64,000 nt of DNA from Burkholderiales bacterium (GCA_964203275.1 CAXNMF010000014.1:37828-101827), one strand, 5' to 3'. Shown: positions 1 to 64,000, numbered from the stretch's first letter. Notes: a model not told the origin generated them from the sequence alone. Numbers and translations are program-made.

Positions 1-239
1 GCTCGTTCGGTGCGCCACCGCCGGCCGGTTTCCAGGGCGGGCAGGTGACGTTTTCGAATAATGCATCGGCCGTGTTGTTTCTCGGATTGGTGATTGCCGG
101 TGCTGCGGAAGCTGCCGGCAACTGGTTCAGCAAACCGCAGGAGCGTCGTGAACCGCTGGCGCCCGGCGGGATTTCGCACACCTGCTCCTGTTACGGCTGG
201 CGTCCCGAGTTATTGACGCCGACCCCTGAGCCGCAGTAA
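1..239 (+). CDS. 3' end of a hypothetical protein (5'-truncated by window)
   Basis: Frame is open from position 3 to TAA at 237-239 and precedes co-oriented genes. No family recognised. Confidence 0.5.
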   Translation, partial: SFGAPPPAGFQGGQVTFSNNASAVLFLGLVIAGAAEAAGNWFSKPQERREPLAPGGISHTCSCYGWRPELLTPTPEPQ

Positions 240-277
240 CTTGCGGCAGTCATTTCAACTGCACTGTGAGTCCCAAC

Positions 278-469
278 ATGAGCAATAACAAAGTTCCAGA
301 GTCGCCCGTTTTTCCCGCCGGGAAAAAATGGGAATTCCAGAAACGTCCGGGCATTTACGAATCCGACATCACGGCGATGGTGCGGCGCATGCTCCAGGAC
401 GAATCCATCAGTGCCGATCAGCGCTCCGCATGGGAACGCTGGCGCAACGACCCCGCGGGGCTGAAATGA
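278..469 (+). CDS. Small hypothetical protein (63 aa; YESDIT motif loosely resembles DUF3460)
   Basis: ATG at 278. Its stop overlaps the next start (ATGA 466-469), indicating translational coupling. Confidence 0.6.
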   Translation: MSNNKVPESPVFPAGKKWEFQKRPGIYESDITAMVRRMLQDESISADQRSAWERWRNDPAGLK

Positions 470-1438
470 AAAAACTGAATGTACTGAAGGCGGTTCTGCT
501 GGGCAGCGCGCTGCTGACAACGGCATCAACAGTTGCTGCGCAGGCCTATCCCTCACGTCCGGTGCGTTTTGTCGTGCCTTATGCCCCCGGCGGCAGCACC
601 GACATGCTGGCGCGACCATGTGCACAAGCTGTCCGAGCTGCTCGGCCAGCAGGTGGTGGTCGACAACCGTCCTGGCGCCAACGGCGACATCGGCATGACC
701 ATCGTCGCCAAGGCGCCAGCTGACGGCTACAGTATCGTGCTGGGCTACATCGCCAACCTCGGCATTGGCCCCAGCCTGTACGACAAGATGCCGTACGACC
801 CGATCAAGGACTTCTCCTCGATCACCCAGGTCGCCGGCGCCTCCAACATTTTCGTGATCCATCCCTCGCTGCCGGCGAAGAACTTCAAGGAGTTCATCGC
901 CTACACCAAGGCCAATCCGAAAAAGGTCAGCTTCGCCTCGGCGGGTGTCGCCAGCGTCGGGCACCTCACCGGCGAACTGCTCAACGACATGGCCGGCATC
1001 GACATGCTGCACGTGCCGTACAAGGGCAGCGGTCAGGCGATCTCCGACCTCGTTGGCGGCCACATCAAGGTGATGATCAGTGGCATGGCCTCGACGCTGC
1101 CGCATGTGCGCTCGGGCAAGCTGGTCGGTATCGTCACCACCGGTTTGAAGCGCACGCCGGCGACGCAGGACATCCCGACCATTGCCGAAACCTTTCCCGG
1201 TTTCGAATCCAGTTCGTGGTTCGGCGTGCTCGGCCCCGCCGGCATGCCGAAGCCGGTGGTGAAGCGGCTCAACGCCGACATCCACAAGTCGCTGCAGGAC
1301 CCCACGGTGTCCAAGCGCCTCGCCAACGTCGGCTTTGAGATCACCTACGGCACGCCGGAAGAGTTCACGGCGTACATCAAGTCGGAGATCAAGAAGTGGG
1401 CGAAGGTGGTGAAGGCTTCGGGGGCGAAGCCGGGTTGA
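466..1438 (+). pseudogene. Bug/TctC tripartite tricarboxylate transporter substrate-binding protein, frameshifted near 615-630 (pseudogene or sequence error)
   Basis: Signal peptide and YPSRPVRFVVPYAPGGSTD are in one frame. KLSELLGQQVVVDNRPGANG...HVPYKGSG...WAKVVKASG continue in the next frame. Confidence 0.85.
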
Positions 1439-1455
1439 ACGGTGGCTTGGCTTTA

Positions 1456-1490
1456 AAAACAAAACCCCGCTTTGGCGGGGTTTTGTTTTG
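1456..1490 (+). terminator. Rho-independent terminator, probably bidirectional
   Basis: Perfect hairpin AAAACAAAACCCCGC-TTTG-GCGGGGTTTTGTTTT, 17 nt after the stop codon. Confidence 0.9.
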
Positions 1491-1573
1491 TTATATTAAT
1501 CTGATTGACGCGGTTTGCCGATCGAAACGGTATCGTGCCGGTTAATAACAAGATTACAAAAAAGGAGAAAGTA

Positions 1574-3112
1574 ATGAGGTCAATTAAAAGACTTCTGCTA
1601 TGTGTAGCACTGCTCGCATCGGTCATATTTGCATCCAGTCAGACTTTCGCGCAGGAAGCCGCGCGAGCACCAAAGAATTCCCAGTTTAAATTTTCAACAC
1701 CTATTGCCCCTGGCGTTGCAGTGCCGGACAAGATAGAGAGCTCGATCGGCACCTTGAATCTTAGCTACGGCTATCCCAAGCCGGACACCGTCGAGAAGAT
1801 CTACGACAACCTCGACCGGTCACGAGCCCTGCAGGCGTACCTCATGGCGATTCCCATTGTGAATCAGGCCGGTATGCGCGACTCGTTGAGCAAGTTCGGC
1901 CCGGCAAATCAGACTAACGTTCTTTGGGAAGACCTTGTCGATGCCCGCACTGTCGAACTGACGGCGAACGACAATACAATCTACAACTTCATCTGGCTCG
2001 ACACGAAGACCGGGCCGCTGGTTGTGGAGATTCCGCCCGGCGTCCTTGGCGCCGTGAACGATCTCTGGTATCGCTGGGTTGCCGATGTCGGCATCACCGG
2101 TGAAGACCGGGGCAAAGGAGGGAAATACCTCGTTCTGCCGCCCGGCTACAAGGGTGACGTACCGGCCGGTTATACGGTCTTGCGGCCGAGCACGTTTGGC
2201 AACTGGCTCTTCTTTCGCGCCTTCCTTGTTGATGGTTCCACGAAGCCCGGCGTCGATTCGGTCAAGAAGCACCTGAAGATATATCAGCTTGCGGACGCCG
2301 CGAATCCGCCACCGGTCAAGTTCGTCAACGCTTCCGGTGTGCCTGCGAATTTCGTTGCGCCCGGTGATTATGCTTTCTGGGAACTCCTGAACAAGGTGAT
2401 CCAGGAGGAACCCACGGAAGGAAGCGATCCGACGACGCTTGGTCTTTTTGCCTCCATCGGCATTATCAAAGGGCAACCTTTCTCTCCCGATAAGCGGATG
2501 AAGAAGATTCTCACGGACGCGGCCAATATCGGCGCCGTCACAGCGCGTACCATTGCCTTCAAGGTGCGTTCGAAAGACGCCTACTTCTTCCCGGAAGGCG
2601 CGTGGCGTCTGCCGTTTTTCGGCGGTTACAAGTTCGAAACATCGCCCGGTGTGACCAACATGGATGGATACATCCAGTACTATTATTTCGCCACCGGCGT
2701 CACTCCTGCGATGGAAATGAAAATGGTCGGCAGGGGATCACAGTATCCATGGGCAGTTCAGGACTCAAAGGGTAACCCGTTCGACGGCGGCAAGACGTAC
2801 AAGATGCGTCTGCCACCCAACGTGCCGGTGAAGGATTTCTGGTCGGTCATCGTTTATGACAACCAGACCCGCTCGATGGTCCAGACGGATCAAAAGTCCC
2901 CGAGTGTGTCCAGCCAGAACAAGGCGCTGAAGACAAATACAGACGGATCTGTGGACGTCTATTTTGGCCCGCGCGCCCCGAAGGGGCAGGAGAGCAACTG
3001 GGTGCAGACGATTCCCGGTAAGGGGTGGTTCATGATTCTGCGCCTCTACGCACCGCTCGAGCCGTGGTTCAACAAAACCTGGAAGCCCGGGGATATCGAG
3101 CTTCAGCGGTGA
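1574..3112 (+). CDS. Exported DUF1254/DUF1214 domain protein
   Basis: AAGGAG RBS and signal peptide. Motifs LTANDNTIY, GPLVVEIP, GxDxGKGGKYL, FWSVIVYD, DGSVDVYFGP, NWVQTIPGKGWF.LRLY.P. Confidence 0.9.
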   Translation: MRSIKRLLLCVALLASVIFASSQTFAQEAARAPKNSQFKFSTPIAPGVAVPDKIESSIGTLNLSYGYPKPDTVEKIYDNLDRSRALQAYLMAIPIVNQAGMRDSLSKFGPANQTNVLWEDLVDARTVELTANDNTIYNFIWLDTKTGPLVVEIPPGVLGAVNDLWYRWVADVGITGEDRGKGGKYLVLPPGYKGDVPAGYTVLRPSTFGNWLFFRAFLVDGSTKPGVDSVKKHLKIYQLADAANPPPVKFVNASGVPANFVAPGDYAFWELLNKVIQEEPTEGSDPTTLGLFASIGIIKGQPFSPDKRMKKILTDAANIGAVTARTIAFKVRSKDAYFFPEGAWRLPFFGGYKFETSPGVTNMDGYIQYYYFATGVTPAMEMKMVGRGSQYPWAVQDSKGNPFDGGKTYKMRLPPNVPVKDFWSVIVYDNQTRSMVQTDQKSPSVSSQNKALKTNTDGSVDVYFGPRAPKGQESNWVQTIPGKGWFMILRLYAPLEPWFNKTWKPGDIELQR

Positions 3113-3134
3113 CACTCAAGGATTTCAAGGATTT

Positions 3135-3191
3135 AAGGGGCCAGGCTCGATTTTCTAAAGCATCCTGATTAAAAATTGAGCCTGGCCCCTT
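3135..3191. repeat. Intergenic inverted repeat (REP-like), 20-bp arms
   Basis: AAGGGGCCAGGCTCGATTTT (3135-3154) and AAAATTGAGCCTGGCCCCTT (3172-3191), one mismatch. Confidence 0.8.
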
Positions 3192-3245
3192 TAATTAAAG
3201 CCGGCCCATGTCAGTCGATAAATCCGCCGCCCCTTGAGTGGTGGC

Positions 3246-3274
3246 TTGCGTGGCAGTAACATATTTGTTATCGT
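3246..3274 (+). promoter_or_regulatory. sigma70-type promoter of the TA operon with overlapping palindromic operator
   Basis: TTGCGT (3246-3251), 17-nt spacer, TATCGT (3269-3274). Palindrome TAACA-TATT-TGTTA at 3257-3270. Confidence 0.65.
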
Positions 3275-3281
3275 GTCGCGT

Positions 3282-3613
3282 GTGGATTACACGATCACCT
3301 ACTACAGCGAACGTGTTCAGGACGAGATACTGAGTCTTCCTGACACTCTCGCTGCCCGGTATATCGTGTTGACGCGCCGCATGGTGGTGCTCGGGCCGAA
3401 TCTGGGCGAGCCACTACCAAGGCTTTTGGAGAAGGGCTGTTCGAGCTGCGATTGAAGGGTGCCGAAGGCATTGCGCGGGTATTCTTTTGTACGCTGGTCG
3501 GCCGGCACATTGTCGTGCTGCACAGCTTCGTCAAGAAGTCGCAGAAAACGCCGCCGCGTGAGCGCCGGATCGCGGAGATTCGAATGAAGGAGATCCAAGA
3601 TGAAAACGCATGA
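3282..3613 (+). pseudogene. RelE/HigB-family (Gp49-like) toxin with a 1-nt frameshift at about 3414
   Basis: Restoring one A gives LGEPHTKAFGEGLFELRLKGAEGIARVFF...LHSFVKKSQKTP, about 110 aa, overlapping the antitoxin start. Confidence 0.85.
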
Positions 3614-3887
3614 TCAAGTCGTCAAGAAACTGATGCGCCGTCCCGGCGTGCGCGCCGAGGTGGAGCGCCTGGAGCGCGAAGAGTCTGCTTTGCTGGATGC
3701 GCTGCTCAAGGCGCGCCAGGAGGCCGGGCTGTCACAAGCGGAAGTGGCGTCGCGAATGGGCACGCAGGCGCCATCGGTGGCTCGTCTGGAGCGGGCGCTG
3801 GCGACCGGCAAGCACTCGCCTTCGGTGGCGACGTTGCGCAAGTACGTCAAAGCCTGCGGCAAGCGTCTGGTTCTGGAAGTAGCCTGA
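3600..3887 (+). CDS. XRE-family HTH antitoxin (HigA-like)
   Basis: ARQEAGLSQAEVASRMGTQAPSVARLE...SPSVATLRKY, downstream of a RelE-like toxin. Confidence 0.9.
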   Translation: MKTHDQVVKKLMRRPGVRAEVERLEREESALLDALLKARQEAGLSQAEVASRMGTQAPSVARLERALATGKHSPSVATLRKYVKACGKRLVLEVA

Positions 3888-3889
3888 AT

Positions 3890-5140
3890 CTACCGCCGCG
3901 CAATCCCCAGCCTCTCGTAAATCGGCCGAATCTGCTCCCGTAACCGGTGCCGGTTGCGCGCCAGAAACAACGCCGCAGCTACACAGCACAATCCCCCCAG
4001 CGTCAGTGTCGCCCTCGGGCCGATCAGGTCGGCGAGGGCGCCTGCAGTCAATGCGCCGAAGGGCATGATGCCGAGGAAGGCTGCGGTGTAGAGGCTCATT
4101 ACGCGGCCGCGCTTGTCGTCGTCGACGATGGTTTGCAGGATGGTGTTGACCGACACGGATGTCACCAGGATGCCGAAGCCGACCACCGACAGCAGCGGCA
4201 GGGCGATCCACACTGAAGGCGCATGCGGGAACAGCGCGAGGGCGGTGCCTGCAGCCAGCACGGCGATGATGATCAGGCGGACCAGGCCGCGGGCGTTTTT
4301 GCGCGAGGCCAGATAAAGCGTGCCGCAGATCGCGCCGCCGCCGGAGGCACTCATCAGGAAACCCATCAGTTCGGAGTCGCCGTGGAAAACTTCGCGCACC
4401 ATCACCGGCATCAGCGTCGAGTACGGCGTGGCGAGCAGGGCGACCACCGACAGGGTCATCAGCAGCGCGCGGATTGGCAGCAGGTTCCACGAGTAGGCGA
4501 AACCTTCGCGCAGGCCGGCGAGCAATGCTTGTTTGGACGGTTCGCGCGGTTGCGCGCGGACGCGGATCAGCAGGAAGGAAATCACCACCGCGATATAGGT
4601 GAAGGCGTTGATCAGGAAGCAGTGCGCTTCGCTGAGTACGCCGATCAGGATGCCGGCGAGCGCGGGGCCGACCATGCGGCCGCTGTTGGCCATGAGTGAC
4701 GTCAGGGCAATCGCGTTGGGCAGGTCTTCCTTGCCTTCGACCAGTTCGAGCAAATAGGCGTGACGGATCGGCAGTTCGACGGCGACGAAGATGCCCATCA
4801 GCATCGCCAGCGTAATGATGTGCCAGGGCTGCAGCACGCCCGTCAGCGCCAGCGTGGCGAGGGTCACCGCCTGCAGCAGTTCGAGTAACTGGGTGCCGAA
4901 CATCGTGCGATGCAGATTGCAGCGGTCCGCCCACCAGCCGGCAACCGGCGCGAGCAGCAGGATCGGCAGGCTGCTGGCGAAGGCCAGCACACCGAGCAGC
5001 GTGGCCGAGCCGGTCAGTTTGTAGAGCAGCCAGCTCTGCGCCACGATCTGGATCCAGTAGCCGATCAGCGCAAAAATCTGGCCGGCGAGGAACAGGCGAA
5101 AGTTGCGGTGGCGAAGGGCGCGGAGAGAGGGAAAAGCCAT
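3890..5140 (-). CDS. MFS transporter (MFS_3/DUF894-like)
   Basis: ALRHRNFRLF N-terminus, about 12 hydrophobic segments, DDKRGRVMS motif. Confidence 0.9.
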   Translation of the reverse strand: MAFPSLRALRHRNFRLFLAGQIFALIGYWIQIVAQSWLLYKLTGSATLLGVLAFASSLPILLLAPVAGWWADRCNLHRTMFGTQLLELLQAVTLATLALTGVLQPWHIITLAMLMGIFVAVELPIRHAYLLELVEGKEDLPNAIALTSLMANSGRMVGPALAGILIGVLSEAHCFLINAFTYIAVVISFLLIRVRAQPREPSKQALLAGLREGFAYSWNLLPIRALLMTLSVVALLATPYSTLMPVMVREVFHGDSELMGFLMSASGGGAICGTLYLASRKNARGLVRLIIIAVLAAGTALALFPHAPSVWIALPLLSVVGFGILVTSVSVNTILQTIVDDDKRGRVMSLYTAAFLGIMPFGALTAGALADLIGPRATLTLGGLCCVAAALFLARNRHRLREQIRPIYERLGIARR

Positions 5141-5224
5141 GGCGTTGAAACGGGAAACCCCGATTCTACTTCATGGACTTCACGAGGAGAGCAAGGGTGC
5201 GCTGCGGTAAAATATGAGCCTCCC

Positions 5225-6406
5225 ATGTCTCAAGATAATTCCGCGACACTCACGCCGACTCGCCTGATCACCATTTACCAGATCATGGCTGTGGTGGTGT
5301 TGTGGAATAGCGCCTATAAGGGTACGCGCGTACTGAATACGCTGTATGCGCTGGAACTTGGCGCCACGCCGTTGCATATCGGCCTGTTGCTGGCTACCTA
5401 CGGGGTTTTTCCGCTGCTGCTGGCCGTAACCGCAGGGCGCATCGCCGACCGCTACGGTTCGCGCATTCCGTTGATCATCGGCATGATCGTCAGCACGATT
5501 GGTGCGATCCTGCCTTGGTTTGCGCCGAGCATGCCGCTTCTGTTTGCTGCAGCGGCGGTGACTGGTTTTGGTTTCATTCTCGGCCAGGTCGCATTGCAGT
5601 CGCTGGTCGGCACGCTGGGGGAAGGCAAGGACCGCACGCGCAATTTCAACAACTATGCGTTGATTGTCGCGGTCGCCGATTTCACGGGTCCGGTGCTTGC
5701 CGGGTTCTCGATTGATCATTTCGGCCATGTCCGGACTTATCTGGTGCTCGCGTTTTTGGCGGCTACGGCAGTTGTGACGGTGTTCGTGCTGGCGAAACGC
5801 GTGCCGCGCCACCGGCGGCCGGCCCCCGCACCCGAAGGCCAGCGCATGTCGGACCTGTTCCGTGACATCAATATGCGCCGCGTGCTGATTGCCGGGGCCG
5901 TAGTGATGACCGGCATCGATCTGTTCCAGCTCTACATGCCGCTCTACGGTCATCAGGTCGGCCTGTCGGCTTCCGCCATCGGCATGGTACTGGGTGCCGC
6001 GGCTGCTGCAACCTTCGTCTCGCGCGCGCTGCTGCCGATGCTGGTCAGCCGTTACGGTGAGGAAAAAACACTACTCTATTCGCTGTTCCTCACCGCAGCG
6101 ATGTTCACGCTGATCCCGCTGTTCTCCGGCGCTGTCGTGCTCGGCATCATCTGCTTTACGCTCGGGCTGGGCATGGGGTTGGGGCAGCCGCTGACGGTGA
6201 TGCTTTGTTACCGTTATTCACCAGCGGGGCGTGGCGGAGAGTCGCTGGGCTTGCGCATTGCCATCAACAATTCCATGCATGTGGTGGTGCCTTCTGTGTT
6301 CGGGGCGGTGGGTGCGGCGTTCGGGCTCGCGCCGGTATTCTGGGTCAGTGCCGGCGTGATTGCCGCCGGCAACTGGTATGCGCGTCGACGCGAACCCGCA
6401 AGCTGA
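5225..6406 (+). CDS. MFS transporter
   Basis: GRIADRYG motif A and about 12 TM segments. Start assigned to ATG 5225. Confidence 0.88.
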   Translation: MSQDNSATLTPTRLITIYQIMAVVVLWNSAYKGTRVLNTLYALELGATPLHIGLLLATYGVFPLLLAVTAGRIADRYGSRIPLIIGMIVSTIGAILPWFAPSMPLLFAAAAVTGFGFILGQVALQSLVGTLGEGKDRTRNFNNYALIVAVADFTGPVLAGFSIDHFGHVRTYLVLAFLAATAVVTVFVLAKRVPRHRRPAPAPEGQRMSDLFRDINMRRVLIAGAVVMTGIDLFQLYMPLYGHQVGLSASAIGMVLGAAAAATFVSRALLPMLVSRYGEEKTLLYSLFLTAAMFTLIPLFSGAVVLGIICFTLGLGMGLGQPLTVMLCYRYSPAGRGGESLGLRIAINNSMHVVVPSVFGAVGAAFGLAPVFWVSAGVIAAGNWYARRREPAS

Positions 6407-6423
6407 TCCCCGGAAACCGCATC

Positions 6424-7560
6424 TTGTCCATTCATCTCGTTTTGCTGGTCGTGCTGCTCAACATGAGCGCATTCCGCGCAAGCAAGGTGCTGGTGTCTCT
6501 GTTTGCACTGGAACTCGGTGCACCGCAGATCATGCTGGGCGTGATCATTGCGCTCTACTCCCTGTGCCCGATGCTGTTGGCGCTTTATGCCGGACGATTG
6601 ATAGACCGGCTCGGGGTGCGCTGGCCGATGACGCTGGGCTGCATGGGGATTGCATTGTCGCTGGCGCTGCCGGGTCTTCTGCCGCAATTGTCGATGCTGT
6701 ACCTGTCGGCACTGCTGATCGGCGCGTCGCATGTGTTCTACAACGTTGCCGTGCAGAATGTGATCGGCATGCTGAGCACCCCCGAAACGCGCACCCGCAA
6801 TTTCAGCAACCTGAGCCTGATGATGGCCTCCGGCGGTTTCGTCGGCCCCTTGGTCGCCGGGTTTGCGATCGATACGCTGGGTCATGCCATTGCTTATCTG
6901 TGTATCGCCGTGACCCCGGCCGTGTCTGCGGCGATTCTGTTCAGTGCGCGGCGCTCGCTGGAGGCCTTGCGCGGCGGCAAGTCCAAAGTGGATGAAAGCG
7001 GCAGTTTCGGCGGCATTGATCTGTTGCGCAATGCGCCGCTGCGCCGCACGCTGATCACCAGCGGCATCATTCTCACCGCAATCGACCTGTTCCAGTTTTA
7101 CATGCCGATCTATGGCCATTCGCTCGGCCTGTCGGCCTCGATGATCGGATTCGTGCTGGCGATGTTCGCCGTGGCATCGTTCATCGTGCGGGTGGTGATG
7201 CCCAATATGGTTGCCCGGTATGGCGAAGAACGCATGCTGACCGCGGCGATTTTCATTGCGGCGGCCACCTATCTGCTGTTTCCGCTGATGAAGAGCGAGT
7301 TGCTGCTGGTGATTGCCGCATTTTTGCTCGGACTGGGCGTGGGCTGCGGCCAGCCGCTGACGCTGATGCTGATCTATGCGCGCGCGCCCGAAGGTCGTTC
7401 CGGTGAGGTGCTGGGCCTGCGCATGGCGTTCAACAACCTGACGCACCTTGCGGTACCGTTGTTTTTCGGTGCCATCGGCACCGCCTTTGGACTGGCGCCG
7501 GTGTTTCTCGCCAATGCCGTGATGCTGGGCGTGGGCGGCATGCTCAGCCGCAGGCGCTGA
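6424..7560 (+). CDS. MFS transporter, paralog of the upstream gene
   Basis: GRLIDRLG motif A. Shares IDLFQ.YMP.YGH..GLSAS.IG with 5225-6406. TTG start is uncertain. Confidence 0.85.
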   Translation: MSIHLVLLVVLLNMSAFRASKVLVSLFALELGAPQIMLGVIIALYSLCPMLLALYAGRLIDRLGVRWPMTLGCMGIALSLALPGLLPQLSMLYLSALLIGASHVFYNVAVQNVIGMLSTPETRTRNFSNLSLMMASGGFVGPLVAGFAIDTLGHAIAYLCIAVTPAVSAAILFSARRSLEALRGGKSKVDESGSFGGIDLLRNAPLRRTLITSGIILTAIDLFQFYMPIYGHSLGLSASMIGFVLAMFAVASFIVRVVMPNMVARYGEERMLTAAIFIAAATYLLFPLMKSELLLVIAAFLLGLGVGCGQPLTLMLIYARAPEGRSGEVLGLRMAFNNLTHLAVPLFFGAIGTAFGLAPVFLANAVMLGVGGMLSRRR

Positions 7561-7599
7561 GCCCGATATAATTTCCGCATTCATACTCAGGACTGACCT

Positions 7600-8571
7600 A
7601 TGAAAATCGCGATCATTGATGACTATCAGGATGCATTTCGCAAGCTGGAGTGCAGCAAAAAACTCGCCGGGCACGAACTGCTGGTTTATACCGATACCGA
7701 AAAAGATCCCGCCAAGCTGGCCGAACGACTGAAGGATGCCGATGTCGTGGTGTTGACCCAGCAGCGCTCGAAGATGCCGCGCGCGGTGATCGAAAAACTG
7801 CCCAAGCTCAAGCTGATCAGCCAGACCGGCCGCAATGCCTATCACATTGACATTGATGCCTGCACCGAGCGCGGCGTCGTATTGTCTGCGGGCGGCGCGG
7901 GCAACCCGAACCCGACCGCGGAGCTGGCCTGGGGGTTGATCCTCGCCAACTTGCGTCAAATTCCACAGGAAGTGCAGCGCCTGAAAAACGGCCAGTGGCA
8001 AGGCTCCGTCGGTGTCGGCCTGTCCGGCAAAACGCTGGGCATTTACGCCTACGGCCGCATCGGCAGCCTGGTGGCGCAGGTAGGCAAGGCCTTCGGCATG
8101 CGCGTGTTGTGCTGGGGACGTGATGGTTCGACGGCCAAGGCGAAGGCAGCGGGTTTCGAAGTGGCGGCAAGCCGCGAAGCCTTTTTTGCCGAGTCCGATG
8201 TGATTTCCCTGCATCTGCCGCTGAATGACGGCACACGCGGCATCGTCACGGCGGCTGATCTGGCGCTGATGAAACCGACCGCGCTGATCGTCAACACCAG
8301 CCGTGCACCGATCATTGCCAGGGATGCGCTGGTTGCTGCGCTGAAAGCCGGGCGTCCCGGTCGCGCTGCGATCGACGTGTTCGAGGAAGAGCCGATGCTC
8401 AACGCGAATCATCCGCTGCTCGGCATGGACAATGTGCTGTGCACCCCGCATCTGGGTTACGTCGAAGAGCGTACCTATGAATCGTATTACGGCACCGCGG
8501 TCGAACAGATCCTCGCCTTTGTCGCCGGCGCGCCGATCAATGTCGCCAATCCGGATGTGTTGAAAAAGTAA
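7600..8571 (+). CDS. D-2-hydroxyacid dehydrogenase family protein
   Basis: Rossmann GIYAYGRIG, SLHLPL, VNTSR, DVFEEEP and TPHLGY motifs. Confidence 0.92.
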   Translation: MKIAIIDDYQDAFRKLECSKKLAGHELLVYTDTEKDPAKLAERLKDADVVVLTQQRSKMPRAVIEKLPKLKLISQTGRNAYHIDIDACTERGVVLSAGGAGNPNPTAELAWGLILANLRQIPQEVQRLKNGQWQGSVGVGLSGKTLGIYAYGRIGSLVAQVGKAFGMRVLCWGRDGSTAKAKAAGFEVAASREAFFAESDVISLHLPLNDGTRGIVTAADLALMKPTALIVNTSRAPIIARDALVAALKAGRPGRAAIDVFEEEPMLNANHPLLGMDNVLCTPHLGYVEERTYESYYGTAVEQILAFVAGAPINVANPDVLKK

Positions 8572-8604
8572 AATCTGTAGAACAATGTATTGGAGGAGTG
8601 CAGT

Positions 8605-10296
8605 ATGAGTGCAAAAAAAATGCGTTGCGGAGTGGCTGCAGTCGAGACACTGCGCGCAGCCGGCGTGACCAAGGTCTTCGGTCTGATGGGGTCAAGCACG
8701 CTGGAGATGTATGACGCCTTGTATGACGCGAAGGACATCGAATACATCGGCGTGCGCCATGAGAACTGCGGCATGCACATGGCCGATGCCTATGGCCGCG
8801 TGACGCAGACGCCGGGCGTGTTCATCTGTGGCCAGGCCGGCCCTGGTTCGGCGAACATGGTGTTGGGGCTGGCGCAGGCCAAGTTTGCGTACTCGCCGGT
8901 CGTCGCGATCACCGGTCTGGCATCGACCGAACATCTGGGGCGCGACGCGTTCCAGGAGATTGATCAGAACACATTGTTCCTGCCGGTGACCAAACGCGTG
9001 ATGACGGTGCCGCGTCCGGAGCGAATCCCGGAATTCATTCTGGAGGCATTCCGCGTAGCGCCAACTCGGGGCCGCCGTGGCCCGGTGGTGGTGAATATCC
9101 CGCGCGACCTGTTCAATCACGACATCGATGTGCACATGCCGATGCACCCGCCGGCAACCAGCCGCCCGCCGGCTGCTGATCCTGCCGCGCTGGCTGAAAT
9201 CAGCAAAATGATTCTCGCGGCAAAGAAGCCGGTGTTCCATGCCGGCGCCGGCATCAAGTGGGCGCGTGCCAGTGCGAAGCTCGCTGCACTTGCCGAGAAA
9301 CTGCAGATTCCGGTGACCAGTTCCGCCGGTCATGCCGACATCCTGCCGATGGATTTTCCGCTGCATGCCGGCGGGGTTGGTCCGCGCGGCAATCCGGTGG
9401 CGAGTGATCTGACCCGCGAAGCCGATCTGATCATTGCGCTGGGCACGCGCCTCGGCTTCAACACGACGTTCTACAAGTACACCGATATCGCAACCGGTGC
9501 GAAGATCATCCAGATCGACGTTGATCCCGCGGCGCTGGGGCGTTATTTCCCGACGGCGTTGGCGGTGACCGCGGATGCCGGTTCGGTCATTGATGGTCTG
9601 ACCGCGCTGATGGCGCCGATAGCAGCCGACAAGGCACCTTGGCGCACGCGTAACGAGCAGTATCTGAAAGCCCGCGCCGCGTTGTGGGCGGAACGTGAAG
9701 CTTCCGGCTCACGCACGCAGACGCCGCTGCATCCGGACGTGATCTACTCGGAACTGCGCAAGGCTGCGCCGCGCAATTCGATATTCACACTGGACGCCGG
9801 CACGACAGGATTTCAGGCAACAGACCAGCTGCCCTGTTACCAGGCGCCGGCGCTGCTGACGCCGCTGGATTGCGGCATGGTCGGCTTCTCGTATTCGGCC
9901 GCCATCGGCGCAAAAGTCGCTGCACCAGACCGCGCGGTGATTTCGCTGATGGGTGACGGTGGCTTCGGCATGACCATGGGCGAGATGACCACCGCGGTGA
10001 TGAGCAACATCCCGGCGATCGGCATCGTCATGGATAACGGCACCTGGGGTTCGGAAATCGCCTATCAACGCGATTTCTACGCCGGGCGTTATATCGGCGC
10101 GCATGTGCACAGCCCGCGCTTTGATGAAGTGATGAAACTCACGGGCGGTAACGGTTATCACCCGACGGCAGCCGGCGAAACCGCCGATGCACTGCGTGAT
10201 GCACTGAAAGCCGGAAAACCGGCGATCATCCACGTCAAGGTTGATCCCGAAGCAACAATCAGTTTCCGCAAGGACGCACTGCAGAAACGCGCCTGA
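8605..10296 (+). CDS. Thiamine-pyrophosphate-dependent enzyme (acetolactate synthase superfamily, Xsc-like)
   Basis: RHE, GPG and FQEIDQ motifs, GDGGFGM...N TPP-binding motif, GGAGGAG RBS. Confidence 0.88.
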   Translation: MSAKKMRCGVAAVETLRAAGVTKVFGLMGSSTLEMYDALYDAKDIEYIGVRHENCGMHMADAYGRVTQTPGVFICGQAGPGSANMVLGLAQAKFAYSPVVAITGLASTEHLGRDAFQEIDQNTLFLPVTKRVMTVPRPERIPEFILEAFRVAPTRGRRGPVVVNIPRDLFNHDIDVHMPMHPPATSRPPAADPAALAEISKMILAAKKPVFHAGAGIKWARASAKLAALAEKLQIPVTSSAGHADILPMDFPLHAGGVGPRGNPVASDLTREADLIIALGTRLGFNTTFYKYTDIATGAKIIQIDVDPAALGRYFPTALAVTADAGSVIDGLTALMAPIAADKAPWRTRNEQYLKARAALWAEREASGSRTQTPLHPDVIYSELRKAAPRNSIFTLDAGTTGFQATDQLPCYQAPALLTPLDCGMVGFSYSAAIGAKVAAPDRAVISLMGDGGFGMTMGEMTTAVMSNIPAIGIVMDNGTWGSEIAYQRDFYAGRYIGAHVHSPRFDEVMKLTGGNGYHPTAAGETADALRDALKAGKPAIIHVKVDPEATISFRKDALQKRA

Positions 10297-10318
10297 GACG
10301 AATGCACCGGAGACCGCG

Positions 10319-10951
10319 ATGATCCTGCAGATTACTCCGGTGCATGTGATGGATTTTCTCGGCGTTGCCGTGTTTGCCGTCAGCGGCGTGCTGGCTGCCG
10401 GGCGCAAACATCTCGACTGGTTCGGCATGCTGGTGATCGCCATGGTCACCGCCGTCGGTGGCGGCACGCTGCGCGATCTGCTGATCGACCGGCCGGTGTT
10501 CTGGCTGATCCATACCGGTTACCTGTGGGTGATCATTGCGGCGACGCTGCTGACGATGGTGATTGTCCGTGTCCGTGACATTCCGATGCGTGCGTTGTTG
10601 ATCGCCGATGCGCTGGGGCTCGCCTTGTTTGCGATCAGCGGCGCGCGGATTGCCGAGGCCGCGGGTTATGGCGGCATCGTCGCGGTGATTCTCGGCACCA
10701 TGACGGGGGTGGCCGGCGGGGTGGTGCGCGACATGCTGCTCGCTGAAATCCCGCTGCTGCTGCGCGACGGCGAAATCTATGCGACAGCTGCACTGCTCGG
10801 CATTGTTGTTTATCTGGGTCTGCAGACGCTGGGATTGGAACGTACAACCGCCGCTTACTTCGGCATGGCGGTCATCGTGGCGCTGCGGTTCACCGGCATA
10901 TTCCTTGGTCTGAAAATGCCTGTGCTGCGGTTGGGCGAGCCGCCGAAGTAG
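10319..10951 (+). CDS. Trimeric intracellular cation channel (TRIC/YadS/UPF0126) family membrane protein
   Basis: FAVSG, TAVGGGTLRD, DALGL.LF, GVAGG..RD.L..EIP and EIYA motifs. Confidence 0.9.
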   Translation: MILQITPVHVMDFLGVAVFAVSGVLAAGRKHLDWFGMLVIAMVTAVGGGTLRDLLIDRPVFWLIHTGYLWVIIAATLLTMVIVRVRDIPMRALLIADALGLALFAISGARIAEAAGYGGIVAVILGTMTGVAGGVVRDMLLAEIPLLLRDGEIYATAALLGIVVYLGLQTLGLERTTAAYFGMAVIVALRFTGIFLGLKMPVLRLGEPPK

Positions 10952-10974
10952 GTAACAATCAAATTCAGAACCTT

Positions 10975-11150
10975 TTTACCGCCAAGTCGCCAAGAGCGCC
11001 AAGAAAACCGGAACAAGACCCTGAGCAACACCCGAGGATCAACCCGGTTTTAACAGCACTTTCTGCAAATCCAGTTCTTTTAGTTTTCTGATCTTCTTGG
11101 CGATCTTGGCGTACCCGTCGAGCGGGTATTAAAAAGAATCTTGGCCGTAA
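10975..11150 (+). repeat. 9-bp-periodic inverted-repeat element, family A (CGCCAAG units), copy 1, right arm interrupted
   Basis: Left arm ACCGCCAAGTCGCCAAGAGCGCCAAG. Right arm CTTGGCGATCTTGGCG[insert]TCTTGGCCGTAA. Confidence 0.85.
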
Positions 11151-11168
11151 GACGTGCTTTTGTGTCAA

Positions 11169-11726
11169 TCAATGCAGGTGGCGGTTGCGCGGATGCAGCG
11201 GGATGACGGTCGAACTGCTGCTTCCGGCGGGATCGCTGGCCGGCTTCTCCGGTTTGTGCGCGTCAAACATCCGCTTGACCATCTCGGTGACCTGTTCGAC
11301 TTCGGTTTTGCCGAGGTGACGTGCAAGCATGTGGTCGAGATCTTCAACGACACACTGGCGGCGGAATTCATGGATCGCTTCCGGCGTCGGGCCGACAAAG
11401 AACTGATAGAACTCGTCTTCGCCGCTGTCCGGGTAATAGGTGACTTCGACTTCGGAGGCGTATTCGGTCAGCGGGCCGAGGCTGTTGCAGGCTTCGGTGA
11501 GTTTGTTATGGAAGCTGCGGCCGACTTCACCGGTCCAGCAGAAGCTGACCACGCGTTCACCGGCTTCGTAAACGATACCCGGTTCATCGCGCTCAAGACT
11601 TTTTGCATCGGCCAGATGGTCGGCATCCACGTAATCGAGCCAGGGGCGCAGAGCGAGTTCAACCTGCGCCAGGCGTACGCCTTTGCATAGGAATACGCTG
11701 CCGTGGACATGCACTTCGGTTTTCAT
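11169..11726 (-). CDS. Conserved hypothetical protein (DUF6806-like)
   Basis: EVHVHG, EPGI, CWT, EVTYY and FVGPTP.AI motifs recalled from this betaproteobacterial family. Confidence 0.75.
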   Translation of the reverse strand: MKTEVHVHGSVFLCKGVRLAQVELALRPWLDYVDADHLADAKSLERDEPGIVYEAGERVVSFCWTGEVGRSFHNKLTEACNSLGPLTEYASEVEVTYYPDSGEDEFYQFFVGPTPEAIHEFRRQCVVEDLDHMLARHLGKTEVEQVTEMVKRMFDAHKPEKPASDPAGSSSSTVIPLHPRNRHLH

Positions 11727-11816
11727 TACGCGGGACTCCGATGCGGGTGCTGGGGCAGGCGATGGTTGCCTGCGAGGGGCGCCAAGGATAACACACTTGG
11801 CCGGGGTGTTATAAAA

Positions 11817-11839
11817 TAATCAATAAAATCAATTATTTA
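11817..11839 (+). promoter_or_regulatory. IHF-consensus site with 5' A-tract
   Basis: TAATCAATAA-AATCAATTATTTA. Core matches WATCAANNNNTTR. Confidence 0.6.
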
Positions 11840-12768
11840 TACAACTTCTTGATTAGCCCCAGCGTATTCAATTGCGCACCCAGCGTCGCCTCTTCCTGAT
11901 CGAGAAAGCTCCGGAGTGCTTCACCATCCATCCAGGTGTTGCCCCAGTACTGGTCGGTGAGTACGGCAGCCCATTCCGGCGACGCCGTTGCGCTGCGCAG
12001 CACCTGCTGCCAGTACGCGGTTTGCGCCGGTGTGATGTCTGCGGCGCCAATGACGCCGCGCCAGGTGCCGATGACACAATCCACGCCGAGTTCTTTCCAG
12101 GTCGGCGTGTCTGAAAAAGGTCCGGACAGGCGTTGCGGCGACGAGACCGCAATCGCGCGCAAACGGCCATCGGCCAGCGCTCGTGCGGCGCTGACCGCCG
12201 TGATCGCACCTACTTCGGCGCGTTGCGCAATCACGTCATCGACGGCGTACAGCGCGGAATCAAAGACGTTGATGTGCAGCGCATCGATGCGGCCACCGGC
12301 GTGGCGGGTGACCTGCGCGAGTGCCATGTGATTGGTATTGCCGAGTGCGGTGGCCAGCGCAATGCGGCAACCTGCCGTGTCGGCGGCGATGCGCTGCATG
12401 AAGTCATGGCCATTGCGGATCGGCGAATCCGCGCGCACCACGAATGCGATGTATTCCGTGTAGAGATTCGCCAGGGGTGTCAGCGCGCCATGATCGAAAT
12501 CGCTGACGCCGAGATGGCGGTTGGTGATGATTGTCGGTGAGTTGATCGCCAGCACATGCGGATTGCCGTGTTGTGTGCGCAGGTAATCCCAGCCGTTGCC
12601 TCCGCCTTTGCCGGGAATGTTGGTCAGCCGGATGGTGTGGCCGATTAGTTTGCCGGCCTCAAGGCGGGAGATCAGCGCACGGGCCGGGCGGTCCTGACCG
12701 CCGCCGGCCGGTGTGCCGGCGATCAGCTCAATGTCGTGTACGGGGCACCAGCTGGCACCAGTGTTCAT
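11833..12768 (-). CDS. TctC-like substrate-binding protein lacking an obvious signal peptide
   Basis: TPAGGGQD, NIPGKGGG, VVRADSP, PTWKELG and WRGV motifs. Start overlaps the upstream MFS stop. Confidence 0.82.
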   Translation of the reverse strand: MNTGASWCPVHDIELIAGTPAGGGQDRPARALISRLEAGKLIGHTIRLTNIPGKGGGNGWDYLRTQHGNPHVLAINSPTIITNRHLGVSDFDHGALTPLANLYTEYIAFVVRADSPIRNGHDFMQRIAADTAGCRIALATALGNTNHMALAQVTRHAGGRIDALHINVFDSALYAVDDVIAQRAEVGAITAVSAARALADGRLRAIAVSSPQRLSGPFSDTPTWKELGVDCVIGTWRGVIGAADITPAQTAYWQQVLRSATASPEWAAVLTDQYWGNTWMDGEALRSFLDQEEATLGAQLNTLGLIKKLYK

Positions 12769-14048
12769 GCGCCGGCAGCTTGCGGGTTGCCGGTCTTCGG
12801 TATGAACAGCACCAGCAGGTTGGCGGCAATGATGGTGCCGGCGAGGAAATAAAAGGCCGTGTACACACTCCAGGTGTCGGCGATGATGCCGAAGGTCGCC
12901 GGCGCGATGCTGCCGCCGATGGCGAGGATGGTGAACTGCAGGCCGACCCCCGTGCCGGCAAGCCGCTTGGGCGTGTTCTCCACCGCCCAGGCCTGCATCA
13001 CCGGGCGCATCGCGTACAGGAAGAATCCGACCAGCGCGACGAACACGATGAACAAAAAGGATTGGCCGGCGAAGACCATGCCGATGATGGTGACGCCGGT
13101 CAGGATCATGCTTGACAGCACGACCTGGCGCCGGCCGACCTTGTCCGAAACATGCCCGGCAATCGGTCCCGCGATCAGGCCGGCGACCTGCAGCACCGTC
13201 ATGCAAACGCCGATGGCAATCGTCGAATAACCCTGTTCGTACGCCAGGTACACCGGCAGGAACACCATCAGTCCGACCTGTGTCAGTGTACGGAACCCGC
13301 CGCTGATGCAGATCAGCATCAGCGTGCGGTCGCGCATCAGCGTGCCCAGATCATGCAGGTACTGTCGTGCGCTCCACTTGCTGTCATTACCGGCGTTGAC
13401 CGCGTCCTTTTTAATTTCATTATTACTTTCATTTTTGTCTTTTCCGCTGTCCGCTGCGCGGTTGGTGGCCAGTGCGCCGACCAGCACCAGTATCAGCGTC
13501 GCCATCACCAGCCCCGGCACGATGTTGATCACCACCACTTCGCGCCAGCTGAACCAGGCCAGCAGTGTGCCGGCCGCCAGCGGCGCCAGCGCTTCGCCGA
13601 TGTTGCCGCCCATGCCGTGGAAAGACAGCACCAGGCCCTTGCGTTGCGGGTACTGATGGGCCAGCGTCGGAATCGCTGCCGGATGCCACAGATTGTTGCC
13701 GATGCCGACCAGCATCACGCAGACCACCAGCATCCACATGCTGTTAGTCAGGCTCATCAGCGCGTAGGGAAAGCCGACCCAGAACAGCGAGGCGGCCATC
13801 AGGTAACCCTTTTTGCCGATGGCATCGACAATCATGCCGCCCGGCAGGTTGGAGATTGCGCCGGCGATGTGCTGCGCACTCATCAGAAAACCGATTTGCG
13901 TATAGGAGAGGCCGAGCTCTTTTCCGATCAGCGGCAGCAGTACGTAAAACGTTGCCGGATACCAATGGGTGAGGCCGTGGCCGGCGGAAATCAGCCAGAC
14001 ATCACGGAAGGGGCGCGTGGGCAAAGCGTCGGCGGCAGCGGTGCTCAT
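12765..14048 (-). CDS. MFS transporter (Fsr-like)
   Basis: GH..TH, WHP.A, GGNIG and GHVSDKVGRR motifs, about 12 TMs. Confidence 0.9.
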   Translation of the reverse strand: MSTAAADALPTRPFRDVWLISAGHGLTHWYPATFYVLLPLIGKELGLSYTQIGFLMSAQHIAGAISNLPGGMIVDAIGKKGYLMAASLFWVGFPYALMSLTNSMWMLVVCVMLVGIGNNLWHPAAIPTLAHQYPQRKGLVLSFHGMGGNIGEALAPLAAGTLLAWFSWREVVVINIVPGLVMATLILVLVGALATNRAADSGKDKNESNNEIKKDAVNAGNDSKWSARQYLHDLGTLMRDRTLMLICISGGFRTLTQVGLMVFLPVYLAYEQGYSTIAIGVCMTVLQVAGLIAGPIAGHVSDKVGRRQVVLSSMILTGVTIIGMVFAGQSFLFIVFVALVGFFLYAMRPVMQAWAVENTPKRLAGTGVGLQFTILAIGGSIAPATFGIIADTWSVYTAFYFLAGTIIAANLLVLFIPKTGNPQAAGA

Positions 14049-14157
14049 AATATGGTCTCAAGCAGGGATTCAAGCCAGTTTAGCACGCGGCTTTGCGCGT
14101 AAGCCCCGCGTATAATCGGCGCCTCTCCCGCAACACAAAACCTAAATCCGGCCTCTC

Positions 14158-16281
14158 ATGCGTACTGACATCGAACGTTTTTTCAGCCCCAAATCCATCG
14201 CCATCATCGGCGCTTCGCAGGATCTCATCACCATCAGCGGCCAGCCGCTGAAACATCTGCTGAGCCACGGTTACAAGGGCAAGCTGTATCCGATCAATCC
14301 CAAGTATCAGGAGATCGCCGGCGTCAAATGCTGGCCGTCGCTCGATTCGCTGCCGGAAGTGCCGGAACTCGCGCTGATCCTGGTCAATGCGACGCGGGTG
14401 GCGGACATGCTGACGCTTTGCGGCAAGCAGGGCGTGCCTTACGTGATCATTTTCAGTTCCGGATTTTCTGAGACCGGCGGCAGCGGCGTGGCGATGCAGC
14501 AGAAACTTGCTGACATCGCGAAGGAATACGACATCGGCGTCATTGGTCCCAACTGCCAGGGCATGATCAGCCCGCCGGACGCCGTGTATGCCGGTTTCGG
14601 TTCGGTGTTCAACGCCGATTACACCGCAGGCACGGTGAGCATGGTGTCGCAGTCCGGCGGTTTCGGATTTTCGGTGATGAACCTGTCTTCGCTCGACGGC
14701 GGCCTGCCGTTCCGCCAGATGGTGACCACCGGAAATGAAATTGGCGTATCGACGCTGGATTTCATTGACTATTTCATCCGCGATCCCAACACCGACATCA
14801 TCGGCGCCTATATCGAAGGCGTAAAGGATGCGCGGCGCATTCTCGATGTCGGCGACAAGGCGCTCGCCGCCGGTAAACCGATCCTGATGTGGAAGGTCGG
14901 CAACACCGAGCAGGGACAGAAGGCTGCGGCATCACATACTGCGAACCTTGGCGGCGCAATGGCGCTGTACAAAGCCGCGTTCAAACAGAAGGGCATCATC
15001 CAGGTCGATGACATCCAGGATCTGGTTGATTACGGTCATGCGCTGCGCAGCAACCGGCTGCCGCGCGGCAACCGCGTCGCGATCATTACCATCTCCGGCG
15101 GCGCCGGCATCCTGATGACTGATGAGATCGTTGCCGGCGGCATGCAGATGGCGCAACTGGCTCCCGACACCGTGGCCAAGCTGAAAGAGTTTGTGCCTTC
15201 TTTCGGTTCGGTCGGCAATCCGGTGGACGTGACCGCGGCGATTTTTAATGACCTGACACTGATCAATCGCACGCTGCAGGCGATCAACGACGATCCGGGC
15301 GTGGATTGCATTGCGATGATCAACGCCTCGCTGCAAGGCGAGATCGCGCTGAATGTCGCCAACGAGATCGTTGCCGTCGCCGCCAAGACCGACAAGCCGA
15401 TTTTCATTTCGTGGAGCGCGCGCGACGCCGTCGCCCCCGAGGCTTACGCCGTGCTCGATGCGGCGCGCATTCCCCATTACAAGTCGCCGGTGCGTTGCGG
15501 CCGTGCGCTGGCCGCGGTGTCCTGGTACGCCGAAGCCAAGCGCCGCAATGCCGCACAGAAAAATGACAAGGCGCCGGTAATCAGCAAACCGGCGGCGCAG
15601 GCGATGCTCAAGGGTAAAACCGGCGACGTTGCGGAATACGCGGCAAAGCAGGTGCTGGCCGAATACGGCATTTCAGTGACGCAGGAGCAGCTGGCGACCA
15701 GCCGCGATGCAGCAGTCGCTGCCGCGCAGAAAATCGGATTCCCGGTGGCGATGAAAGTGCAGTCGTCCGATATCTCGCACAAGACCGAAGCCAAGGCGGT
15801 GTGTCTGGGTGTGGCGGATGCCGCGGGTGTTGCCGCGGCCTACGACGAGATCCTCAAAAACGCCAAGGCCTACAAGGCCGATGCGCGCATTGAAGGCGTG
15901 CTGGTGCAGGAGATGGTCGGCGGCGGCATCGAAGCGATCATCGGCATTACCAACGACGCGCTGTTCGGCCCGGCGGTGATGTTCGGCCTCGGCGGCATCT
16001 TCGCCGAAGTGCTGAAGGACGTGTCCTTCCGCCTTGCGCCGATCACCCCGGCGATGGCGCGCGAGATGGTTGAAGAGATCAAGGGATATCCGGTGCTCGC
16101 CGGTGCCCGCGGCAAACCCGCAGCCGATGTGGATGCGCTGGTGGATACGCTGGTGAAGCTGTCGGCACTGGCAGTGGACCTGAAAGACCAGGTCGCCGAA
16201 CTCGACATCAATCCGCTGATCGTCATGCCCAAGGGTAAAGGCGTCAAAGCTGCGGATGCGTTGATTAGAATGAAGAGCTAA
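14158..16281 (+). CDS. ADP-forming acyl-CoA synthetase (acetate--CoA ligase family)
   Basis: PKSIAIIGAS, IGPNCQG, SQSGG, ASHTA, NPVD, and ATP-grasp motifs HKTE, FGP.VMFGLGG, ELDINPL. Confidence 0.93.
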   Translation: MRTDIERFFSPKSIAIIGASQDLITISGQPLKHLLSHGYKGKLYPINPKYQEIAGVKCWPSLDSLPEVPELALILVNATRVADMLTLCGKQGVPYVIIFSSGFSETGGSGVAMQQKLADIAKEYDIGVIGPNCQGMISPPDAVYAGFGSVFNADYTAGTVSMVSQSGGFGFSVMNLSSLDGGLPFRQMVTTGNEIGVSTLDFIDYFIRDPNTDIIGAYIEGVKDARRILDVGDKALAAGKPILMWKVGNTEQGQKAAASHTANLGGAMALYKAAFKQKGIIQVDDIQDLVDYGHALRSNRLPRGNRVAIITISGGAGILMTDEIVAGGMQMAQLAPDTVAKLKEFVPSFGSVGNPVDVTAAIFNDLTLINRTLQAINDDPGVDCIAMINASLQGEIALNVANEIVAVAAKTDKPIFISWSARDAVAPEAYAVLDAARIPHYKSPVRCGRALAAVSWYAEAKRRNAAQKNDKAPVISKPAAQAMLKGKTGDVAEYAAKQVLAEYGISVTQEQLATSRDAAVAAAQKIGFPVAMKVQSSDISHKTEAKAVCLGVADAAGVAAAYDEILKNAKAYKADARIEGVLVQEMVGGGIEAIIGITNDALFGPAVMFGLGGIFAEVLKDVSFRLAPITPAMAREMVEEIKGYPVLAGARGKPAADVDALVDTLVKLSALAVDLKDQVAELDINPLIVMPKGKGVKAADALIRMKS

Positions 16282-16292
16282 AGACCAAAGGC

Positions 16293-16408
16293 TTTAGCCA
16301 CAGAGTTCACAGAGTTCACAGAGGACACAGAGTAAAACCGAACTCATGACCAAGCTGTGCCCGGGTTTGATTTTCTCTGTGCTCTCTGTGTCCTCTGTGG
16401 CTGCTTTT
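16293..16408 (+). repeat. 9-bp-periodic inverted-repeat element, family B (CACAGAG units), copy 1
   Basis: Left TTTAGC-CACAGAGTT-CACAGAGTT-CACAGAGGA-CACAGAG. Right CTCTGTG-CTCTCTGTG-TCCTCTGTG-GCT. Confidence 0.88.
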
Positions 16409-16427
16409 CAGATTTTGTTTTGAAGGA

Positions 16428-17570
16428 ATGTTCATGACTGTTTCCGCTGAAGTGCGTCTGCTGTGCGACGAGGTCGCCAAGTTCGTTCGTGAACAGGTGG
16501 ATCCGCGTTCGCGCTGGATCGAGGAAAACGACGCGATACCCGATGACCTGTTTCAACTCGCCCGCGACATGGGCCTGTTCGGACTGACCATTCCCGAGGA
16601 ATACGGCGGCAGCGGTCTGGATCTCGCCGGCAAGTGCGCGATCGAGGAAGTGATGGGGCGCACCAATTACGGTTTCGCCACGCTCATTGGCAATCACACC
16701 GGTATCAGCACGACCGGCATCACGGCCTTGGGCAATGCAGCGCAGAAGCAGAAGTTCCTGCCGAAGATGGCCAGCGGTGAATGGGTTGGCGCGTTTGCGT
16801 TGACCGAGCCGCAGGCCGGTTCCGATCCGGCGTCTATGCGCACGATGGCGGTGAAGAAAGGCGACCGTTATGTGCTGAACGGCGAAAAAATCTACATCAC
16901 CAACGCCGGTCCCGCGCATGTCTTCACGGTGATGGCGATCACCGACAAGTCGAAGGGCATCAAGGGCATTTCGGCGTTTGTTGTCGAGCGGGACACGCCG
17001 GGTTTCAGTGTCGGCAAAAACGAATTGAAGATGGGCATGCACGGCTGCACCACCGCGCCGCTGTCCTTCACCGATTGCGAAGTACCGCCGGAAAATCTGC
17101 TCGGCGCCGAAGGCATGGGTTATGTGCAGGCAATGAAAACGCTGACTGCCGGACGCGTTACGGTTTCGGCGCGCTGCTGCGGCATGATGGACAAGTTGAT
17201 CGACCAGACCGCTGAGTTCATGAAAACGCGAACGCAGGGCGGCAAACGCCTGGCCGATCACCAGGGCCTGCAGTGGATGCTCGCAGACATGGCGGTGGCG
17301 CGCGATGCTGCACGCGGCCTGACTTACCGTGCGATCGACACTCTGATGCGCGGCGAGCGTGGCACGATGGAAGCCTCGACCGCCAAAGTGTTTTCCACCG
17401 AGGCGCTGGGCCGTGTGGTTGATGCTGCGGTGCAGATCCATGGCGGCATGGGTTATATGCGTGAAGTCGGCATTGAAACCACCTTCCGTGACGCGCGCAT
17501 TGTGCGCATTTACGAGGGCACGTCGGAGATCCAGCGCAACATCATCGCCGGGCTGTTGCTCAAAGACTGA
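16428..17570 (+). CDS. Acyl-CoA dehydrogenase
   Basis: PEEYGGSG, FALTEPQAGSD, LNGEKIYITN, QIHGGMGY, RIYEGTSEIQR. Confidence 0.95.
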   Translation: MFMTVSAEVRLLCDEVAKFVREQVDPRSRWIEENDAIPDDLFQLARDMGLFGLTIPEEYGGSGLDLAGKCAIEEVMGRTNYGFATLIGNHTGISTTGITALGNAAQKQKFLPKMASGEWVGAFALTEPQAGSDPASMRTMAVKKGDRYVLNGEKIYITNAGPAHVFTVMAITDKSKGIKGISAFVVERDTPGFSVGKNELKMGMHGCTTAPLSFTDCEVPPENLLGAEGMGYVQAMKTLTAGRVTVSARCCGMMDKLIDQTAEFMKTRTQGGKRLADHQGLQWMLADMAVARDAARGLTYRAIDTLMRGERGTMEASTAKVFSTEALGRVVDAAVQIHGGMGYMREVGIETTFRDARIVRIYEGTSEIQRNIIAGLLLKD

Positions 17571-17602
17571 TTAAATAAGTCAATAAAAACAAGGGGATAT
17601 TG

Positions 17603-18379
17603 ATGGCCAATGTAAAAAACCTGTTTGATCTGTCCGGCCAGGTGGCCATCGTCACCGGTGGTGCCACCGGCATTGGTTTGCAGATGGCGAAGGGACTGGC
17701 CGAAGCCGGCGCCAACATCGTCATCTGCTCGCGGCGTCTCGATGTCTGCGAACAGGCGATTGCTGAAATTGAGAAGATCGGCGTCCAGGGTCTGGCGGTC
17801 GGTTGCGATGTCACCAAGGCTGATCAGGTCGAAGCGCTGAAGGATGCCGTGCTGAAAAAATTCGGCCGCGTCGATATTCTGGTCAACAACGCCGGCCGCG
17901 CCTGGGTGGCGCCGCCCGAAGACACGCCGCTGGAGCGCTGGCAGCAGGTGTTCGACCTCAACATCACCGCGCCCTTCCTCTGTGCGCAGGTCTTCGGCCG
18001 CGAGTTCATCAAACAGAAGCGCGGCAAGATCGTCAACATCGCGTCGATTGCCGGCATGGTCGGTCGCAATCCGGCGGCCTATAACTCGATCGCCTACGGT
18101 TCGAGCAAGGGTGCGCTGGTGAATTTCACGCGTGACCTGGCAGTGAAATGGGCGCAACACAACATCCAGGTCAATTGCATCTGCCCGGGATTTTTTGTGA
18201 CGCCGATCAACGAAAAGATGTACGTGAAAAACAAGGACAACGTCGAGCGCGAGATTCCGCTGAAGCGCACCGGCGGACCGGATGATCTCAAAGGCATTGT
18301 TGTACTGCTTGCTTCCGGGGCATCGAATTTCATGACCGGCGCGATCATTCCTGTCGATGGTGGTGCTGTGGCCTGGTAG
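17603..18379 (+). CDS. Short-chain dehydrogenase/reductase (gluconate 5-dehydrogenase-like)
   Basis: TGGATGIG, NNAG, YGSSK catalytic motif, PVDGG. Confidence 0.92.
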   Translation: MANVKNLFDLSGQVAIVTGGATGIGLQMAKGLAEAGANIVICSRRLDVCEQAIAEIEKIGVQGLAVGCDVTKADQVEALKDAVLKKFGRVDILVNNAGRAWVAPPEDTPLERWQQVFDLNITAPFLCAQVFGREFIKQKRGKIVNIASIAGMVGRNPAAYNSIAYGSSKGALVNFTRDLAVKWAQHNIQVNCICPGFFVTPINEKMYVKNKDNVEREIPLKRTGGPDDLKGIVVLLASGASNFMTGAIIPVDGGAVAW

Positions 18380-18395
18380 AGGCAGAATTTAAGTC

Positions 18396-18422
18396 TCAAT
18401 TTTGTCCTGGGTAAGCCGTAAT
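18396..18422 (+). promoter_or_regulatory. Candidate sigma28 (FliA)-type promoter
   Basis: TCAA-N15-GCCGTAAT, about 46 nt upstream of the GGDEF gene. Confidence 0.45.
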
Positions 18423-18468
18423 AGGGTATGGAAGAGTATTAAACGGCGTTATCTGCTGGGAAAAGCAT

Positions 18469-20232
18469 ATGAAAGCGGTTCTTGAAGGGGCCATCGGCGC
18501 AACCGGGATGCAGGATTCAACAGTGGCCCAGCCGGCATTCAGGTTGCTGCGCTATTTTTCGGCTGCCAGCTTTGTTGTCATCCTGGTCGCGACCGGGTTG
18601 TTGACCGGACTGCAGCAACGTCTGGCCGTTCAGGACCTTATATATGCCCAGGAAGAGCACCATGGCCTGCTGACCCGCTCGGTAGCCAGCGGACACTGGG
18701 AGGAATTTTCAGGGCTGTTCAAATCCGCGGTCGGACTGGACGCTGATGCTCTGCGCCAGCATCCTGAAGTCGCCCGGCTGCAGGCCTTGTTCCAACGTGA
18801 ATTTTCCGGCACCCAGGTGCTGAAGCTCAAGATTTACGATATGGCCGGCCGCACCGTGTTTTCCACCGATCCCAAGCAGATCGGTGAAGATAAATCAGGC
18901 AATGCCGGATTTCAGTCGGCCCGTGACGGCAATCCGGCAAGTGAACTGACCCACCGCAATGAATTCAGCACTTTCGAGCAGGTTGTGGAAAATGTCGATC
19001 TGGTTGCATCGTACATTCCCATCAAGTCCAGGGATGCGAGCGGCACCGTCGAGGCGGTGTTTGAGATCTACAGCGACACCACGCCGATGCTTACGCAGAT
19101 TCGGAAAACCCGTATCGCGGTGGCGTTGCAGGTCACTGCGGTACTGATCGGTCTCTATCTCGCGCTCTTCTTCATTGTTCGCCATGCGGATCGCGTCATC
19201 CGCGCGCAGGAAGCGCAACGCCAGCGTGATGAAGAAAAACTGCACAGTACCCGACGGCAACTGGCACTCAGTGAACAGTTCCACAGGGCTCTGATCGAGA
19301 ATTCATCGGATGCCGTGATGCTGCTTGGCGAGGATTTACGCATCAGTTATTCGGCGCCGGCCAATTCCCGCGTGCTTGGGATCCCGGAAGACCGTTTGCT
19401 GGGGATGGCGTTGTCAGATTATGTCAGTGAAGATTCACGGGACGCTGTCGCAAGCTGGCTGGTGGGCGCGATTGCAGCACCGGGCGTGCCGCGACGCGGT
19501 GAATTTAAAGCCGTTCACGAGACGCTGGGCAGCCGGTATTTCATGGCGACGGCAACAAACTTGCGCGGCCATACGGGGATTGATGGCATCGTGGTCAACG
19601 TGCAGGATTTCACCGAGCGCAAACTTGCCGAAATCGAAGTTCAGCAACGGGCTCAATTTGACGGCCTCACCGGTCTGGCGCGGCGCGAGTATTTCATCCA
19701 GCAGATGCGCAAGACCCTCGCCCGGGCTGCACGCAACAAGGAAGCGCTTGCCCTGATGTTCATGGATATTGACGGATTCAAGGCGGTCAACGACAACTTG
19801 GGGCACGAGATCGGGGACAAGCTGCTCAAGGAAGTCAGCCTGCGGATCCGGGCCGCACTCCGCCAAGAGGACGAAGTCGCTCGAGGAGGGGCTGAGAACG
19901 GTCCCAATGTCGCGCGTCTGGGCGGTGACGAATTCACGGTACTGCTTACCAATCTGGATCATCCGGCAAGCGCCGGTCTGGTCGCCGAGCGTGTTCTGGC
20001 GGCGATCGGCGCACCCTATGTATTCGGTGACGTTACCGTGCGGGTAACCTCAAGCATTGGCATTGCCGTTTACGACGGTCAGGGTCTGAATTGCGAGGAC
20101 ATGATCAAGCAGGCGGACACGGCAATGTACCTCGCCAAGCAGAAGGGGAAGAACACCTTCTGCTTCTATGGCGATGTCAATTCTCAGAGAATGGTTGCTG
20201 AACTCAGCTTGGTGCAATCCCGGCAGCCCTGA
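18469..20232 (+). CDS. Membrane sensor diguanylate cyclase (2 TM, periplasmic domain, PAS, GGDEF)
   Basis: Two TM segments, PAS (LIENSSD...DFTERK), DGLTGL, DIDGFKAVND.LGH, RLGGDEF, ADTAMY.AK. Confidence 0.92.
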   Translation: MKAVLEGAIGATGMQDSTVAQPAFRLLRYFSAASFVVILVATGLLTGLQQRLAVQDLIYAQEEHHGLLTRSVASGHWEEFSGLFKSAVGLDADALRQHPEVARLQALFQREFSGTQVLKLKIYDMAGRTVFSTDPKQIGEDKSGNAGFQSARDGNPASELTHRNEFSTFEQVVENVDLVASYIPIKSRDASGTVEAVFEIYSDTTPMLTQIRKTRIAVALQVTAVLIGLYLALFFIVRHADRVIRAQEAQRQRDEEKLHSTRRQLALSEQFHRALIENSSDAVMLLGEDLRISYSAPANSRVLGIPEDRLLGMALSDYVSEDSRDAVASWLVGAIAAPGVPRRGEFKAVHETLGSRYFMATATNLRGHTGIDGIVVNVQDFTERKLAEIEVQQRAQFDGLTGLARREYFIQQMRKTLARAARNKEALALMFMDIDGFKAVNDNLGHEIGDKLLKEVSLRIRAALRQEDEVARGGAENGPNVARLGGDEFTVLLTNLDHPASAGLVAERVLAAIGAPYVFGDVTVRVTSSIGIAVYDGQGLNCEDMIKQADTAMYLAKQKGKNTFCFYGDVNSQRMVAELSLVQSRQP

Positions 20233-21169
20233 TCACTTTCCGCCATTTTTCGATTTCGGACTGGATGTATTTGGCGAATTCCGCGGAGCTGTTGCCCACC
20301 GGATCCGCGCCTTCCCGCGACAGCCGTTCGTACATTTCCGGGCTTTTCAGGATGGCAACGACTTCGGTGTTGAGCTTGTTGACGATGTCGGCAGGCGTAC
20401 CGGCCGGCGCGAGCAGGCCGTACCAGGTGGCCGACTCATAACCCTTGACGCCGGCTTCGATCATTGTCGGCAGTTCCTTCGCTGCGGGTGAGCGTTGCGC
20501 ACCGGTCACTGCCAGTGGACGCAACCGGTTGTTTTTGACCTGCGGCATCGCGGAAATGATGCTGGCGAAGGTCATCGACACCTGACCACTGACGACATCG
20601 ATCAGCGCCGGCTGTACCCCTTTGTAAGGTACGTGCAGCAAATCGACATTCGCCAGCATCTTGAACAGTTCGCCCGATAGATGCCCCCCGGTGCCGTTGC
20701 CGGCAGAGGCGAATGCCAGTTTGCCTGGCTGCTTTTTTGCCAGCGCCACCAGTTCTTTCACGGATTTCGACGGAACCGACGGATGAACCAGCAGCATCAG
20801 GTTCTGCGTCGCCACCAGCGAAATCGGCACAAAATCCTTCACCGGATCATAGGGCAGTGATTTGCGCAGACTGACGTTGGTGGCGAATGAGGCGACCGTG
20901 CCCATGATCAGCGTATAACCGTCGGGCGGCGCTTTGGCCACCAGTTCCGCGGCGATTGCACCACCGGCGCCCGGCCGGTTGTCGACCAGCACCTGCTGGC
21001 CCCAGCGATCGGCGAGTTTGGGTCCGACCGTACGTGCCATGGTGTCGACGCTGCCGCCCGGCGTGCTGACGACGATGATGCGGATCGATCGTGTCGGGTA
21101 GTTCTGTGCCGTCGCGTTTGCGGCGGCAGCCAGGGCGACGGCAATCAGCAGGGTGTTTATTGAGCGCAT
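20204..21169 (-). CDS. Bug/TctC substrate-binding protein
   Basis: Signal peptide, YPTRSIRIIV, DNRPGAGG, HVPYKG, WYGLLAPAGTP. Confidence 0.93.
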   Translation of the reverse strand: MRSINTLLIAVALAAAANATAQNYPTRSIRIIVVSTPGGSVDTMARTVGPKLADRWGQQVLVDNRPGAGGAIAAELVAKAPPDGYTLIMGTVASFATNVSLRKSLPYDPVKDFVPISLVATQNLMLLVHPSVPSKSVKELVALAKKQPGKLAFASAGNGTGGHLSGELFKMLANVDLLHVPYKGVQPALIDVVSGQVSMTFASIISAMPQVKNNRLRPLAVTGAQRSPAAKELPTMIEAGVKGYESATWYGLLAPAGTPADIVNKLNTEVVAILKSPEMYERLSREGADPVGNSSAEFAKYIQSEIEKWRKVIRAAGIAPS

Positions 21170-21210
21170 TATTGATCTCCTCGTTTTATTTGTCGCAACA
21201 CAAGCGGATA

Positions 21211-22152
21211 TCAGGGCTGGAAGCCCACCGAACCTTCGTACTTTGCCAGAACCTCGGCGCTGGGCAGAAATTCTTCTTCCAGTTTTTTGATATCGGAAAA
21301 TCCGATGAAGGCGTGCATATTTCCCGCCGGATGGTCTTTGGTGCGGGCTTCGAAACGTTTGACGGCCTCGACGTCGTCCTGGGCGAATTCGTCGAAGTAA
21401 TCGACCATGGCGACTGTGGATGAACGCAATGAGCCGGTGGCGTTCGACACCATCGCGATGCCGAGTTCGTTCAGCCGCGACACATGCAGGCGCGGCGATA
21501 CCCCGGTGCGGTTGAAATGCAGGGGGCCCTTGATCTCTTTGGCGCAGCGTTCCAGTTCAGCTTCGGAGGTCAGTGCTTCGGGGAATATCATGTCGGCGCC
21601 GGCTTCGAGGTAGGCATTGGCACGGCGGATCAATTCATCGACGCTGCCGCCGGCGACACCGCGGGCATCACAACGTGCGATCAGCACAAAGTCCGGATCC
21701 AGTTCGCGGCGCACGCGGTCGGCGGCGCGCAGCTTGCCGGCCATTTCCTCCATTGCCACGATCTGCTTGCCAGCAACGTGCCCGCAACGCTTGGGCGCAA
21801 CCTGGTCTTCGATGTGGATGGCGGCAGCCCCGGCGGTGATGAAGTCCTCAACGGTGCGCATGACATTAATTGCATTGCCGAAACCGGTATCGGCATCGGC
21901 GATCACCGGGATTTTTACGGCGCGCGCGATGTAGCGGGTGATCATCACGATTTCGTCGAGCGTGACCAGACCGACGTCGGGTTTGCCGAGCAGCGATGCC
22001 GAGACGCCGTAGCCGGTGACCCCGCAGCAGCTGAAACCGGCCTTCTCGATGATTATGGCGGACAGTGCGTTGTAGGCGCCGGGTTTCACCAGCGTGCGGC
22101 CTTCCTTGAGCATGGCGCGCAGGCGGCTGGACTGGGGTATTGGTCGGGACAT
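21211..22152 (-). CDS. Isocitrate lyase/PEP mutase family lyase (copy 1)
   Basis: ADADTGFG, IEDQVAPKRCGH, IARCDA, AGADMIF. Confidence 0.92.
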   Translation of the reverse strand: MSRPIPQSSRLRAMLKEGRTLVKPGAYNALSAIIIEKAGFSCCGVTGYGVSASLLGKPDVGLVTLDEIVMITRYIARAVKIPVIADADTGFGNAINVMRTVEDFITAGAAAIHIEDQVAPKRCGHVAGKQIVAMEEMAGKLRAADRVRRELDPDFVLIARCDARGVAGGSVDELIRRANAYLEAGADMIFPEALTSEAELERCAKEIKGPLHFNRTGVSPRLHVSRLNELGIAMVSNATGSLRSSTVAMVDYFDEFAQDDVEAVKRFEARTKDHPAGNMHAFIGFSDIKKLEEEFLPSAEVLAKYEGSVGFQP

Positions 22153-22215
22153 GATTTTTCCTCCGGGGCTTGCTGCGGCGCGGGAGTGGCCACAGCAGCG
22201 GTTTTTCTTGCCCCA

Positions 22216-22239
22216 AATTGTATTTAATTGTGTACAATT
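22216..22239. promoter_or_regulatory. GntR/FadR-type operator between divergent units
   Basis: Palindrome AATTGT-GT-ACAATT (22226-22239) plus a degenerate adjacent copy AATTGTATTTAATT, next to a GntR gene. Confidence 0.7.
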
Positions 22240-22307
22240 CGTCAACCCGCCGGTCCGGTCCAGAAAGTCCGTTCAAAGAACCGCGGCGGCCGAGGAGATC
22301 ATCGCTG

Positions 22308-23084
22308 ATGCCTACCCGCAGCACCGCAGTCCCCAGACGCAAGGCCGCCGTCGTTCCGGCCGGCATCAGCCTGGCCGAGGTCGCCTATCAGGGGCTGCTC
22401 GAGGGCATCCGCCGCGGTGATTTCCGCCCCGGCGATCCGGTGCGCGAACAGCATGTCACCGACTGGCTGAAGATCAGCCGCACCCCCGTGCGGGATGCGA
22501 TGCGGCGGCTCGAGGCTGAAGGTTATCTGGTGCATGAACGCCACCGCGGTGCAGTGGTTGCGACGCTCGATGATCAGGCGGTGACCGAACTCTACGCCTT
22601 GCGTGAGGTGCTGGAAGGTGCGGCCGCGGTGATGGCGGTGCGCCATGCCAGCGAATTCGAAGTCGCGCAACTCGAACAGCTGATCGACGACAGCAGCCGC
22701 GTGCGCGATCCCAAGGTGCTGATCGAATACCAGCGCAACATCAACGACCTGGTTCACCGCATGGCACGCAATCGCTATCTGGTGAAGACCATGCGCATGC
22801 TGCGCGAAACGCTGTTCCTGGTCGGCACCGTGGTCACGGTGATGCCCGACCGGCCGGCGACGCTGCTGCGCGAGCACCGCGCGATGCTTGCCGCTCTGAA
22901 AAAACGCGACGCGCGCAAGGCGGAGCAGGTGATGCGCGGGCATGTGCGCAGCGCGCTGCACAGCAGGCTGCAGCTGCGTGCCGGCGTCAACAGCGGCAAT
23001 TACCCCTATGTGCCCTTTCCCGCGGCAACGGCGAGGGCTGAAGCCAATCCGAAATCCAAGCCAAAGAATCGCAAACGCAAGTAA
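22308..23084 (+). CDS. GntR-family (FCD) transcriptional regulator
   Basis: ISRTPVRDAMRRLEAEG wHTH, LYALREVLEG, EH.AML.AL..RD. Confidence 0.92.
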   Translation: MPTRSTAVPRRKAAVVPAGISLAEVAYQGLLEGIRRGDFRPGDPVREQHVTDWLKISRTPVRDAMRRLEAEGYLVHERHRGAVVATLDDQAVTELYALREVLEGAAAVMAVRHASEFEVAQLEQLIDDSSRVRDPKVLIEYQRNINDLVHRMARNRYLVKTMRMLRETLFLVGTVVTVMPDRPATLLREHRAMLAALKKRDARKAEQVMRGHVRSALHSRLQLRAGVNSGNYPYVPFPAATARAEANPKSKPKNRKRK

Positions 23085-23112
23085 TTCAACGCAGAGTCAA
23101 CACGGAGAACAC

Positions 23113-24009
23113 ATGAAAAGCAGAGGCGCGCAGTTCAAGGAACTCATCAACAACAAGAAGCAGATACTGATCCAGCCGGGTGTTTACGACGGCTACAGCG
23201 TGCGGTTGATTGAGCAGGCAGGATTCAAGACGGCGTCGATTTCCGGCGCCGGTGTGTCCGAAAGCCGCATGGGCTGGGCCGACCGCGGCGTGATGACTTT
23301 TGAAGAGAACCTCAACAACGCGCGGCGGCTCGCCGACTGCTCCGACCTGCTGCTGCGCGCCGATGCCGACACCGGTTACGGCAACGCGATGACCGTGCAC
23401 TTCGTGGTGCGCGCATTTGAAAAAGCGGGCATGGCGGCGCTGATGATCGAGGACCAGGTCTGGCCCAAGCGTTGCGGCCACATGGCCGGCAAGGCGTGCA
23501 TCCCCGCCGAAGAGATGGTGCAGAAGGTCAAGGCCGCGGTGGACGCGCGCCGCGACAACGATTTCGTCATCGTGTCGCGCACCGACGCCGCGGGCCCGCA
23601 CGGCGTCGACGAGGCGATCCGCCGTCTGAATATGTATGCCGAAGCCGGCGCCGACGTGATGTACGCCGACGCGCTGCTGTCAAAGGAAGACATCGCCAAG
23701 GTTGCGAAAAACGTGCCGAAACCGTTAATCGTGAATATGGGCCTGGGCATGCGGCCGCGCAAGACCACGCCGCTAATGAGTCCGCAGCAGTTGCAGGACA
23801 TCGGTGTTGCTGCGGTGAGTTACCCGCGGCTGCTGACCACCGCCGCGCTGCGCGGCATGATGAACGCGCTGGCGGTGTTCAAGGATGAAGTGGTCGGCCA
23901 GAACAAGGTGGTGGAACGCACCGACCTGCAGGTGGGCTTCGAGGAACTCAATGACCTGATGGGCATGAAGGTTCTCGATGAAATGGAAAAGAAATACAAG
24001 GGCGGGTAA
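23113..24009 (+). CDS. Isocitrate lyase/PEP mutase family lyase (copy 2)
   Basis: PGVYD, ADADTGYG, IEDQVWPKRCGH, RTDA. GGAG RBS. Confidence 0.92.
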   Translation: MKSRGAQFKELINNKKQILIQPGVYDGYSVRLIEQAGFKTASISGAGVSESRMGWADRGVMTFEENLNNARRLADCSDLLLRADADTGYGNAMTVHFVVRAFEKAGMAALMIEDQVWPKRCGHMAGKACIPAEEMVQKVKAAVDARRDNDFVIVSRTDAAGPHGVDEAIRRLNMYAEAGADVMYADALLSKEDIAKVAKNVPKPLIVNMGLGMRPRKTTPLMSPQQLQDIGVAAVSYPRLLTTAALRGMMNALAVFKDEVVGQNKVVERTDLQVGFEELNDLMGMKVLDEMEKKYKGG

Positions 24010-24020
24010 TCCCAAATTCT

Positions 24021-24162
24021 TTAACCGCCAAGACGCCAAGAGCGCCAAGGAAACCTGAAACATCATGTTCTCGCGCCGGGTGTTCATTGCCGCTGGCAAG
24101 ACAGGCATTTCGAATTGATTTGATTTTGATCTTCTTGGCGCTCTTGGCGTCTTGGCGGTAAA
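24021..24162 (+). repeat. 9-bp-periodic inverted-repeat element, family A, copy 2
   Basis: Perfect 26-bp IR ACCGCCAAGACGCCAAGAGCGCCAAG (24024-24049 / 24134-24159), 84-nt spacer. Confidence 0.92.
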
Positions 24163-24201
24163 AGGGTTTGTATCTTTTAGGCTCGTACAGGACATTGACT
24201 C

Positions 24202-25455
24202 ATGGGCATGACCATCGCAGAAAAAATCCTTGCGGCCAAAAGCGGCCGCAAGGCCGTGGTGCCGGGCGACGTGGTCACGGTGGATGTCGATACCGTGATC
24301 CTGTTCGACAACAATTTCCTGCCGACTAACTGGCGCGACATCCTCAAGGTGGCCGATCCTGAAAAGATCGTTGTCACGTTTGATCACCGTGTGCCGGCGC
24401 CGACGCAGCAGGCGGCTGCGGCACAGGTGACCGGACGCGCCTTCGTCAAGAAATTCGGCATCAAGCGCTTTCATGATGTCGGCCACAACCAGGGCATCAG
24501 CCATCAGCTGGTGGCGGACTACGGTTATGCCTTGCCGGGCTCGGTATTGCTGTGCAGTGATTCGCACACCTGCAGTGCTGGGGTGTTCAACTGCCTTGCG
24601 CGCGGCGTCGGCGGTCCCGACATCATTTATGCCGCGATCAAAGGGCAGACCTGGTTCCGCTGCGGCGAAACCGTGCGTTATGAACTGACCGGAAAATTGC
24701 CGACGGCAGTCACCGCCAAGGACGCCTTTCTGCAGATTGCGGGTATTCACGGCGCGCACGCGACGATGAATGTCGAATACGGCGGCCCTGGCGTGGCGTC
24801 GCTGTCGATTAATGCGCGCAAGACGCTGACGGCAATGTCGGCAGAACTGTCTGCGGAGTTCGCGACCTTTGAGGCCGATGCTGCGCTGGAGGAATGGATG
24901 CGTACCCGCAATCCTGCGCCGTTCATTCCGGTCAGGCCGGATGCCGACGCGACATATCACGCAGTACGCAAAGTCGATTTGTCCGCGCTGGAGCCTTTGG
25001 TGGCGCTGCCCGACAGCGTAGTCAACAACTCGCAGCCGGTAGGGCAGGCCAAGGGCACGCGCATTGATCAGGCCTATATCGGTTCCTGTGCCAACGGCAC
25101 CCAGGACGACATCGAACTCGCAGCGCTGGTGGTCAAGGGCCGGCGCGTGGCCTCTGGCGTGCGCTTCATCGTTACCCCGGCGTCGCAGACCGTGTACCGC
25201 GACACCGTCGCAAGCGGCGCGATACAGACATTGCTCGAAGCGGGCGCGATGATTGCGCCACCGACCTGCGGCGCCTGCGGCGGCGGCCACATGGGCGTGC
25301 TTGGGCCAGATGAGGTCTGCATTACGTCGAGCACGCGCAACTTCAAGGGCCGCATGGGTGATCCGAGTTCCCAGGTGTGGATGGCATCGCCGGCGACAGT
25401 GGCGGCATCGGCGCTGACCGGATTCATTACCGATCCGCGGGAGTTTCTGCAATGA
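24202..25455 (+). CDS. Aconitase-family dehydratase large subunit (LeuC/DmdA-like)
   Basis: MTIAEKIL, DH, GISHQ, DSHT, IGSCANG, CGACGG, RNFKGRMG, ASPAT. Confidence 0.92.
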   Translation: MGMTIAEKILAAKSGRKAVVPGDVVTVDVDTVILFDNNFLPTNWRDILKVADPEKIVVTFDHRVPAPTQQAAAAQVTGRAFVKKFGIKRFHDVGHNQGISHQLVADYGYALPGSVLLCSDSHTCSAGVFNCLARGVGGPDIIYAAIKGQTWFRCGETVRYELTGKLPTAVTAKDAFLQIAGIHGAHATMNVEYGGPGVASLSINARKTLTAMSAELSAEFATFEADAALEEWMRTRNPAPFIPVRPDADATYHAVRKVDLSALEPLVALPDSVVNNSQPVGQAKGTRIDQAYIGSCANGTQDDIELAALVVKGRRVASGVRFIVTPASQTVYRDTVASGAIQTLLEAGAMIAPPTCGACGGGHMGVLGPDEVCITSSTRNFKGRMGDPSSQVWMASPATVAASALTGFITDPREFLQ

Positions 25456-25466
25456 GGTCAAATTCG

Positions 25467-25569
25467 TTTACCGCCAAGGCGCCAAGAGCGCCAAGAAAAG
25501 CAAAATTCAATAAAAGAATTCGTGGTTTGCCTTTGATCTCCTTGGCGCTCTTGGCGTCTTGGCGGTTAA
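25467..25569 (+). repeat. 9-bp-periodic inverted-repeat element, family A, copy 3
   Basis: 26-bp IR at 25470-25495 / 25541-25566 with one G:T mismatch, 45-nt spacer. Confidence 0.92.
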
Positions 25570-25594
25570 ATGCTTTTGCTTTGACGGTGCAATC

Positions 25595-26095
25595 ATGAAA
25601 TTCAAAGGACGCGTCTGGATCGTCGGCGACAACATCAACACCGACCTGATCCTGCCCAACAAGGCCTTCTATCTGACGCACGAGGAACAGACGCAGTACG
25701 TGTTTCATGCCAACCGTCCGGGCTGGGCGCAGCAGGTGCAGAAGGGCGACATCCTGATTGGCGGCAATAATTTCGGAATGGGTTCAAGCCGCGCCGCTGC
25801 GCGATCCCTGAAAAACCTCGGGCTGTCCTGTCTGATTACGGAATCGCTGAATGGATTGTTCCTGCGCAACTGTGTGAACTTTGCGTTCCCGGCGCTGGAG
25901 TGTCCCGGTGTTCATGCCGCATTCACTGAAGGCGAGGAAGCCGAGGTCGAATTCGAAACGGCGCAGGTACGCAACGTGACGCGCAGCACTGCGTTGCAAG
26001 GCAAGCCCTTGCCTCAGCAGTTGATGGCGCTGGTGCAGGCCGGCGGCGTTTATCAGTTGCTGGAGCAGGAGGGGTTGATTGCCCCTAAAAATTAA
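25595..26095 (+). CDS. Aconitase-family dehydratase small subunit (LeuD/DmdB-like)
   Basis: GDNINTDLILP, GNNFGMGSSR, F.RNCVN, AGG. Confidence 0.92.
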   Translation: MKFKGRVWIVGDNINTDLILPNKAFYLTHEEQTQYVFHANRPGWAQQVQKGDILIGGNNFGMGSSRAAARSLKNLGLSCLITESLNGLFLRNCVNFAFPALECPGVHAAFTEGEEAEVEFETAQVRNVTRSTALQGKPLPQQLMALVQAGGVYQLLEQEGLIAPKN

Positions 26096-26115
26096 TCAAT
26101 AAAATCAATAACTTA
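26093..26115 (+). promoter_or_regulatory. IHF-consensus site between convergent stop codons
   Basis: TAATCAATAA-AATCAATAACTTA, a perfect WATCAANNNNTTR match. Confidence 0.65.
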
Positions 26116-26116
26116 T

Positions 26117-29100
26117 TTATGCTGCTGCGGCAACCGGCTGTTGCTGATCCTCTTCGACCAGCGGTGCGTATTGCGTCAGTTGCGCCATCAATTCCGTTTC
26201 CTGATACGGCTTTCCAAGAAAGGCGTTGACGCCGATCTGCTGCGCGCGGTTGCGATGTTTTTCCGCAGTGCGCGATGAAATGATGACAATGGGTACGCTT
26301 GCGGAGCGTGAATCCTGACGCACGCGTGACGACAGCTCGAATCCGTCCATGCGTGGCATCTCGATGTCCACCAGCATCAGATCCGGCAGACGGTTTTTCA
26401 TCTGCTCCAGCGCATCGATGCCATCCTTGGCAGTCATCACCTGGTAACCCTCGCGTTCGAGCAGGCGGCTGGTGATCTTGCGTACTGTCAGGGAGTCGTC
26501 GACCACCATCACTGTGGGTGTGTTTGCCGCTGCAGAATTTTCTTCCTGCGTGGCTGGTGCGCGTACCGCGGGGGCAGCACGCTGTGTCAGCGGCACTGGA
26601 TTGATGATCAGCACCACGCGGCCGTCGCCCAGTACGGTTGCACCGGTAACGCCTGGCACCCGGACCAGTTGCGGACTCAGGTGCTTGACGACGATTTCCT
26701 GGTTGCGTAGCAGTTCGTCAACATGCAAGGCAATCCGCTGCAGCCCGCTGCGCAACAGCAGCAGGGTGCTGTAATCCTGAGTCGCCGGAGCGGCGGGCTC
26801 GCCGAGCAAAGCGCCCAGCACGTGCAGCGGGTAGTCGTTGTCCCGATGCTGAACCTTGCCTTCTCTGCGGGCCGTTTCAAGGGCATCGGGTTGCACGCGA
26901 ATGACTTGCTCGATCATGGCCGAAGAGATGGCGAAAATGCCTGATCCGGCACGCACGAGAACCGCCTGTGCGACTGCCAGCGTCAGCGGCAGGAAGATGC
27001 TGAATGCAGTTCCTTTTCCGCCGACCGTGCTGGTTTCGATATGGCCGCCGATGGCGGTGATTTCGCTGCGCACGACGTCCATGCCGACGCCGCGTCCTGA
27101 AAGCTCGGTGACGGATTCTGCGGTCGATACCCCTGGCGCGAAAATCAGCTCACCCAGTTCTTCCGGTGATGCGGCACGAGCGGGATCGAGCAGACCCTTT
27201 TCGATACCGCGGGCGCGCAGTTTTTCAAGATCAAGTCCTGCACCGTCGTCGCGAATCACGATGGCGATTTCATTGCTTTCCTGGCGCAATGCAATCGAAA
27301 TTTCCCCTGTTTCGGGTTTGCCGGCGGCCTGACGCGCCGCGGCCGATTCGATGCCGTGTCCGATTGCATTGCGCAGCAGGTGTTCCAGCGGTGCGCCGAT
27401 ACGTTCAAGCACGCTGCGATCCAGTTCGATGTGGCTGTCGCTGATGTCGAGATGGATTTTTTTGTCCAGCTCGCGGGCGGTCTGTCGTGCGATGCGGTAC
27501 AGCCGCTCTTCAAGCGTGGCGAAAGGAATGGTGCGCGTCCGCATCAGACCCTGCTGCAGTTCACGGCCGACTCGGGCCTGATGCAGGACGGCGGAATCGA
27601 TTCCGCCGAGATCGCGCATCAACGTCTGCTGCACGGTGGAGAGGTCGTGCAGGCTTTCCGCCATCATGCGCGTCAACTCCTGCAGCCGGGTGTAGCGGTC
27701 GAATTCCAGTGGATCGAATTCGGGTCGGTCGGCGGCAATCACCGAGCGCCGTGATTGCATCTGGCTGTCGGCCTGCAGTTCCAGTTCACGCAACTGGTTT
27801 TTCAGGCGCAACATGCTTTCGTTGAGCTCGCTCAGCGACAGACGGGCGTTGCGCAATTCTCCCTCGATCCTTGAGCGTGCAATACCAACCTCACCGGCGT
27901 CGTTGATCAGGCGATCAAGAGCATCGGCGTTGATTCGCAATGCTGCGGCAATCTGGGGGGGCGGTTCCGCGCGCAGTGCTGGTGCGGGGGCGGCGTCGCA
28001 GAGGCTGTCTTCTGCTGTTGCGGCGGATTCGCGTTTTGCAGCCGGCAGGTCAAGGCCACGCAGGTATTCGATGCCGTCAGCCAGCCTGTCGACATGGTTT
28101 TCCACTTCTTCCAGCTGTGCCGAACCGGGGTTGCCGGTGGCTATGGCCGCTTCAAGGCGGGTTTCCATCATGTGCGCAAGTTCGCCCAGGCGCATGGCGC
28201 CCGCCATGCGCGCACTGCCCTTCAGCGTGTGCAGCGCACGTTGCAGTGCCAACGGCGTCTGACTGTCGGCCGGCGCTTCGCGCCAGTTGCGCAGCTCGCG
28301 GCTGATCTGGGGCAGCAGTTCCTGCGCCTCCTCCAGAAACATCGGCAGCAGTTCGGCATCAATGTCATCGCGGATCAGGCGCTGATCCTGCGCGGTGAGC
28401 GCTGCAGCCGCGCGTACCAGCGCTGCGTCATCCACCGGCTCGATCACCGAGTCAGCGATGACTGCGGGGATGGGCGTGTCGCTGATGAGCGCGGCGGCTG
28501 GCTGCGCCGGAGAAGGTGCGGACTGGAGGCGGCGGTTAAGCGCATCCAGATCGGTGATCAGCACATCTGCGAGCCGCGGCGCCTGTTGTTGCGTGATGTC
28601 ATCCAGCATTTCGCGAAGTTTTGCCACGGCCTGCTGCAACAGCTGAAGGTCAGCTTCTGCGTTGAGCAGACGCGCCTGGGGCAGACATTGTTCGATGCGC
28701 ATCGCCAGATCGGCCGGCGATGAAAGTCCTGCGGTGCGGGAAATGCTGGCGAGCGTATGTGCTGCGATTTCAAGCGCATCGGTGGCTGTTCGTCCCGGCG
28801 CATCGCACAGAGCCTGGATTTCTGATTCGAGGGTGGCAACGTGCTGCTGTGCTTCCTTGCGATAGATCTCGAAGAATGTGCGCGAGATGCGGATGTTGCC
28901 GAGACAGACTTCGTCCGGATCGCCGGCCGGTGCAGGCGCTGCGACGGTTTCCGGTGCGTTTTGCAGGATCGTGGCGGCTTGAATCAGGTCCTGGCCGTCA
29001 ATTGCTACTGGCCGCTTTTCAGACAACGCGCTGGTCCATTCAGTCAGCGCTGCCGTTGCTGATTCGATCAGATCAAGCAAAGCAGACGTTGCCGGACGGT

Positions 29101-31132
29101 GTTGCTCCAGCCAGCGATTCATGACGCGCTCGACGGCCCAGGCGACTTCACCCAGTGCGTCGAGCCCCACCATGCGTCCACTGCCTTTCAGTGTGTGGAA
29201 ACCGCGACGAATGATGACCAGCGCCTCTGCATCGGCACAATTTCTGCGGCAGGTGGGCAGTGCTGTATTGATATCAGCGAATACGCTTTGCGCTTCTTCA
29301 AGAAATACGCCAAGTAGTTCGTTGTCGGCGGCGAATTGTTGCGTTTCCGGTTGTCGAGCAGGAAGTTCGCTGGTAACCGGAATGACCTTGGCGGGTGCGT
29401 CGGCGATTGACGGTGCAATAGCAGCCGCCTGCTGCAGGGTAATGCGGGCTTCGATCCGCTGAAAGAACATGTCCAGCGCGCTGTCGGCGGGCGCGAGTCC
29501 GCGCAAGCACGGGTCCAGGAAAAAGCCCAGGCTGGTGAGGCCCTCAACAACGATCTCAAGATCGCTTTCGGTCCAGTTCGGGTCCGACTGCGCGCAACGC
29601 GCAATGAGCTTGTTGCACTGTGACTGGATTTCAGCGGCACGGTCGAACCCGAGTATCGACAGCGCACCGTGGATCTGCTTGAGCAGCGGTGACAATGCGG
29701 CAAGGGTGGAAACACGGCTGTGATCGCGTGCGTAGCTGTCGAGAACCTGCTCGACCTGTTGCAGGTTGCTGGAAATTTCACGCGCAACCTGGGTTTGAAG
29801 TTTCAGCCGGCTGACTTCCTGGCTGAGGTCTTCGCGAAGCCCTTCCGGAATCGCACCACCCGATTTGCCCTTGACCGCGTCGAGCAGCCACCCGCCCATG
29901 ATTTCGACCTGTGTGCCGAGGTCTGGCGGCGTATCGGTGAAGTTCTCGATGATGTTTTCGATCAGCAGAAAAGCCGATGCCATTTCCGTGATCATCAACT
30001 GACTTTGCCGCGGATACGGATTGGGCAGGCGCGCCGATACCATGGCCACGACATCGACCATGCGGATCATCTGCATGTTGCCCAGATCGTGAATCTTGGT
30101 CTTCAGCGCCGCGACCGAGTCGCGCAAACGGGGCAGCGCAGCGGCATCCCCCGAAACGTAAGCGACCCACAGATCCTTGACGGCCTGTACGCGTGCGCGC
30201 ACATCGCCGAGCGCCGGTCCGAGCCAGTCCATGTCGAATTCCATCAGACCCGGAAGATCGGGTTCCGGAAACAGGCAGTCGAGCTGGTAAAGCTGGCGGA
30301 TATCGCGGATGCGCGGAGTGGCAGCCTTGCTCTTGCCGATGGCGTAGAGGACATCACGAAGAATCTGATCCTGTTCCGGTACGCCGCCTTTGGCGAGGTC
30401 ACGCATGCGCAAATCGAGCTTGGCGCACAAGGCCTTCGCGCCAGCGCTCCACGGGTCTTTTGGTGCGGCATGCAGCAGACCATCGAGCAATCCCGTGGCG
30501 GCCCACCACAGTGAACGCGGCGGAGGCAGTTGCGCCGCAAGCATGTCAAGGGCTTCGAGCGCATGGCGCATGTCTTTGAGCCCATCGCGGTTTTCCGGAT
30601 CGCGCAGCACCGCGAGCAGACCGCGCTGGAAGCGTGAGCGCTGGGTCGTCAGGATTGATGGCAGTTTCGGCGCGGCTACGGCGGTGGCTGCCGGATGTGC
30701 CGGCGCCATGGGTGTGAGATCGGGGAAAAACAGGTCTTTTTCCGACACATCCTTTCTGCCGTGCAGGGTCGAGATCTCGCGATACACCGGAAACAGTTTG
30801 ATCGGGGCATTCGCTTCGCCCTTGGCCAGTCCATCAATGAATTCTTTCAGCGCCAATACCGCGCGGTCGAGCGTACCCACCGCTGATGTGCGCGGTTCTG
30901 CGGTAACGTCAGAGAAGGCGTGTTCCATTGATTCACAGAAACCAACCACGCCGTTCAGGCCGAGGATGTTCATCGCGCCGGTAACCTGATGAAGTTGCCG
31001 GGGGCACTGCTCAAGCAGCGTGATCTCATCGGGACGCGACATGAATTGCGCGATGTTTTCCCTCACGGATTTGAGGGCGAAATCCACTTCCGGTTTGACC
31101 CAGGACAGCGGCGGAGCGAGCGGGGTAGGCAT
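26117..31132 (-). CDS. chpA: Type IV pilus chemosensory CheA-like hybrid kinase (multiple Hpt, HATPase, CheW, REC)
   Basis: Two FHTLKGS/LHTLKGS Hpt motifs, FDPLEFDRYT, EHLLRNAIGHGIE, SGRGVGMDVV, C-terminal receiver (VVDDS...DIEMPRMDG...KP). Confidence 0.93.
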   Translation of the reverse strand: MPTPLAPPLSWVKPEVDFALKSVRENIAQFMSRPDEITLLEQCPRQLHQVTGAMNILGLNGVVGFCESMEHAFSDVTAEPRTSAVGTLDRAVLALKEFIDGLAKGEANAPIKLFPVYREISTLHGRKDVSEKDLFFPDLTPMAPAHPAATAVAAPKLPSILTTQRSRFQRGLLAVLRDPENRDGLKDMRHALEALDMLAAQLPPPRSLWWAATGLLDGLLHAAPKDPWSAGAKALCAKLDLRMRDLAKGGVPEQDQILRDVLYAIGKSKAATPRIRDIRQLYQLDCLFPEPDLPGLMEFDMDWLGPALGDVRARVQAVKDLWVAYVSGDAAALPRLRDSVAALKTKIHDLGNMQMIRMVDVVAMVSARLPNPYPRQSQLMITEMASAFLLIENIIENFTDTPPDLGTQVEIMGGWLLDAVKGKSGGAIPEGLREDLSQEVSRLKLQTQVAREISSNLQQVEQVLDSYARDHSRVSTLAALSPLLKQIHGALSILGFDRAAEIQSQCNKLIARCAQSDPNWTESDLEIVVEGLTSLGFFLDPCLRGLAPADSALDMFFQRIEARITLQQAAAIAPSIADAPAKVIPVTSELPARQPETQQFAADNELLGVFLEEAQSVFADINTALPTCRRNCADAEALVIIRRGFHTLKGSGRMVGLDALGEVAWAVERVMNRWLEQHRPATSALLDLIESATAALTEWTSALSEKRPVAIDGQDLIQAATILQNAPETVAAPAPAGDPDEVCLGNIRISRTFFEIYRKEAQQHVATLESEIQALCDAPGRTATDALEIAAHTLASISRTAGLSSPADLAMRIEQCLPQARLLNAEADLQLLQQAVAKLREMLDDITQQQAPRLADVLITDLDALNRRLQSAPSPAQPAAALISDTPIPAVIADSVIEPVDDAALVRAAAALTAQDQRLIRDDIDAELLPMFLEEAQELLPQISRELRNWREAPADSQTPLALQRALHTLKGSARMAGAMRLGELAHMMETRLEAAIATGNPGSAQLEEVENHVDRLADGIEYLRGLDLPAAKRESAATAEDSLCDAAPAPALRAEPPPQIAAALRINADALDRLINDAGEVGIARSRIEGELRNARLSLSELNESMLRLKNQLRELELQADSQMQSRRSVIAADRPEFDPLEFDRYTRLQELTRMMAESLHDLSTVQQTLMRDLGGIDSAVLHQARVGRELQQGLMRTRTIPFATLEERLYRIARQTARELDKKIHLDISDSHIELDRSVLERIGAPLEHLLRNAIGHGIESAAARQAAGKPETGEISIALRQESNEIAIVIRDDGAGLDLEKLRARGIEKGLLDPARAASPEELGELIFAPGVSTAESVTELSGRGVGMDVVRSEITAIGGHIETSTVGGKGTAFSIFLPLTLAVAQAVLVRAGSGIFAISSAMIEQVIRVQPDALETARREGKVQHRDNDYPLHVLGALLGEPAAPATQDYSTLLLLRSGLQRIALHVDELLRNQEIVVKHLSPQLVRVPGVTGATVLGDGRVVLIINPVPLTQRAAPAVRAPATQEENSAAANTPTVMVVDDSLTVRKITSRLLEREGYQVMTAKDGIDALEQMKNRLPDLMLVDIEMPRMDGFELSSRVRQDSRSASVPIVIISSRTAEKHRNRAQQIGVNAFLGKPYQETELMAQLTQYAPLVEEDQQQPVAAAA

Positions 31133-31177
31133 GGCGGCAGGCCTTTTGTGCGAGTTCAGGACTTGCGATGTCTTTGG

Positions 31178-33301
31178 TCAGGCAAGTTTGAAACCGGAAA
31201 CCGAGTGTTTGAGTTCGGTCGCCAGCGTGATCAACTCTCTCGCCGAGTGCGCGGTCTTCTGCGTGCCCGCCGTGGTGAGCTGCGTGATATTGAGAATGCC
31301 CTTCATGCTGGCGGCCACCTGCGCGGCAGATTTGGCCTGTTCCTGCGTGGCATTCGAGATCGCACCGATCAGTTCGGCGAGCCGGGTCGAAACTGCTTCA
31401 ATCTCGTGCAGCGCCTGTCCGGCTTCGTCGGCCACTTTTGCGCCTTCCACCACACCCTGGGTGCTGCGCTCCATGGCCTCCACGGTGTTCTGGGTGTCCT
31501 GCTGAATGCTTTTGACGATTTCGGTGATGTGTTTGGTCGCCTCGGCAGAACGTTCGGCCAGGCGCTGCACCTCCTCCGCAACTACCGCAAAGCCGCGACC
31601 GGCTTCGCCCGCCGAGGCCGCCTGAATCGCAGCATTCAGCGCAAGCACGTTGGTTTGTTCGGTGATGCCGGTAATCAACTGCACGATTTCGCCGATTTCC
31701 TGCGAACTTTCGCCAAGGCGTTTGATGCGCTTGGAAGTTTCCTGGATCTGTTCGCGGATTTCGTCCATGCCGCGAATTGCATTCTGCACCGCCTGCGAGC
31801 CTTTTTCTGCAGCGCTGAGCGAGTTCTGCGCGACCTTTGCCGATTGTGTGGCGTTGTCCGAGACCTGGTTGATGGACTGTGCGATCAACAGCACCGACTG
31901 TCCGGTCGACTGGATTTCCGCGGACTGTTTCTGATTGGCTGTGAGCAGCTGGTTGGCGATTTTCTGCGCGTTGCCGGTGGCGTGGGTCACCTGATCTGCC
32001 GCCCGCGTGATGCCGCTGACAAGGCCGCGAACCTGTTCGATCGTGAAATTGATCGAGTCGGCAATGGCGCCTGTCACATCCTCTGTAACCTTCGCCTGCA
32101 CAGTCAGGTCGCCATCGGCCACCTTGCCCATTTCATCAAGCAGACGCAGGATGGCTTCCTGATTACGCCGGTTTTCCTCTTCACTCTGCAACGCGCGACG
32201 GCGTGCGTCGTCCAGAAAGACCCGGCCGAGAAGAAACAGGCAACACAACGCGAGCAGTGCAAACACCAGGGCGCCAACAAAATAGAGATTCTGCAGCGTC
32301 GAATGCATCTGGTAGAGCGCGGTCAGTTGCACCGGCTGGCGGAGCAGGCTTTCGCTGGCGGCATACACTTCACGACTGCCCTGTTTTGCGCGGGCAAGGT
32401 CCGCCATCGAAGCAATGATGGTCTGAACGCCATTGGCAAATGGCGAGAATACCTTGTTCAGTTCTTCAGCTTTACTCCGTGCCACGGGATTGCTGATCGC
32501 GCGTACACCGCTGTTATCGCCCGAAATGCCGAGGAGTGCATTCAACGTACGCTGGTACTGCCGGGTGTTGCTGCCGAGATTCAGCGCGACTTGCGGGTTC
32601 GGGTTTTCAGTCGACAACTGGCGCAGCGCATTGATGAAATCGAAGTTTGTCACGTCCGCATGCAACTGGCGGGCAAAGGTGACGGTGCTGTAGGGTTCCC
32701 GGCCGTCAATCGCGGCCACTGCTAGTTGCTGCGCAAGCAGCGATAGCTCGGGCGCGGCCTTCTGGATGGTGGCCTCGAGTTTCTTCAGTTCAGTCAGTCC
32801 GCGCTGCTGGCCGAGGATCAGGCTGATGTTTTTCTCAACCGGCGCCCATTCTTTTGCAAGTTGCGCCAATGCGCTCTGGGCCGAATCCGGCGAGGAGGCA
32901 ACCGAGACCCCGCTACGCTCACCGCCGTCCTGCAGTAGACGCAGATCGGCGGTGAATTGATCACGGCTTTCCCGTAACTGTGGAAATGCGGATGGCACGC
33001 CCTGCGCCGCCTGCTGCGCGCTGTTGGCCATGCGCTGCGACAGCATCTGCATTTCGGTCGCGGTCGATACATAAACGGCTTTTTGCGCAGCCTCGCGGTT
33101 GTGCAGCGCGACCAGCAATGCGGCCGTGAGCAGCAGTCCGGCGAGCAAGGCCAGCAGCATCTGGAACTGGCGCGCGACCGGCCATTGTCCGATGACCGGA
33201 AGGCTTCGGGCGATGGATTGCGTGACGGGTCGTGATCCCGTTGCGGCAGACCCGGCTTCGCTGAAGAATTTGCGGAATGACAGCGCTTGCAGAATTTTCA
33301 T
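31178..33301 (-). CDS. pilJ: Methyl-accepting chemotaxis protein PilJ
   Basis: Two TMs, [16 protein letters not shown] domain, [30 protein letters not shown]. Confidence 0.93.
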
Positions 33302-33365
33302 GTTGAACCCCGGTTTTGCATGTAATGGTTATGACGGTTAATTAATGGTTATCGAGCCGTGGCGT

Positions 33366-33872
33366 TCACGCGCCGACCTGCAGAAAGTCGGGATGCGCAA
33401 TGAGCCGGCGTACACCGAGATGCAGCCAAGGCTGTGAACGTTCATCGATGACCCGCGCATCGGCCCACGGCGATGCATCATCACCACCGACAGACTGCAA
33501 TTGATCGTCGCGGTACAGGCCGAGAATGCGATCGACCAGCAGCCCGCTGAAAATGCGGTATTTGTCGGCGAGCAGCAGCAGGCGCGATTGCTCGCCGGGC
33601 ACCGTGGCAATACCTTCGGTGAATCCGCGAAAATCGACCACGCTGTAGAGGTTGCCGCGGACGCTGGTGACGCCGAGAAACCAGTTTATTGTCAGAGGCA
33701 CCTGCGCCAGTGCGGGAGCTGGAATGACTTCGGCGGTGTCGGCAAGATCGATCAGCCAGCGGGTCGAGCCCACTTGGACGCCGAGTTTGGAAGCCGACTG
33801 GGCGGCATCCGGATTGACCAGACGCGCCGAAAGCGTGCGTTGGTAGTCGCGCAGCGAGGACGAGGTTGTCAT
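33366..33872 (-). CDS. pilI: CheW-like adaptor PilI
   Basis: VPLT..WFLGV.SVRGNLYSVVD and GLLVD motifs, located between pilH and pilJ. Confidence 0.88.
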   Translation of the reverse strand: MTTSSSLRDYQRTLSARLVNPDAAQSASKLGVQVGSTRWLIDLADTAEVIPAPALAQVPLTINWFLGVTSVRGNLYSVVDFRGFTEGIATVPGEQSRLLLLADKYRIFSGLLVDRILGLYRDDQLQSVGGDDASPWADARVIDERSQPWLHLGVRRLIAHPDFLQVGA

Positions 33873-33873
33873 G

Positions 33874-34239
33874 TCAGCCCAGCGACGAAATCTTGGACAG
33901 CAGATCAGACTGCGTGATCGGCTTGACGACGTAATCCCGCGCACCCTGCCTCAGTCCCCAGACCTTGTCTGTTTCCTGGCCCTTCGATGAACAGATGATG
34001 ACCGGGATGTGACGTGTGCCGTCATCCCGTGTCAGCGCACGTGTGGCCTGGAAGCCATTTTGGCCAGGCATCACGATGTCCATCAGCACGAGGTCGGGCT
34101 GCAGTTGTCTGGCCTTGTTCAGTCCGTCAACAGCACTGTCGGCGCCGTAGACCTGGTAACCGTTTTTGACCAGCATGTCGGTGAGGTGCTGGCGGTCGGT
34201 TGCGGAATCGTCTACGACGAGGATGTTCTTGATGGGCAT
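33874..34239 (-). CDS. pilH: Single-domain response regulator PilH
   Basis: VVDDS, MDIVMPGQNGFQATR, KGQETDKVWG.RQGA.DY.VKP. Confidence 0.92.
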   Translation of the reverse strand: MPIKNILVVDDSATDRQHLTDMLVKNGYQVYGADSAVDGLNKARQLQPDLVLMDIVMPGQNGFQATRALTRDDGTRHIPVIICSSKGQETDKVWGLRQGARDYVVKPITQSDLLSKISSLG

Positions 34240-34266
34240 GTTGATTTCTCCTGCGGGGATTAGTGG

Positions 34267-34668
34267 TCAGGCGGGGACAGCGTTCCGGGTGTAATCCATG
34301 ACTGCGCTGATCAGGCCGTCCTTGTTGAAGGGTTTGGTCAGATAGCGGTCTGAGCCGGCGAGGCGGCCGCGCGCACGATCAAAAAGGCCGTCCTTGCTCG
34401 ACAGCATGATGACGGGTGTGCTGCGGTAAACAGGGTTCTGCTTGATCAGTGCGCAGGTCTGGTAACCATCAAGCCGGGGCATCATGACATCGACAAAAAT
34501 GATGCTGGGCTGGTGATCGCTGATTTTCGAAAGGGCATCAAAACCATCCTCGGCGAGAATGACTTCATAGCCCGCCTGACGCAGGAAAAGCTCTGCGCTG
34601 CGCCGGATGGTGTTGCTGTCGTCAATGATCAGTACCTTGACGCCGTCGTGTTCTGCTGTTGCGCTCAT
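34267..34668 (-). CDS. pilG: Single-domain response regulator PilG
   Basis: IDDSNTIRRSAE, MPRLDGYQTCALIK, MLSSKDGLFDRARGR. GGGAG RBS. Confidence 0.93.
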   Translation of the reverse strand: MSATAEHDGVKVLIIDDSNTIRRSAELFLRQAGYEVILAEDGFDALSKISDHQPSIIFVDVMMPRLDGYQTCALIKQNPVYRSTPVIMLSSKDGLFDRARGRLAGSDRYLTKPFNKDGLISAVMDYTRNAVPA

Positions 34669-34693
34669 ACCCCGATCTCCCTGTGCAAATCGT

Positions 34694-34884
34694 AAAGACA
34701 AGCGGGCTTGCGCATGTGCCCGCCGCAATGCGGTATCCGGCTGCTTTTTGTTGTTCAGTGCCGAGCCAGGGGTGACTCACGCGTGCCGCCGATTGATGTC
34801 GCCGGGTTTCGTTGAACCCGTTCGGATCGACTCGTGGTTTGCATACGCGCCGCGTTTTGAAGCGGCGCATGTGAAGGACCCCTG
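34694..34884 (-). promoter_or_regulatory. Candidate structured 5' leader of the pilGHIJ-chpA operon
   Basis: Long-range 23-nt imperfect stem, a competing hairpin, an inner hairpin and a hairpin followed by a U-rich tract (see findings). Confidence 0.35.
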
Positions 34885-35078
34885 TTTCAGATACGCGGCC
34901 TAAGTTACTGATGGCCGTTAAGCTGCACAAACCTAACAAACTGATAAGTTCGTGCGGATTCCGAAGTCAGGAGGGATATAAAAAGTACAATTAATACAAC
35001 CGGTTGTGATGATATTGCAGACAACACATTTTGTTTGCGTGGTCATTCTGCAGATCCAAATCTATTTCACAAAATAGA

Positions 35079-36020
35079 TTATGTTGACCACCAGTGCCGG
35101 ACGATATGAAAGTAAACCGGTGCCGCAAAACACACTGAAGCGACACGATCCAGCATGCCGCCGCCTTCAATGTTGCCGCCCCAGTCTTTGACGCCGCGAT
35201 CACGCTTCATCGCCGACAACACAAGGCCGCCGAAAAATCCCATCAGCGTGGTGGCCAGTGATACCAGAGCGGCTTCGCCGGGCGAGAACGGTGTCATCCA
35301 TGAAAGCAGCGCGCCCAAAACGACAGCCGTGGCGATGCCGCCGACAAAACCCTCGACGGTCTTGCTTGGCGATACCTGCGGCGCAATCTGGTGTTTGCCA
35401 AAGAGCCTGCTGCAGATGTGGTGAAGAATGTCGCCGCCCTGAACGATCAGCACCAGGAACACGATCAGGAATGCATTGCGATGCTCATGACCGGGGATTT
35501 GGAGATTGAGCAACGCTGGTATGTGTGAAATGCAGAACACCGTGACCATCAGGCCCCACTGGATGGTGCCGGTGCGTTCCATGAAGTTGCGTGTGTCCGA
35601 CTTCACTGCAGACAGGATCGGAAGGAACAGAAAGGCGTAGACAGGAATGAACACCTCATAAAAATCGTGCCATTCCACGCCGATCAGGAAATACTGGAAG
35701 GGCAGCGCCACAAAAAACGCCATCACCAGCGACTGGTGATCGCCGCGCCGTGTCGGCGCGATGGTCAGGAATTCACGTAGCGCGGTAAATGAAACGAAAG
35801 CAAACAGCACCACGACCCCGATGCGCCCTGCGAGCAATGCCAGCCCGATGGTGATGGTCATTGCCCACCAGGCCTGGATGCGCAGGTTCATGTTGTCGAT
35901 CAGTGCGTGTGGCCGTCCTTCCGCGCGCACAAGCTTGAGCCATGCGCCCAGCGCGGATACCGCGATCAACAGCGTGAATACGCCGGCGGCAATCAGCAGG
36001 GTGCCCTGGAAATGAGTCAT
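35079..36020 (-). CDS. Phosphatidate cytidylyltransferase family protein (YnbB-like)
   Basis: FGKH.IAP.VSPSKTVEG, KRDRGVKDWG, GGMLDR. Polytopic membrane protein. Confidence 0.9.
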   Translation of the reverse strand: MTHFQGTLLIAAGVFTLLIAVSALGAWLKLVRAEGRPHALIDNMNLRIQAWWAMTITIGLALLAGRIGVVVLFAFVSFTALREFLTIAPTRRGDHQSLVMAFFVALPFQYFLIGVEWHDFYEVFIPVYAFLFLPILSAVKSDTRNFMERTGTIQWGLMVTVFCISHIPALLNLQIPGHEHRNAFLIVFLVLIVQGGDILHHICSRLFGKHQIAPQVSPSKTVEGFVGGIATAVVLGALLSWMTPFSPGEAALVSLATTLMGFFGGLVLSAMKRDRGVKDWGGNIEGGGMLDRVASVCFAAPVYFHIVRHWWST

Positions 36021-36679
36021 GTCTCGGGCGGCCGCGCCGCATTCATTGTGGCGAGCAGGGCATCACGGATGCGCGCGAGGAATGCATCCTTGCCCTCGCC
36101 TTCCTGGATTCGCAGGGGAGCGCCGAAACTGATCGAGCACAGCAAGGGCACCGGTACGATTTCGCCCTTGGGCAGCAGGCGGCCCAGATTGTCCATCCAC
36201 ACCGGCACCAGGTCGATGTGCGGACACTTTTGCGCAAGGTGGTAGATGCCGCTCTTCATCGGCAGCAACCGTTCTTCGGTGGTGTTGCGGGTGCCTTCAG
36301 GGAACAGAATGAGCGAATCGCCGCTTTCCAGTGCAGCCGCCATCACATCCACTGGTTCTACCGTGCTGCCTTCACGGCCGCGTTCAATGACCACGCCGTG
36401 CAGCACTTCATGAATGATGTAACGGCGCAGTGGACTGGCGTTCCAGTAGTCCGCGCCGGCAACCGGGCGTGTTATCCGCCGCAGCGGCGTGGGCAGAGAG
36501 GCCCAGATCAATGCGAAATCGGCGTGACTGTTGTGGTTGCCGAAATAGATGCGCTGCACCGGCACCGGCGCGCAACCAAGCCAGCGCGCCTGGGCGCCGG
36601 TGATCAGCCGGGTAAAGCGCGTCAGCGCCCAGGATGCGGCCTCGGGCACGGGGCGCTGCATGAAATGGTTCGGGTACAT
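36017..36679 (-). CDS. Lysophospholipid (PlsC-like) acyltransferase
   Basis: NHNSHAD (HX4D), FPEGTR and KSG motifs. Start uncertain (36679 or 36661). Stop overlaps the next start. Confidence 0.88.
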   Translation of the reverse strand: MYPNHFMQRPVPEAASWALTRFTRLITGAQARWLGCAPVPVQRIYFGNHNSHADFALIWASLPTPLRRITRPVAGADYWNASPLRRYIIHEVLHGVVIERGREGSTVEPVDVMAAALESGDSLILFPEGTRNTTEERLLPMKSGIYHLAQKCPHIDLVPVWMDNLGRLLPKGEIVPVPLLCSISFGAPLRIQEGEGKDAFLARIRDALLATMNAARPPET

Positions 36680-36895
36680 CCTCTCCGGGTGGTCGGTCCG
36701 CGGGTTGTTGTGATTGTCAGTGGCTGTTACGCGGTTCGCGCATTGTAGACGAGCAGTGGACCCTGCGTGGAGGGCCTGCACCGCGTTGACACTGGCGCGG
36801 CGGCATTTGGTATAGTGCCCAGCGCCATTCCGCCCCGGCATTATTGCTGCGGTCGCGGTCATCCCGGTTACCCATCATTAATACTCGGAGGAATC

Positions 36896-37324
36896 ATGTC
36901 GAAAATCACCCTGCAGCAGGCCAACACCCTTATTGAAAAAGCCTTCGCCAAGGCGAAGGAAATGAAAGTGAACCCGCTGGCCGTTGTGGTGCTCGATCCT
37001 TCCGGTCATATCGTTGCCGCGCAGCGTCAGGACAATGCGTCGATGTTCCGTTTTGATGTGGCACTGGGCAAAGCCTGGGGCGCAGTCGCGATGGGTGCTT
37101 CAAGCCGCGCGCTGGCCGGCCGTGCCAAGGAAAACCCCAATTTCATGATCACGCTGGCGGCAACGGCCCAGGGCAAGTTTCTGCCGCAGACCGGCGCCGT
37201 GCTGATCAAGGATGCCGCGGGCAATATTGTGGGTTCTGCCGGCGCCAGTGGCGGTACCGGTGATGAAGATGAAGCCTGCTGCGCTTATGGCGCCGAACAG
37301 GCCGGTCTCAAGGCCGTGATCTGA
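36896..37324 (+). CDS. GlcG/HbpS family heme-binding protein
   Basis: AVVVLD.SG, R.D.A, A.GKA, G.AGASGGTGDEDEAC. GGAGG RBS. Confidence 0.88.
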   Translation: MSKITLQQANTLIEKAFAKAKEMKVNPLAVVVLDPSGHIVAAQRQDNASMFRFDVALGKAWGAVAMGASSRALAGRAKENPNFMITLAATAQGKFLPQTGAVLIKDAAGNIVGSAGASGGTGDEDEACCAYGAEQAGLKAVI

Positions 37325-37342
37325 ATCACTGAAATACACAAT

Positions 37343-37396
37343 CCGTTCGCCCTTAGCTTGTCGAAGGGCGGGCTTCGACAGGCTCAGCCCGAACGG
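37343..37396. repeat. REP-like palindromic element (CTTCGACAGGCTCAG type)
   Basis: CCGTTCGCCCTTAGCTTGTCGAAG-GGCGGG-CTTCGACAGGCTCAGCCCGAACGG, an imperfect 54-nt hairpin. Confidence 0.85.
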
Positions 37397-37441
37397 TGGC
37401 TTGTTTCGGGCGTCCGCCTAGACGTAGAACAGGAGCCGTTC

Positions 37442-37897
37442 ATGGCAGCAGAAGCAGAAACCAAGACCAAGGGCGCCATCAAGGGCGGCAACGGCAAGTT
37501 CATTTTCCAGATGATGGAGATGGACAAGATTGAAGCCGGTACCGGCTATTCCACCGCGATGGGCCCGGTGATTGAGGGCGAACGCATGCAATGTACGCTG
37601 GTGACCAAGGAAAAAGGCACCGGTTCGCGCCCGCATCTGCATCCGAATGAACAGTGGAATTACATCGTCAAGGGCCAGATGCGGGTCAAGGTCGGCGACG
37701 GCCCCGAGCAGATCTGCGGTCCCGGCACGCTGCTGTATTTTCCGGCGAACATCGTGCATTACACGATCGCGATGCCGGAAGAGGATGCAATGTTTTTTGC
37801 AGTGAAGGATCTGTCGCACGGCATCATCGGCAAGGCCGCCGACGGCACCATGGCTGGCGGGTACTACGACCCCGGCCTCGGTCCGAAGACGGCGTAA
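37442..37897 (+). CDS. Cupin domain protein
   Basis: PHLHPNEQ and PANIVH metal-binding motifs. AGGAG RBS. Confidence 0.88.
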   Translation: MAAEAETKTKGAIKGGNGKFIFQMMEMDKIEAGTGYSTAMGPVIEGERMQCTLVTKEKGTGSRPHLHPNEQWNYIVKGQMRVKVGDGPEQICGPGTLLYFPANIVHYTIAMPEEDAMFFAVKDLSHGIIGKAADGTMAGGYYDPGLGPKTA

Positions 37898-37900
37898 TTC

Positions 37901-39019
37901 ATGGCGCATATTCCACCCGCGCGGCCGGGCATGATGCTGGCCGAGGTCGATACGCCAGCGCTGATTCTTGACCTCGATGCCTTCGAAGGCAATCTGAAGC
38001 GCCTGCAGGCGTCGATTGCCGACCGCAAGATCATGCTGCGGCCGCATGCCAAAAGCCATAAATGCCCCCAGATCGCCCTGCGCCAGATTGCGCTGGGTGC
38101 GGTCGGTGTGTGTTGCCAGAAGGTCAGCGAAGCAGAAGCGATGGTCGAAGGCGGCGTGCACGATGTACTGGTCGCCAACGAAGTGGTCGGCATGACCAAG
38201 CTCCGGCGGCTGGCAGCACTGGCCACGCAAGCGAAGGTCACGGTCTGTGCGGATGACGCAGGGAATGTCAAAGACATTGATGCCGCCGCATGCGAATTCG
38301 GTGTTGTCATTGATGTGCTGGTTGAGGTCAATGTCGGCGCCAACCGTTGTGGCGTCGAGCCCGGTGAACCTGCACTGAAAATCGCCCAGGCCATCGCCGC
38401 CTGCAAAAACCTGCGTTACGCCGGTCTGCAGGCGTATCAGGGCGGTGCGCAGCACATGCGCAAGGTTGAGGAGCGCCGATCTGCGATTGCCGCGGCCGTG
38501 GATGGCGTGCAACGTACGCTGGCGTTGATTGAAAAAGCTGGCCTGCCGCGTGGCAAGGTTACCGGCGCCGGCACCGGCACTTATCTGTTTGAGGCGGCCA
38601 GTTCCGTATACGACGAACTGCAGGTTGGCTCCTATATTTTCATGGACGCCGATTACGCAAAAAACGACTGGACCGAAAGCGGCATCCCGCGTTTCGAACA
38701 CAGCTTGTTCGTGTGGACCACGGTGATGAGCCGCACGCAGCCTGATACCGCCATCGTTGACGCGGGTCTGAAGGCGTCGAGTATTGATTCGGGCATGCCG
38801 CGGGTTGCTGATTTTCCGCAGGCGGAATTTCTCAAGGCATCTGACGAACATGGCGTGATCAAGATGAACGGTTCTGCAGGGTTTGCGCTCGGCGATAAAC
38901 TCAGGTTGATCCCCGGCCACTGCGATCCGACCGTCAATCTGTATGACCACTACGTCTGCGTGCGCGGCGGCAGGGTTGAAGCTCTGTGGCCGATCACCGC
39001 ACGCGGGGCTGTGTGGTAA
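37901..39019 (+). CDS. DSD1-family PLP enzyme (D-threonine / 3-hydroxy-D-aspartate aldolase-like)
   Basis: DTPAL..DLD, RPHAKSHK, RCGV, GAGTG, GSYIFMD, SDEHG, PGHCDPTVNLYD. Confidence 0.92.
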   Translation: MAHIPPARPGMMLAEVDTPALILDLDAFEGNLKRLQASIADRKIMLRPHAKSHKCPQIALRQIALGAVGVCCQKVSEAEAMVEGGVHDVLVANEVVGMTKLRRLAALATQAKVTVCADDAGNVKDIDAAACEFGVVIDVLVEVNVGANRCGVEPGEPALKIAQAIAACKNLRYAGLQAYQGGAQHMRKVEERRSAIAAAVDGVQRTLALIEKAGLPRGKVTGAGTGTYLFEAASSVYDELQVGSYIFMDADYAKNDWTESGIPRFEHSLFVWTTVMSRTQPDTAIVDAGLKASSIDSGMPRVADFPQAEFLKASDEHGVIKMNGSAGFALGDKLRLIPGHCDPTVNLYDHYVCVRGGRVEALWPITARGAVW

Positions 39020-39031
39020 TGCTTTAAAACC

Positions 39032-39142
39032 TTTAGCCACAGAGGACACAGGGCGCACCGAGAACTTCAAAACCAAATCCCGTTCGGAAATGTTTCGGTT
39101 TGGCTTTTCTCTGTGCTCTCTGTGTCCTCTGTGGCTGCTTTT
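39032..39142 (+). repeat. 9-bp-periodic inverted-repeat element, family B, copy 2
   Basis: Left TTTAGC-CACAGAGGA-CACAGGGCG-CACCGAG. Right 38 nt (39105-39142) identical to 16371-16408. Confidence 0.88.
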
Positions 39143-39157
39143 GACTTTGAGGTTCTT

Positions 39158-40054
39158 ATGAGCTCCATCAAAAAAATCGGTTTTATCGGTGTCGGCAATA
39201 TGGGCAATCCGATGGCGGCGAATCTGCTCAAGCGCGGATTTGACGTCACGGTGTTTGATGCGCGCCCTGAAACGGCAGAGGCGTTTGTCGCGCAGCATGG
39301 CGGCAAGGCTGCGTCTTCGCTGGCGGATCTTGCGCGCGGTGCTGATGCCATCGTCACAATGCTTCCTGACGACAAGATCGTGCGCAAGGTCATGCTGGAA
39401 GGCGGTGCTGCCGCCACGATGGCCAGGGATGCGGTGCTCATCGACATGGGTACTTGTGATCCGACAGGTACGCGTACCACGGCCGAGGCGCTCGAAAAAC
39501 TCGGACTGCACATGGTCGATGCGCCGGTGATGGGCGGCGTTGTGTTTGCCAAGGATGCTTCACTGGACATCATGGCCGGCGGCAGCGATGAACTGGTTGA
39601 GCGCTGCACCCCGGTGCTGAAGGCAATGGGCCGCGGCGTGACCCATTGCGGCCCGGTCGGTTCGGCGCATGCGATGAAGGCGCTGGCCAATTACGTCAAT
39701 GCCTGTGCGCTGATCAATGCCATCGAGGCGCTGACCATCGGCAAGAAATTCGGACTCGATCCGAAGATGATGGCGGATGCGCTGGTGCCAATGTGCGCCG
39801 GTCGCAATCACCCGATCGAGAAAAAAGTCATCCCGCAGATACTCACGCACAAATATGCCACGGGAATGGCACTCAGCTTCATCGCCAAGGACGTGAAAAT
39901 CGCAGTCGATATGGCACATGCCATTGACGCGGCAGTTCCGCTGGGTGAAAAGGTGTCGGAACTGTGGAGTGACGCGGTGGCGAAGGTTGGCGCAAAAGTT
40001 GACCAGACCGAGATCGTGCGTTACTGGGAAGAGGCCACAGGCGTCAAACTCTGA
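39158..40054 (+). CDS. beta-hydroxyacid dehydrogenase (3-hydroxyisobutyrate/tartronate semialdehyde reductase family)
   Basis: GFIGVGNMGNPMA, DAPVMGG, G.AHAMKA..N, KDV. Confidence 0.92.
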   Translation: MSSIKKIGFIGVGNMGNPMAANLLKRGFDVTVFDARPETAEAFVAQHGGKAASSLADLARGADAIVTMLPDDKIVRKVMLEGGAAATMARDAVLIDMGTCDPTGTRTTAEALEKLGLHMVDAPVMGGVVFAKDASLDIMAGGSDELVERCTPVLKAMGRGVTHCGPVGSAHAMKALANYVNACALINAIEALTIGKKFGLDPKMMADALVPMCAGRNHPIEKKVIPQILTHKYATGMALSFIAKDVKIAVDMAHAIDAAVPLGEKVSELWSDAVAKVGAKVDQTEIVRYWEEATGVKL

Positions 40055-40794
40055 CGTTGTTGAAGCATGCGCAGTACGCAATACACTGCCAGCGCGGCAA
40101 GCAGATGCTTGGCGCTGTGGCCGCTGATCACCCCGGCGGTTGCCACAAACATTTCAAAGTCTTTCAGTTCCGCAATTTTGGCCAGTGCGTAGAGGCCGAC
40201 CCCGTAAAGCAGGTAGTGACGCAGGCTGAAACGACGCGGAAATGCCGCCACCACATAAGGTATGGCCAGTAGCGGCGCCCCTTGGACCCAGGCATAGATG
40301 CGCAGGTCGCCGCTCAGCCGCCACCACAATACGCTGAACAGGCCGACCGCCAGCGCGCCTGCGAGCATGGGCATTTCCAGTCGCGTTTCGAGGTGTTCGC
40401 TGATCAGCGCAGTGAACAGTCCCATGAACGCAACTGTCATGGGCAACCGATCCCACACCAGGGTGTGGTCATTGGGATTGCTGTGGTAATAAGCAGAGCC
40501 GAAAAATACCAGCGTCACGCCGGCGAAGAACACCAGCCATGAGCGCCATGCGCCGCATCGGTCGCGCCAGCACCATGCGAGTCCGGCCAGACCCGTCAGC
40601 AGGAACAGCAGGTTCGAGACAATATTGCCGAAATTGGCGATGCCGAGGCAGCTGCGGCTGTCGGCGAATATGTGATAGCCGCGATCCTGCAGGATCGGTT
40701 CGCCGTGCCCGAACATCAGCCACGCGAGCGGTCCCAGCACGAGCAGCAGCAGCGTGGCGACGCGTGCGGGATGCGGGAGAGCAGGCAGCGGCAT
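40021..40794 (-). CDS. Ceramidase-like (CREST superfamily) membrane protein
   Basis: YH.FAD.R, N..SN..F, GSAYYH, L.WDRLPM, SGHS.KH. Confidence 0.85.
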   Translation of the reverse strand: MPLPALPHPARVATLLLLVLGPLAWLMFGHGEPILQDRGYHIFADSRSCLGIANFGNIVSNLLFLLTGLAGLAWCWRDRCGAWRSWLVFFAGVTLVFFGSAYYHSNPNDHTLVWDRLPMTVAFMGLFTALISEHLETRLEMPMLAGALAVGLFSVLWWRLSGDLRIYAWVQGAPLLAIPYVVAAFPRRFSLRHYLLYGVGLYALAKIAELKDFEMFVATAGVISGHSAKHLLAALAVYCVLRMLQQRQSLTPVASSQ

Positions 40795-40885
40795 GGCAGT
40801 ATCGTACAACAGCTTTTTCCTGGTTGACCGGCAGTCACGGTTAGCGATTACACTCCGGCTTTCGATCCTTGGAGGAGGTTGGGGA

Positions 40886-41776
40886 ATGACAACGCAAAAA
40901 ACAAAAGTCGTGCTCGGCACCGCAACCCCCGGCGGCGGATTCCCGGCCTATGGCTGGCCTTATGCCGAGGTTCTCAATGCCACCGATCCGACGCTGGATA
41001 TCGAGCCAATCAATACCAAGGGCAGCGGCGAAAACGTCGGTCGCATCGAAGACGGCTCGCTCGACATTGCGCTGGCCACCGGCGAGGTGACCTACGAGGC
41101 GATCAACGGCATCGGCCGTGCGCCGTGCAAAAACATCCGCATCATCAACGCCACTTATTCACAGGCCGGCATGTTCATGGTGCGCGCCGACAGCCCGTAC
41201 CAGAGCATCAGCGACCTCGTCGGCAAGACCGTGGTGTGGGGTGCATCCAGTTCTGGTTTTGTAGTGCTGGCGCGTTATGTGTTCGATGGTCTCGGACTCG
41301 ACATCAAAAAGGATTTTGATGCGCGTCTTCTGGAAAAGGCCGGAGACGGCCCGCCTTTGGTGATTAACGGCGACGCCGCAGCAATGTGGGGCGGCGGCGT
41401 CGGCTGGCCGCCGTTCATGAACATTGCTAAAAATCCCAAAGGCATGCGTTTCATTTCGCCGAGTGCCGATGAAATCAAACGCATCCAGGGCAAACATGTA
41501 TTTCTCAAGCAGACCACGATGCCGGCGGGCAGTTATCCCGGGCAGACCGGGCCGGTCAATTCGGTGGGGTCGTGGCCCTTCGTGCTGGCGCGCGCCTCGT
41601 TACCGGATGATGTGGCCTACCGGCTGGCGAAAGCACTGCATCAGGGACAGGCGGCACTGACGGCGAAACTTGACCAGGCAGCGGAATCAACCTTGGCCAA
41701 TACATTGGCTGGGGCGCCGACTCGGGATCTGATTCACCCCGGGGTGCTGCAGTACATGAAAGAGATAGGGCTGTAA
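40886..41776 (+). CDS. TAXI-family TRAP solute-binding protein lacking an obvious signal peptide
   Basis: GTATPGGGF, TKGS.EN, DLVGK.V, PAGSYPGQ, IHPG...Y.KE.G. GGAGGAGG upstream. Confidence 0.88.
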   Translation: MTTQKTKVVLGTATPGGGFPAYGWPYAEVLNATDPTLDIEPINTKGSGENVGRIEDGSLDIALATGEVTYEAINGIGRAPCKNIRIINATYSQAGMFMVRADSPYQSISDLVGKTVVWGASSSGFVVLARYVFDGLGLDIKKDFDARLLEKAGDGPPLVINGDAAAMWGGGVGWPPFMNIAKNPKGMRFISPSADEIKRIQGKHVFLKQTTMPAGSYPGQTGPVNSVGSWPFVLARASLPDDVAYRLAKALHQGQAALTAKLDQAAESTLANTLAGAPTRDLIHPGVLQYMKEIGL

Positions 41777-41803
41777 TGCGCGGGCTTTGAAGCGAGGACT
41801 GTT

Positions 41804-42703
41804 TTAGAACCCGTATAGCCGGGCGGGATTGCTGACCAACACCCGCTCGCGCTGCGCCGCATCCGGCACCCACTGCAACAGCAGGTCGCAGAGGTCGCCG
41901 TCATTGGGCATCGCGCCTTTCATCATGACGTGGGGCCAGTCCGTGCCCCAGATCACGCGTTCGGCATTGGCTTTCAACAGCGCGTGCGCAAACGGCACGG
42001 TGTCGTCATGTGGCATTGGCTGCCCGGAAATCCGGTAGGGACCAGTGAGTTTGACCCAGGCCTTGCCCGCCTGCATCAGGCGCAGCAGGGCCTGAAAACC
42101 GGGCGCATCAATACCCAGCGACGTTTTCATATAGCCGAGATGGCCGAGCACGATGGGCACCGGAAAATCGGCGAAGCTGCGATCGAGATCCGGGAATTCA
42201 TCGGCATGCATCAGGAATTCCATATGCCAGCCCATCGGCGCGATGCGCGCCGCCAGCGGACGCAGCATGTCCATCGGCAGTGAACCGGGCTTGCGGTCCT
42301 TCACATCGACGATGTTGATGCGCACGCCGCGTACGCCGAGCGCATGCATGGCTTTTAATTCCGCATCGCTGATTGCAGGATCAACCACGGCAACACCGCG
42401 CAACCGCTGCGGATCGGCTTTCATCGCGTCGAGCATTGCGCTGTTGTCGGTGCCGTAGACGCTGGGCTGGATCAGCACGGCGCGGGTGACGCCCAGCGTG
42501 TCGAGCATATGCCGGTAGTCTTTGGCCACGGAGTCGGGCGGTGTGTAAACCCGCGCCGATGAATAGTCGTATTGCGCGGCGGGCCCCAGCACATGCGCGT
42601 GTGTGTCACAGGCCAGCGCCGGCATTTTTATTTTCGGCGCATGCGGCTTGAAGTCCGGCGCCGCACACAGTGGTGCAGCATCGGTCGGCGTATTCACGGA
42701 CAT
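41804..42703 (-). CDS. Amidohydrolase_2 family lactonase (LigI-like)
   Basis: ACDTHAH, QPSVYGTDN, RGVAVV, WVKL.G.YR, WGTDWPH, NPARLYGF. Confidence 0.9.
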   Translation of the reverse strand: MSVNTPTDAAPLCAAPDFKPHAPKIKMPALACDTHAHVLGPAAQYDYSSARVYTPPDSVAKDYRHMLDTLGVTRAVLIQPSVYGTDNSAMLDAMKADPQRLRGVAVVDPAISDAELKAMHALGVRGVRINIVDVKDRKPGSLPMDMLRPLAARIAPMGWHMEFLMHADEFPDLDRSFADFPVPIVLGHLGYMKTSLGIDAPGFQALLRLMQAGKAWVKLTGPYRISGQPMPHDDTVPFAHALLKANAERVIWGTDWPHVMMKGAMPNDGDLCDLLLQWVPDAAQRERVLVSNPARLYGF

Positions 42704-42707
42704 ATTA

Positions 42708-42726
42708 TAAGTTATTGATTTTATTA
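42708..42726 (-). promoter_or_regulatory. IHF-consensus site
   Basis: Reverse strand TAATAA-AATCAATAACTTA. Confidence 0.65.
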
Positions 42727-42732
42727 AACTAT

Positions 42733-43668
42733 TTATGCAGCCTTGAGCCCGGGCATCTGGAAGCCGATGGCTTTCAGTTCAGCGGCCAGCGAGGCGCGTT
42801 GTTCCTTGTTCAGTTCCACCAGCGGCGGACGCACGGTGCACCACTGATCGTCACCGCTGTATTGCGCGATACCGGCCTTGAGCGCCGCGATCATCAGGTA
42901 CTTGCTGTTGCCGAAGGTGCCGCGTACGACATCGAGTGCTTTTTGCTGCGCTTCGGCGTCGGCGTTTTTCCATTCACGGAACAGTTTGTCGATCGGGCCC
43001 GGATTGACGTTGGCGGTGGCCGAGATGCAGCCGGCGCCGCCGTTCTGCATGTTCGCGAGCAGGAAGGATTCGCTGCCGGCAAACACATCGAAGCCGCCCT
43101 TGGCGAAGGCATCAAGGAAAGTCTTGGTGTTTTTCCAGTCGCCCGAGCTGTCTTTCATGCCGGCGATGGCGGTCGGGTATTTTTTCAGCAGGCGTTCAAC
43201 GAGGTTCGGTGTGATGCCGACCACGGCGACGGGCGGGATGTGATACAGGTAAATGCGCAGACGGTTGTCGCCGACACGTTCGATGATTTCGGAGTAGTTG
43301 CGATACAGGCCCTCATCGCTGACGCCCTTGTAGTAAAACGGCGGCAGCATCAGTACTCCAGCGCAACCGGCCTTGACCGCATGTTCGGTCAGCCGTACCG
43401 AATCGGAAATCGAGCAGCAGCCGGTACCCGGCATCATGCGCGTGGGGTCGATGCCGGCGGCAAGAATGGCATCCAGCAGCGCCATGCGTTCATTGACCGA
43501 CAGCGAGTTCGCTTCGCTGTTGGTGCCGAAGGCGGCGAGGCCGCAGCCTTGCGAGATCAGCCATTTGCAATGGGTGATGAAGCGCGCGGTGTCGGGGTTC
43601 AGGTCCTTGTCGAAAGGCGTGACGACGGGGGACAGCACGCCCTTGATGCGTTGTTGGGTTTTGCTCAT
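42733..43668 (-). CDS. Dihydrodipicolinate synthase/class I aldolase family protein (not DapA)
   Basis: VTPF, GTNSE (rather than GTTGE), PPFYY, YHIP, GMKDSSGD. Confidence 0.9.
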   Translation of the reverse strand: MSKTQQRIKGVLSPVVTPFDKDLNPDTARFITHCKWLISQGCGLAAFGTNSEANSLSVNERMALLDAILAAGIDPTRMMPGTGCCSISDSVRLTEHAVKAGCAGVLMLPPFYYKGVSDEGLYRNYSEIIERVGDNRLRIYLYHIPPVAVVGITPNLVERLLKKYPTAIAGMKDSSGDWKNTKTFLDAFAKGGFDVFAGSESFLLANMQNGGAGCISATANVNPGPIDKLFREWKNADAEAQQKALDVVRGTFGNSKYLMIAALKAGIAQYSGDDQWCTVRPPLVELNKEQRASLAAELKAIGFQMPGLKAA

Positions 43669-43850
43669 GGATGGATTCCTCGAAGGCTTTATCGCAAACA
43701 GCGGCGCGGCGCGCCGACAGGGCCCATAGAATAGCATCGCCTCCGGCCTCGCCCAAACACAGTACAACCCGCATTGTCAGCACCGGGGGGTGTTGTTAAG
43801 CTGGCTGCCCGGTCGCGCAGCAGACGCGTCCGCCACAGGAGGAGACCGTC

Positions 43851-44819
43851 ATGAAGCGTTCAACATTTGCAGTATTTGCCGCTGCCCTGCTCGCAGTTAC
43901 AGCTGCAGCCCAGGCTGCAGAGTATCCGACCAAGACGATCCGCATGGTGATTGCCTTCTCGCCGGGCGGGCCGAGCGACATCCTGTCACGGTTGATCGGC
44001 GGCAAATTGGCCGAGCGCATGGGGCAGCCCTTCGTGTTCGACAACCGGCCCGGTGCGGGCGGCAATGTTGCCGGGGAGATCGTCGCCACGAGCCCGGCTG
44101 ATGGTTACACGCTGATGATTGCCAACAACAGCATCCTTGCCGCCAATGCGTCGCTTTACAAAAAAATGACTTATAACCCGGCGCAAGACCTTGTGCCGGT
44201 GACCTGGGTGGCCTCGCAACCGAATATTCTTGTCGTGCATCCGTCGATTCCTGCGCAATCAGTAAAAGAGCTGATTGATTACCTGAAATCACAGCCCGGC
44301 AAGCTCAATTACGCGTCTTCAGGCAGCGGCGCGGCCGCGCATCTGGCCGGTGAACTGTTCAAGAGCATGACCAAAACCGACATGGTGCATATTCCGTTCA
44401 AGGGCGCAGGTCCGGCGATCACCGATGTGCTGGCCGGGCGCAGCCAGATGATTTTCGCAACCGCGCTGTCAGTGAAAGCCTATATCGACGCCAACCGGCT
44501 GCGACCGCTGGGCGTGACCACATTGAAACGCATGGATACCATGCCGAACATCCCGACCATTGCCGAGTCCGGCGTACCGGGGTTCGAAGCGTCGACCTGG
44601 CACGGCATGATCGCCGTCAACGGTACGCCGCGGGCGGTGCAGCAGAAACTCAACGTCGAAGTGAATGCCGTACTCAAGGATCCTCAGGTGGCGAAGTTTC
44701 TCGTCAGCCAGGGCGCGATCATCGAGGGCGGCAGCGCCGAGAAATTTGCTGCGCACATCAAGGCCGAAATTCCGAAATGGGCAAAGGTGATCAAGGATTC
44801 CGGCGCCAGAGCTGATTAG
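43851..44819 (+). CDS. Bug/TctC substrate-binding protein
   Basis: Signal peptide, FSPGGPSD, DNRPGAGG, HIPFKGAG. AGGAGG RBS. Confidence 0.93.
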   Translation: MKRSTFAVFAAALLAVTAAAQAAEYPTKTIRMVIAFSPGGPSDILSRLIGGKLAERMGQPFVFDNRPGAGGNVAGEIVATSPADGYTLMIANNSILAANASLYKKMTYNPAQDLVPVTWVASQPNILVVHPSIPAQSVKELIDYLKSQPGKLNYASSGSGAAAHLAGELFKSMTKTDMVHIPFKGAGPAITDVLAGRSQMIFATALSVKAYIDANRLRPLGVTTLKRMDTMPNIPTIAESGVPGFEASTWHGMIAVNGTPRAVQQKLNVEVNAVLKDPQVAKFLVSQGAIIEGGSAEKFAAHIKAEIPKWAKVIKDSGARAD

Positions 44820-44862
44820 ATTGGATGCGGCCGATTGATCGCAGGACTACAGGGAGCAGGGC

Positions 44863-45552
44863 ATGGCGCAATTGAAAGTTTTGGGAGCAGGACCGGTCAA
44901 ACGGGGGATTACGCAGCTCGCAGCGCAGTTTGAAAAATCTTCCGGCCATCAGGTTGCTGTCGAATTCGCCGGCGCACCCTCGGTGCGCGACCGCGTTCTC
45001 GCGGGCGAAGCGGTTGATGTCGCCGTGGTGCCGCAGTCGGCGATGGCGGATTTTGTTGCGCAGGGCAAAGTGGCCAATGCGACGCGCATGACCGTGGGCC
45101 GCTCGCGTATGGGGCTGGCAGTACGCAAGGACGCCGCCAGGCCGGCGCTCGGTTCGGTGGATGCATTCAAGGCGGCTGTAGCTGCAGCCGACGGCGTGGT
45201 GGTCAATGTAGCCTCCAGCGGCAATTACATCGTCAAACTGCTGGAAAAGCTCGGTCTGGCCACGCCCGGCAAGACCGTGACGCAAGGCGATACCGTCAAG
45301 GTCATGGACCATGTGGCGGCTTCGACGCAAAACCTGCTCGGCGCCGGTCAGCTGCCGGAAATCCGCGAGCTGGTGGACAAGGGTGTTGCCATCGCGCTGG
45401 CGGGCCCGCTGCCGGACGAGCTGCAGAGCATCACCGGTTATGACGCTGCGGTGACGACTGCGAGCGGCAATGCCGAAGCTGCAGCTGCATTTACGGCATT
45501 TCTGTCGACTGGCGAAGCGCGCGCGGTGATGGCTGCGACCGGCATTGACTGA
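44863..45552 (+). CDS. ModA-like (SBP_bac_11) protein, no signal peptide
   Basis: FEK.SGH.V.VEF, AGE.VDV, G.AVRK, SSG.Y...L.EKLG, GPLPDELQ..T.Y. Confidence 0.82.
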   Translation: MAQLKVLGAGPVKRGITQLAAQFEKSSGHQVAVEFAGAPSVRDRVLAGEAVDVAVVPQSAMADFVAQGKVANATRMTVGRSRMGLAVRKDAARPALGSVDAFKAAVAAADGVVVNVASSGNYIVKLLEKLGLATPGKTVTQGDTVKVMDHVAASTQNLLGAGQLPEIRELVDKGVAIALAGPLPDELQSITGYDAAVTTASGNAEAAAAFTAFLSTGEARAVMAATGID

Positions 45553-45570
45553 AAATCACCAGGAATAGGC

Positions 45571-46257
45571 ATGACCATTCTGAAAGTAATCAGTGCCGGC
45601 GCCGTCAAACGGGGGGTCGCCCGAGTTGTTGCGGCTTTCGAAAAGGACACCGGGCACAAGGTGGAGATCGAGTTCACACCGGTGCCCGAAGTGCGCCGCC
45701 GCATGGCTGCCGGAGAGGTGGCCGATTTGGTGGTTGCTTCGCCCTCGGTGCTTGATGAACTCGCGGCGCTGGGGCGTATCGATGCCGCAAGCCGCGGTTT
45801 TCTCGGCCGCTCCCGCGTCGGCGTGGTGATTCATGCCGATGCGCCACAGCCATCACTTCCGGATGCGGCTGCGGTCAAGGCGCTGTTGCTCGGTGCCAGC
45901 CACGTGGTGCGCAACGAGGGATCCAGCGGCGTATACGCCGAAAAACTTTTCGAAAAAATGGGTCTTGCCGCCGCCGGTGCCAATATCGTGGTGGTCAAGA
46001 CCGGTTCGGACATTATGCGCTGCGTCGCCGACCATCCGCCGCGGGCCGTCGGCCTTGCGCAGATTTCGGAGTTGATGGTGATGATCGACAAGGGTTGTGC
46101 GGTCAGGCTCGCCGCGCCGCTGCCCGATGAAATCCAGAACATGACTCACTACGATGCCGCAGCCATCGCCGGTGCGCCGGCGGCTGCAGCGGAACTTGCG
46201 CGACGGCTGGCGTCACCGGAAGCGAAAAAGATTTTTGCCGAAACCGGCATTTCCTGA
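45571..46257 (+). CDS. ModA-like (SBP_bac_11) protein, no signal peptide, tandem paralog
   Basis: Same motif set as 44863-45552 (LKV..AG.VKRG, SSG.Y, Q.SE, PLPDEIQ). Confidence 0.82.
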   Translation: MTILKVISAGAVKRGVARVVAAFEKDTGHKVEIEFTPVPEVRRRMAAGEVADLVVASPSVLDELAALGRIDAASRGFLGRSRVGVVIHADAPQPSLPDAAAVKALLLGASHVVRNEGSSGVYAEKLFEKMGLAAAGANIVVVKTGSDIMRCVADHPPRAVGLAQISELMVMIDKGCAVRLAAPLPDEIQNMTHYDAAAIAGAPAAAAELARRLASPEAKKIFAETGIS

Positions 46258-46281
46258 GTTTGGCGACCGGGGCGGTAAACC

Positions 46282-47298
46282 ATGTACAGCGACGAAGACC
46301 TTGATGCGGCGGTGGCGGCCGGTATCCTCAGTGCCAGGGATGCGGCTGCGTTTCGCATGCATATTGAACAGGCACGCTCTACACAGGTAGTGGATGAGGA
46401 ACATTTTCGACTGGTCAACAGTTTCAACGATATTTTTGTGGCGATCGCAGGCACGCTGGTGCTGGTGGCCGTGGGCTGGATTGCGGAAACCATTGGTTAT
46501 CGCCTGATCGGTGCATCGGTCGCGGTAACGGCGTGGGGGCTTGCCGAATTTTTTACCCGCAAACGGCACATGGCCCTGCCATCGATATTGTTTCTGCTGG
46601 CTTTTGCCGGCGGTGTCTTTGCGACACTGTTGCCCACCAGCAATATCCTCGTTGGCGACGGATCGGGCGAGTTCGGGATAAAGGTTGCGATCGCGGCGGC
46701 CGTGACTGCAGCTTGTACGTGGCTGCACTGGCGGCGTTTCCACGTGCCGATCACTGTGGCTGCGGGCGCTATGGCACTGATCGGGGTGGCGGTCGGATTG
46801 TTGATCGCGGTCATGCCGGACCTGTTCAAATGGATGAACGGAATTCTGTTTGCTGCCGGGGTCTCGGTATTCGTTTATGCGATGCGTTGGGACATCGCTG
46901 ACCCGCTGCGGCAAACCCGCCGCGCCGATGTTGCATTCTGGCTGCACCTGCTTGCAGCACCGCTGATCGTACATCCCGTGTTCACCTTGTTTGGTTTGCT
47001 CGACAAGGAGGTCGAAATCGGCGGTGCCATGGTGGTGATGCTGCTCTACGTTGCGATGGCCATAATCGCACTTATCATCGACCGACGCGCGTTGATGGTT
47101 TCCGCGCTGGTGTACGTACTCGCGGCGATCAGTTCCGTACTCGAGAAATTTGGTGCGGTCGGCATCAACGTCGCATTGACTGCTTTGCTGATCGGCTCGC
47201 TGCTGCTGATGCTGTCCGCGTTCTGGCATGCCAGTCGCGCGTTTGTCATCAGGCGCCTGACCCTGCCGTGGCAGGAAAAGCTCCCGCCACTGCGTTAA
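46282..47298 (+). CDS. Conserved hypothetical polytopic membrane protein
   Basis: DEE.FRL...FNDIF, WGLAEFF, AFWLHLLAAP, IDRRAL.VS, about 10 TMs. Confidence 0.8.
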   Translation: MYSDEDLDAAVAAGILSARDAAAFRMHIEQARSTQVVDEEHFRLVNSFNDIFVAIAGTLVLVAVGWIAETIGYRLIGASVAVTAWGLAEFFTRKRHMALPSILFLLAFAGGVFATLLPTSNILVGDGSGEFGIKVAIAAAVTAACTWLHWRRFHVPITVAAGAMALIGVAVGLLIAVMPDLFKWMNGILFAAGVSVFVYAMRWDIADPLRQTRRADVAFWLHLLAAPLIVHPVFTLFGLLDKEVEIGGAMVVMLLYVAMAIIALIIDRRALMVSALVYVLAAISSVLEKFGAVGINVALTALLIGSLLLMLSAFWHASRAFVIRRLTLPWQEKLPPLR

Positions 47299-47394
47299 TC
47301 CGGACCAGGCGCGAGACTGACCGCCCCGCTTGTATGCGGTCATCTTCAGATTTGCAGTTGTTGTCCGGGAAAGCCGAATGATTTTATGGAGAAC

Positions 47395-48144
47395 ATGATG
47401 AAAAACGGAGTCGGAGTTCTGGCAGGCCTTTGTTTGGCAGCAGGTATGGCGGCGCACGCTGCTGAAATCACCGTGATCAGCGGCGGCGCGATCGAACCGG
47501 GTTTGAGGGCCGCTGCTGCCGCTTTCGAGAAGCAGGCAGGGCACAAGGTCAATATCACGTTCAACACCACGCCGCAGATGCGCAAACGGGTTGCGGCAGG
47601 GGATACCTTCGATGTGATCATCGCCCCGCCGGGGGCAGTGAAGGATTTCACGGCAGCGGGCAAGGTTGAGGCGGGCGGCGTGGATGTCGGCCGGGTCGGT
47701 TCCGGCGTCGCCGTGCGTCCGGGGGCCCCAGTGCCGGCGATTGCCACAGCCGATGACATCAGGAAAACGGTGCTGGAGGCCGAGTCGATTGTCTTCAATA
47801 CAGCAACGACCGGGCTCTATTTCGAAAACCTGTTGAAGAAGTGGGGCATTTACGAGGACATCAAGGGCAAGGCCGTGCGTTACACCACCGGCGCTGAAGT
47901 GATGAAACACGCGCTGAAAGGCAAGGGCCGCGAAGTGGCCTTCGGTCCGATCACCGAAATCCTGCTGGAAAAAGAACACGGCCTGATCCTGGTCGGGCCG
48001 TTCCCGGCGGAAATCCAGAACTACACCTCGTACATTGCCGTGCCGATGAGCGCCGGGGCGCAGAAGAATGTGGCCCAGGAACTGGTGAAGTTTCTTGGGG
48101 GGCCGGCTGGCAAGCCCTTGTTTGTCGCTGCGGGCATCGAATAA
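47395..48144 (+). CDS. ModA-like (SBP_bac_11) protein with signal peptide
   Basis: AHA/AE cleavage site, ISGGA, GVAVRPGAP.P.I, TG.Y...L, GPFPAEIQNYTSY. Exact start uncertain. Confidence 0.85.
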   Translation: MMKNGVGVLAGLCLAAGMAAHAAEITVISGGAIEPGLRAAAAAFEKQAGHKVNITFNTTPQMRKRVAAGDTFDVIIAPPGAVKDFTAAGKVEAGGVDVGRVGSGVAVRPGAPVPAIATADDIRKTVLEAESIVFNTATTGLYFENLLKKWGIYEDIKGKAVRYTTGAEVMKHALKGKGREVAFGPITEILLEKEHGLILVGPFPAEIQNYTSYIAVPMSAGAQKNVAQELVKFLGGPAGKPLFVAAGIE

Positions 48145-48308
48145 GTATCCTGACGCCGCAATTCGCGGCATAAGCACGCGGTTTTTGGGCGATACTCGCT
48201 TCATCGACCGCGTGCCCGGTCATCGACGCCGGTTCAGGACCGGCGTTGTTCCCACCTGTTGCTGGTGAACCTGCGGGAACCGAAGCGCGCGGCGTTGACC
48301 TGATCATC

Positions 48309-49457
48309 ATGAGCGAAATCCGCCCTTCCGACGACACGCAGCCACCCTCGCACATCACCGATCTGATGCGTGGCCGGCTTGCCTTGACGCCAGCCACAGT
48401 CACGCTGGTCGCGGCCAATGTTCTGGTGTTTGCAGCGATGCTGGCCAATGGCGCTGGCCTGTGGCATTCCCCCAATCATGTGCAACTCGCCTGGGGCGCG
48501 GGCTTCGGGCCTGCGACCAAGGATGGTCAGTGGTGGCGGCTGGGCACAGCCATGTTCCTGCACTTCGGCCTGGTGCATCTGGCGATGAACATGTGGGCGC
48601 TGTGGGATGGCGGCCGACTGGTTGAGCGACTCTACGGTTCGCTGCGTTTCTTCGGCATTTTTCTGGCCAGCGGACTGACCGGCAACCTGTTGTCGCTGAT
48701 TGTTGCCGCCGACCGTGCGGTCTCCGGCGGCGCCTCCGGTGCAATCTTCGGCACCTATGGCGCGCTGCTGGTCTGGTTGTGGCGAGAGCGGCGGTCGGTG
48801 CATCCGACGGAGTTCCGCTGGCTGTTCGGCGGTGCGGCGCTGTTTACGGCGGCGACCATCGGCCTTGGGCTGCTGATCCCGGGCATCGACAATGCTGCGC
48901 ATATCGGCGGGCTTGTCGCGGGGGCATTGCTCGGTGCGGCAGCGGCGCGACCGTTGCCGGGACGGGCCGCGGCAACAGGGCGCCGGCAGTGGTTCGCGGC
49001 TGTAGTGTATGCAGTCATGGTGGCGGTGCTGATCATGCGGATTCCCGATCCGCTGTACCGCTGGAAGGATGAACTGCAGGCGCGTTCGGAGGTTCGCGAA
49101 TTTCTGGTCACGGATCAGATGATTGCGCAACGCTGGCAGGAACTGATGAGCGCGAGCAAAAAAGGCGGAGCGACCTTTGAGGAACTGGCGGGTCGTATCG
49201 AGTCCGACATCACCATGGAATACCAGCAGAGTTTCGAACAACTCTCCGCCTTGAATCTCGACGCTGCGGCGCCTTCGGCTGAAACCGTGGCGATGTTGAA
49301 GCGCTACGCGCAATTGCGCAGCGAAGCCTCACATCTGCTCTCCGAGGGCATACGCCTGAAAGACCAGAAGATGATCGATGATGCGCTGGAAAAAGCGCGG
49401 CAGGCGCCGTATCTGGCGCGTGGCGTCAAACCACCGCCCGCTGCTCCGGAACGCTGA
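48309..49457 (+). CDS. Rhomboid family intramembrane serine protease with C-terminal helical extension
   Basis: QWWRL, FLH.G..HL..N, GASG, NAAHIGG. Confidence 0.92.
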   Translation: MSEIRPSDDTQPPSHITDLMRGRLALTPATVTLVAANVLVFAAMLANGAGLWHSPNHVQLAWGAGFGPATKDGQWWRLGTAMFLHFGLVHLAMNMWALWDGGRLVERLYGSLRFFGIFLASGLTGNLLSLIVAADRAVSGGASGAIFGTYGALLVWLWRERRSVHPTEFRWLFGGAALFTAATIGLGLLIPGIDNAAHIGGLVAGALLGAAAARPLPGRAAATGRRQWFAAVVYAVMVAVLIMRIPDPLYRWKDELQARSEVREFLVTDQMIAQRWQELMSASKKGGATFEELAGRIESDITMEYQQSFEQLSALNLDAAAPSAETVAMLKRYAQLRSEASHLLSEGIRLKDQKMIDDALEKARQAPYLARGVKPPPAAPER

Positions 49458-49509
49458 GGGGTTCTTACACGACTGCAGTGGCCGGTTCTGAATGTACGGT
49501 CAGTTTCGG

Positions 49510-50236
49510 TCAACGGCTCACGGGTTCCAGGCCGCTGCCGGCAATCGCCGGATGCGCTTCTGCCGAAGCCAGGAAAGCGATGACCTTGCGAGCACAGGCG
49601 GGGTCCGGCGAATTCGCGCCAATGCCCACGGTAAAGTTCGACGCCTTCTGCAGTTCCCGCGGCAGCGGTGTGACGTGAGCGATGCCAGGCGATCGGCAGC
49701 AGTTCACTCATCTGCTGGAAGCCGAAGTCGAGTTCACCGCGTGCGAGCACCGTTGCCGACGCGTTCACCGCCGCCGATCAAGCGGCTTTTGGACAGCACC
49801 TGGTCAGCGATGCCGAGACGTTGCACGAGTTCATTCGTGTAGTACTTGCCGCTTTCACTGGCGGAGTAGCCGATGCCTTTTGCCGCGAGTAGTGCCTGTG
49901 CGCAGATCGTCCGCAGTGCGGATCTTCGGATCCGGGCGCGCCTTCGCGTACCGCAAAGCCCATCATAGAGCAAGCGATAGTCGTTGCATGCTCGGCCAGC
50001 ACAGTGACCATCGGCAATGGACTGGCGCAGCACGCCGTCGGCGACGATGACGATGTCCGCCACTTCGCCGCGTTTCAGGCGGTTGGGGATCGAGTTGTCG
50101 CCGGTGCCGATGGACGTGGTGACGGTGACAACGGTTTTGCCGGTCAGTTGCTTTCAAGCTGCGGGATCAGGGACTTGTAAGCAGCGGTGAAGGCGCCGGA
50201 GGTCATTACGCGGAATTCGGTGCTTGTGCTGGTCAT
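49510..50236 (-). pseudogene. ModA-like (SBP_bac_11) gene broken by multiple frameshifts
   Basis: Fragments in alternating frames: VMTSGAFTAAY, SIPNRLKRGEVADIVIV, GFAVREGAP, YSASESG, VLARGELDFGFQQMSELLP, PLPRELQK...SGLEPVSR. Confidence 0.82.
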
Positions 50237-50259
50237 TGTTTGCGAGTTGTTAAAGGCAA

Positions 50260-50343
50260 TTTACAGGCTGGGTGGAATGGACAGGATGGAGCAAGGTTAC
50301 AGGCAGCAGATTTTGATCCTGTAAATCCTGCCCATCCTGTTAA
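50260..50343 (-). repeat. 9-bp-periodic inverted-repeat element, family C (ACAGGAT units)
   Basis: ATCCTGTAA-ATCCTGCCC-ATCCTGTTAA (50316-50343) opposite a degenerate TTTACAGGCT-GGGTGGAAT-GGACAGGAT (50260-50287). Confidence 0.72.
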
Positions 50344-50372
50344 TTTGATTTTGCTTGGATTGAATCCGGAAA

Positions 50373-51356
50373 TTACTGCACCTTCATGCCGACAGATTTG
50401 ACGACCTTGGCCCAGCGTGTGATTTCTTCGCTGTACATCTTGCCGAATTCATCGACCGTGTTGCCGACAGGATCAAGACCCTGGCCGATCAGCAGCTTCT
50501 GCGCTTCTGGGGTGGTCACTGCTTGAGTAATCACTTGCTGCACCCGCTGGGCGATCGGCTTCGGGGTGGCGCCGGGCAGGAATACCGCATACCAGTTGTT
50601 GTAACCGAAACCCGGCACGCCGGATTCGGCGACCGTCGGGTATTCCGGCAATGCCGGTGTGCGTTTCGGGCCGACCACAGCCAGCGCGCGCAGTTTGCCG
50701 GTGGTGAAGAAGGGGCGGGTCGAAATCACGCTGGCGATGGTCATCGAAATGCGCCCGGCGATGACGTCGGTGATGCTCGGCGCGGTGCCCTTGTATGGCA
50801 CGTGAGTGAGTTTCAGCCCCGTCATCTGCGCGAACATTTCCATCGCCAGATGCTGGCCAGAGCCTTGTCCTGAAGAGGAGAACAACAGTTCATCAGGTTT
50901 GGATTTGGCGAAGGCGATGAGCTCCTGCACGTTTTTCACCGGCAACGAGGGATGGACTACCAGCACGCCCGGCGAAACCACGGCCAGGCTCACGGGCAGC
51001 AGATCCTTTTGCGGGTCGTAGCCGAGTTTCATGATGCTCGGTGTGATGGTGATACCGGAGGAGGTCATCAGCAGGGTGTAGCCGTCGGGCGGGGCCTTGG
51101 CCACCAGCTCGGCAGAAATTGAACCGCCGGCGCCGGGCCGATTGTCGGCGACCACGTTCTGTCCCCAGGACTCGCTCATTTTCTGCGCCAGGTAACGGCC
51201 GGTGGTATCAACACCCCCACCCGGCGCAAGCGCGATGATCATGCGGACCGGTTTTGTGGGATAGGCCGGTGATTGTGCTGCAGCCAAGCCACTCCCAAGC
51301 AGCGTTGCCGATAAAACCAGAAATGCCTTGCAGTTACTCCTTGCAAACTGAGTCAT
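50373..51356 (-). CDS. Bug/TctC substrate-binding protein
   Basis: Signal peptide, YPTKPVR, APGGGVD, DNRPGAGG, HVPYKG. GGAGGAG RBS. Confidence 0.93.
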   Translation of the reverse strand: MTQFARSNCKAFLVLSATLLGSGLAAAQSPAYPTKPVRMIIALAPGGGVDTTGRYLAQKMSESWGQNVVADNRPGAGGSISAELVAKAPPDGYTLLMTSSGITITPSIMKLGYDPQKDLLPVSLAVVSPGVLVVHPSLPVKNVQELIAFAKSKPDELLFSSSGQGSGQHLAMEMFAQMTGLKLTHVPYKGTAPSITDVIAGRISMTIASVISTRPFFTTGKLRALAVVGPKRTPALPEYPTVAESGVPGFGYNNWYAVFLPGATPKPIAQRVQQVITQAVTTPEAQKLLIGQGLDPVGNTVDEFGKMYSEEITRWAKVVKSVGMKVQ

Positions 51357-51378
51357 GAACTCCTCCGTTATTTTTTAG

Positions 51379-52704
51379 TTAGCGTTGCGAAAACTCCAGT
51401 ACGTCGAAACCACAATAACGATCAACGATATAAATCAATCCGCGGTTATCAACATCCGTGTCATTGGTCTGCGGGCAGGGTTTGCCGCCGCAAGGTTCGG
51501 GAATGTAGCAGCCGACTTCCTGCGGCGCCGAAGGATCGGCGACATCGACGATGCGCAGGCCGCCGGCAAACCATGCGCAATACAGCAGCGTGTCGCCGCC
51601 TTTCCAGTTTTCCTGGAACTGGTGCCCGCCGAAACGGCCGGGCGTGGTGCGGCTCCACGGGCTGTCGAGTTCGCTGACTTCGAACAGTGACAGCGGCTTG
51701 ATGTTGGACAGGTCGGTGACATCAAGAACCCACAGGCAACCGTGCGGGCGGCCGCGGCGGCGCGCCATTTCCTCGGCGTCATGCGCGTGGTCTTCTTCGT
51801 CGATGGCCACTGCGATGCGTTTGCCGTCGAGTTTTTTCAGTACCGGCATGAAGGTATGCGAGGGTTCCGGGTAGGGCGGGTGGTAGTTGAAGCTGCCGGT
51901 GGTTTTCGGCTTGCGGATGTCGGTGACGTCGATCACGCGCACGCCGCCGTGCCAGCAGCCGGCCCACAGTTCGTTGCCGAAGCGCAGCGTGTGGTGCAGG
52001 CGGTGCTGGCGACCGGGCCAGGTCGGTTTTTCGCCGCCGGCAATATGCTGGCCGGGCATCCACCACTTCGACACTTCCTCCGGTTTCGCCGGATTGCGGA
52101 TGTCATAGGTGACGAGGATGTTACCGATGAATCCCGGCATCTCGGTGGAGATGTAGGCGTAATCCTGGTCCATGTCGAAGCGGTGCACGCCGCGACCATG
52201 GGTTTTCTGGAAGTGGATCAGTTTCGGTTTGGATTTGTCCGATACATCGTAGAGCGCGAAACCGCCGCGCTCGTAGGGATTGCGTTCGGCTTCTTCGACC
52301 GCAGGAATGTCGGCGACGGCAACGCCCAGTTTCGCGGCGAGTTCGGCGTGGGTGGCGTCGCGGCCGAGTTCGGCCTTTAGCCGCGTGCGCAGTTTCGGCA
52401 GTTCGTCAGCCTTGCGGCCGATCGCGGTCATGTTGCGCTCGCTGTTGATGATCATCAGGTCGCCGATGACGCGCGCCTTGTGGCTGTGCGAATCGGGATC
52501 GGCGACATTGAGTTGCGACACGATGCGCGGATTCTGCGGATCTGACACATCCAATATGCTGGTGCCGAGCTGTTGCTTGTTCGGGATATGGCCGATATAG
52601 GCGTAATTGCCCTCCACATAAACCTGGCCGGCGCCCGGCAGGTCGAGGTGTGACAGGCGTTTGACGTTGTGGGCCAGTGTGCCCGCTTTGATGCTGCCGT
52701 CCAT
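51379..52704 (-). CDS. LVIVD-repeat beta-propeller protein with inserted HTH-like segment
   Basis: Repeated ILDVSDP / LYDVSDK / TYDIRNP / VIDVTD / VLDVTD / IVDVADP.AP.EVG.YIP blades and His-rich loops. Confidence 0.85.
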   Translation of the reverse strand: MDGSIKAGTLAHNVKRLSHLDLPGAGQVYVEGNYAYIGHIPNKQQLGTSILDVSDPQNPRIVSQLNVADPDSHSHKARVIGDLMIINSERNMTAIGRKADELPKLRTRLKAELGRDATHAELAAKLGVAVADIPAVEEAERNPYERGGFALYDVSDKSKPKLIHFQKTHGRGVHRFDMDQDYAYISTEMPGFIGNILVTYDIRNPAKPEEVSKWWMPGQHIAGGEKPTWPGRQHRLHHTLRFGNELWAGCWHGGVRVIDVTDIRKPKTTGSFNYHPPYPEPSHTFMPVLKKLDGKRIAVAIDEEDHAHDAEEMARRRGRPHGCLWVLDVTDLSNIKPLSLFEVSELDSPWSRTTPGRFGGHQFQENWKGGDTLLYCAWFAGGLRIVDVADPSAPQEVGCYIPEPCGGKPCPQTNDTDVDNRGLIYIVDRYCGFDVLEFSQR

Positions 52705-52835
52705 GATGTGGTGTCCTCTGCGGTGAGGCGTGAAAGTCTACCTGATGGCCGCGGGTGCCGGGGTGGCTCGGTTAGAATAACCACGGTCTGCTGTTTCACA
52801 GCGGACCACAGCATACCAATCCCGGAGGAGTCCCG

Positions 52836-54572
52836 ATGGCGAAAACAAAAAAACGCCCGGAAGAATTGCGCAGTCACCGCTGGTTCGGTACCAGGGGGCT
52901 GCGTTCATTTACCCATCGTTCCCGTGCGTTGCAGATGGGATATGCGATCGAGGATTTTGCCGGCAAGCCGGTGATCGCGATCATCAATACCTGGAGCGAT
53001 ATCAATCCCTGCCACGCGCATTTCCGCACCCGCGCCGAGGAAGTCAAGCGCGGCGTCTGGCAGGCCGGCGGCTTCCCTCTGGAAATGCCGGCGATTGCGC
53101 TGGCGGAACCGTTCCAGAAACCATCAACCATGCTCTATCGCAACATGCTGGCCATGGAAACCGAGGAGTTGCTCCGTGGTTACCCGGTCGATGGCGCGGT
53201 GCTGATGGGCGGTTGCGACAAGACCACGCCGGCGTTGATCATGGGCGCGACTTCGATGGGATTGCCTTTCATTTATGTGCCCGCCGGGCCGATGCTGCGC
53301 GGCAACTGGCATGGCGAACCGCTGGGTTCCGGCAGCGATTCCTGGAAATACTGGGCGGAACTGCGCGCCGGCAACATTACCGAACACGAATGGGATGAAG
53401 TGGAAGCGGGCATTGCGCGCTCCTACGGCCACTGCATGACCATGGGCACGGCGTCGACGATGACGTCGGTGGCGGAGACGCTGGGTTTGACTTTGCCTGG
53501 AGCGGCGTCGATTCCGGCGCCGGACGCCAATCATCCGCGCATGGCCACGTCCAGCGGCAGGCGCATCGTCGAAATGGTGTGGGACGATCTGAAGCCCACG
53601 GAAATCCTCACGGCAAAGGCATTCGACAACGCGATCACCATGGTTCATGCGCTGTCCGGCTCGACCAATGCCTTGATCCATCTGGTGGCGATGGCGGGAC
53701 GTGCCGGTGTCGATCTCCAGCTTGGCCGCTTTGACGACCTCGCGCAGCGCACCCCGGTGCTGGCCAACATCCGGCCCGCCGGGCAGAAATATCTGATGGA
53801 AGATTTTTATTACGCCGGCGGTTTGCGCGCGATGATGTCGGAACTCAAGGACTTGCTGAACCTCGATTGCGCCACCGTCAACGGCCGTACGCTGGGTGAG
53901 AACCTGGAAGGCGCGAAGATTTACAACGACGATGTGATCCGCCGCCGCAACAATCCGCTGGCAGCCAACGGCGGTCTTGCCGTACTGCGCGGCAATCTCG
54001 CGCCCGACGGTGCGGTGATCAAGCCCACTGCAGCCGAGCCGCATCTGATGAAACACACCGGCCCGGCTGTCGTATTCAAGAACTACGATGACCTTTACGC
54101 ACGCGTCGATGACGAGAATCTGGTTGTCGATGAAAACTCCGTGCTGGTGCTGCAGAACGCCGGTCCGCAGGGCGGCCCCGGCATGCCGGAGTGGGGTCAG
54201 TTGCCGATCCCGAAAAAGCTGCTGCAAAAAGGCGTACGCGACATGGTGCGCATTTCCGATGCGCGGATGAGCGGGACTTCCTACGGCGCCTGTGTGCTGC
54301 ATGTCGCGCCAGAGTCGTACATCGGTGGACCGCTGGCTCTGGTGCGCGACGGTGATTTAATCGAGCTGGATGTCGCCGCACGCAAGCTGGAGCTGAAAGT
54401 CAGCGCCGAAGAACTGGCCAAACGCAAGGCGGCGTGGAAACAGCCGGAACCTCATTACACCCGCGGCTACGGTGCGATCTACTCGCAGCACATCACCCAG
54501 GCCAACAAGGGTTGCGATCTCGACATCCTGCATCACGGCAAGCCGACGCCGGACCCTGAGGTCGTTCATTAA
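52836..54572 (+). CDS. araD: IlvD/Edd-family sugar-acid dehydratase (L-arabinonate dehydratase-like)
   Basis: LRS.RWF, NTWSDINPCH, KPSTMLYRN, GGCDKTTP, CMTMGTASTM, GPGMPEWG, SDARMSGTSYGACVLH. Confidence 0.8.
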   Translation: MAKTKKRPEELRSHRWFGTRGLRSFTHRSRALQMGYAIEDFAGKPVIAIINTWSDINPCHAHFRTRAEEVKRGVWQAGGFPLEMPAIALAEPFQKPSTMLYRNMLAMETEELLRGYPVDGAVLMGGCDKTTPALIMGATSMGLPFIYVPAGPMLRGNWHGEPLGSGSDSWKYWAELRAGNITEHEWDEVEAGIARSYGHCMTMGTASTMTSVAETLGLTLPGAASIPAPDANHPRMATSSGRRIVEMVWDDLKPTEILTAKAFDNAITMVHALSGSTNALIHLVAMAGRAGVDLQLGRFDDLAQRTPVLANIRPAGQKYLMEDFYYAGGLRAMMSELKDLLNLDCATVNGRTLGENLEGAKIYNDDVIRRRNNPLAANGGLAVLRGNLAPDGAVIKPTAAEPHLMKHTGPAVVFKNYDDLYARVDDENLVVDENSVLVLQNAGPQGGPGMPEWGQLPIPKKLLQKGVRDMVRISDARMSGTSYGACVLHVAPESYIGGPLALVRDGDLIELDVAARKLELKVSAEELAKRKAAWKQPEPHYTRGYGAIYSQHITQANKGCDLDILHHGKPTPDPEVVH

Positions 54573-54615
54573 TTTCATTACATCATTCAAATAATTACCA
54601 AGAGGGAGCGAGACC

Positions 54616-55377
54616 ATGGATTTGCCCGTAAATCAATTCAAGAAGGCCATCAAGGCCGGCCAGCCACAGATCGGTATCTGGTCGAGTCTGTGCAGCGCAA
54701 TATCCGCCGAAGTGCTGGCCGATGCCGGCTTCGACTGGGTGCTGCTCGACTCCGAACATTCGCCGAATGAACTGCCCATCGTGCAGAACCAGCTCGATGC
54801 AATGCTTGCCGGCAACACCGAACCGATCGTGCGCCCGGCGTGGAACGACACCGTGATGATCAAGCGCTTTCTCGATGTCGGTGCGCGCACGCTGCTGATT
54901 CCTTATGTGCAGAACGTTGAAGAAGCCAAACGTGCCGTTGCTGCGACGCGTTATCCGCCGCAGGGTGTGCGCGGCGTCTCCGGTTGCACGCGCGCCAACC
55001 GCTATGGCCGCACCAAGGATTATTTCAAGCGTGTGCATGACGAGTTGTGTGTACTGCTCCAGGTGGAAACGCTGACCGCGATGAAACAGATCGAGCAGAT
55101 TGCCGCGGTTGAAGGTGTCGATGGCGTGTTCATCGGCCCCAATGATCTGGCCGCCGACATGGGCCATCTCGGCAACTGGCAGCATCCGGACGTATGGAAG
55201 GTGATGGAAGACGCCGCGAAACGTATTGCCAAGGCCGGCAAGGCGCCGGGTATTCTGGTCGGAGAAGCCGACGGCCAGCGTTGCCTCGACATGGGATACA
55301 AATTTGTGGCGGTCGGGTCCGATCTGGTGATGCTTGCGCGGGGCAGTGAGGCGCTCGCAGCAAAATTCAATAAATAA
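54616..55377 (+). CDS. HpcH/HpaI-family 2-keto-3-deoxy-acid aldolase (GarL/RhmA-like)
   Basis: GFDW.LLD.EH.PN, VRP.WND, RYPP.G.RG, QVET, FIGPNDL. Confidence 0.92.
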   Translation: MDLPVNQFKKAIKAGQPQIGIWSSLCSAISAEVLADAGFDWVLLDSEHSPNELPIVQNQLDAMLAGNTEPIVRPAWNDTVMIKRFLDVGARTLLIPYVQNVEEAKRAVAATRYPPQGVRGVSGCTRANRYGRTKDYFKRVHDELCVLLQVETLTAMKQIEQIAAVEGVDGVFIGPNDLAADMGHLGNWQHPDVWKVMEDAAKRIAKAGKAPGILVGEADGQRCLDMGYKFVAVGSDLVMLARGSEALAAKFNK

Positions 55378-55396
55378 TAATATAATCAATAACTTA
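55375..55396 (+). promoter_or_regulatory. IHF-consensus site at gene end
   Basis: TAATAATAT-AATCAATAACTTA (core 55384-55396). Confidence 0.65.
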
Positions 55397-55434
55397 TAAT
55401 AAATTCCCGGCGTAACAACCGGGCTCAGATCACG

Positions 55435-56814
55435 ATGTCGAGACCTGTCGCGCTGCTGACTGCACTGATTGTGGGTGTGGCGGCAGCGATTTTTTTTACG
55501 CCGCCGCCTGCGGGTGTATCCGCCAATGTGATGCACACCGGTGGATTGCTGGTGCTGGTGATGGGGCTGTGGGCGACCGGTGCGTTACCCGAATCGCTGA
55601 CTGCGCTGATCTTCTTTTCAATGGCGGTGCTGTTGGGTGTCGCCAAACCGGAAGTCATTTTTTCCGGTTTCACGTCGGGCACGCTGTGGCTGGTGCTTGG
55701 TGGTCTGGTGATTGCTGAAGCCGTGCGCATGACCGGGCTCGGGGAACGCATCGCGCGTGTCGCGCTCGGCACGCGCATCTGGCCGTATCCGCAACTGATT
55801 ACGGCCGCCGTACTGGTGGCTGTTGTTCTGGCGTTTTTGATGCCGGCTACGGTGGGGCGTATTCTGTTGCTGGTTCCGATTCTCGCCGCGGTTGCCGAAC
55901 GTCACGGACTGCCGGCAGGTTCACCGGGTCATAACGGCGTGTTGTTTGCAACCATCGTTGCATCCTTTCAGTGCGGTACCGCAATTCTTCCAGCGAATGC
56001 GCCGAATCTGGTCTTGGCCGGTGCTGCAGAAACGCTCTATGGCGTCAATCTGATCTACGCTGAATACCTGTGGGCACAGTTTCCGGTGATGGGCATCGTC
56101 AAGGGCGCGCTGATTGTGGCCATCGTCTGCTGGATGTTTCCGGCACGGACCTGCGGCGATGGTGATGCCCCCGACCTGCGCCCGATGAGCGGCAATGAAA
56201 AACGGCTTGCCACCATCGTGCTGATTTCATTGGCCTTGTGGGCGACGGATTTTCTGCATGGCATCCGCCCGGGCTGGATTGCACTCGCGGCTGCAGTGGT
56301 GTCGATGCTGCCGCGTATCGGTGCGGTGCCGGTGACGCTGTTCCAGGAACGCATCAAGTTCGGCAGTTTTTTTTACATCGGCGCGGTGCTCGGCCTCGGT
56401 GCGGTGATGCTCGATTCAGGTTTCAGCAAGGCCTTCGGTGATGTGCTGCTGTCGGTGATCCGGCTGGAGCCCGGTGCCGATGCGGCGAATTTCATCACGC
56501 TGAGCGTGATGTCGACCATTGCCTCGATGATCGTCACCAATCCGGCGCAGCCGGCGCTGCTGTCGCCGCTGGCCGGACATTTCGCTGAAGCCACCGGCTG
56601 GCCGATCCAGGCGGCACTGATGACTTCAGCGGTGGGTTTCTCCACGCTGTTGCTGCCGTATCAGGCGCCGCCGGTGGTGGTGGGCATGCAGCTGGCTCAC
56701 CTCAAGGTGCGTGATGCGCTGCGTCTGAGCGTACCGCTGGCGCTGATCAGCATTGTTGCGCTGATCCCATTGCATTATCTGTGGTGGCGGCTGATCGGAT
56801 ATTTCGGGCATTGA
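55435..56814 (+). CDS. SLC13/DASS-family (dicarboxylate/anion) permease
   Basis: LWAT..LPE, SGF....LWL..GG, TGLGERIA, MPA...R, PANAPN, PYQAPP. Confidence 0.85.
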   Translation: MSRPVALLTALIVGVAAAIFFTPPPAGVSANVMHTGGLLVLVMGLWATGALPESLTALIFFSMAVLLGVAKPEVIFSGFTSGTLWLVLGGLVIAEAVRMTGLGERIARVALGTRIWPYPQLITAAVLVAVVLAFLMPATVGRILLLVPILAAVAERHGLPAGSPGHNGVLFATIVASFQCGTAILPANAPNLVLAGAAETLYGVNLIYAEYLWAQFPVMGIVKGALIVAIVCWMFPARTCGDGDAPDLRPMSGNEKRLATIVLISLALWATDFLHGIRPGWIALAAAVVSMLPRIGAVPVTLFQERIKFGSFFYIGAVLGLGAVMLDSGFSKAFGDVLLSVIRLEPGADAANFITLSVMSTIASMIVTNPAQPALLSPLAGHFAEATGWPIQAALMTSAVGFSTLLLPYQAPPVVVGMQLAHLKVRDALRLSVPLALISIVALIPLHYLWWRLIGYFGH

Positions 56815-56841
56815 GTTAAACGCAGGATCACGGAGACGGGG

Positions 56842-57951
56842 ATGACATCGCAATTGTTCACGCCGGTTCAGATCGGCAAGCGTACGCTGACCAATCGCAT
56901 CACGGTTGCACCGATGTGCCAGTACAGCGCCGTCGATGGTTCGATGAGCGACTGGCACATGATGCATCTCGGATCGTTGGCGATTTCCGGAGCATCCATG
57001 CTGGTGATGGAGGCTACGGGTGTGACGCCGGCCGGCCGCATCACGCCGTATTGTCCGGGCCTTTATTCGGATGCCAACGAAGTGGCGATGAAACGCGTCA
57101 CCGATTATGTGCGAAGCATTTCAACGATTGTGCTCGGCGTGCAGCTCGCGCATGCGGGACGCAAGGCCTCCATCCACCGGCCGTGGCAGGGCCACGGCCC
57201 GCTGCAGTCGAATGAAGGCGCCTGGCAGACGCTGGCGCCGTCAGCCGTTCCGCTTGCGGAGGGCTGGCCGGCCCCGCAGGCGATGAGCAGGGCGGACATG
57301 CAGCAACTGACGCAGTCCTTTGTGCAGGCGGCGCAACGTGCGGCGCGCATCGGACTCGATTTCGTTGAACTGCATTCAACCCACGGTTATCTGCTGTCGG
57401 AATTCCTGTCGCCGTTGTCCAATAAACGTTACGACGAATACGGTGGCAGTCTCGAAAACCGCATGCGTTTTCCGCTGGAAGTGTTCCGTGCGATTCGTGC
57501 GGCGTTTCCGGTGGATCGTTTTGTCGGCGCAAAAATATCCGGCAGCGATTTTGTTGATGGCGGATTTTCTCCTGACGAGGCCGTGGCCTATGCGCGTGCC
57601 CTGAAGGCTGAGGGCTGCGCGTATGTGACCGTGTCCGGCGGCGGTGTGGTGCTCGACGCCAAGATCCCGGTCGGCCCCGGTTATCAAGTGCCGTTTGCCG
57701 AGCGCGTCAAAAAAGAAACCGGCATTACTACCGGCGCCGTCGGCCTGATCACCGATCCGCAGCAGGCCGAGGCCATCATTGCCGGCGGCCAGGCGGATTT
57801 CATTTCACTGGCGCGGGCGATGCTGTTCAATCCGCGCTGGCCGCAGCATGCGGCAGTCACCCTCGGTGTCGAAGCACCCTATCCGCCGCAGTACGAGCGC
57901 GCGGCGCCGAAAGCGTGGCGGCCGGGGCGGACGCTGGGGAACATCAGCTGA
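56842..57951 (+). CDS. NADH:flavin oxidoreductase (Old Yellow Enzyme, YqjM-like)
   Basis: NRI.VAPMCQYSA, QLAHAGRKAS, H.THGYLL.EFLSP.SN.R.DEYGGSLENR, PGYQVPFA. Confidence 0.93.
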   Translation: MTSQLFTPVQIGKRTLTNRITVAPMCQYSAVDGSMSDWHMMHLGSLAISGASMLVMEATGVTPAGRITPYCPGLYSDANEVAMKRVTDYVRSISTIVLGVQLAHAGRKASIHRPWQGHGPLQSNEGAWQTLAPSAVPLAEGWPAPQAMSRADMQQLTQSFVQAAQRAARIGLDFVELHSTHGYLLSEFLSPLSNKRYDEYGGSLENRMRFPLEVFRAIRAAFPVDRFVGAKISGSDFVDGGFSPDEAVAYARALKAEGCAYVTVSGGGVVLDAKIPVGPGYQVPFAERVKKETGITTGAVGLITDPQQAEAIIAGGQADFISLARAMLFNPRWPQHAAVTLGVEAPYPPQYERAAPKAWRPGRTLGNIS

Positions 57952-58024
57952 AGTCCTAGTCACCCCGAATCAGGGGATGTCATCGTGTTGGCCGGTGAAG
58001 GTGACTTCGCGGGGCATCAGATGA

Positions 58025-59092
58025 TCAGCTGCGCAGTTGACGTCCCGCAGCAATCAGAGAATCGACGATGCCGGTGAGGTGAGTTGCATCGGTTGCCGGC
58101 CAGTCCGTCCCGGGTTGTTGCAGCTGCGCCGTCGCGCGTGGGCCCAGCAGGGTTTCGCGCAGGAATTCAACCTGCACTGCGCCGACACGGGGATCGTTAA
58201 TTGTTGCCAGTTTTGCGCCGTAGTGGACGGTCTCGAAAGCGCCTTTGTACGGGCTGTTCAAGGTGATGGCAGCGCCGTGGGTAGTCGCGTCAAAACCAAA
58301 ACCCTGCGCCCAGGCATCGGCGATGCGCCGCATTTCCGCCGAGCCGATGGTCAAGGGATCAGCGCCGGCTTCACCGCGGTCATCGCCCTTGTTGCCGAAA
58401 TTGACCAGTTGCGGCAAGCGGTCAGCGGCAGGACGTTCGACCACGATGGCGCCGTCGGCACGCATCTTGGTATTCATGGTGTCGTGCAGGCTGATCACGC
58501 GCAGTGCAATGCCAGGCCTGCGTGCTTTCAGTACCGCTTTGATCACGCGGTCACAGGCGCTGCGATAGGCTTCGGGGCCGAGGCGCCGTGCCGTGTTCAG
58601 TGCCTTCTCCAGCGCAGACCATTCTGCATCGTTTACCGGCGGTCGCAGCACGGCCTCGCCGGAGAACGTGACCGGGCGTACCGCATCGATGCCGCTGAAA
58701 GAGACTTTTTCACCAGCGCGTTGACGTTCGAGGCGGGCAAAAAATTCGCGCAGACCCGGCATCATGTCTGCGGGCGGTGCGCGGTTGGGATCGAGCACCA
58801 GCCGCGAATGCGGGTTCTCGACGAACACCACGCCGGGGTCAGCGGCCGCCCAGGCTCGACCCAGGCTGCTGGTGATGACGTCCGAATAATCGTATTGCTT
58901 GCGCCGCGTCAATGCGGAATCAACGAAAGGTTGCAGCTCCGCCGGGAAACGCGCGCTGGAATGAGGGCCGAGAACGATGGTGTCGATGTGCGCTGCGACA
59001 GTGTCGAACGGCGCACTCCCCTTGCCCTGCCAGAACACCAGGTCGTCGAAGGCGAACGCCTGCCCGGCCGGGATCCAGTCGATCGAGGCCAT
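58025..59092 (-). CDS. N-formylglutamate amidohydrolase-like protein
   Basis: GPHSS, SRLVLDPNR, SLHD, N.PYKG and AVQVEF motifs of this Zn-hydrolase family. Confidence 0.75.
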   Translation of the reverse strand: MASIDWIPAGQAFAFDDLVFWQGKGSAPFDTVAAHIDTIVLGPHSSARFPAELQPFVDSALTRRKQYDYSDVITSSLGRAWAAADPGVVFVENPHSRLVLDPNRAPPADMMPGLREFFARLERQRAGEKVSFSGIDAVRPVTFSGEAVLRPPVNDAEWSALEKALNTARRLGPEAYRSACDRVIKAVLKARRPGIALRVISLHDTMNTKMRADGAIVVERPAADRLPQLVNFGNKGDDRGEAGADPLTIGSAEMRRIADAWAQGFGFDATTHGAAITLNSPYKGAFETVHYGAKLATINDPRVGAVQVEFLRETLLGPRATAQLQQPGTDWPATDATHLTGIVDSLIAAGRQLRS

Positions 59093-59094
59093 GG

Positions 59095-60423
59095 CTATTT
59101 CAGGGTAATAGCAATCAGAATGCCGCTACCGACTGCGACCAGCGTGAATATGATAACCGGCAGCAGGAAGGAGTGGTTGATCACCGCCGCGCCAATGCGC
59201 GTGGTGCCGGTGTGGTCGAGTTCAACGGTGGCGATCTGCGCGCCGTTGGTGGGCAGGAAGAACACGCCCACCACAGCCGGCCACATCGCTGCGAGCATCG
59301 CCGGCGACAGGCCGAGCGCGATGCCGATCGGGATGATCGAGAAGGTTGCGCTCGACTGGCTGGTGGTGATCGCGGCCACGGCGAACAGGGCGAAGGCGAT
59401 CATGATCGGATTCTGTTTTGCGAGTTCGCCGAGGCCGTCAACGATGGTTTTTTCGTGAGCGCCGATGAAGGTGTTGGCCATCCAGGCCACGCCGAACAGC
59501 GCAACCACGGCGACCATGCCGGAATCGAAGAGGTTGCTCTTGACGATGTCGCTGGCCTTGATTTTGCAAAACGCGACAATGGCGGCAGCCACGGTGAGCA
59601 TGGTGATCTGGATCAGCTGCGAGAGATCCACTTCGGTCGGCTTGCCCTTGGCAAGCACGATAGGCCGCAATTCCTCGAAGATCCCCGCGCAGATAATGAA
59701 CACTACGCCCGCGCCGAACAGCAGAGCCGAGAGTTTGCCTTCGCGGGTCACCGGTTTTGCCTCGACGCCGCTTGCCGGGGGCTGGACTTCGCCGGCAGCG
59801 AGCCGGCGCTGGTATTCGGGGTCTTCATCAAGCTCTTTGCCGCGCATGTTCATGATGAACGCGCCGACAATGATGGCGAGGATCGAAGCCGGCATCGTGA
59901 TCGACAGGATGTCGGTGATCTTGAAACCGAGCGGCGCGAGCAGCCCGACCATTGCTGCTGTGGCTGCCGACACCGGGCTTGAGGTGATCGCAAGCTGGCC
60001 GGCGGTTGCCGACAAGGCGAGTGGGCGCTCGGGGCGCACCTTGTTGGCATGGGCGACCTCGTAGATTACCGGCATCAGCGAATAGTAGATGTTGCCGGTT
60101 CCCGCGCCGGCGCAGAAACCGAATGTGGTCAGCGGTGCGACGTAGGTGATCTGGCGGGGGAAGCGGCGGATAACCTTCTGTGCCAGGCTGACCAGGTAAT
60201 CGATCCCGCCGGCAAGCTGCATCGAGCCCGCCGCAGTGACCACTGCCATGATGATCAGCATTGCCGACAGCGGTACCGATCCCGGCGCCACCCCGAAGCC
60301 CACCACGAACAGCAGCACCCCCACAGCGCCGAATAGGCCGATGGCCATGCCCTTGAAGTGCACACCGACGGCGATCAGCGCGATCACCATCGCGCCCTGC
60401 ACGTAGATCATCATGTTGTCCAT
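59095..60423 (-). CDS. Anaerobic C4-dicarboxylate transporter (DcuA/DcuB family)
   Basis: AGGIDYL, GTG..YYS..PVI.EVA, RPERPL, SPVSAA, RGKELDEDPEYQRRL, D.TGTTRIG..V.NHSF. Confidence 0.92.
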   Translation of the reverse strand: MDNMMIYVQGAMVIALIAVGVHFKGMAIGLFGAVGVLLFVVGFGVAPGSVPLSAMLIIMAVVTAAGSMQLAGGIDYLVSLAQKVIRRFPRQITYVAPLTTFGFCAGAGTGNIYYSLMPVIYEVAHANKVRPERPLALSATAGQLAITSSPVSAATAAMVGLLAPLGFKITDILSITMPASILAIIVGAFIMNMRGKELDEDPEYQRRLAAGEVQPPASGVEAKPVTREGKLSALLFGAGVVFIICAGIFEELRPIVLAKGKPTEVDLSQLIQITMLTVAAAIVAFCKIKASDIVKSNLFDSGMVAVVALFGVAWMANTFIGAHEKTIVDGLGELAKQNPIMIAFALFAVAAITTSQSSATFSIIPIGIALGLSPAMLAAMWPAVVGVFFLPTNGAQIATVELDHTGTTRIGAAVINHSFLLPVIIFTLVAVGSGILIAITLK

Positions 60424-60530
60424 CGCATCCCCATTTTTGTTGTTCAGGCCGCATGCCAGCGTCCAGTATGCCGAATAATTATTGCATCAATTTTCCCTGC
60501 AATGTAGAAGTCAGGGCTGATTGAGGGGGC

Positions 60531-60545
60531 TGGCCAAGTCTTTGC
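60531..60545 (+). promoter_or_regulatory. Candidate sigma54 (-24/-12) promoter
   Basis: TGGCCAAGTCTTTGC (GG-N10-GC), about 43 nt upstream of the aspT-like start. Confidence 0.4.
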
Positions 60546-60588
60546 GGACTGCTAAACTGATCTGGTCTCCAAACCGGAAAACGTCACT

Positions 60589-62289
60589 GTGCAAACCATT
60601 GCAGATACATTACACAGGCTGCCGGAGCTGTCGCTGTTCCTGAGCATTCTCCTTGGTCACTTCATCGGTCGCTTTCATTTCAAGGGTGTTGGATTCGGAA
60701 CTGTTGTCGGCACACTGATCGCCGGGATCATCATTGGCATCGTTGCCAAACCGGAATTGCCCGAGTTGTTGCGCTGGGCATTTTTTTACCTGTTCCTGTT
60801 TTCCATTGGTTATTCGATCGGCCCGCAGTTCTTCGGCAGCCTGCGCCGCGAAACGCTGCCGCAGGTCGCGCTGGCGGTGATCATTTCCTTGACGGGGCTG
60901 GCGACGGTCATCGCCATGGCGGTGCTATTTGATTTTGATGAAGGCATCGCAGTCGGCCTGCTCTCCGGAGGAATGACTCAGTCGGCGGCGCTGGGCACGG
61001 GTCTGAGTGCGATTTCGGAGTTGCCGGTTTCAGCAGAACTCAAGGCGACGCTTTCCGCCAATGCGCCGCTGGCCGATGCAATCACCTACGGATTTGGCGA
61101 TCTCGGGCTGATCCTTTTTCTGACGGCGATCGGGCCATGGTTGATGAAAGCCGATCTGAAAAAGGATGCGCTGGAATTGGAGCAGAAAATGTCAGGCGGC
61201 GCTGGACAGAACGAAGTGTTTTCCGAAGTCCTGTTTGCGTTCCGTGCCTATCGTGTCGAACGTATTGCCGGGGTCACGGTGGGCGGGATCGAAGCGCGTT
61301 ACTCAGTCGGTCGCCTGGCGGTGCAGCGCGTGCGGCGGGACGGGCAGTTGCTGGACCTCAATGAAGGACTCGCGTTAGAGCTGGGCGACGAGATCGTGGT
61401 TTCAGGAAGACGCAGCGCGCTCTCCGCACTGGAGCGCGATGCGGGCCCCGAACTGGATGATCCGGATCTGCTGGCGATTCCGCTGAAGACCGCCGTGGTG
61501 GTGGTGACCAACAAGGATGCGCACCGTAAAAAACTGTCTGAGCTGGCTGCGGACCGCGCACTTGCACGAGGCGTCTATCTGGAATCAATACATCGAGGCG
61601 AAGTGCTGTTGCCGGTCCGGCCCTGGTCCGTGGTGGAGCGTGGCGACATTCTGCGGATGGTGGGCGCTCCGGAGGATGTTGAGCGGGCAGGACGGCATAT
61701 CGGTTTTGTCGAAAAGGATCTGGCGAAGACCGACCTCGCGTTTCTGGCCGGCGGCATTTCGGCGGGCATCATCCTCGGACTGCTCAAGTTCAACGTCTCC
61801 GGCATTCCGCTGGGCCTGGGGACTGCCGGTTCGATTCTGGTCATCGGATTGCTCGCGGGCTGGGCGCGCAGCCGTTATCCGGTATTCGGCTCGATTCCGG
61901 AGCCGGCGCAGCGGCTGCTCGCGGACATCGGCCTGATCGTGTTCATCGCAATCGTCGGTCTGCATGCCGGCCCCCATGCGGTAGAGGCTTATGAAAAAAG
62001 CGGCGGTGCGTATTTCGCCAGCATTTTCTTTGCGGGCATGGTGGTGACGATGGTGCCGATTGCCGTGGGAGCGATTTTTGCGCGCAAGGTATTCAACATG
62101 AATCCGCTGATGGTGCTGGGGGCGTTGGCCGGTGCCCAGACCTGCACGCCGGGGCTTAATGCCCTGCGCGATGCCAGCGGCAGCAATATCGGCGCGCTGG
62201 CCTATACGGTGCCTTATGCCATCGGCAATATTTTGCTGACGGTGTGGGGACCGGTGGTGGTGGCGATCATGTACGCGATCAGGAACTGA
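60589..62289 (+). CDS. aspT: Aspartate:alanine exchanger (AAE) family transporter with two TrkA_C domains
   Basis: G.VVGTL, FLFSIGY.IGPQFF, G.TQSA.LG, GA.AGAQT.TP, YTVPYAIGNILLT.WGP. Confidence 0.85.
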   Translation: MQTIADTLHRLPELSLFLSILLGHFIGRFHFKGVGFGTVVGTLIAGIIIGIVAKPELPELLRWAFFYLFLFSIGYSIGPQFFGSLRRETLPQVALAVIISLTGLATVIAMAVLFDFDEGIAVGLLSGGMTQSAALGTGLSAISELPVSAELKATLSANAPLADAITYGFGDLGLILFLTAIGPWLMKADLKKDALELEQKMSGGAGQNEVFSEVLFAFRAYRVERIAGVTVGGIEARYSVGRLAVQRVRRDGQLLDLNEGLALELGDEIVVSGRRSALSALERDAGPELDDPDLLAIPLKTAVVVVTNKDAHRKKLSELAADRALARGVYLESIHRGEVLLPVRPWSVVERGDILRMVGAPEDVERAGRHIGFVEKDLAKTDLAFLAGGISAGIILGLLKFNVSGIPLGLGTAGSILVIGLLAGWARSRYPVFGSIPEPAQRLLADIGLIVFIAIVGLHAGPHAVEAYEKSGGAYFASIFFAGMVVTMVPIAVGAIFARKVFNMNPLMVLGALAGAQTCTPGLNALRDASGSNIGALAYTVPYAIGNILLTVWGPVVVAIMYAIRN

Positions 62290-62296
62290 GCGACCG

Positions 62297-62650
62297 TCAG
62301 TCCGGGGTTTTTGCGGATTGCAGTTCTTTTTCCTGCTGGCGCCAAGCGTAGTCGAGCGCACGCACGCCAATCGCGGTCACCAGTCCCATCAGCAGGATGC
62401 CGACGAATCCGATCATCACGGCCAGCATGCGTGAAACCGGGTGGTGCGGGACGAAGTCGCCGTATCCGATGGTCAGGCCGGAGATGAACGCGAAATAAAT
62501 GCCGTCGCCAAAGGGCCAGTCCTCCAGTATGCCGACCGCATAACCGGTCACCACCATGACACCGATCAGTCCGGAAAGAATGGGCCAGACGATTTTCAGT
62601 CCCTTGAGCAACTCGGCAAAAAAATAACTGCGCATCGCGGCTGGCTTCAT
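62297..62650 (-). CDS. Small 2-TM potassium channel family protein
   Basis: IYFAFISGLTIGYGD selectivity filter between two TMs. Confidence 0.88.
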   Translation of the reverse strand: MKPAAMRSYFFAELLKGLKIVWPILSGLIGVMVVTGYAVGILEDWPFGDGIYFAFISGLTIGYGDFVPHHPVSRMLAVMIGFVGILLMGLVTAIGVRALDYAWRQQEKELQSAKTPD

Positions 62651-62828
62651 ATTGTTTTTCCCTGATGATTGTTGTCGGACACCGGAACAATCCTGCAATG
62701 GCGGCTGGACCGAGGGGATTTTACGCCTCGAAATTGTGAGATCCTCGCGCCAGACTTTTTGTTTCTGGCTACGAGTTTTTCGAATAACATCAATAACTCT
62801 TCTCGAGCATTTCACCAGAAACTGATTG

Positions 62829-64000
62829 ATGGCCAAACGCCGCAAATCCCCGCAGCAGACAAAGGCCGGTCAATCCGCAGTTGCGGCAGGTAATACGACA
62901 GCGCCGGTTGCAGTTGCTGGTCTTGGCCGGCGGTGGCGAATTGTTGCCGCTTTGGCCATTGCTGTCGTTGGCGGTTTGGGGTTCTGGTTCTGGTCCAAGA
63001 CCGGCGGCCCGTCATTCGGCAGCGTTCAGCCCGGCACGGCAACATCTTCTGCTGTTTCAGTGCGGCATGTCGGGCGTGATGCCTGCATTTCCTGTCATGC
63101 GGACCAGGACAAAGCCTGGCAGGGATCGCACCACCAACGCGCGATGCAGGAAGCCGTCGAAGGCAAGGTGCTCGGCAATTTCGACAACGCCAAATTCCGC
63201 TACTTCGGCGTTGAGTCCACGTTCTTCAGGCGTGACGGCAAGTTCATGGTCCGCACCGACGGGCCTGACGGCAAGCTTGCGGACTTTCAGATCAAATACA
63301 CTTTCGGTGTGACTCCGCTGCAGCAGTATCTGATCGAGTTTCCCGGCGGGCGTTATCAGGTGCTGGGTATCGGCTGGGATACGCGGCCGGCAGAAAAAGG
63401 CGGGCAACTCTGGTTCCATCTGTATCCCGACGGGAAAATTGATCATAAAGATCAGTTGCACTGGACCGGCCTGTATCAGAACTGGAACCTGCAGTGTGCG
63501 GCCTGCCATTCGTCCAACCTGAACAAAGGTTATGACGCTGCCAGCAACAGCTATAAAACGACTTACAGCGAAATTAATGTCTCCTGCGAGGCTTGTCACG
63601 GTCCCGGTTCTCGCCATGTGGAGTGGGCGCAACAGGCGCGGGCGCCCTATGGCGCCGACAAGGGTTTGATCGCACTGAAAAGCCGCTGGAGCGAAGCGTG
63701 GAAATTTGCCGGCCCCGATGCGCGAATCGCGCAACGTGATCAACCCGCCGCTGATGCGTTGATGAATGTCTGTGCCTCATGTCATGCCCGCCGCTCGACC
63801 ATTACCGAATCCGCCGCTACCGGTGCGCCGCTGGCTGACACGCACCGGCTTGCGCTGCTGACCGCGCCGAATTATCACGCCGACGGGCAGCAGCGCGACG
63901 AGGTGTTCACCTGGGGCTCGTTCCTGCAGAGCCGGATGTACCAGAGAGGCGTGACCTGCATGGATTGCCATGAACCGCATGCGCTGAAACTGCGCGCGGA
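62829..64000 (+). CDS. Membrane-anchored multiheme cytochrome c, 3'-truncated by window (absent from ORF track)
   Basis: Open frame from ATG 62829 with one TM. In-frame CxxCH at 63084 (CISCH), 63495 (CAACH), 63585 (CEACH), 63771 (CASCH), 63957 (CMDCH). Confidence 0.9.
   Translation, partial: MAKRRKSPQQTKAGQSAVAAGNTTAPVAVAGLGRRWRIVAALAIAVVGGLGFWFWSKTGGPSFGSVQPGTATSSAVSVRHVGRDACISCHADQDKAWQGSHHQRAMQEAVEGKVLGNFDNAKFRYFGVESTFFRRDGKFMVRTDGPDGKLADFQIKYTFGVTPLQQYLIEFPGGRYQVLGIGWDTRPAEKGGQLWFHLYPDGKIDHKDQLHWTGLYQNWNLQCAACHSSNLNKGYDAASNSYKTTYSEINVSCEACHGPGSRHVEWAQQARAPYGADKGLIALKSRWSEAWKFAGPDARIAQRDQPAADALMNVCASCHARRSTITESAATGAPLADTHRLALLTAPNYHADGQQRDEVFTWGSFLQSRMYQRGVTCMDCHEPHALKLRA

Follow-up and report, generated by a model that had tools for sequence, protein, structure and literature searches.

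Six gene-less elements in the window

The window analysed here is a stretch of 64,000 nt from a Burkholderiales bacterium (GCA_964203275.1 CAXNMF010000014.1:37828-101827), whose genome, a metagenome-assembled draft of 26 contigs that is 95% complete, we call G000. It holds six elements with no enclosed gene, in which two inverted arms of tandem 7-nt words flank a loop, and which form three families, A, B and C, according to their word (CGCCAAG, CACAGAG and ACAGGAT, respectively):

10975-11150: A1, gene-less family-A element, between convergent ORFs
10975-11003: A1 left arm, TTTAC plus three CGCCAAG at spacings of 8 and 9
11004-11095: A1 loop
11096-11150: A1 right arm, two CTTGGCG, a 28-nt insert (11112-11139), then a third unit CTTGGCC plus GTAA
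11112-11139: mini-insert nested in the A1 right arm between units 2 and 3, palindrome TACCCGTCGAGCGGGTA plus TTAAAAAGAAT
16293-16404: B1, gene-less family-B element, TTTAGC plus four CACAGAG, 42-nt loop, three CTCTGTG plus GCTGC; co-oriented ORFs on both sides, upstream stop 17 nt away
24020-24162: A2, gene-less family-A element, TTTAAC plus three CGCCAAG, 84-nt loop, three CTTGGCG plus GTAAA; neighbours are one upstream gene, then a LeuC-like gene
25467-25570: A3, gene-less family-A element, TTTAC plus three CGCCAAG, 45-nt loop, three CTTGGCG plus GTTAAA; at the LeuC-like/LeuD-like gene junction
39032-39138: B2, gene-less family-B element, TTTAGC plus CACAGAG/CACAGGG/CACCGAG, 46-nt loop, three CTCTGTG plus GCTGC
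50260-50344: C, gene-less family-C element, between co-oriented minus-strand ORFs; decayed left arm TTT plus ACAGGCT/GTGGAAT/ACAGGAT/AGCAAGG/ACAGGCA, short loop, right arm ATCCTGT/ATCCTGC/ATCCTGT plus TAA

All six lie where the original prediction had placed them, and they are far beyond chance: allowing up to one mismatch, CACAGAGNNCACAGAG matches the window eight times against 0.05 expected, a count reached in none of 100 shuffles, and CGCCAAGNNCGCCAAG matches seven times against 0.08 expected, with six of the seven matches inside elements. From the outside inward, an arm generally consists of an A-rich tract, TTTA(G)C, two to four copies of the word and AAAAC(C), the words standing in an 8-9-nt register with free linkers. 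Some details of the prediction have to be amended. The arms are indeed tandem arrays of 7-mers, but the uniform 9-bp unit does not extend to family A, whose units are spaced 8 + 9 nt; the three to four fixed words expected in each arm give way to degenerate ones in the left arms of B2 and C, and the right arm of A1 is interrupted; and the TTA assigned to the arm next to the upstream stop is present there, but TTTA(C/GC) belongs to the inverted repeat and occurs at both ends of the element. The expected location just after stop codons holds: with a crude ORF caller, all six elements have their first or last word 16-29 nt away from the upstream gene's stop, and co-oriented ORFs flank five of them, the exception being A1. 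Housekeeping genes of operons, for instance the LeuC-like and LeuD-like genes, are their neighbours.

A de novo scan of the 3.88-Mb genome for any 6-mer present in at least three units with a period of 7-12 and an inverted partner within 800 bp yielded B and A words only. Further copies had been anticipated and were found genome-wide: 29 paired CACAGAG elements (one filled with a gene and 28 gene-less), ten paired CGCCAAG elements, and three ACAGGAT elements (one paired by the scan and two recognised by inspection, with a degenerate arm). Folding 40 elements gave a median MFE of -57.9 kcal/mol and a median z of -9.3, and an Rfam search of the 64-kb window at the gathering score returned no match. 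The A1 mini-insert also recurs, since four of the 56 genome-wide matches to a loose palindrome pattern share its sequence, all of them inside right arms and between words, two in A and two in B. Similar nested inserts occur in arms of the genomes G019 and G007.

A GxxExxY gene enclosed by the same arms

As predicted, the window contains no GxxExxY gene. The only PF13366 gene of the genome lies outside it, at C18:41280-41627, enclosed by a family-B element. Its protein scores 131.5 bits against PF13366 (cut-off 22) and 133 bits against TIGR04256 (curated cut-off 35), and the A-type and C-type proteins of relatives reach 140.5 and 143.7 bits against TIGR04256. In 87 sequences K76 never varies, and conservation reaches at least 90% at D64 and E74. 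A structure model (pLDDT 94.8) matches Cas4 SSO0001 (E 6.8e-4), lambda exonuclease and Hjc resolvase in Foldseek, at a TM of about 0.5 and with weak E-values. Predicted from sequence and fold, the GxxExxY protein is a credible PD-(D/E)xK nuclease.

The proposal that the elements lack a gene but belong to a dispersed system, with arms that border GxxExxY genes elsewhere, was borne out, the protein family being PF13366/TIGR04256: it applies to the one gene of this genome and to all 20 PF13366 genes of the genus, carried by 17 of 40 genomes and bordered by CACAGAG (9), ACAGGAT (7) or CGCCAAG (4). Each of the three arm types is paired with its own GxxExxY lineage, so that the families, initially described as unrelated, are related. 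In another family of the same order, three of three PF13366 genes also lie between arms, with the words CACGAAG, CGCAAAG and CACNAAG. We extended the comparison to 87 aligned GxxExxY genes, of which 79 represent more than 10 phyla. Exact CRCNRAG-type words, correctly oriented and no more than about 130 nt away, number three or more at 66 genes, two at eight and fewer at 13, some of which show degenerate arms on inspection.

In the B clade, the last codons and the stop of the gene (..SL and stop, TCT CTG TGA) fall within the first right-arm word across phyla. The B gene is found once per genome and at the same junction in nine of 40 genomes, namely eight at the resolved junction plus G003, whose junction is only partly resolved. 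The clade of the G000 protein (support 99) includes Planctomycetota, Acidobacteriota, Hydrogenedentota and Fidelibacterota, all with CACAGAG arms; being discordant with host phylogeny, it points to horizontal spread. Mapping words on the protein tree requires 40 changes against 50.7 with shuffled labels (none of 200 shuffles is as low), a clustering that would also be expected from linkage alone; words change many times on this tree, which is quick and poorly resolved, with 50 of 84 branches open. Within the genus, all 12 inspected genes of another family, PF05635, lie in arms made of other words with a period of 7-8, and none of the 20 PF13366 genes is found in arms of that type.

Counts of CACAGAGNNCACAGAG range from 0 to 280 per genome over the 40 genomes, with 0 for a reversed-pattern control. 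The top three counts (280, 203 and 169) belong to genomes with an intact B gene, and B arms are also abundant in genomes where no B-type gene was found (G024 and G055, 99 each; G005, 98; G007, 80; G042, 75). G000 itself has ten A and three C elements, yet no A- or C-type gene was found in its 95%-complete assembly, and its junction matching the A-gene site of three relatives holds no A element.

Constraint and turnover

The words are almost invariant: only 14 of 1183 word positions are mismatched in 29 B elements, a figure biased by the detection method. Linkers and loops are not kept. The linkers of B elements use at least nine dinucleotides and do not co-vary between arms, being 45% complementary in the same element and 47.7% when arms are permuted. 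When A elements are anchored by site in eight species, the words are nearly unchanged and the loops unalignable, between flanking genes that are 78-86% identical. Loops turn over fast and are unrelated to one another (one of 561 pairs exceeds shuffled maxima) and to the GxxExxY gene, to which they have no detectable similarity (mean z 0.58; two of 38 above 2.5), so that neither copying of the whole element nor simple internal deletion is apparent.

Comparison of orthologous junctions established that presence is not fixed. Among 29 loci for the A3 junction, 13 have no element, eight have A, five B, one C, and two C nested in B, and type A occupies the A2 junction in three of 28 resolved loci. 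The A1 ortholog is present in the sister species G054 and absent from G014. At the B1 junction, G054 has a B element with a different loop, G012 has C plus a B remnant, G009 and G011 have GGTGATT-type arms, and G014 has a 3-nt gap. The B2 junction carries an element in G054 and G009 and none in G011, G012 and G014, where the gap from the stop to the next start is about 12-14 nt. Finally, the filled-B junction, resolved in 24 cases, shows filled B in eight, no element in 11, and C with a B right-arm remnant in five. An AAAGG contributed by the right end stands 7-10 nt ahead of the next start, and it is kept even where the rest of B has been replaced. The A2 loop, which contains TGATCT, is inverted between G000 and G054, and CAAATTC and TGATCT, proposed to precede the left and right arms throughout family A, are confined to the three window copies among ten A elements; contrary to the original prediction, family A is therefore not intrinsically polar. 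The changes seen at orthologous sites comprise gain, loss, replacement, nesting and inversion. We could define no target-site duplication by comparing filled with empty junctions, in species that are 14-22% diverged.

Discussion

The analogy with REP-RAYT systems made in the original prediction has proven sound, as has its view that the elements are neither CRISPR arrays nor GTAG REPs, both of which we tested. REPIN-RAYT repeats are short, imperfect palindromes headed by a conserved 5' GTAG, whereas the arms described here are phased arrays of two to four 7-nt words with free linkers and no GTAG head, and the enclosed gene is a PF13366 PD-(D/E)xK nuclease rather than a Y1/HUH transposase; we thus reject an assignment to REPIN-RAYT by repeat form as well as by partner. 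No A, B or C array lies within 500-700 bp of either of the two PF01797 matches in G000, and one isolated CGCCAAG lies near one of them. The likeness is one of organization, a single-copy vertical partner with a non-autonomous population: in the parts of the REPIN/RAYT literature consulted, a single-copy, mostly vertical gene is flanked by inverted repeat copies, gene-less palindromic copies number tens to hundreds in intergenic regions, and one genome may harbour several distinct repeat-gene pairs (PMC3116915, PMC3337134, bioRxiv 10.1101/2021.07.10.451892). Since each copy here has a loop of its own, copying does not visibly involve the element as a whole, unlike in REPIN/RAYT.

Other small intergenic repeats differ in equally basic ways. 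Correia/NEMIS and ERIC are small non-autonomous inverted repeats co-transcribed with their neighbours, in which a defined internal sequence is copied with the ends, with target duplications and no enclosed nuclease partner, whereas only the arms are shared among our elements. A MITE does not fit either, given loops that are unrelated in 560 of 561 pairs and the lack of a transposase, and a CRISPR array of 24-48-nt direct repeats is excluded by two inverted arms of 7-nt words with 1-2-nt linkers. Integron attC sites are imperfect inverted core sites that follow cassette ORFs, arrayed beside an integrase; the genes around our elements belong to housekeeping operons. Intervening sequences (IVS) are located in an rRNA helix and excised from the RNA, while our elements lie between protein genes and their cargo is GxxExxY. 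The IVS of Coxiella burnetii 23S rRNA with its S23p, in the portion of the account available, is likewise a small selfish insert with complementary ends and a transcript stem, and its cargo is of the PF05635 type, the family that in this genus sits in inverted arms of tandem units (PMC4990558). The TAACTGA heptamers of Beggiatoaceae and cyanobacteria are, as here, period-7 intergenic words with a patchy distribution across phyla; they are described as lying upstream of start codons, in 169 direct sets against one inverted (PMC4679880, in part), and cyanobacterial STRRs, as partially documented, are short tandem intergenic words too. Unlike these, our arms are paired and inverted around a loop or a gene.

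The closest precedent comes from Geobacter metallireducens, in which Aklujkar et al. (2009; PMC2700814) described three classes of presumed binding sites for global regulators, interpreted as IHF/HU-type sites: opposite-strand pairs at variable distance, each of 3-5 tandem units of 7-9 nt, with several 'evolutionarily related' classes in one genome and one pair between proB and proA. Read on the opposite strand, their class-2 unit TCTCCGTS[Y] is CACGGAGA, which flanks seven GxxExxY genes of our 87-gene sample; compared by description, its architecture is identical to ours and its word is one base off (CACGGAG instead of CACAGAG). The arm architecture has therefore been in print since 2009, and the full novelty initially supposed does not stand. 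The sections of that account available connect the sites neither with a GxxExxY gene nor with mobility or with presence and absence between species, and we found no printed link between this architecture and the GxxExxY nuclease in the literature.

With one filled and 28 gene-less B elements in the same genome, the elements belong to an arm-gene-arm hairpin class, and we consider it reasonably probable that they form REPIN/RAYT-like populations of non-autonomous hairpins with a single-copy PD-(D/E)xK nuclease as partner and the words as putative recognition sites. The six loci would be gene-less members of one foldback superfamily, whose complete form would carry a nuclease gene of roughly 120 aa between its arms. 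A genome would have no more than one such gene for each arm type, placed at a fixed junction of the chromosome and inherited mostly vertically, and tens to more than 100 gene-less copies would occupy tight junctions after stop codons.

It is also conceivable, if unlikely, that the arms are primary, a host factor or another enzyme moving or maintaining them, with GxxExxY and the PF05635 four-helix-bundle proteins as selfish passengers in their loops. Every loop is unique, and C nested in B is a direct case of insertion into a loop, yet arms enclose 20 of the 20 GxxExxY genes of the genus, and across phyla the first arm word contains the stop of B-clade genes. Likewise, two unrelated cargo families share one architecture within a genus, which also fits a generic cassette holder, but cargo never crosses with word type or period (20 PF13366 against 12 PF05635 genes). 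Many arms reside in genomes without the cognate gene, as do the orphan A and C families of G000; still, the two Y1 transposase genes of G000 have repeats of their own and no A, B or C arrays nearby, and no other candidate enzyme was met, in a search that was not systematic.

We find it rather improbable that the elements are host-selected sites, either arrays for a DNA-bending global regulator (IHF/HU), as proposed in the Geobacter account (PMC2700814, in part), or RNA hairpins for mRNA stability, processing or partial termination. Strong conservation of words while linkers and loops drift, very stable hairpins at operon junctions, and an AAAGG retained after replacement of B would suit such a role, but the A3 junction is empty in 13 of 29 loci and elsewhere holds any of three word types interchangeably, and the flanking genes have no common function. 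The succession of A-rich tract, GC-rich stem and T-rich tract resembles a bidirectional terminator, although the four window elements covered by a scan all fail to fit a simple intrinsic-terminator pattern, a weak result because their loops are too long for that scan. Counts of 0-280 among species of one genus, and a cross-phylum tie to one gene family whose phylogeny is discordant with its hosts, also speak against host-selected sites. As for chance similarity or an assembly artefact, this reading is already refuted, since, even in a 26-contig draft with DNA-run depth over the arms inflated by other copies, matches exceed expectation as given above, the reversed B pattern is absent from all 40 genomes and other species, assembled independently, have orthologous copies.

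Returning to hairpin populations with a nuclease partner, we infer the link from nuclease to word from sequence. The phased words may bind the cassette's own nuclease, which would cut or resolve the hairpin or cruciform, and repair or recombination of the arms could then drive spread, loop turnover and inversion. With stop codons and a Shine-Dalgarno-like AAAGG at its ends, an element would be tolerated between translationally coupled genes, and it would be co-transcribed with them as a long RNA hairpin.

Results

Anatomy of the elements

All six elements lie where the original prediction had placed them, and each consists of inverted arms of tandem 7-nt words around a loop.

Window 10975, 24020 and 25467 (A1, A2 and A3): family A, TTTA(A)C followed by CGCCAAG, N, CGCCAAG, AG, CGCCAAG, then a loop and the mirror image.
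Window 16293 and 39032 (B1 and B2): family B, TTTAGC followed by (CACAGAG NN) x3 or x4, then a loop, (NN CTCTGTG) x3 and GCTGC or GCTAA.
Window 50260 (C): family C, whose right arm is well preserved (ATCCTGT, ATCCTGC, ATCCTGT) and whose left arm has decayed.

The 9-bp unit that had been proposed holds for family B, whose units are CACAGAG NN (a three-unit array being (CACAGAGNN)3), but not for family A, where the spacing is 8 and then 9 nt. A chance origin is excluded, with 8 matches to the two-unit B pattern in the window against 0.05 expected, and 7 to the A pattern against 0.08. B and A words were also the sole output of a de novo scan of the 3.88-Mb genome (G000) for any 6-mer repeated in at least three units at a period of 7-12, with an inverted partner at most 800 bp away. 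Folded as hairpins, 40 elements have a median MFE of -57.9 kcal/mol and a median z of -9.3. A search of the window against Rfam gave no matches, and A1, B1, A2 and A3 were left unflagged by a simple terminator scan of 10000-29999 that permits only 3-8-nt loops.

According to a crude ORF caller, all six elements have their nearest word 16-29 nt from the upstream stop, and five of the six sit between co-oriented ORFs, as claimed. Such flanks are not a special trait, since about 28 of 41 elements have them by the same caller, which overcalls, and this is near the expectation for any intergenic feature.

The genome holds four copies of a mini-insert of 26-28 nt, in which a palindrome TACC(C/T)..GGGTA is joined to a short tail rich in A/T or in GA (window 11112-11139, C16:28497, C4:182013 and C11:4086). 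All four lie between two words of a right arm (two A arms and two B arms). A similar one is found in B left arms of two relatives (G019 and G007). Its appearance suggests a second-order parasite or else a bulge programmed into the arms.

Copies in the genome and the filled element

Tolerating one mismatch per word, we found 29 paired B and 10 paired A elements in G000. Family C has one paired element and three in total; in the other two, the window copy and C1:583501, one arm is degenerate. Loops measure 20-107 nt, with a single exception:

G000 C18:41237-41653, outside the window: filled B element, with a 367-nt interior encoding a 120-aa protein (C18:41280-41627).

This protein is the sole PF13366 match in the genome (131.5 bits) and scores 133 bits against TIGR04256, 'GxxExxY protein', so that the association of such arms with GxxExxY genes, proposed for other bacteria, holds in this very genome. 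An older partial right arm sits downstream of the intact element. No A- or C-type gene was found in G000 beside its 10 A and three C elements, and the junction that houses the A gene in three relatives measures only 27 nt here.

The genome also holds two Y1 genes (IS200/IS605-type, PF01797) outside the window, at C18:3556-4700 and C1:195666-196165, with flanking repeats of their own (AATTAAAGGGGCCAGGCTCAATT twice upstream, the complement downstream). They form a separate REP/RAYT-like pair, unconnected to the A, B and C arms.

GxxExxY genes and their arms in the genus and beyond

PF13366 is present in 17 of the 40 genomes of the genus (22 match rows corresponding to 20 genes), and all 20 genes lie between such arms, nine of CACAGAG, seven of ACAGGAT and four of CGCCAAG type. 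Each gene type occupies its own conserved junction. The B gene follows the same upstream gene in G000, G054, G041, G009, G019, G048, G053 and G008, and also in G003, where the junction is partly resolved; the C gene lies between TctC-like and acyl-CoA-dehydrogenase-like genes, and the A gene at a third junction in G052, G055 and G043. At the C-gene junction, where seven relatives carry a C-type element with a GxxExxY gene, G000 has instead a decayed inverted array of GGTGGCT-like heptamers (C1:201,150-201,283, outside the window). In one relative (L004, G013 C362:922-1332), four ACAGGAT/ATCCTGT arm pairs at about 111-nt spacing stand in tandem directly upstream of a filled C element, a local array of gene-less units.

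Contrary to the idea that the three families are unrelated, their proteins are homologous (38-49% identity), the A and B words both match CRCNRAG, and all three arm types share an outer-edge TTTA, an A-rich outer tract with TCAAA-like motifs and an inner-edge AAAAC(C). These resemblances mark families A, B and C as lineages of a single design that have diverged. Three GxxExxY genes from another family of the order are flanked by CACGAAG, CGCAAAG and degenerate CACNAAG arms.

Searching one genome per species yielded 599 relatives, of which the best 80 span more than 10 phyla and include one archaeon. Of the 87 genes aligned (79 of these best 80 and eight from relatives), 66 are accompanied, within about 130 nt, by three or more exact CRCNRAG-type words in proper orientation; two such words were counted at eight genes and fewer at 13. 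Inspection of 16 loci revealed degenerate or rearranged arms behind several of the misses. This word-panel count with inspection superseded a strict exact-word detector, which had found arms at 34 of 78 broad loci and at 136 of 753 mismatched-flank controls, the latter because the same word recurs across loci.

In the quick, poorly resolved protein tree, the G000 protein clusters with proteins of Planctomycetota, Acidobacteriota, Hydrogenedentota and Fidelibacterota with 99% support, all of them with CACAGAG arms. Within this B clade, in genomes of different phyla, the last codons and stop (..SL*, TCT CTG TGA) are themselves the first right-arm word. A cross-phylum clade of this kind points to horizontal movement of the gene together with its arms.

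A sister cargo

A second protein family, PF05635 (the four-helix-bundle '23S rRNA intervening sequence protein'), gave no match in the profile search of G000 and is present in 17 of the 40 genomes of the genus. All 12 loci inspected have inverted arrays of tandem 7-8-nt words on both sides (TGGGTGA, GTGATTAG, GGATTGA, TGGTAAT, GGTGAGC, GTGAAGN), and it is words of this type that other species have at the A2 and B1 junctions. G000 itself carries, over 11 kb at the start of contig C2 (180-11230, outside the window), long tandem ACTCACTN arrays of period 8, with up to 17 units, in both orientations, and a PF05635 gene of G022 (L175) has similar CTCACTA/GGTGAGC words on its flanks.

The association between gene and arm is exclusive. 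None of the 20 PF13366 and 12 PF05635 loci combines the cargo of one type with the words of the other, which argues for cargo-specific arms and against a generic holder. On the quick tree, word labels need 40 changes against 50.7 when shuffled (0 of 200 as low), a result that linkage alone would also yield. That the GxxExxY gene is simply a passenger of its arms seems unlikely to us.

Turnover at orthologous junctions

Comparison of orthologous junctions for filled and empty sites found that the presence of elements varies between species and is not fixed.

Table. Content of three orthologous junctions at resolved loci of the genus
A3 junction (LeuC-like / LeuD-like), 29 loci: no element 13 (only 23-50 nt); A 8; B 5; C 1; C nested in the loop of a B element 2
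A2 junction (upstream of the LeuC-like gene), 28 loci: A 3; other tandem words 11 (inverted, GGTGATT-like or GGTGGCT-like, period 7-8); other palindromes 12; nearly empty 2
Filled-B junction, 24 loci: filled 8; no element 11 (23-26 nt); gene-less C and, after it, a B right-arm remnant 5

The A2 junction, a single intergenic site, is host to at least four kinds of repeat within one genus. The other palindromes there, in twelve relatives (L017-L046, orthologous to window 24010-24200), include GTCACTCCGGCGAAAGCCGGAGT...CTGGATTCCGGCTT..GCCGGAATGA and CCCTCATCCCCGCCCCTTCTCCCCGCGGG. In G054 the A2 loop is the reverse complement of that in G000, while arms and flanks keep the same orientation; the loop was therefore flipped by recombination between the arms, and the polarity ascribed to family A does not hold.

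The remaining window elements were compared in five further genomes. At the B1 junction, G054 has a B element of 2+2 units whose loop is wholly different, G012 a C element with a B remnant, G009 and G011 a GGTGATT-type array and G014 a 3-nt gap. B2 is found in G054 and G009 and is missing from three, and A1 is found in G054 and missing from G014. The C-element junction has about 1.75 kb of extra DNA in two relatives, and its flanks are on different contigs in three. Elements are gained or lost, replaced, nested and inverted at orthologous sites.

The five loci with C and a remnant at the filled-B junction all retain the end of the B right arm (GCTAAAGGTTTTTT-ATG), which resembles a ribosome-binding site for the gene that follows. 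In L129, L130 and L132, orthologs of G000 C18:41220-41240, the upstream gene seems to stop at the TAG within the TTAGCC end of the element, suggesting, with the frame judged by eye, that insertion replaced the native stop codon.

What is conserved

Across 29 B elements, 14 of 1183 word positions deviate from CACAGAG, a figure biased by the element-finding procedure, and the linkers use at least nine dinucleotides. Linker pairing between two arms is 45% within an element and 47.7% between permuted arms of different elements, which rules out that the arms of one element are mutual copies. In the A elements of the A3 junction, eight species keep the words almost unchanged between flanking genes that are 78-86% identical, and the loops vary in length and are unalignable. 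Copying of loops between elements was rejected as well: one of 561 pairs in G000 exceeded the shuffled maxima, and that pair shares a nested mini-insert. Local alignment of 38 loops to seven B-type interiors gave no sign of nuclease-gene leftovers (mean z 0.58, two of 38 above 2.5), at the low power of 20-95-nt loops. What is retained is the word in register, neither a perfect hairpin nor the whole element. That words are kept while linkers and loops are not favours their recognition in a sequence-specific manner.

Populations of arms and transcripts

Two-unit B matches range from 0 (in eight genomes) to 280 per genome across the 40, the reversed-pattern control giving 0 in all. The three highest counts belong to G053, G009 and G041, all with an intact B gene. 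In G024, G055, G005, G007 and G042, with 75-99 matches each, no B gene was found. These counts are descriptive, kin being non-independent and assemblies incomplete. The pattern is one gene copy at a fixed site and many gene-less copies.

Four RNA runs, each with 5-9% of the words, were available as contigs. Three of them and one DNA run yielded no contig bridging gene, element and gene at the locus; the A-type arm pair present on one contig of an RNA library derives from another locus and is not evidence of transcription at the window locus. In sequencing run X1, contig depth is 35-186 over the A arms (window 24007-24208 and 25421-25622) against about 5-27 over most neighbouring genes, and contigs join A2 and A3 arms or replace their loops. 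Many other A-type copies are present in that community, which says nothing on the window locus.

The GxxExxY protein

Among the aligned GxxExxY sequences, conservation is at least 90% at D64 and E74 and complete at K76. The AlphaFold model of the G000 protein (pLDDT 94.8, pTM 0.87) retrieves with Foldseek generic PD-(D/E)xK relatives only, namely Cas4 SSO0001 (E 6.8e-4, TM 0.51), lambda exonuclease and AddAB nuclease domains, together with an archaeal Hjc resolvase (TM 0.47 both ways). A PDB sequence search with the protein profile gave nothing below E 0.26. The family (PF13366/TIGR04256) is widespread, and PMC3424549 lists its function as unknown. In the literature searched, papers mentioning GxxExxY or PDDEXK_3 do not discuss the repeats, and TIGR04256 was not found.

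Discussion

The view of these elements as gene-less units of a dispersed system linked to GxxExxY genes is supported by the gene-arm link in G000 and in the genus, by the further copies and by the turnover of junctions. Their population structure resembles that of REPIN-RAYT, but enzyme and repeat type set them outside that system. They belong with palindromic repeat populations that have a single-copy partner gene; where they differ is in the enzyme, the word-array arms and the copy-unique loops.

The arm architecture itself is already published. Aklujkar et al. 2009 (PMC2700814) describe paired sites in Geobacter metallireducens, 24 of the pairs built from four tandem octamers, 21 from three tandem TCTCCGTS[Y] units and eight from five tandem heptamers; one of the heptamer pairs sits between proB and proA. 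The two sites of a pair are on opposite strands, at a distance that varies, and were interpreted as binding sites of unidentified global regulators. One of the units, TCTCCGTG, is the reverse complement of CACGGAGA, a word flanking GxxExxY genes in our sample. The class-2 sites of G. metallireducens have the word CACGGAG. The 'global regulator binding sites' of this tractable bacterium can be re-read as probable selfish hairpin elements.

As to mechanism, we lean towards a scheme in which the nuclease would bind the phased words and act on a hairpin or cruciform. The elements would spread and be reshuffled by repair or recombination at their arms, their ends would be acceptable in tight junctions thanks to the TAG/TAA and the AAAGG motif that they bring, and transcription would yield long hairpins. 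At operon-internal junctions the inserted ends supply stop codons and ribosome-binding sites. That the elements serve a host function strikes us as quite improbable. For GxxExxY, the phased 7-nt words of the inverted arms are now a concrete candidate substrate, and the same junctions found empty, filled, swapped, nested and flipped in one genus of 40 genomes are a natural experiment that makes the biochemical question directly testable.

Core-gene junctions inside operons, such as LeuC-like/LeuD-like, are recurrent landing sites, with a bearing on operon evolution and also on genome annotation, because arm words are easily miscalled as short ORFs. More tentatively, the word arrays may be phased pads on which a GxxExxY nuclease oligomer lands to recognise and cut the extruded hairpin or cruciform, after which recombinational repair between arms would copy, swap, invert or delete loop content. 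With a 9-bp register, consecutive protomers would be expected to face almost the same side of the helix. If so, these elements would represent a transposase-free, nuclease-driven class of mobile hairpin cassettes in more than 10 phyla, with a sister class carrying an Avd-like four-helix-bundle protein, both related in design to rRNA intervening sequences, and such cassettes could reshuffle small cargo and rewire translational coupling inside operons.
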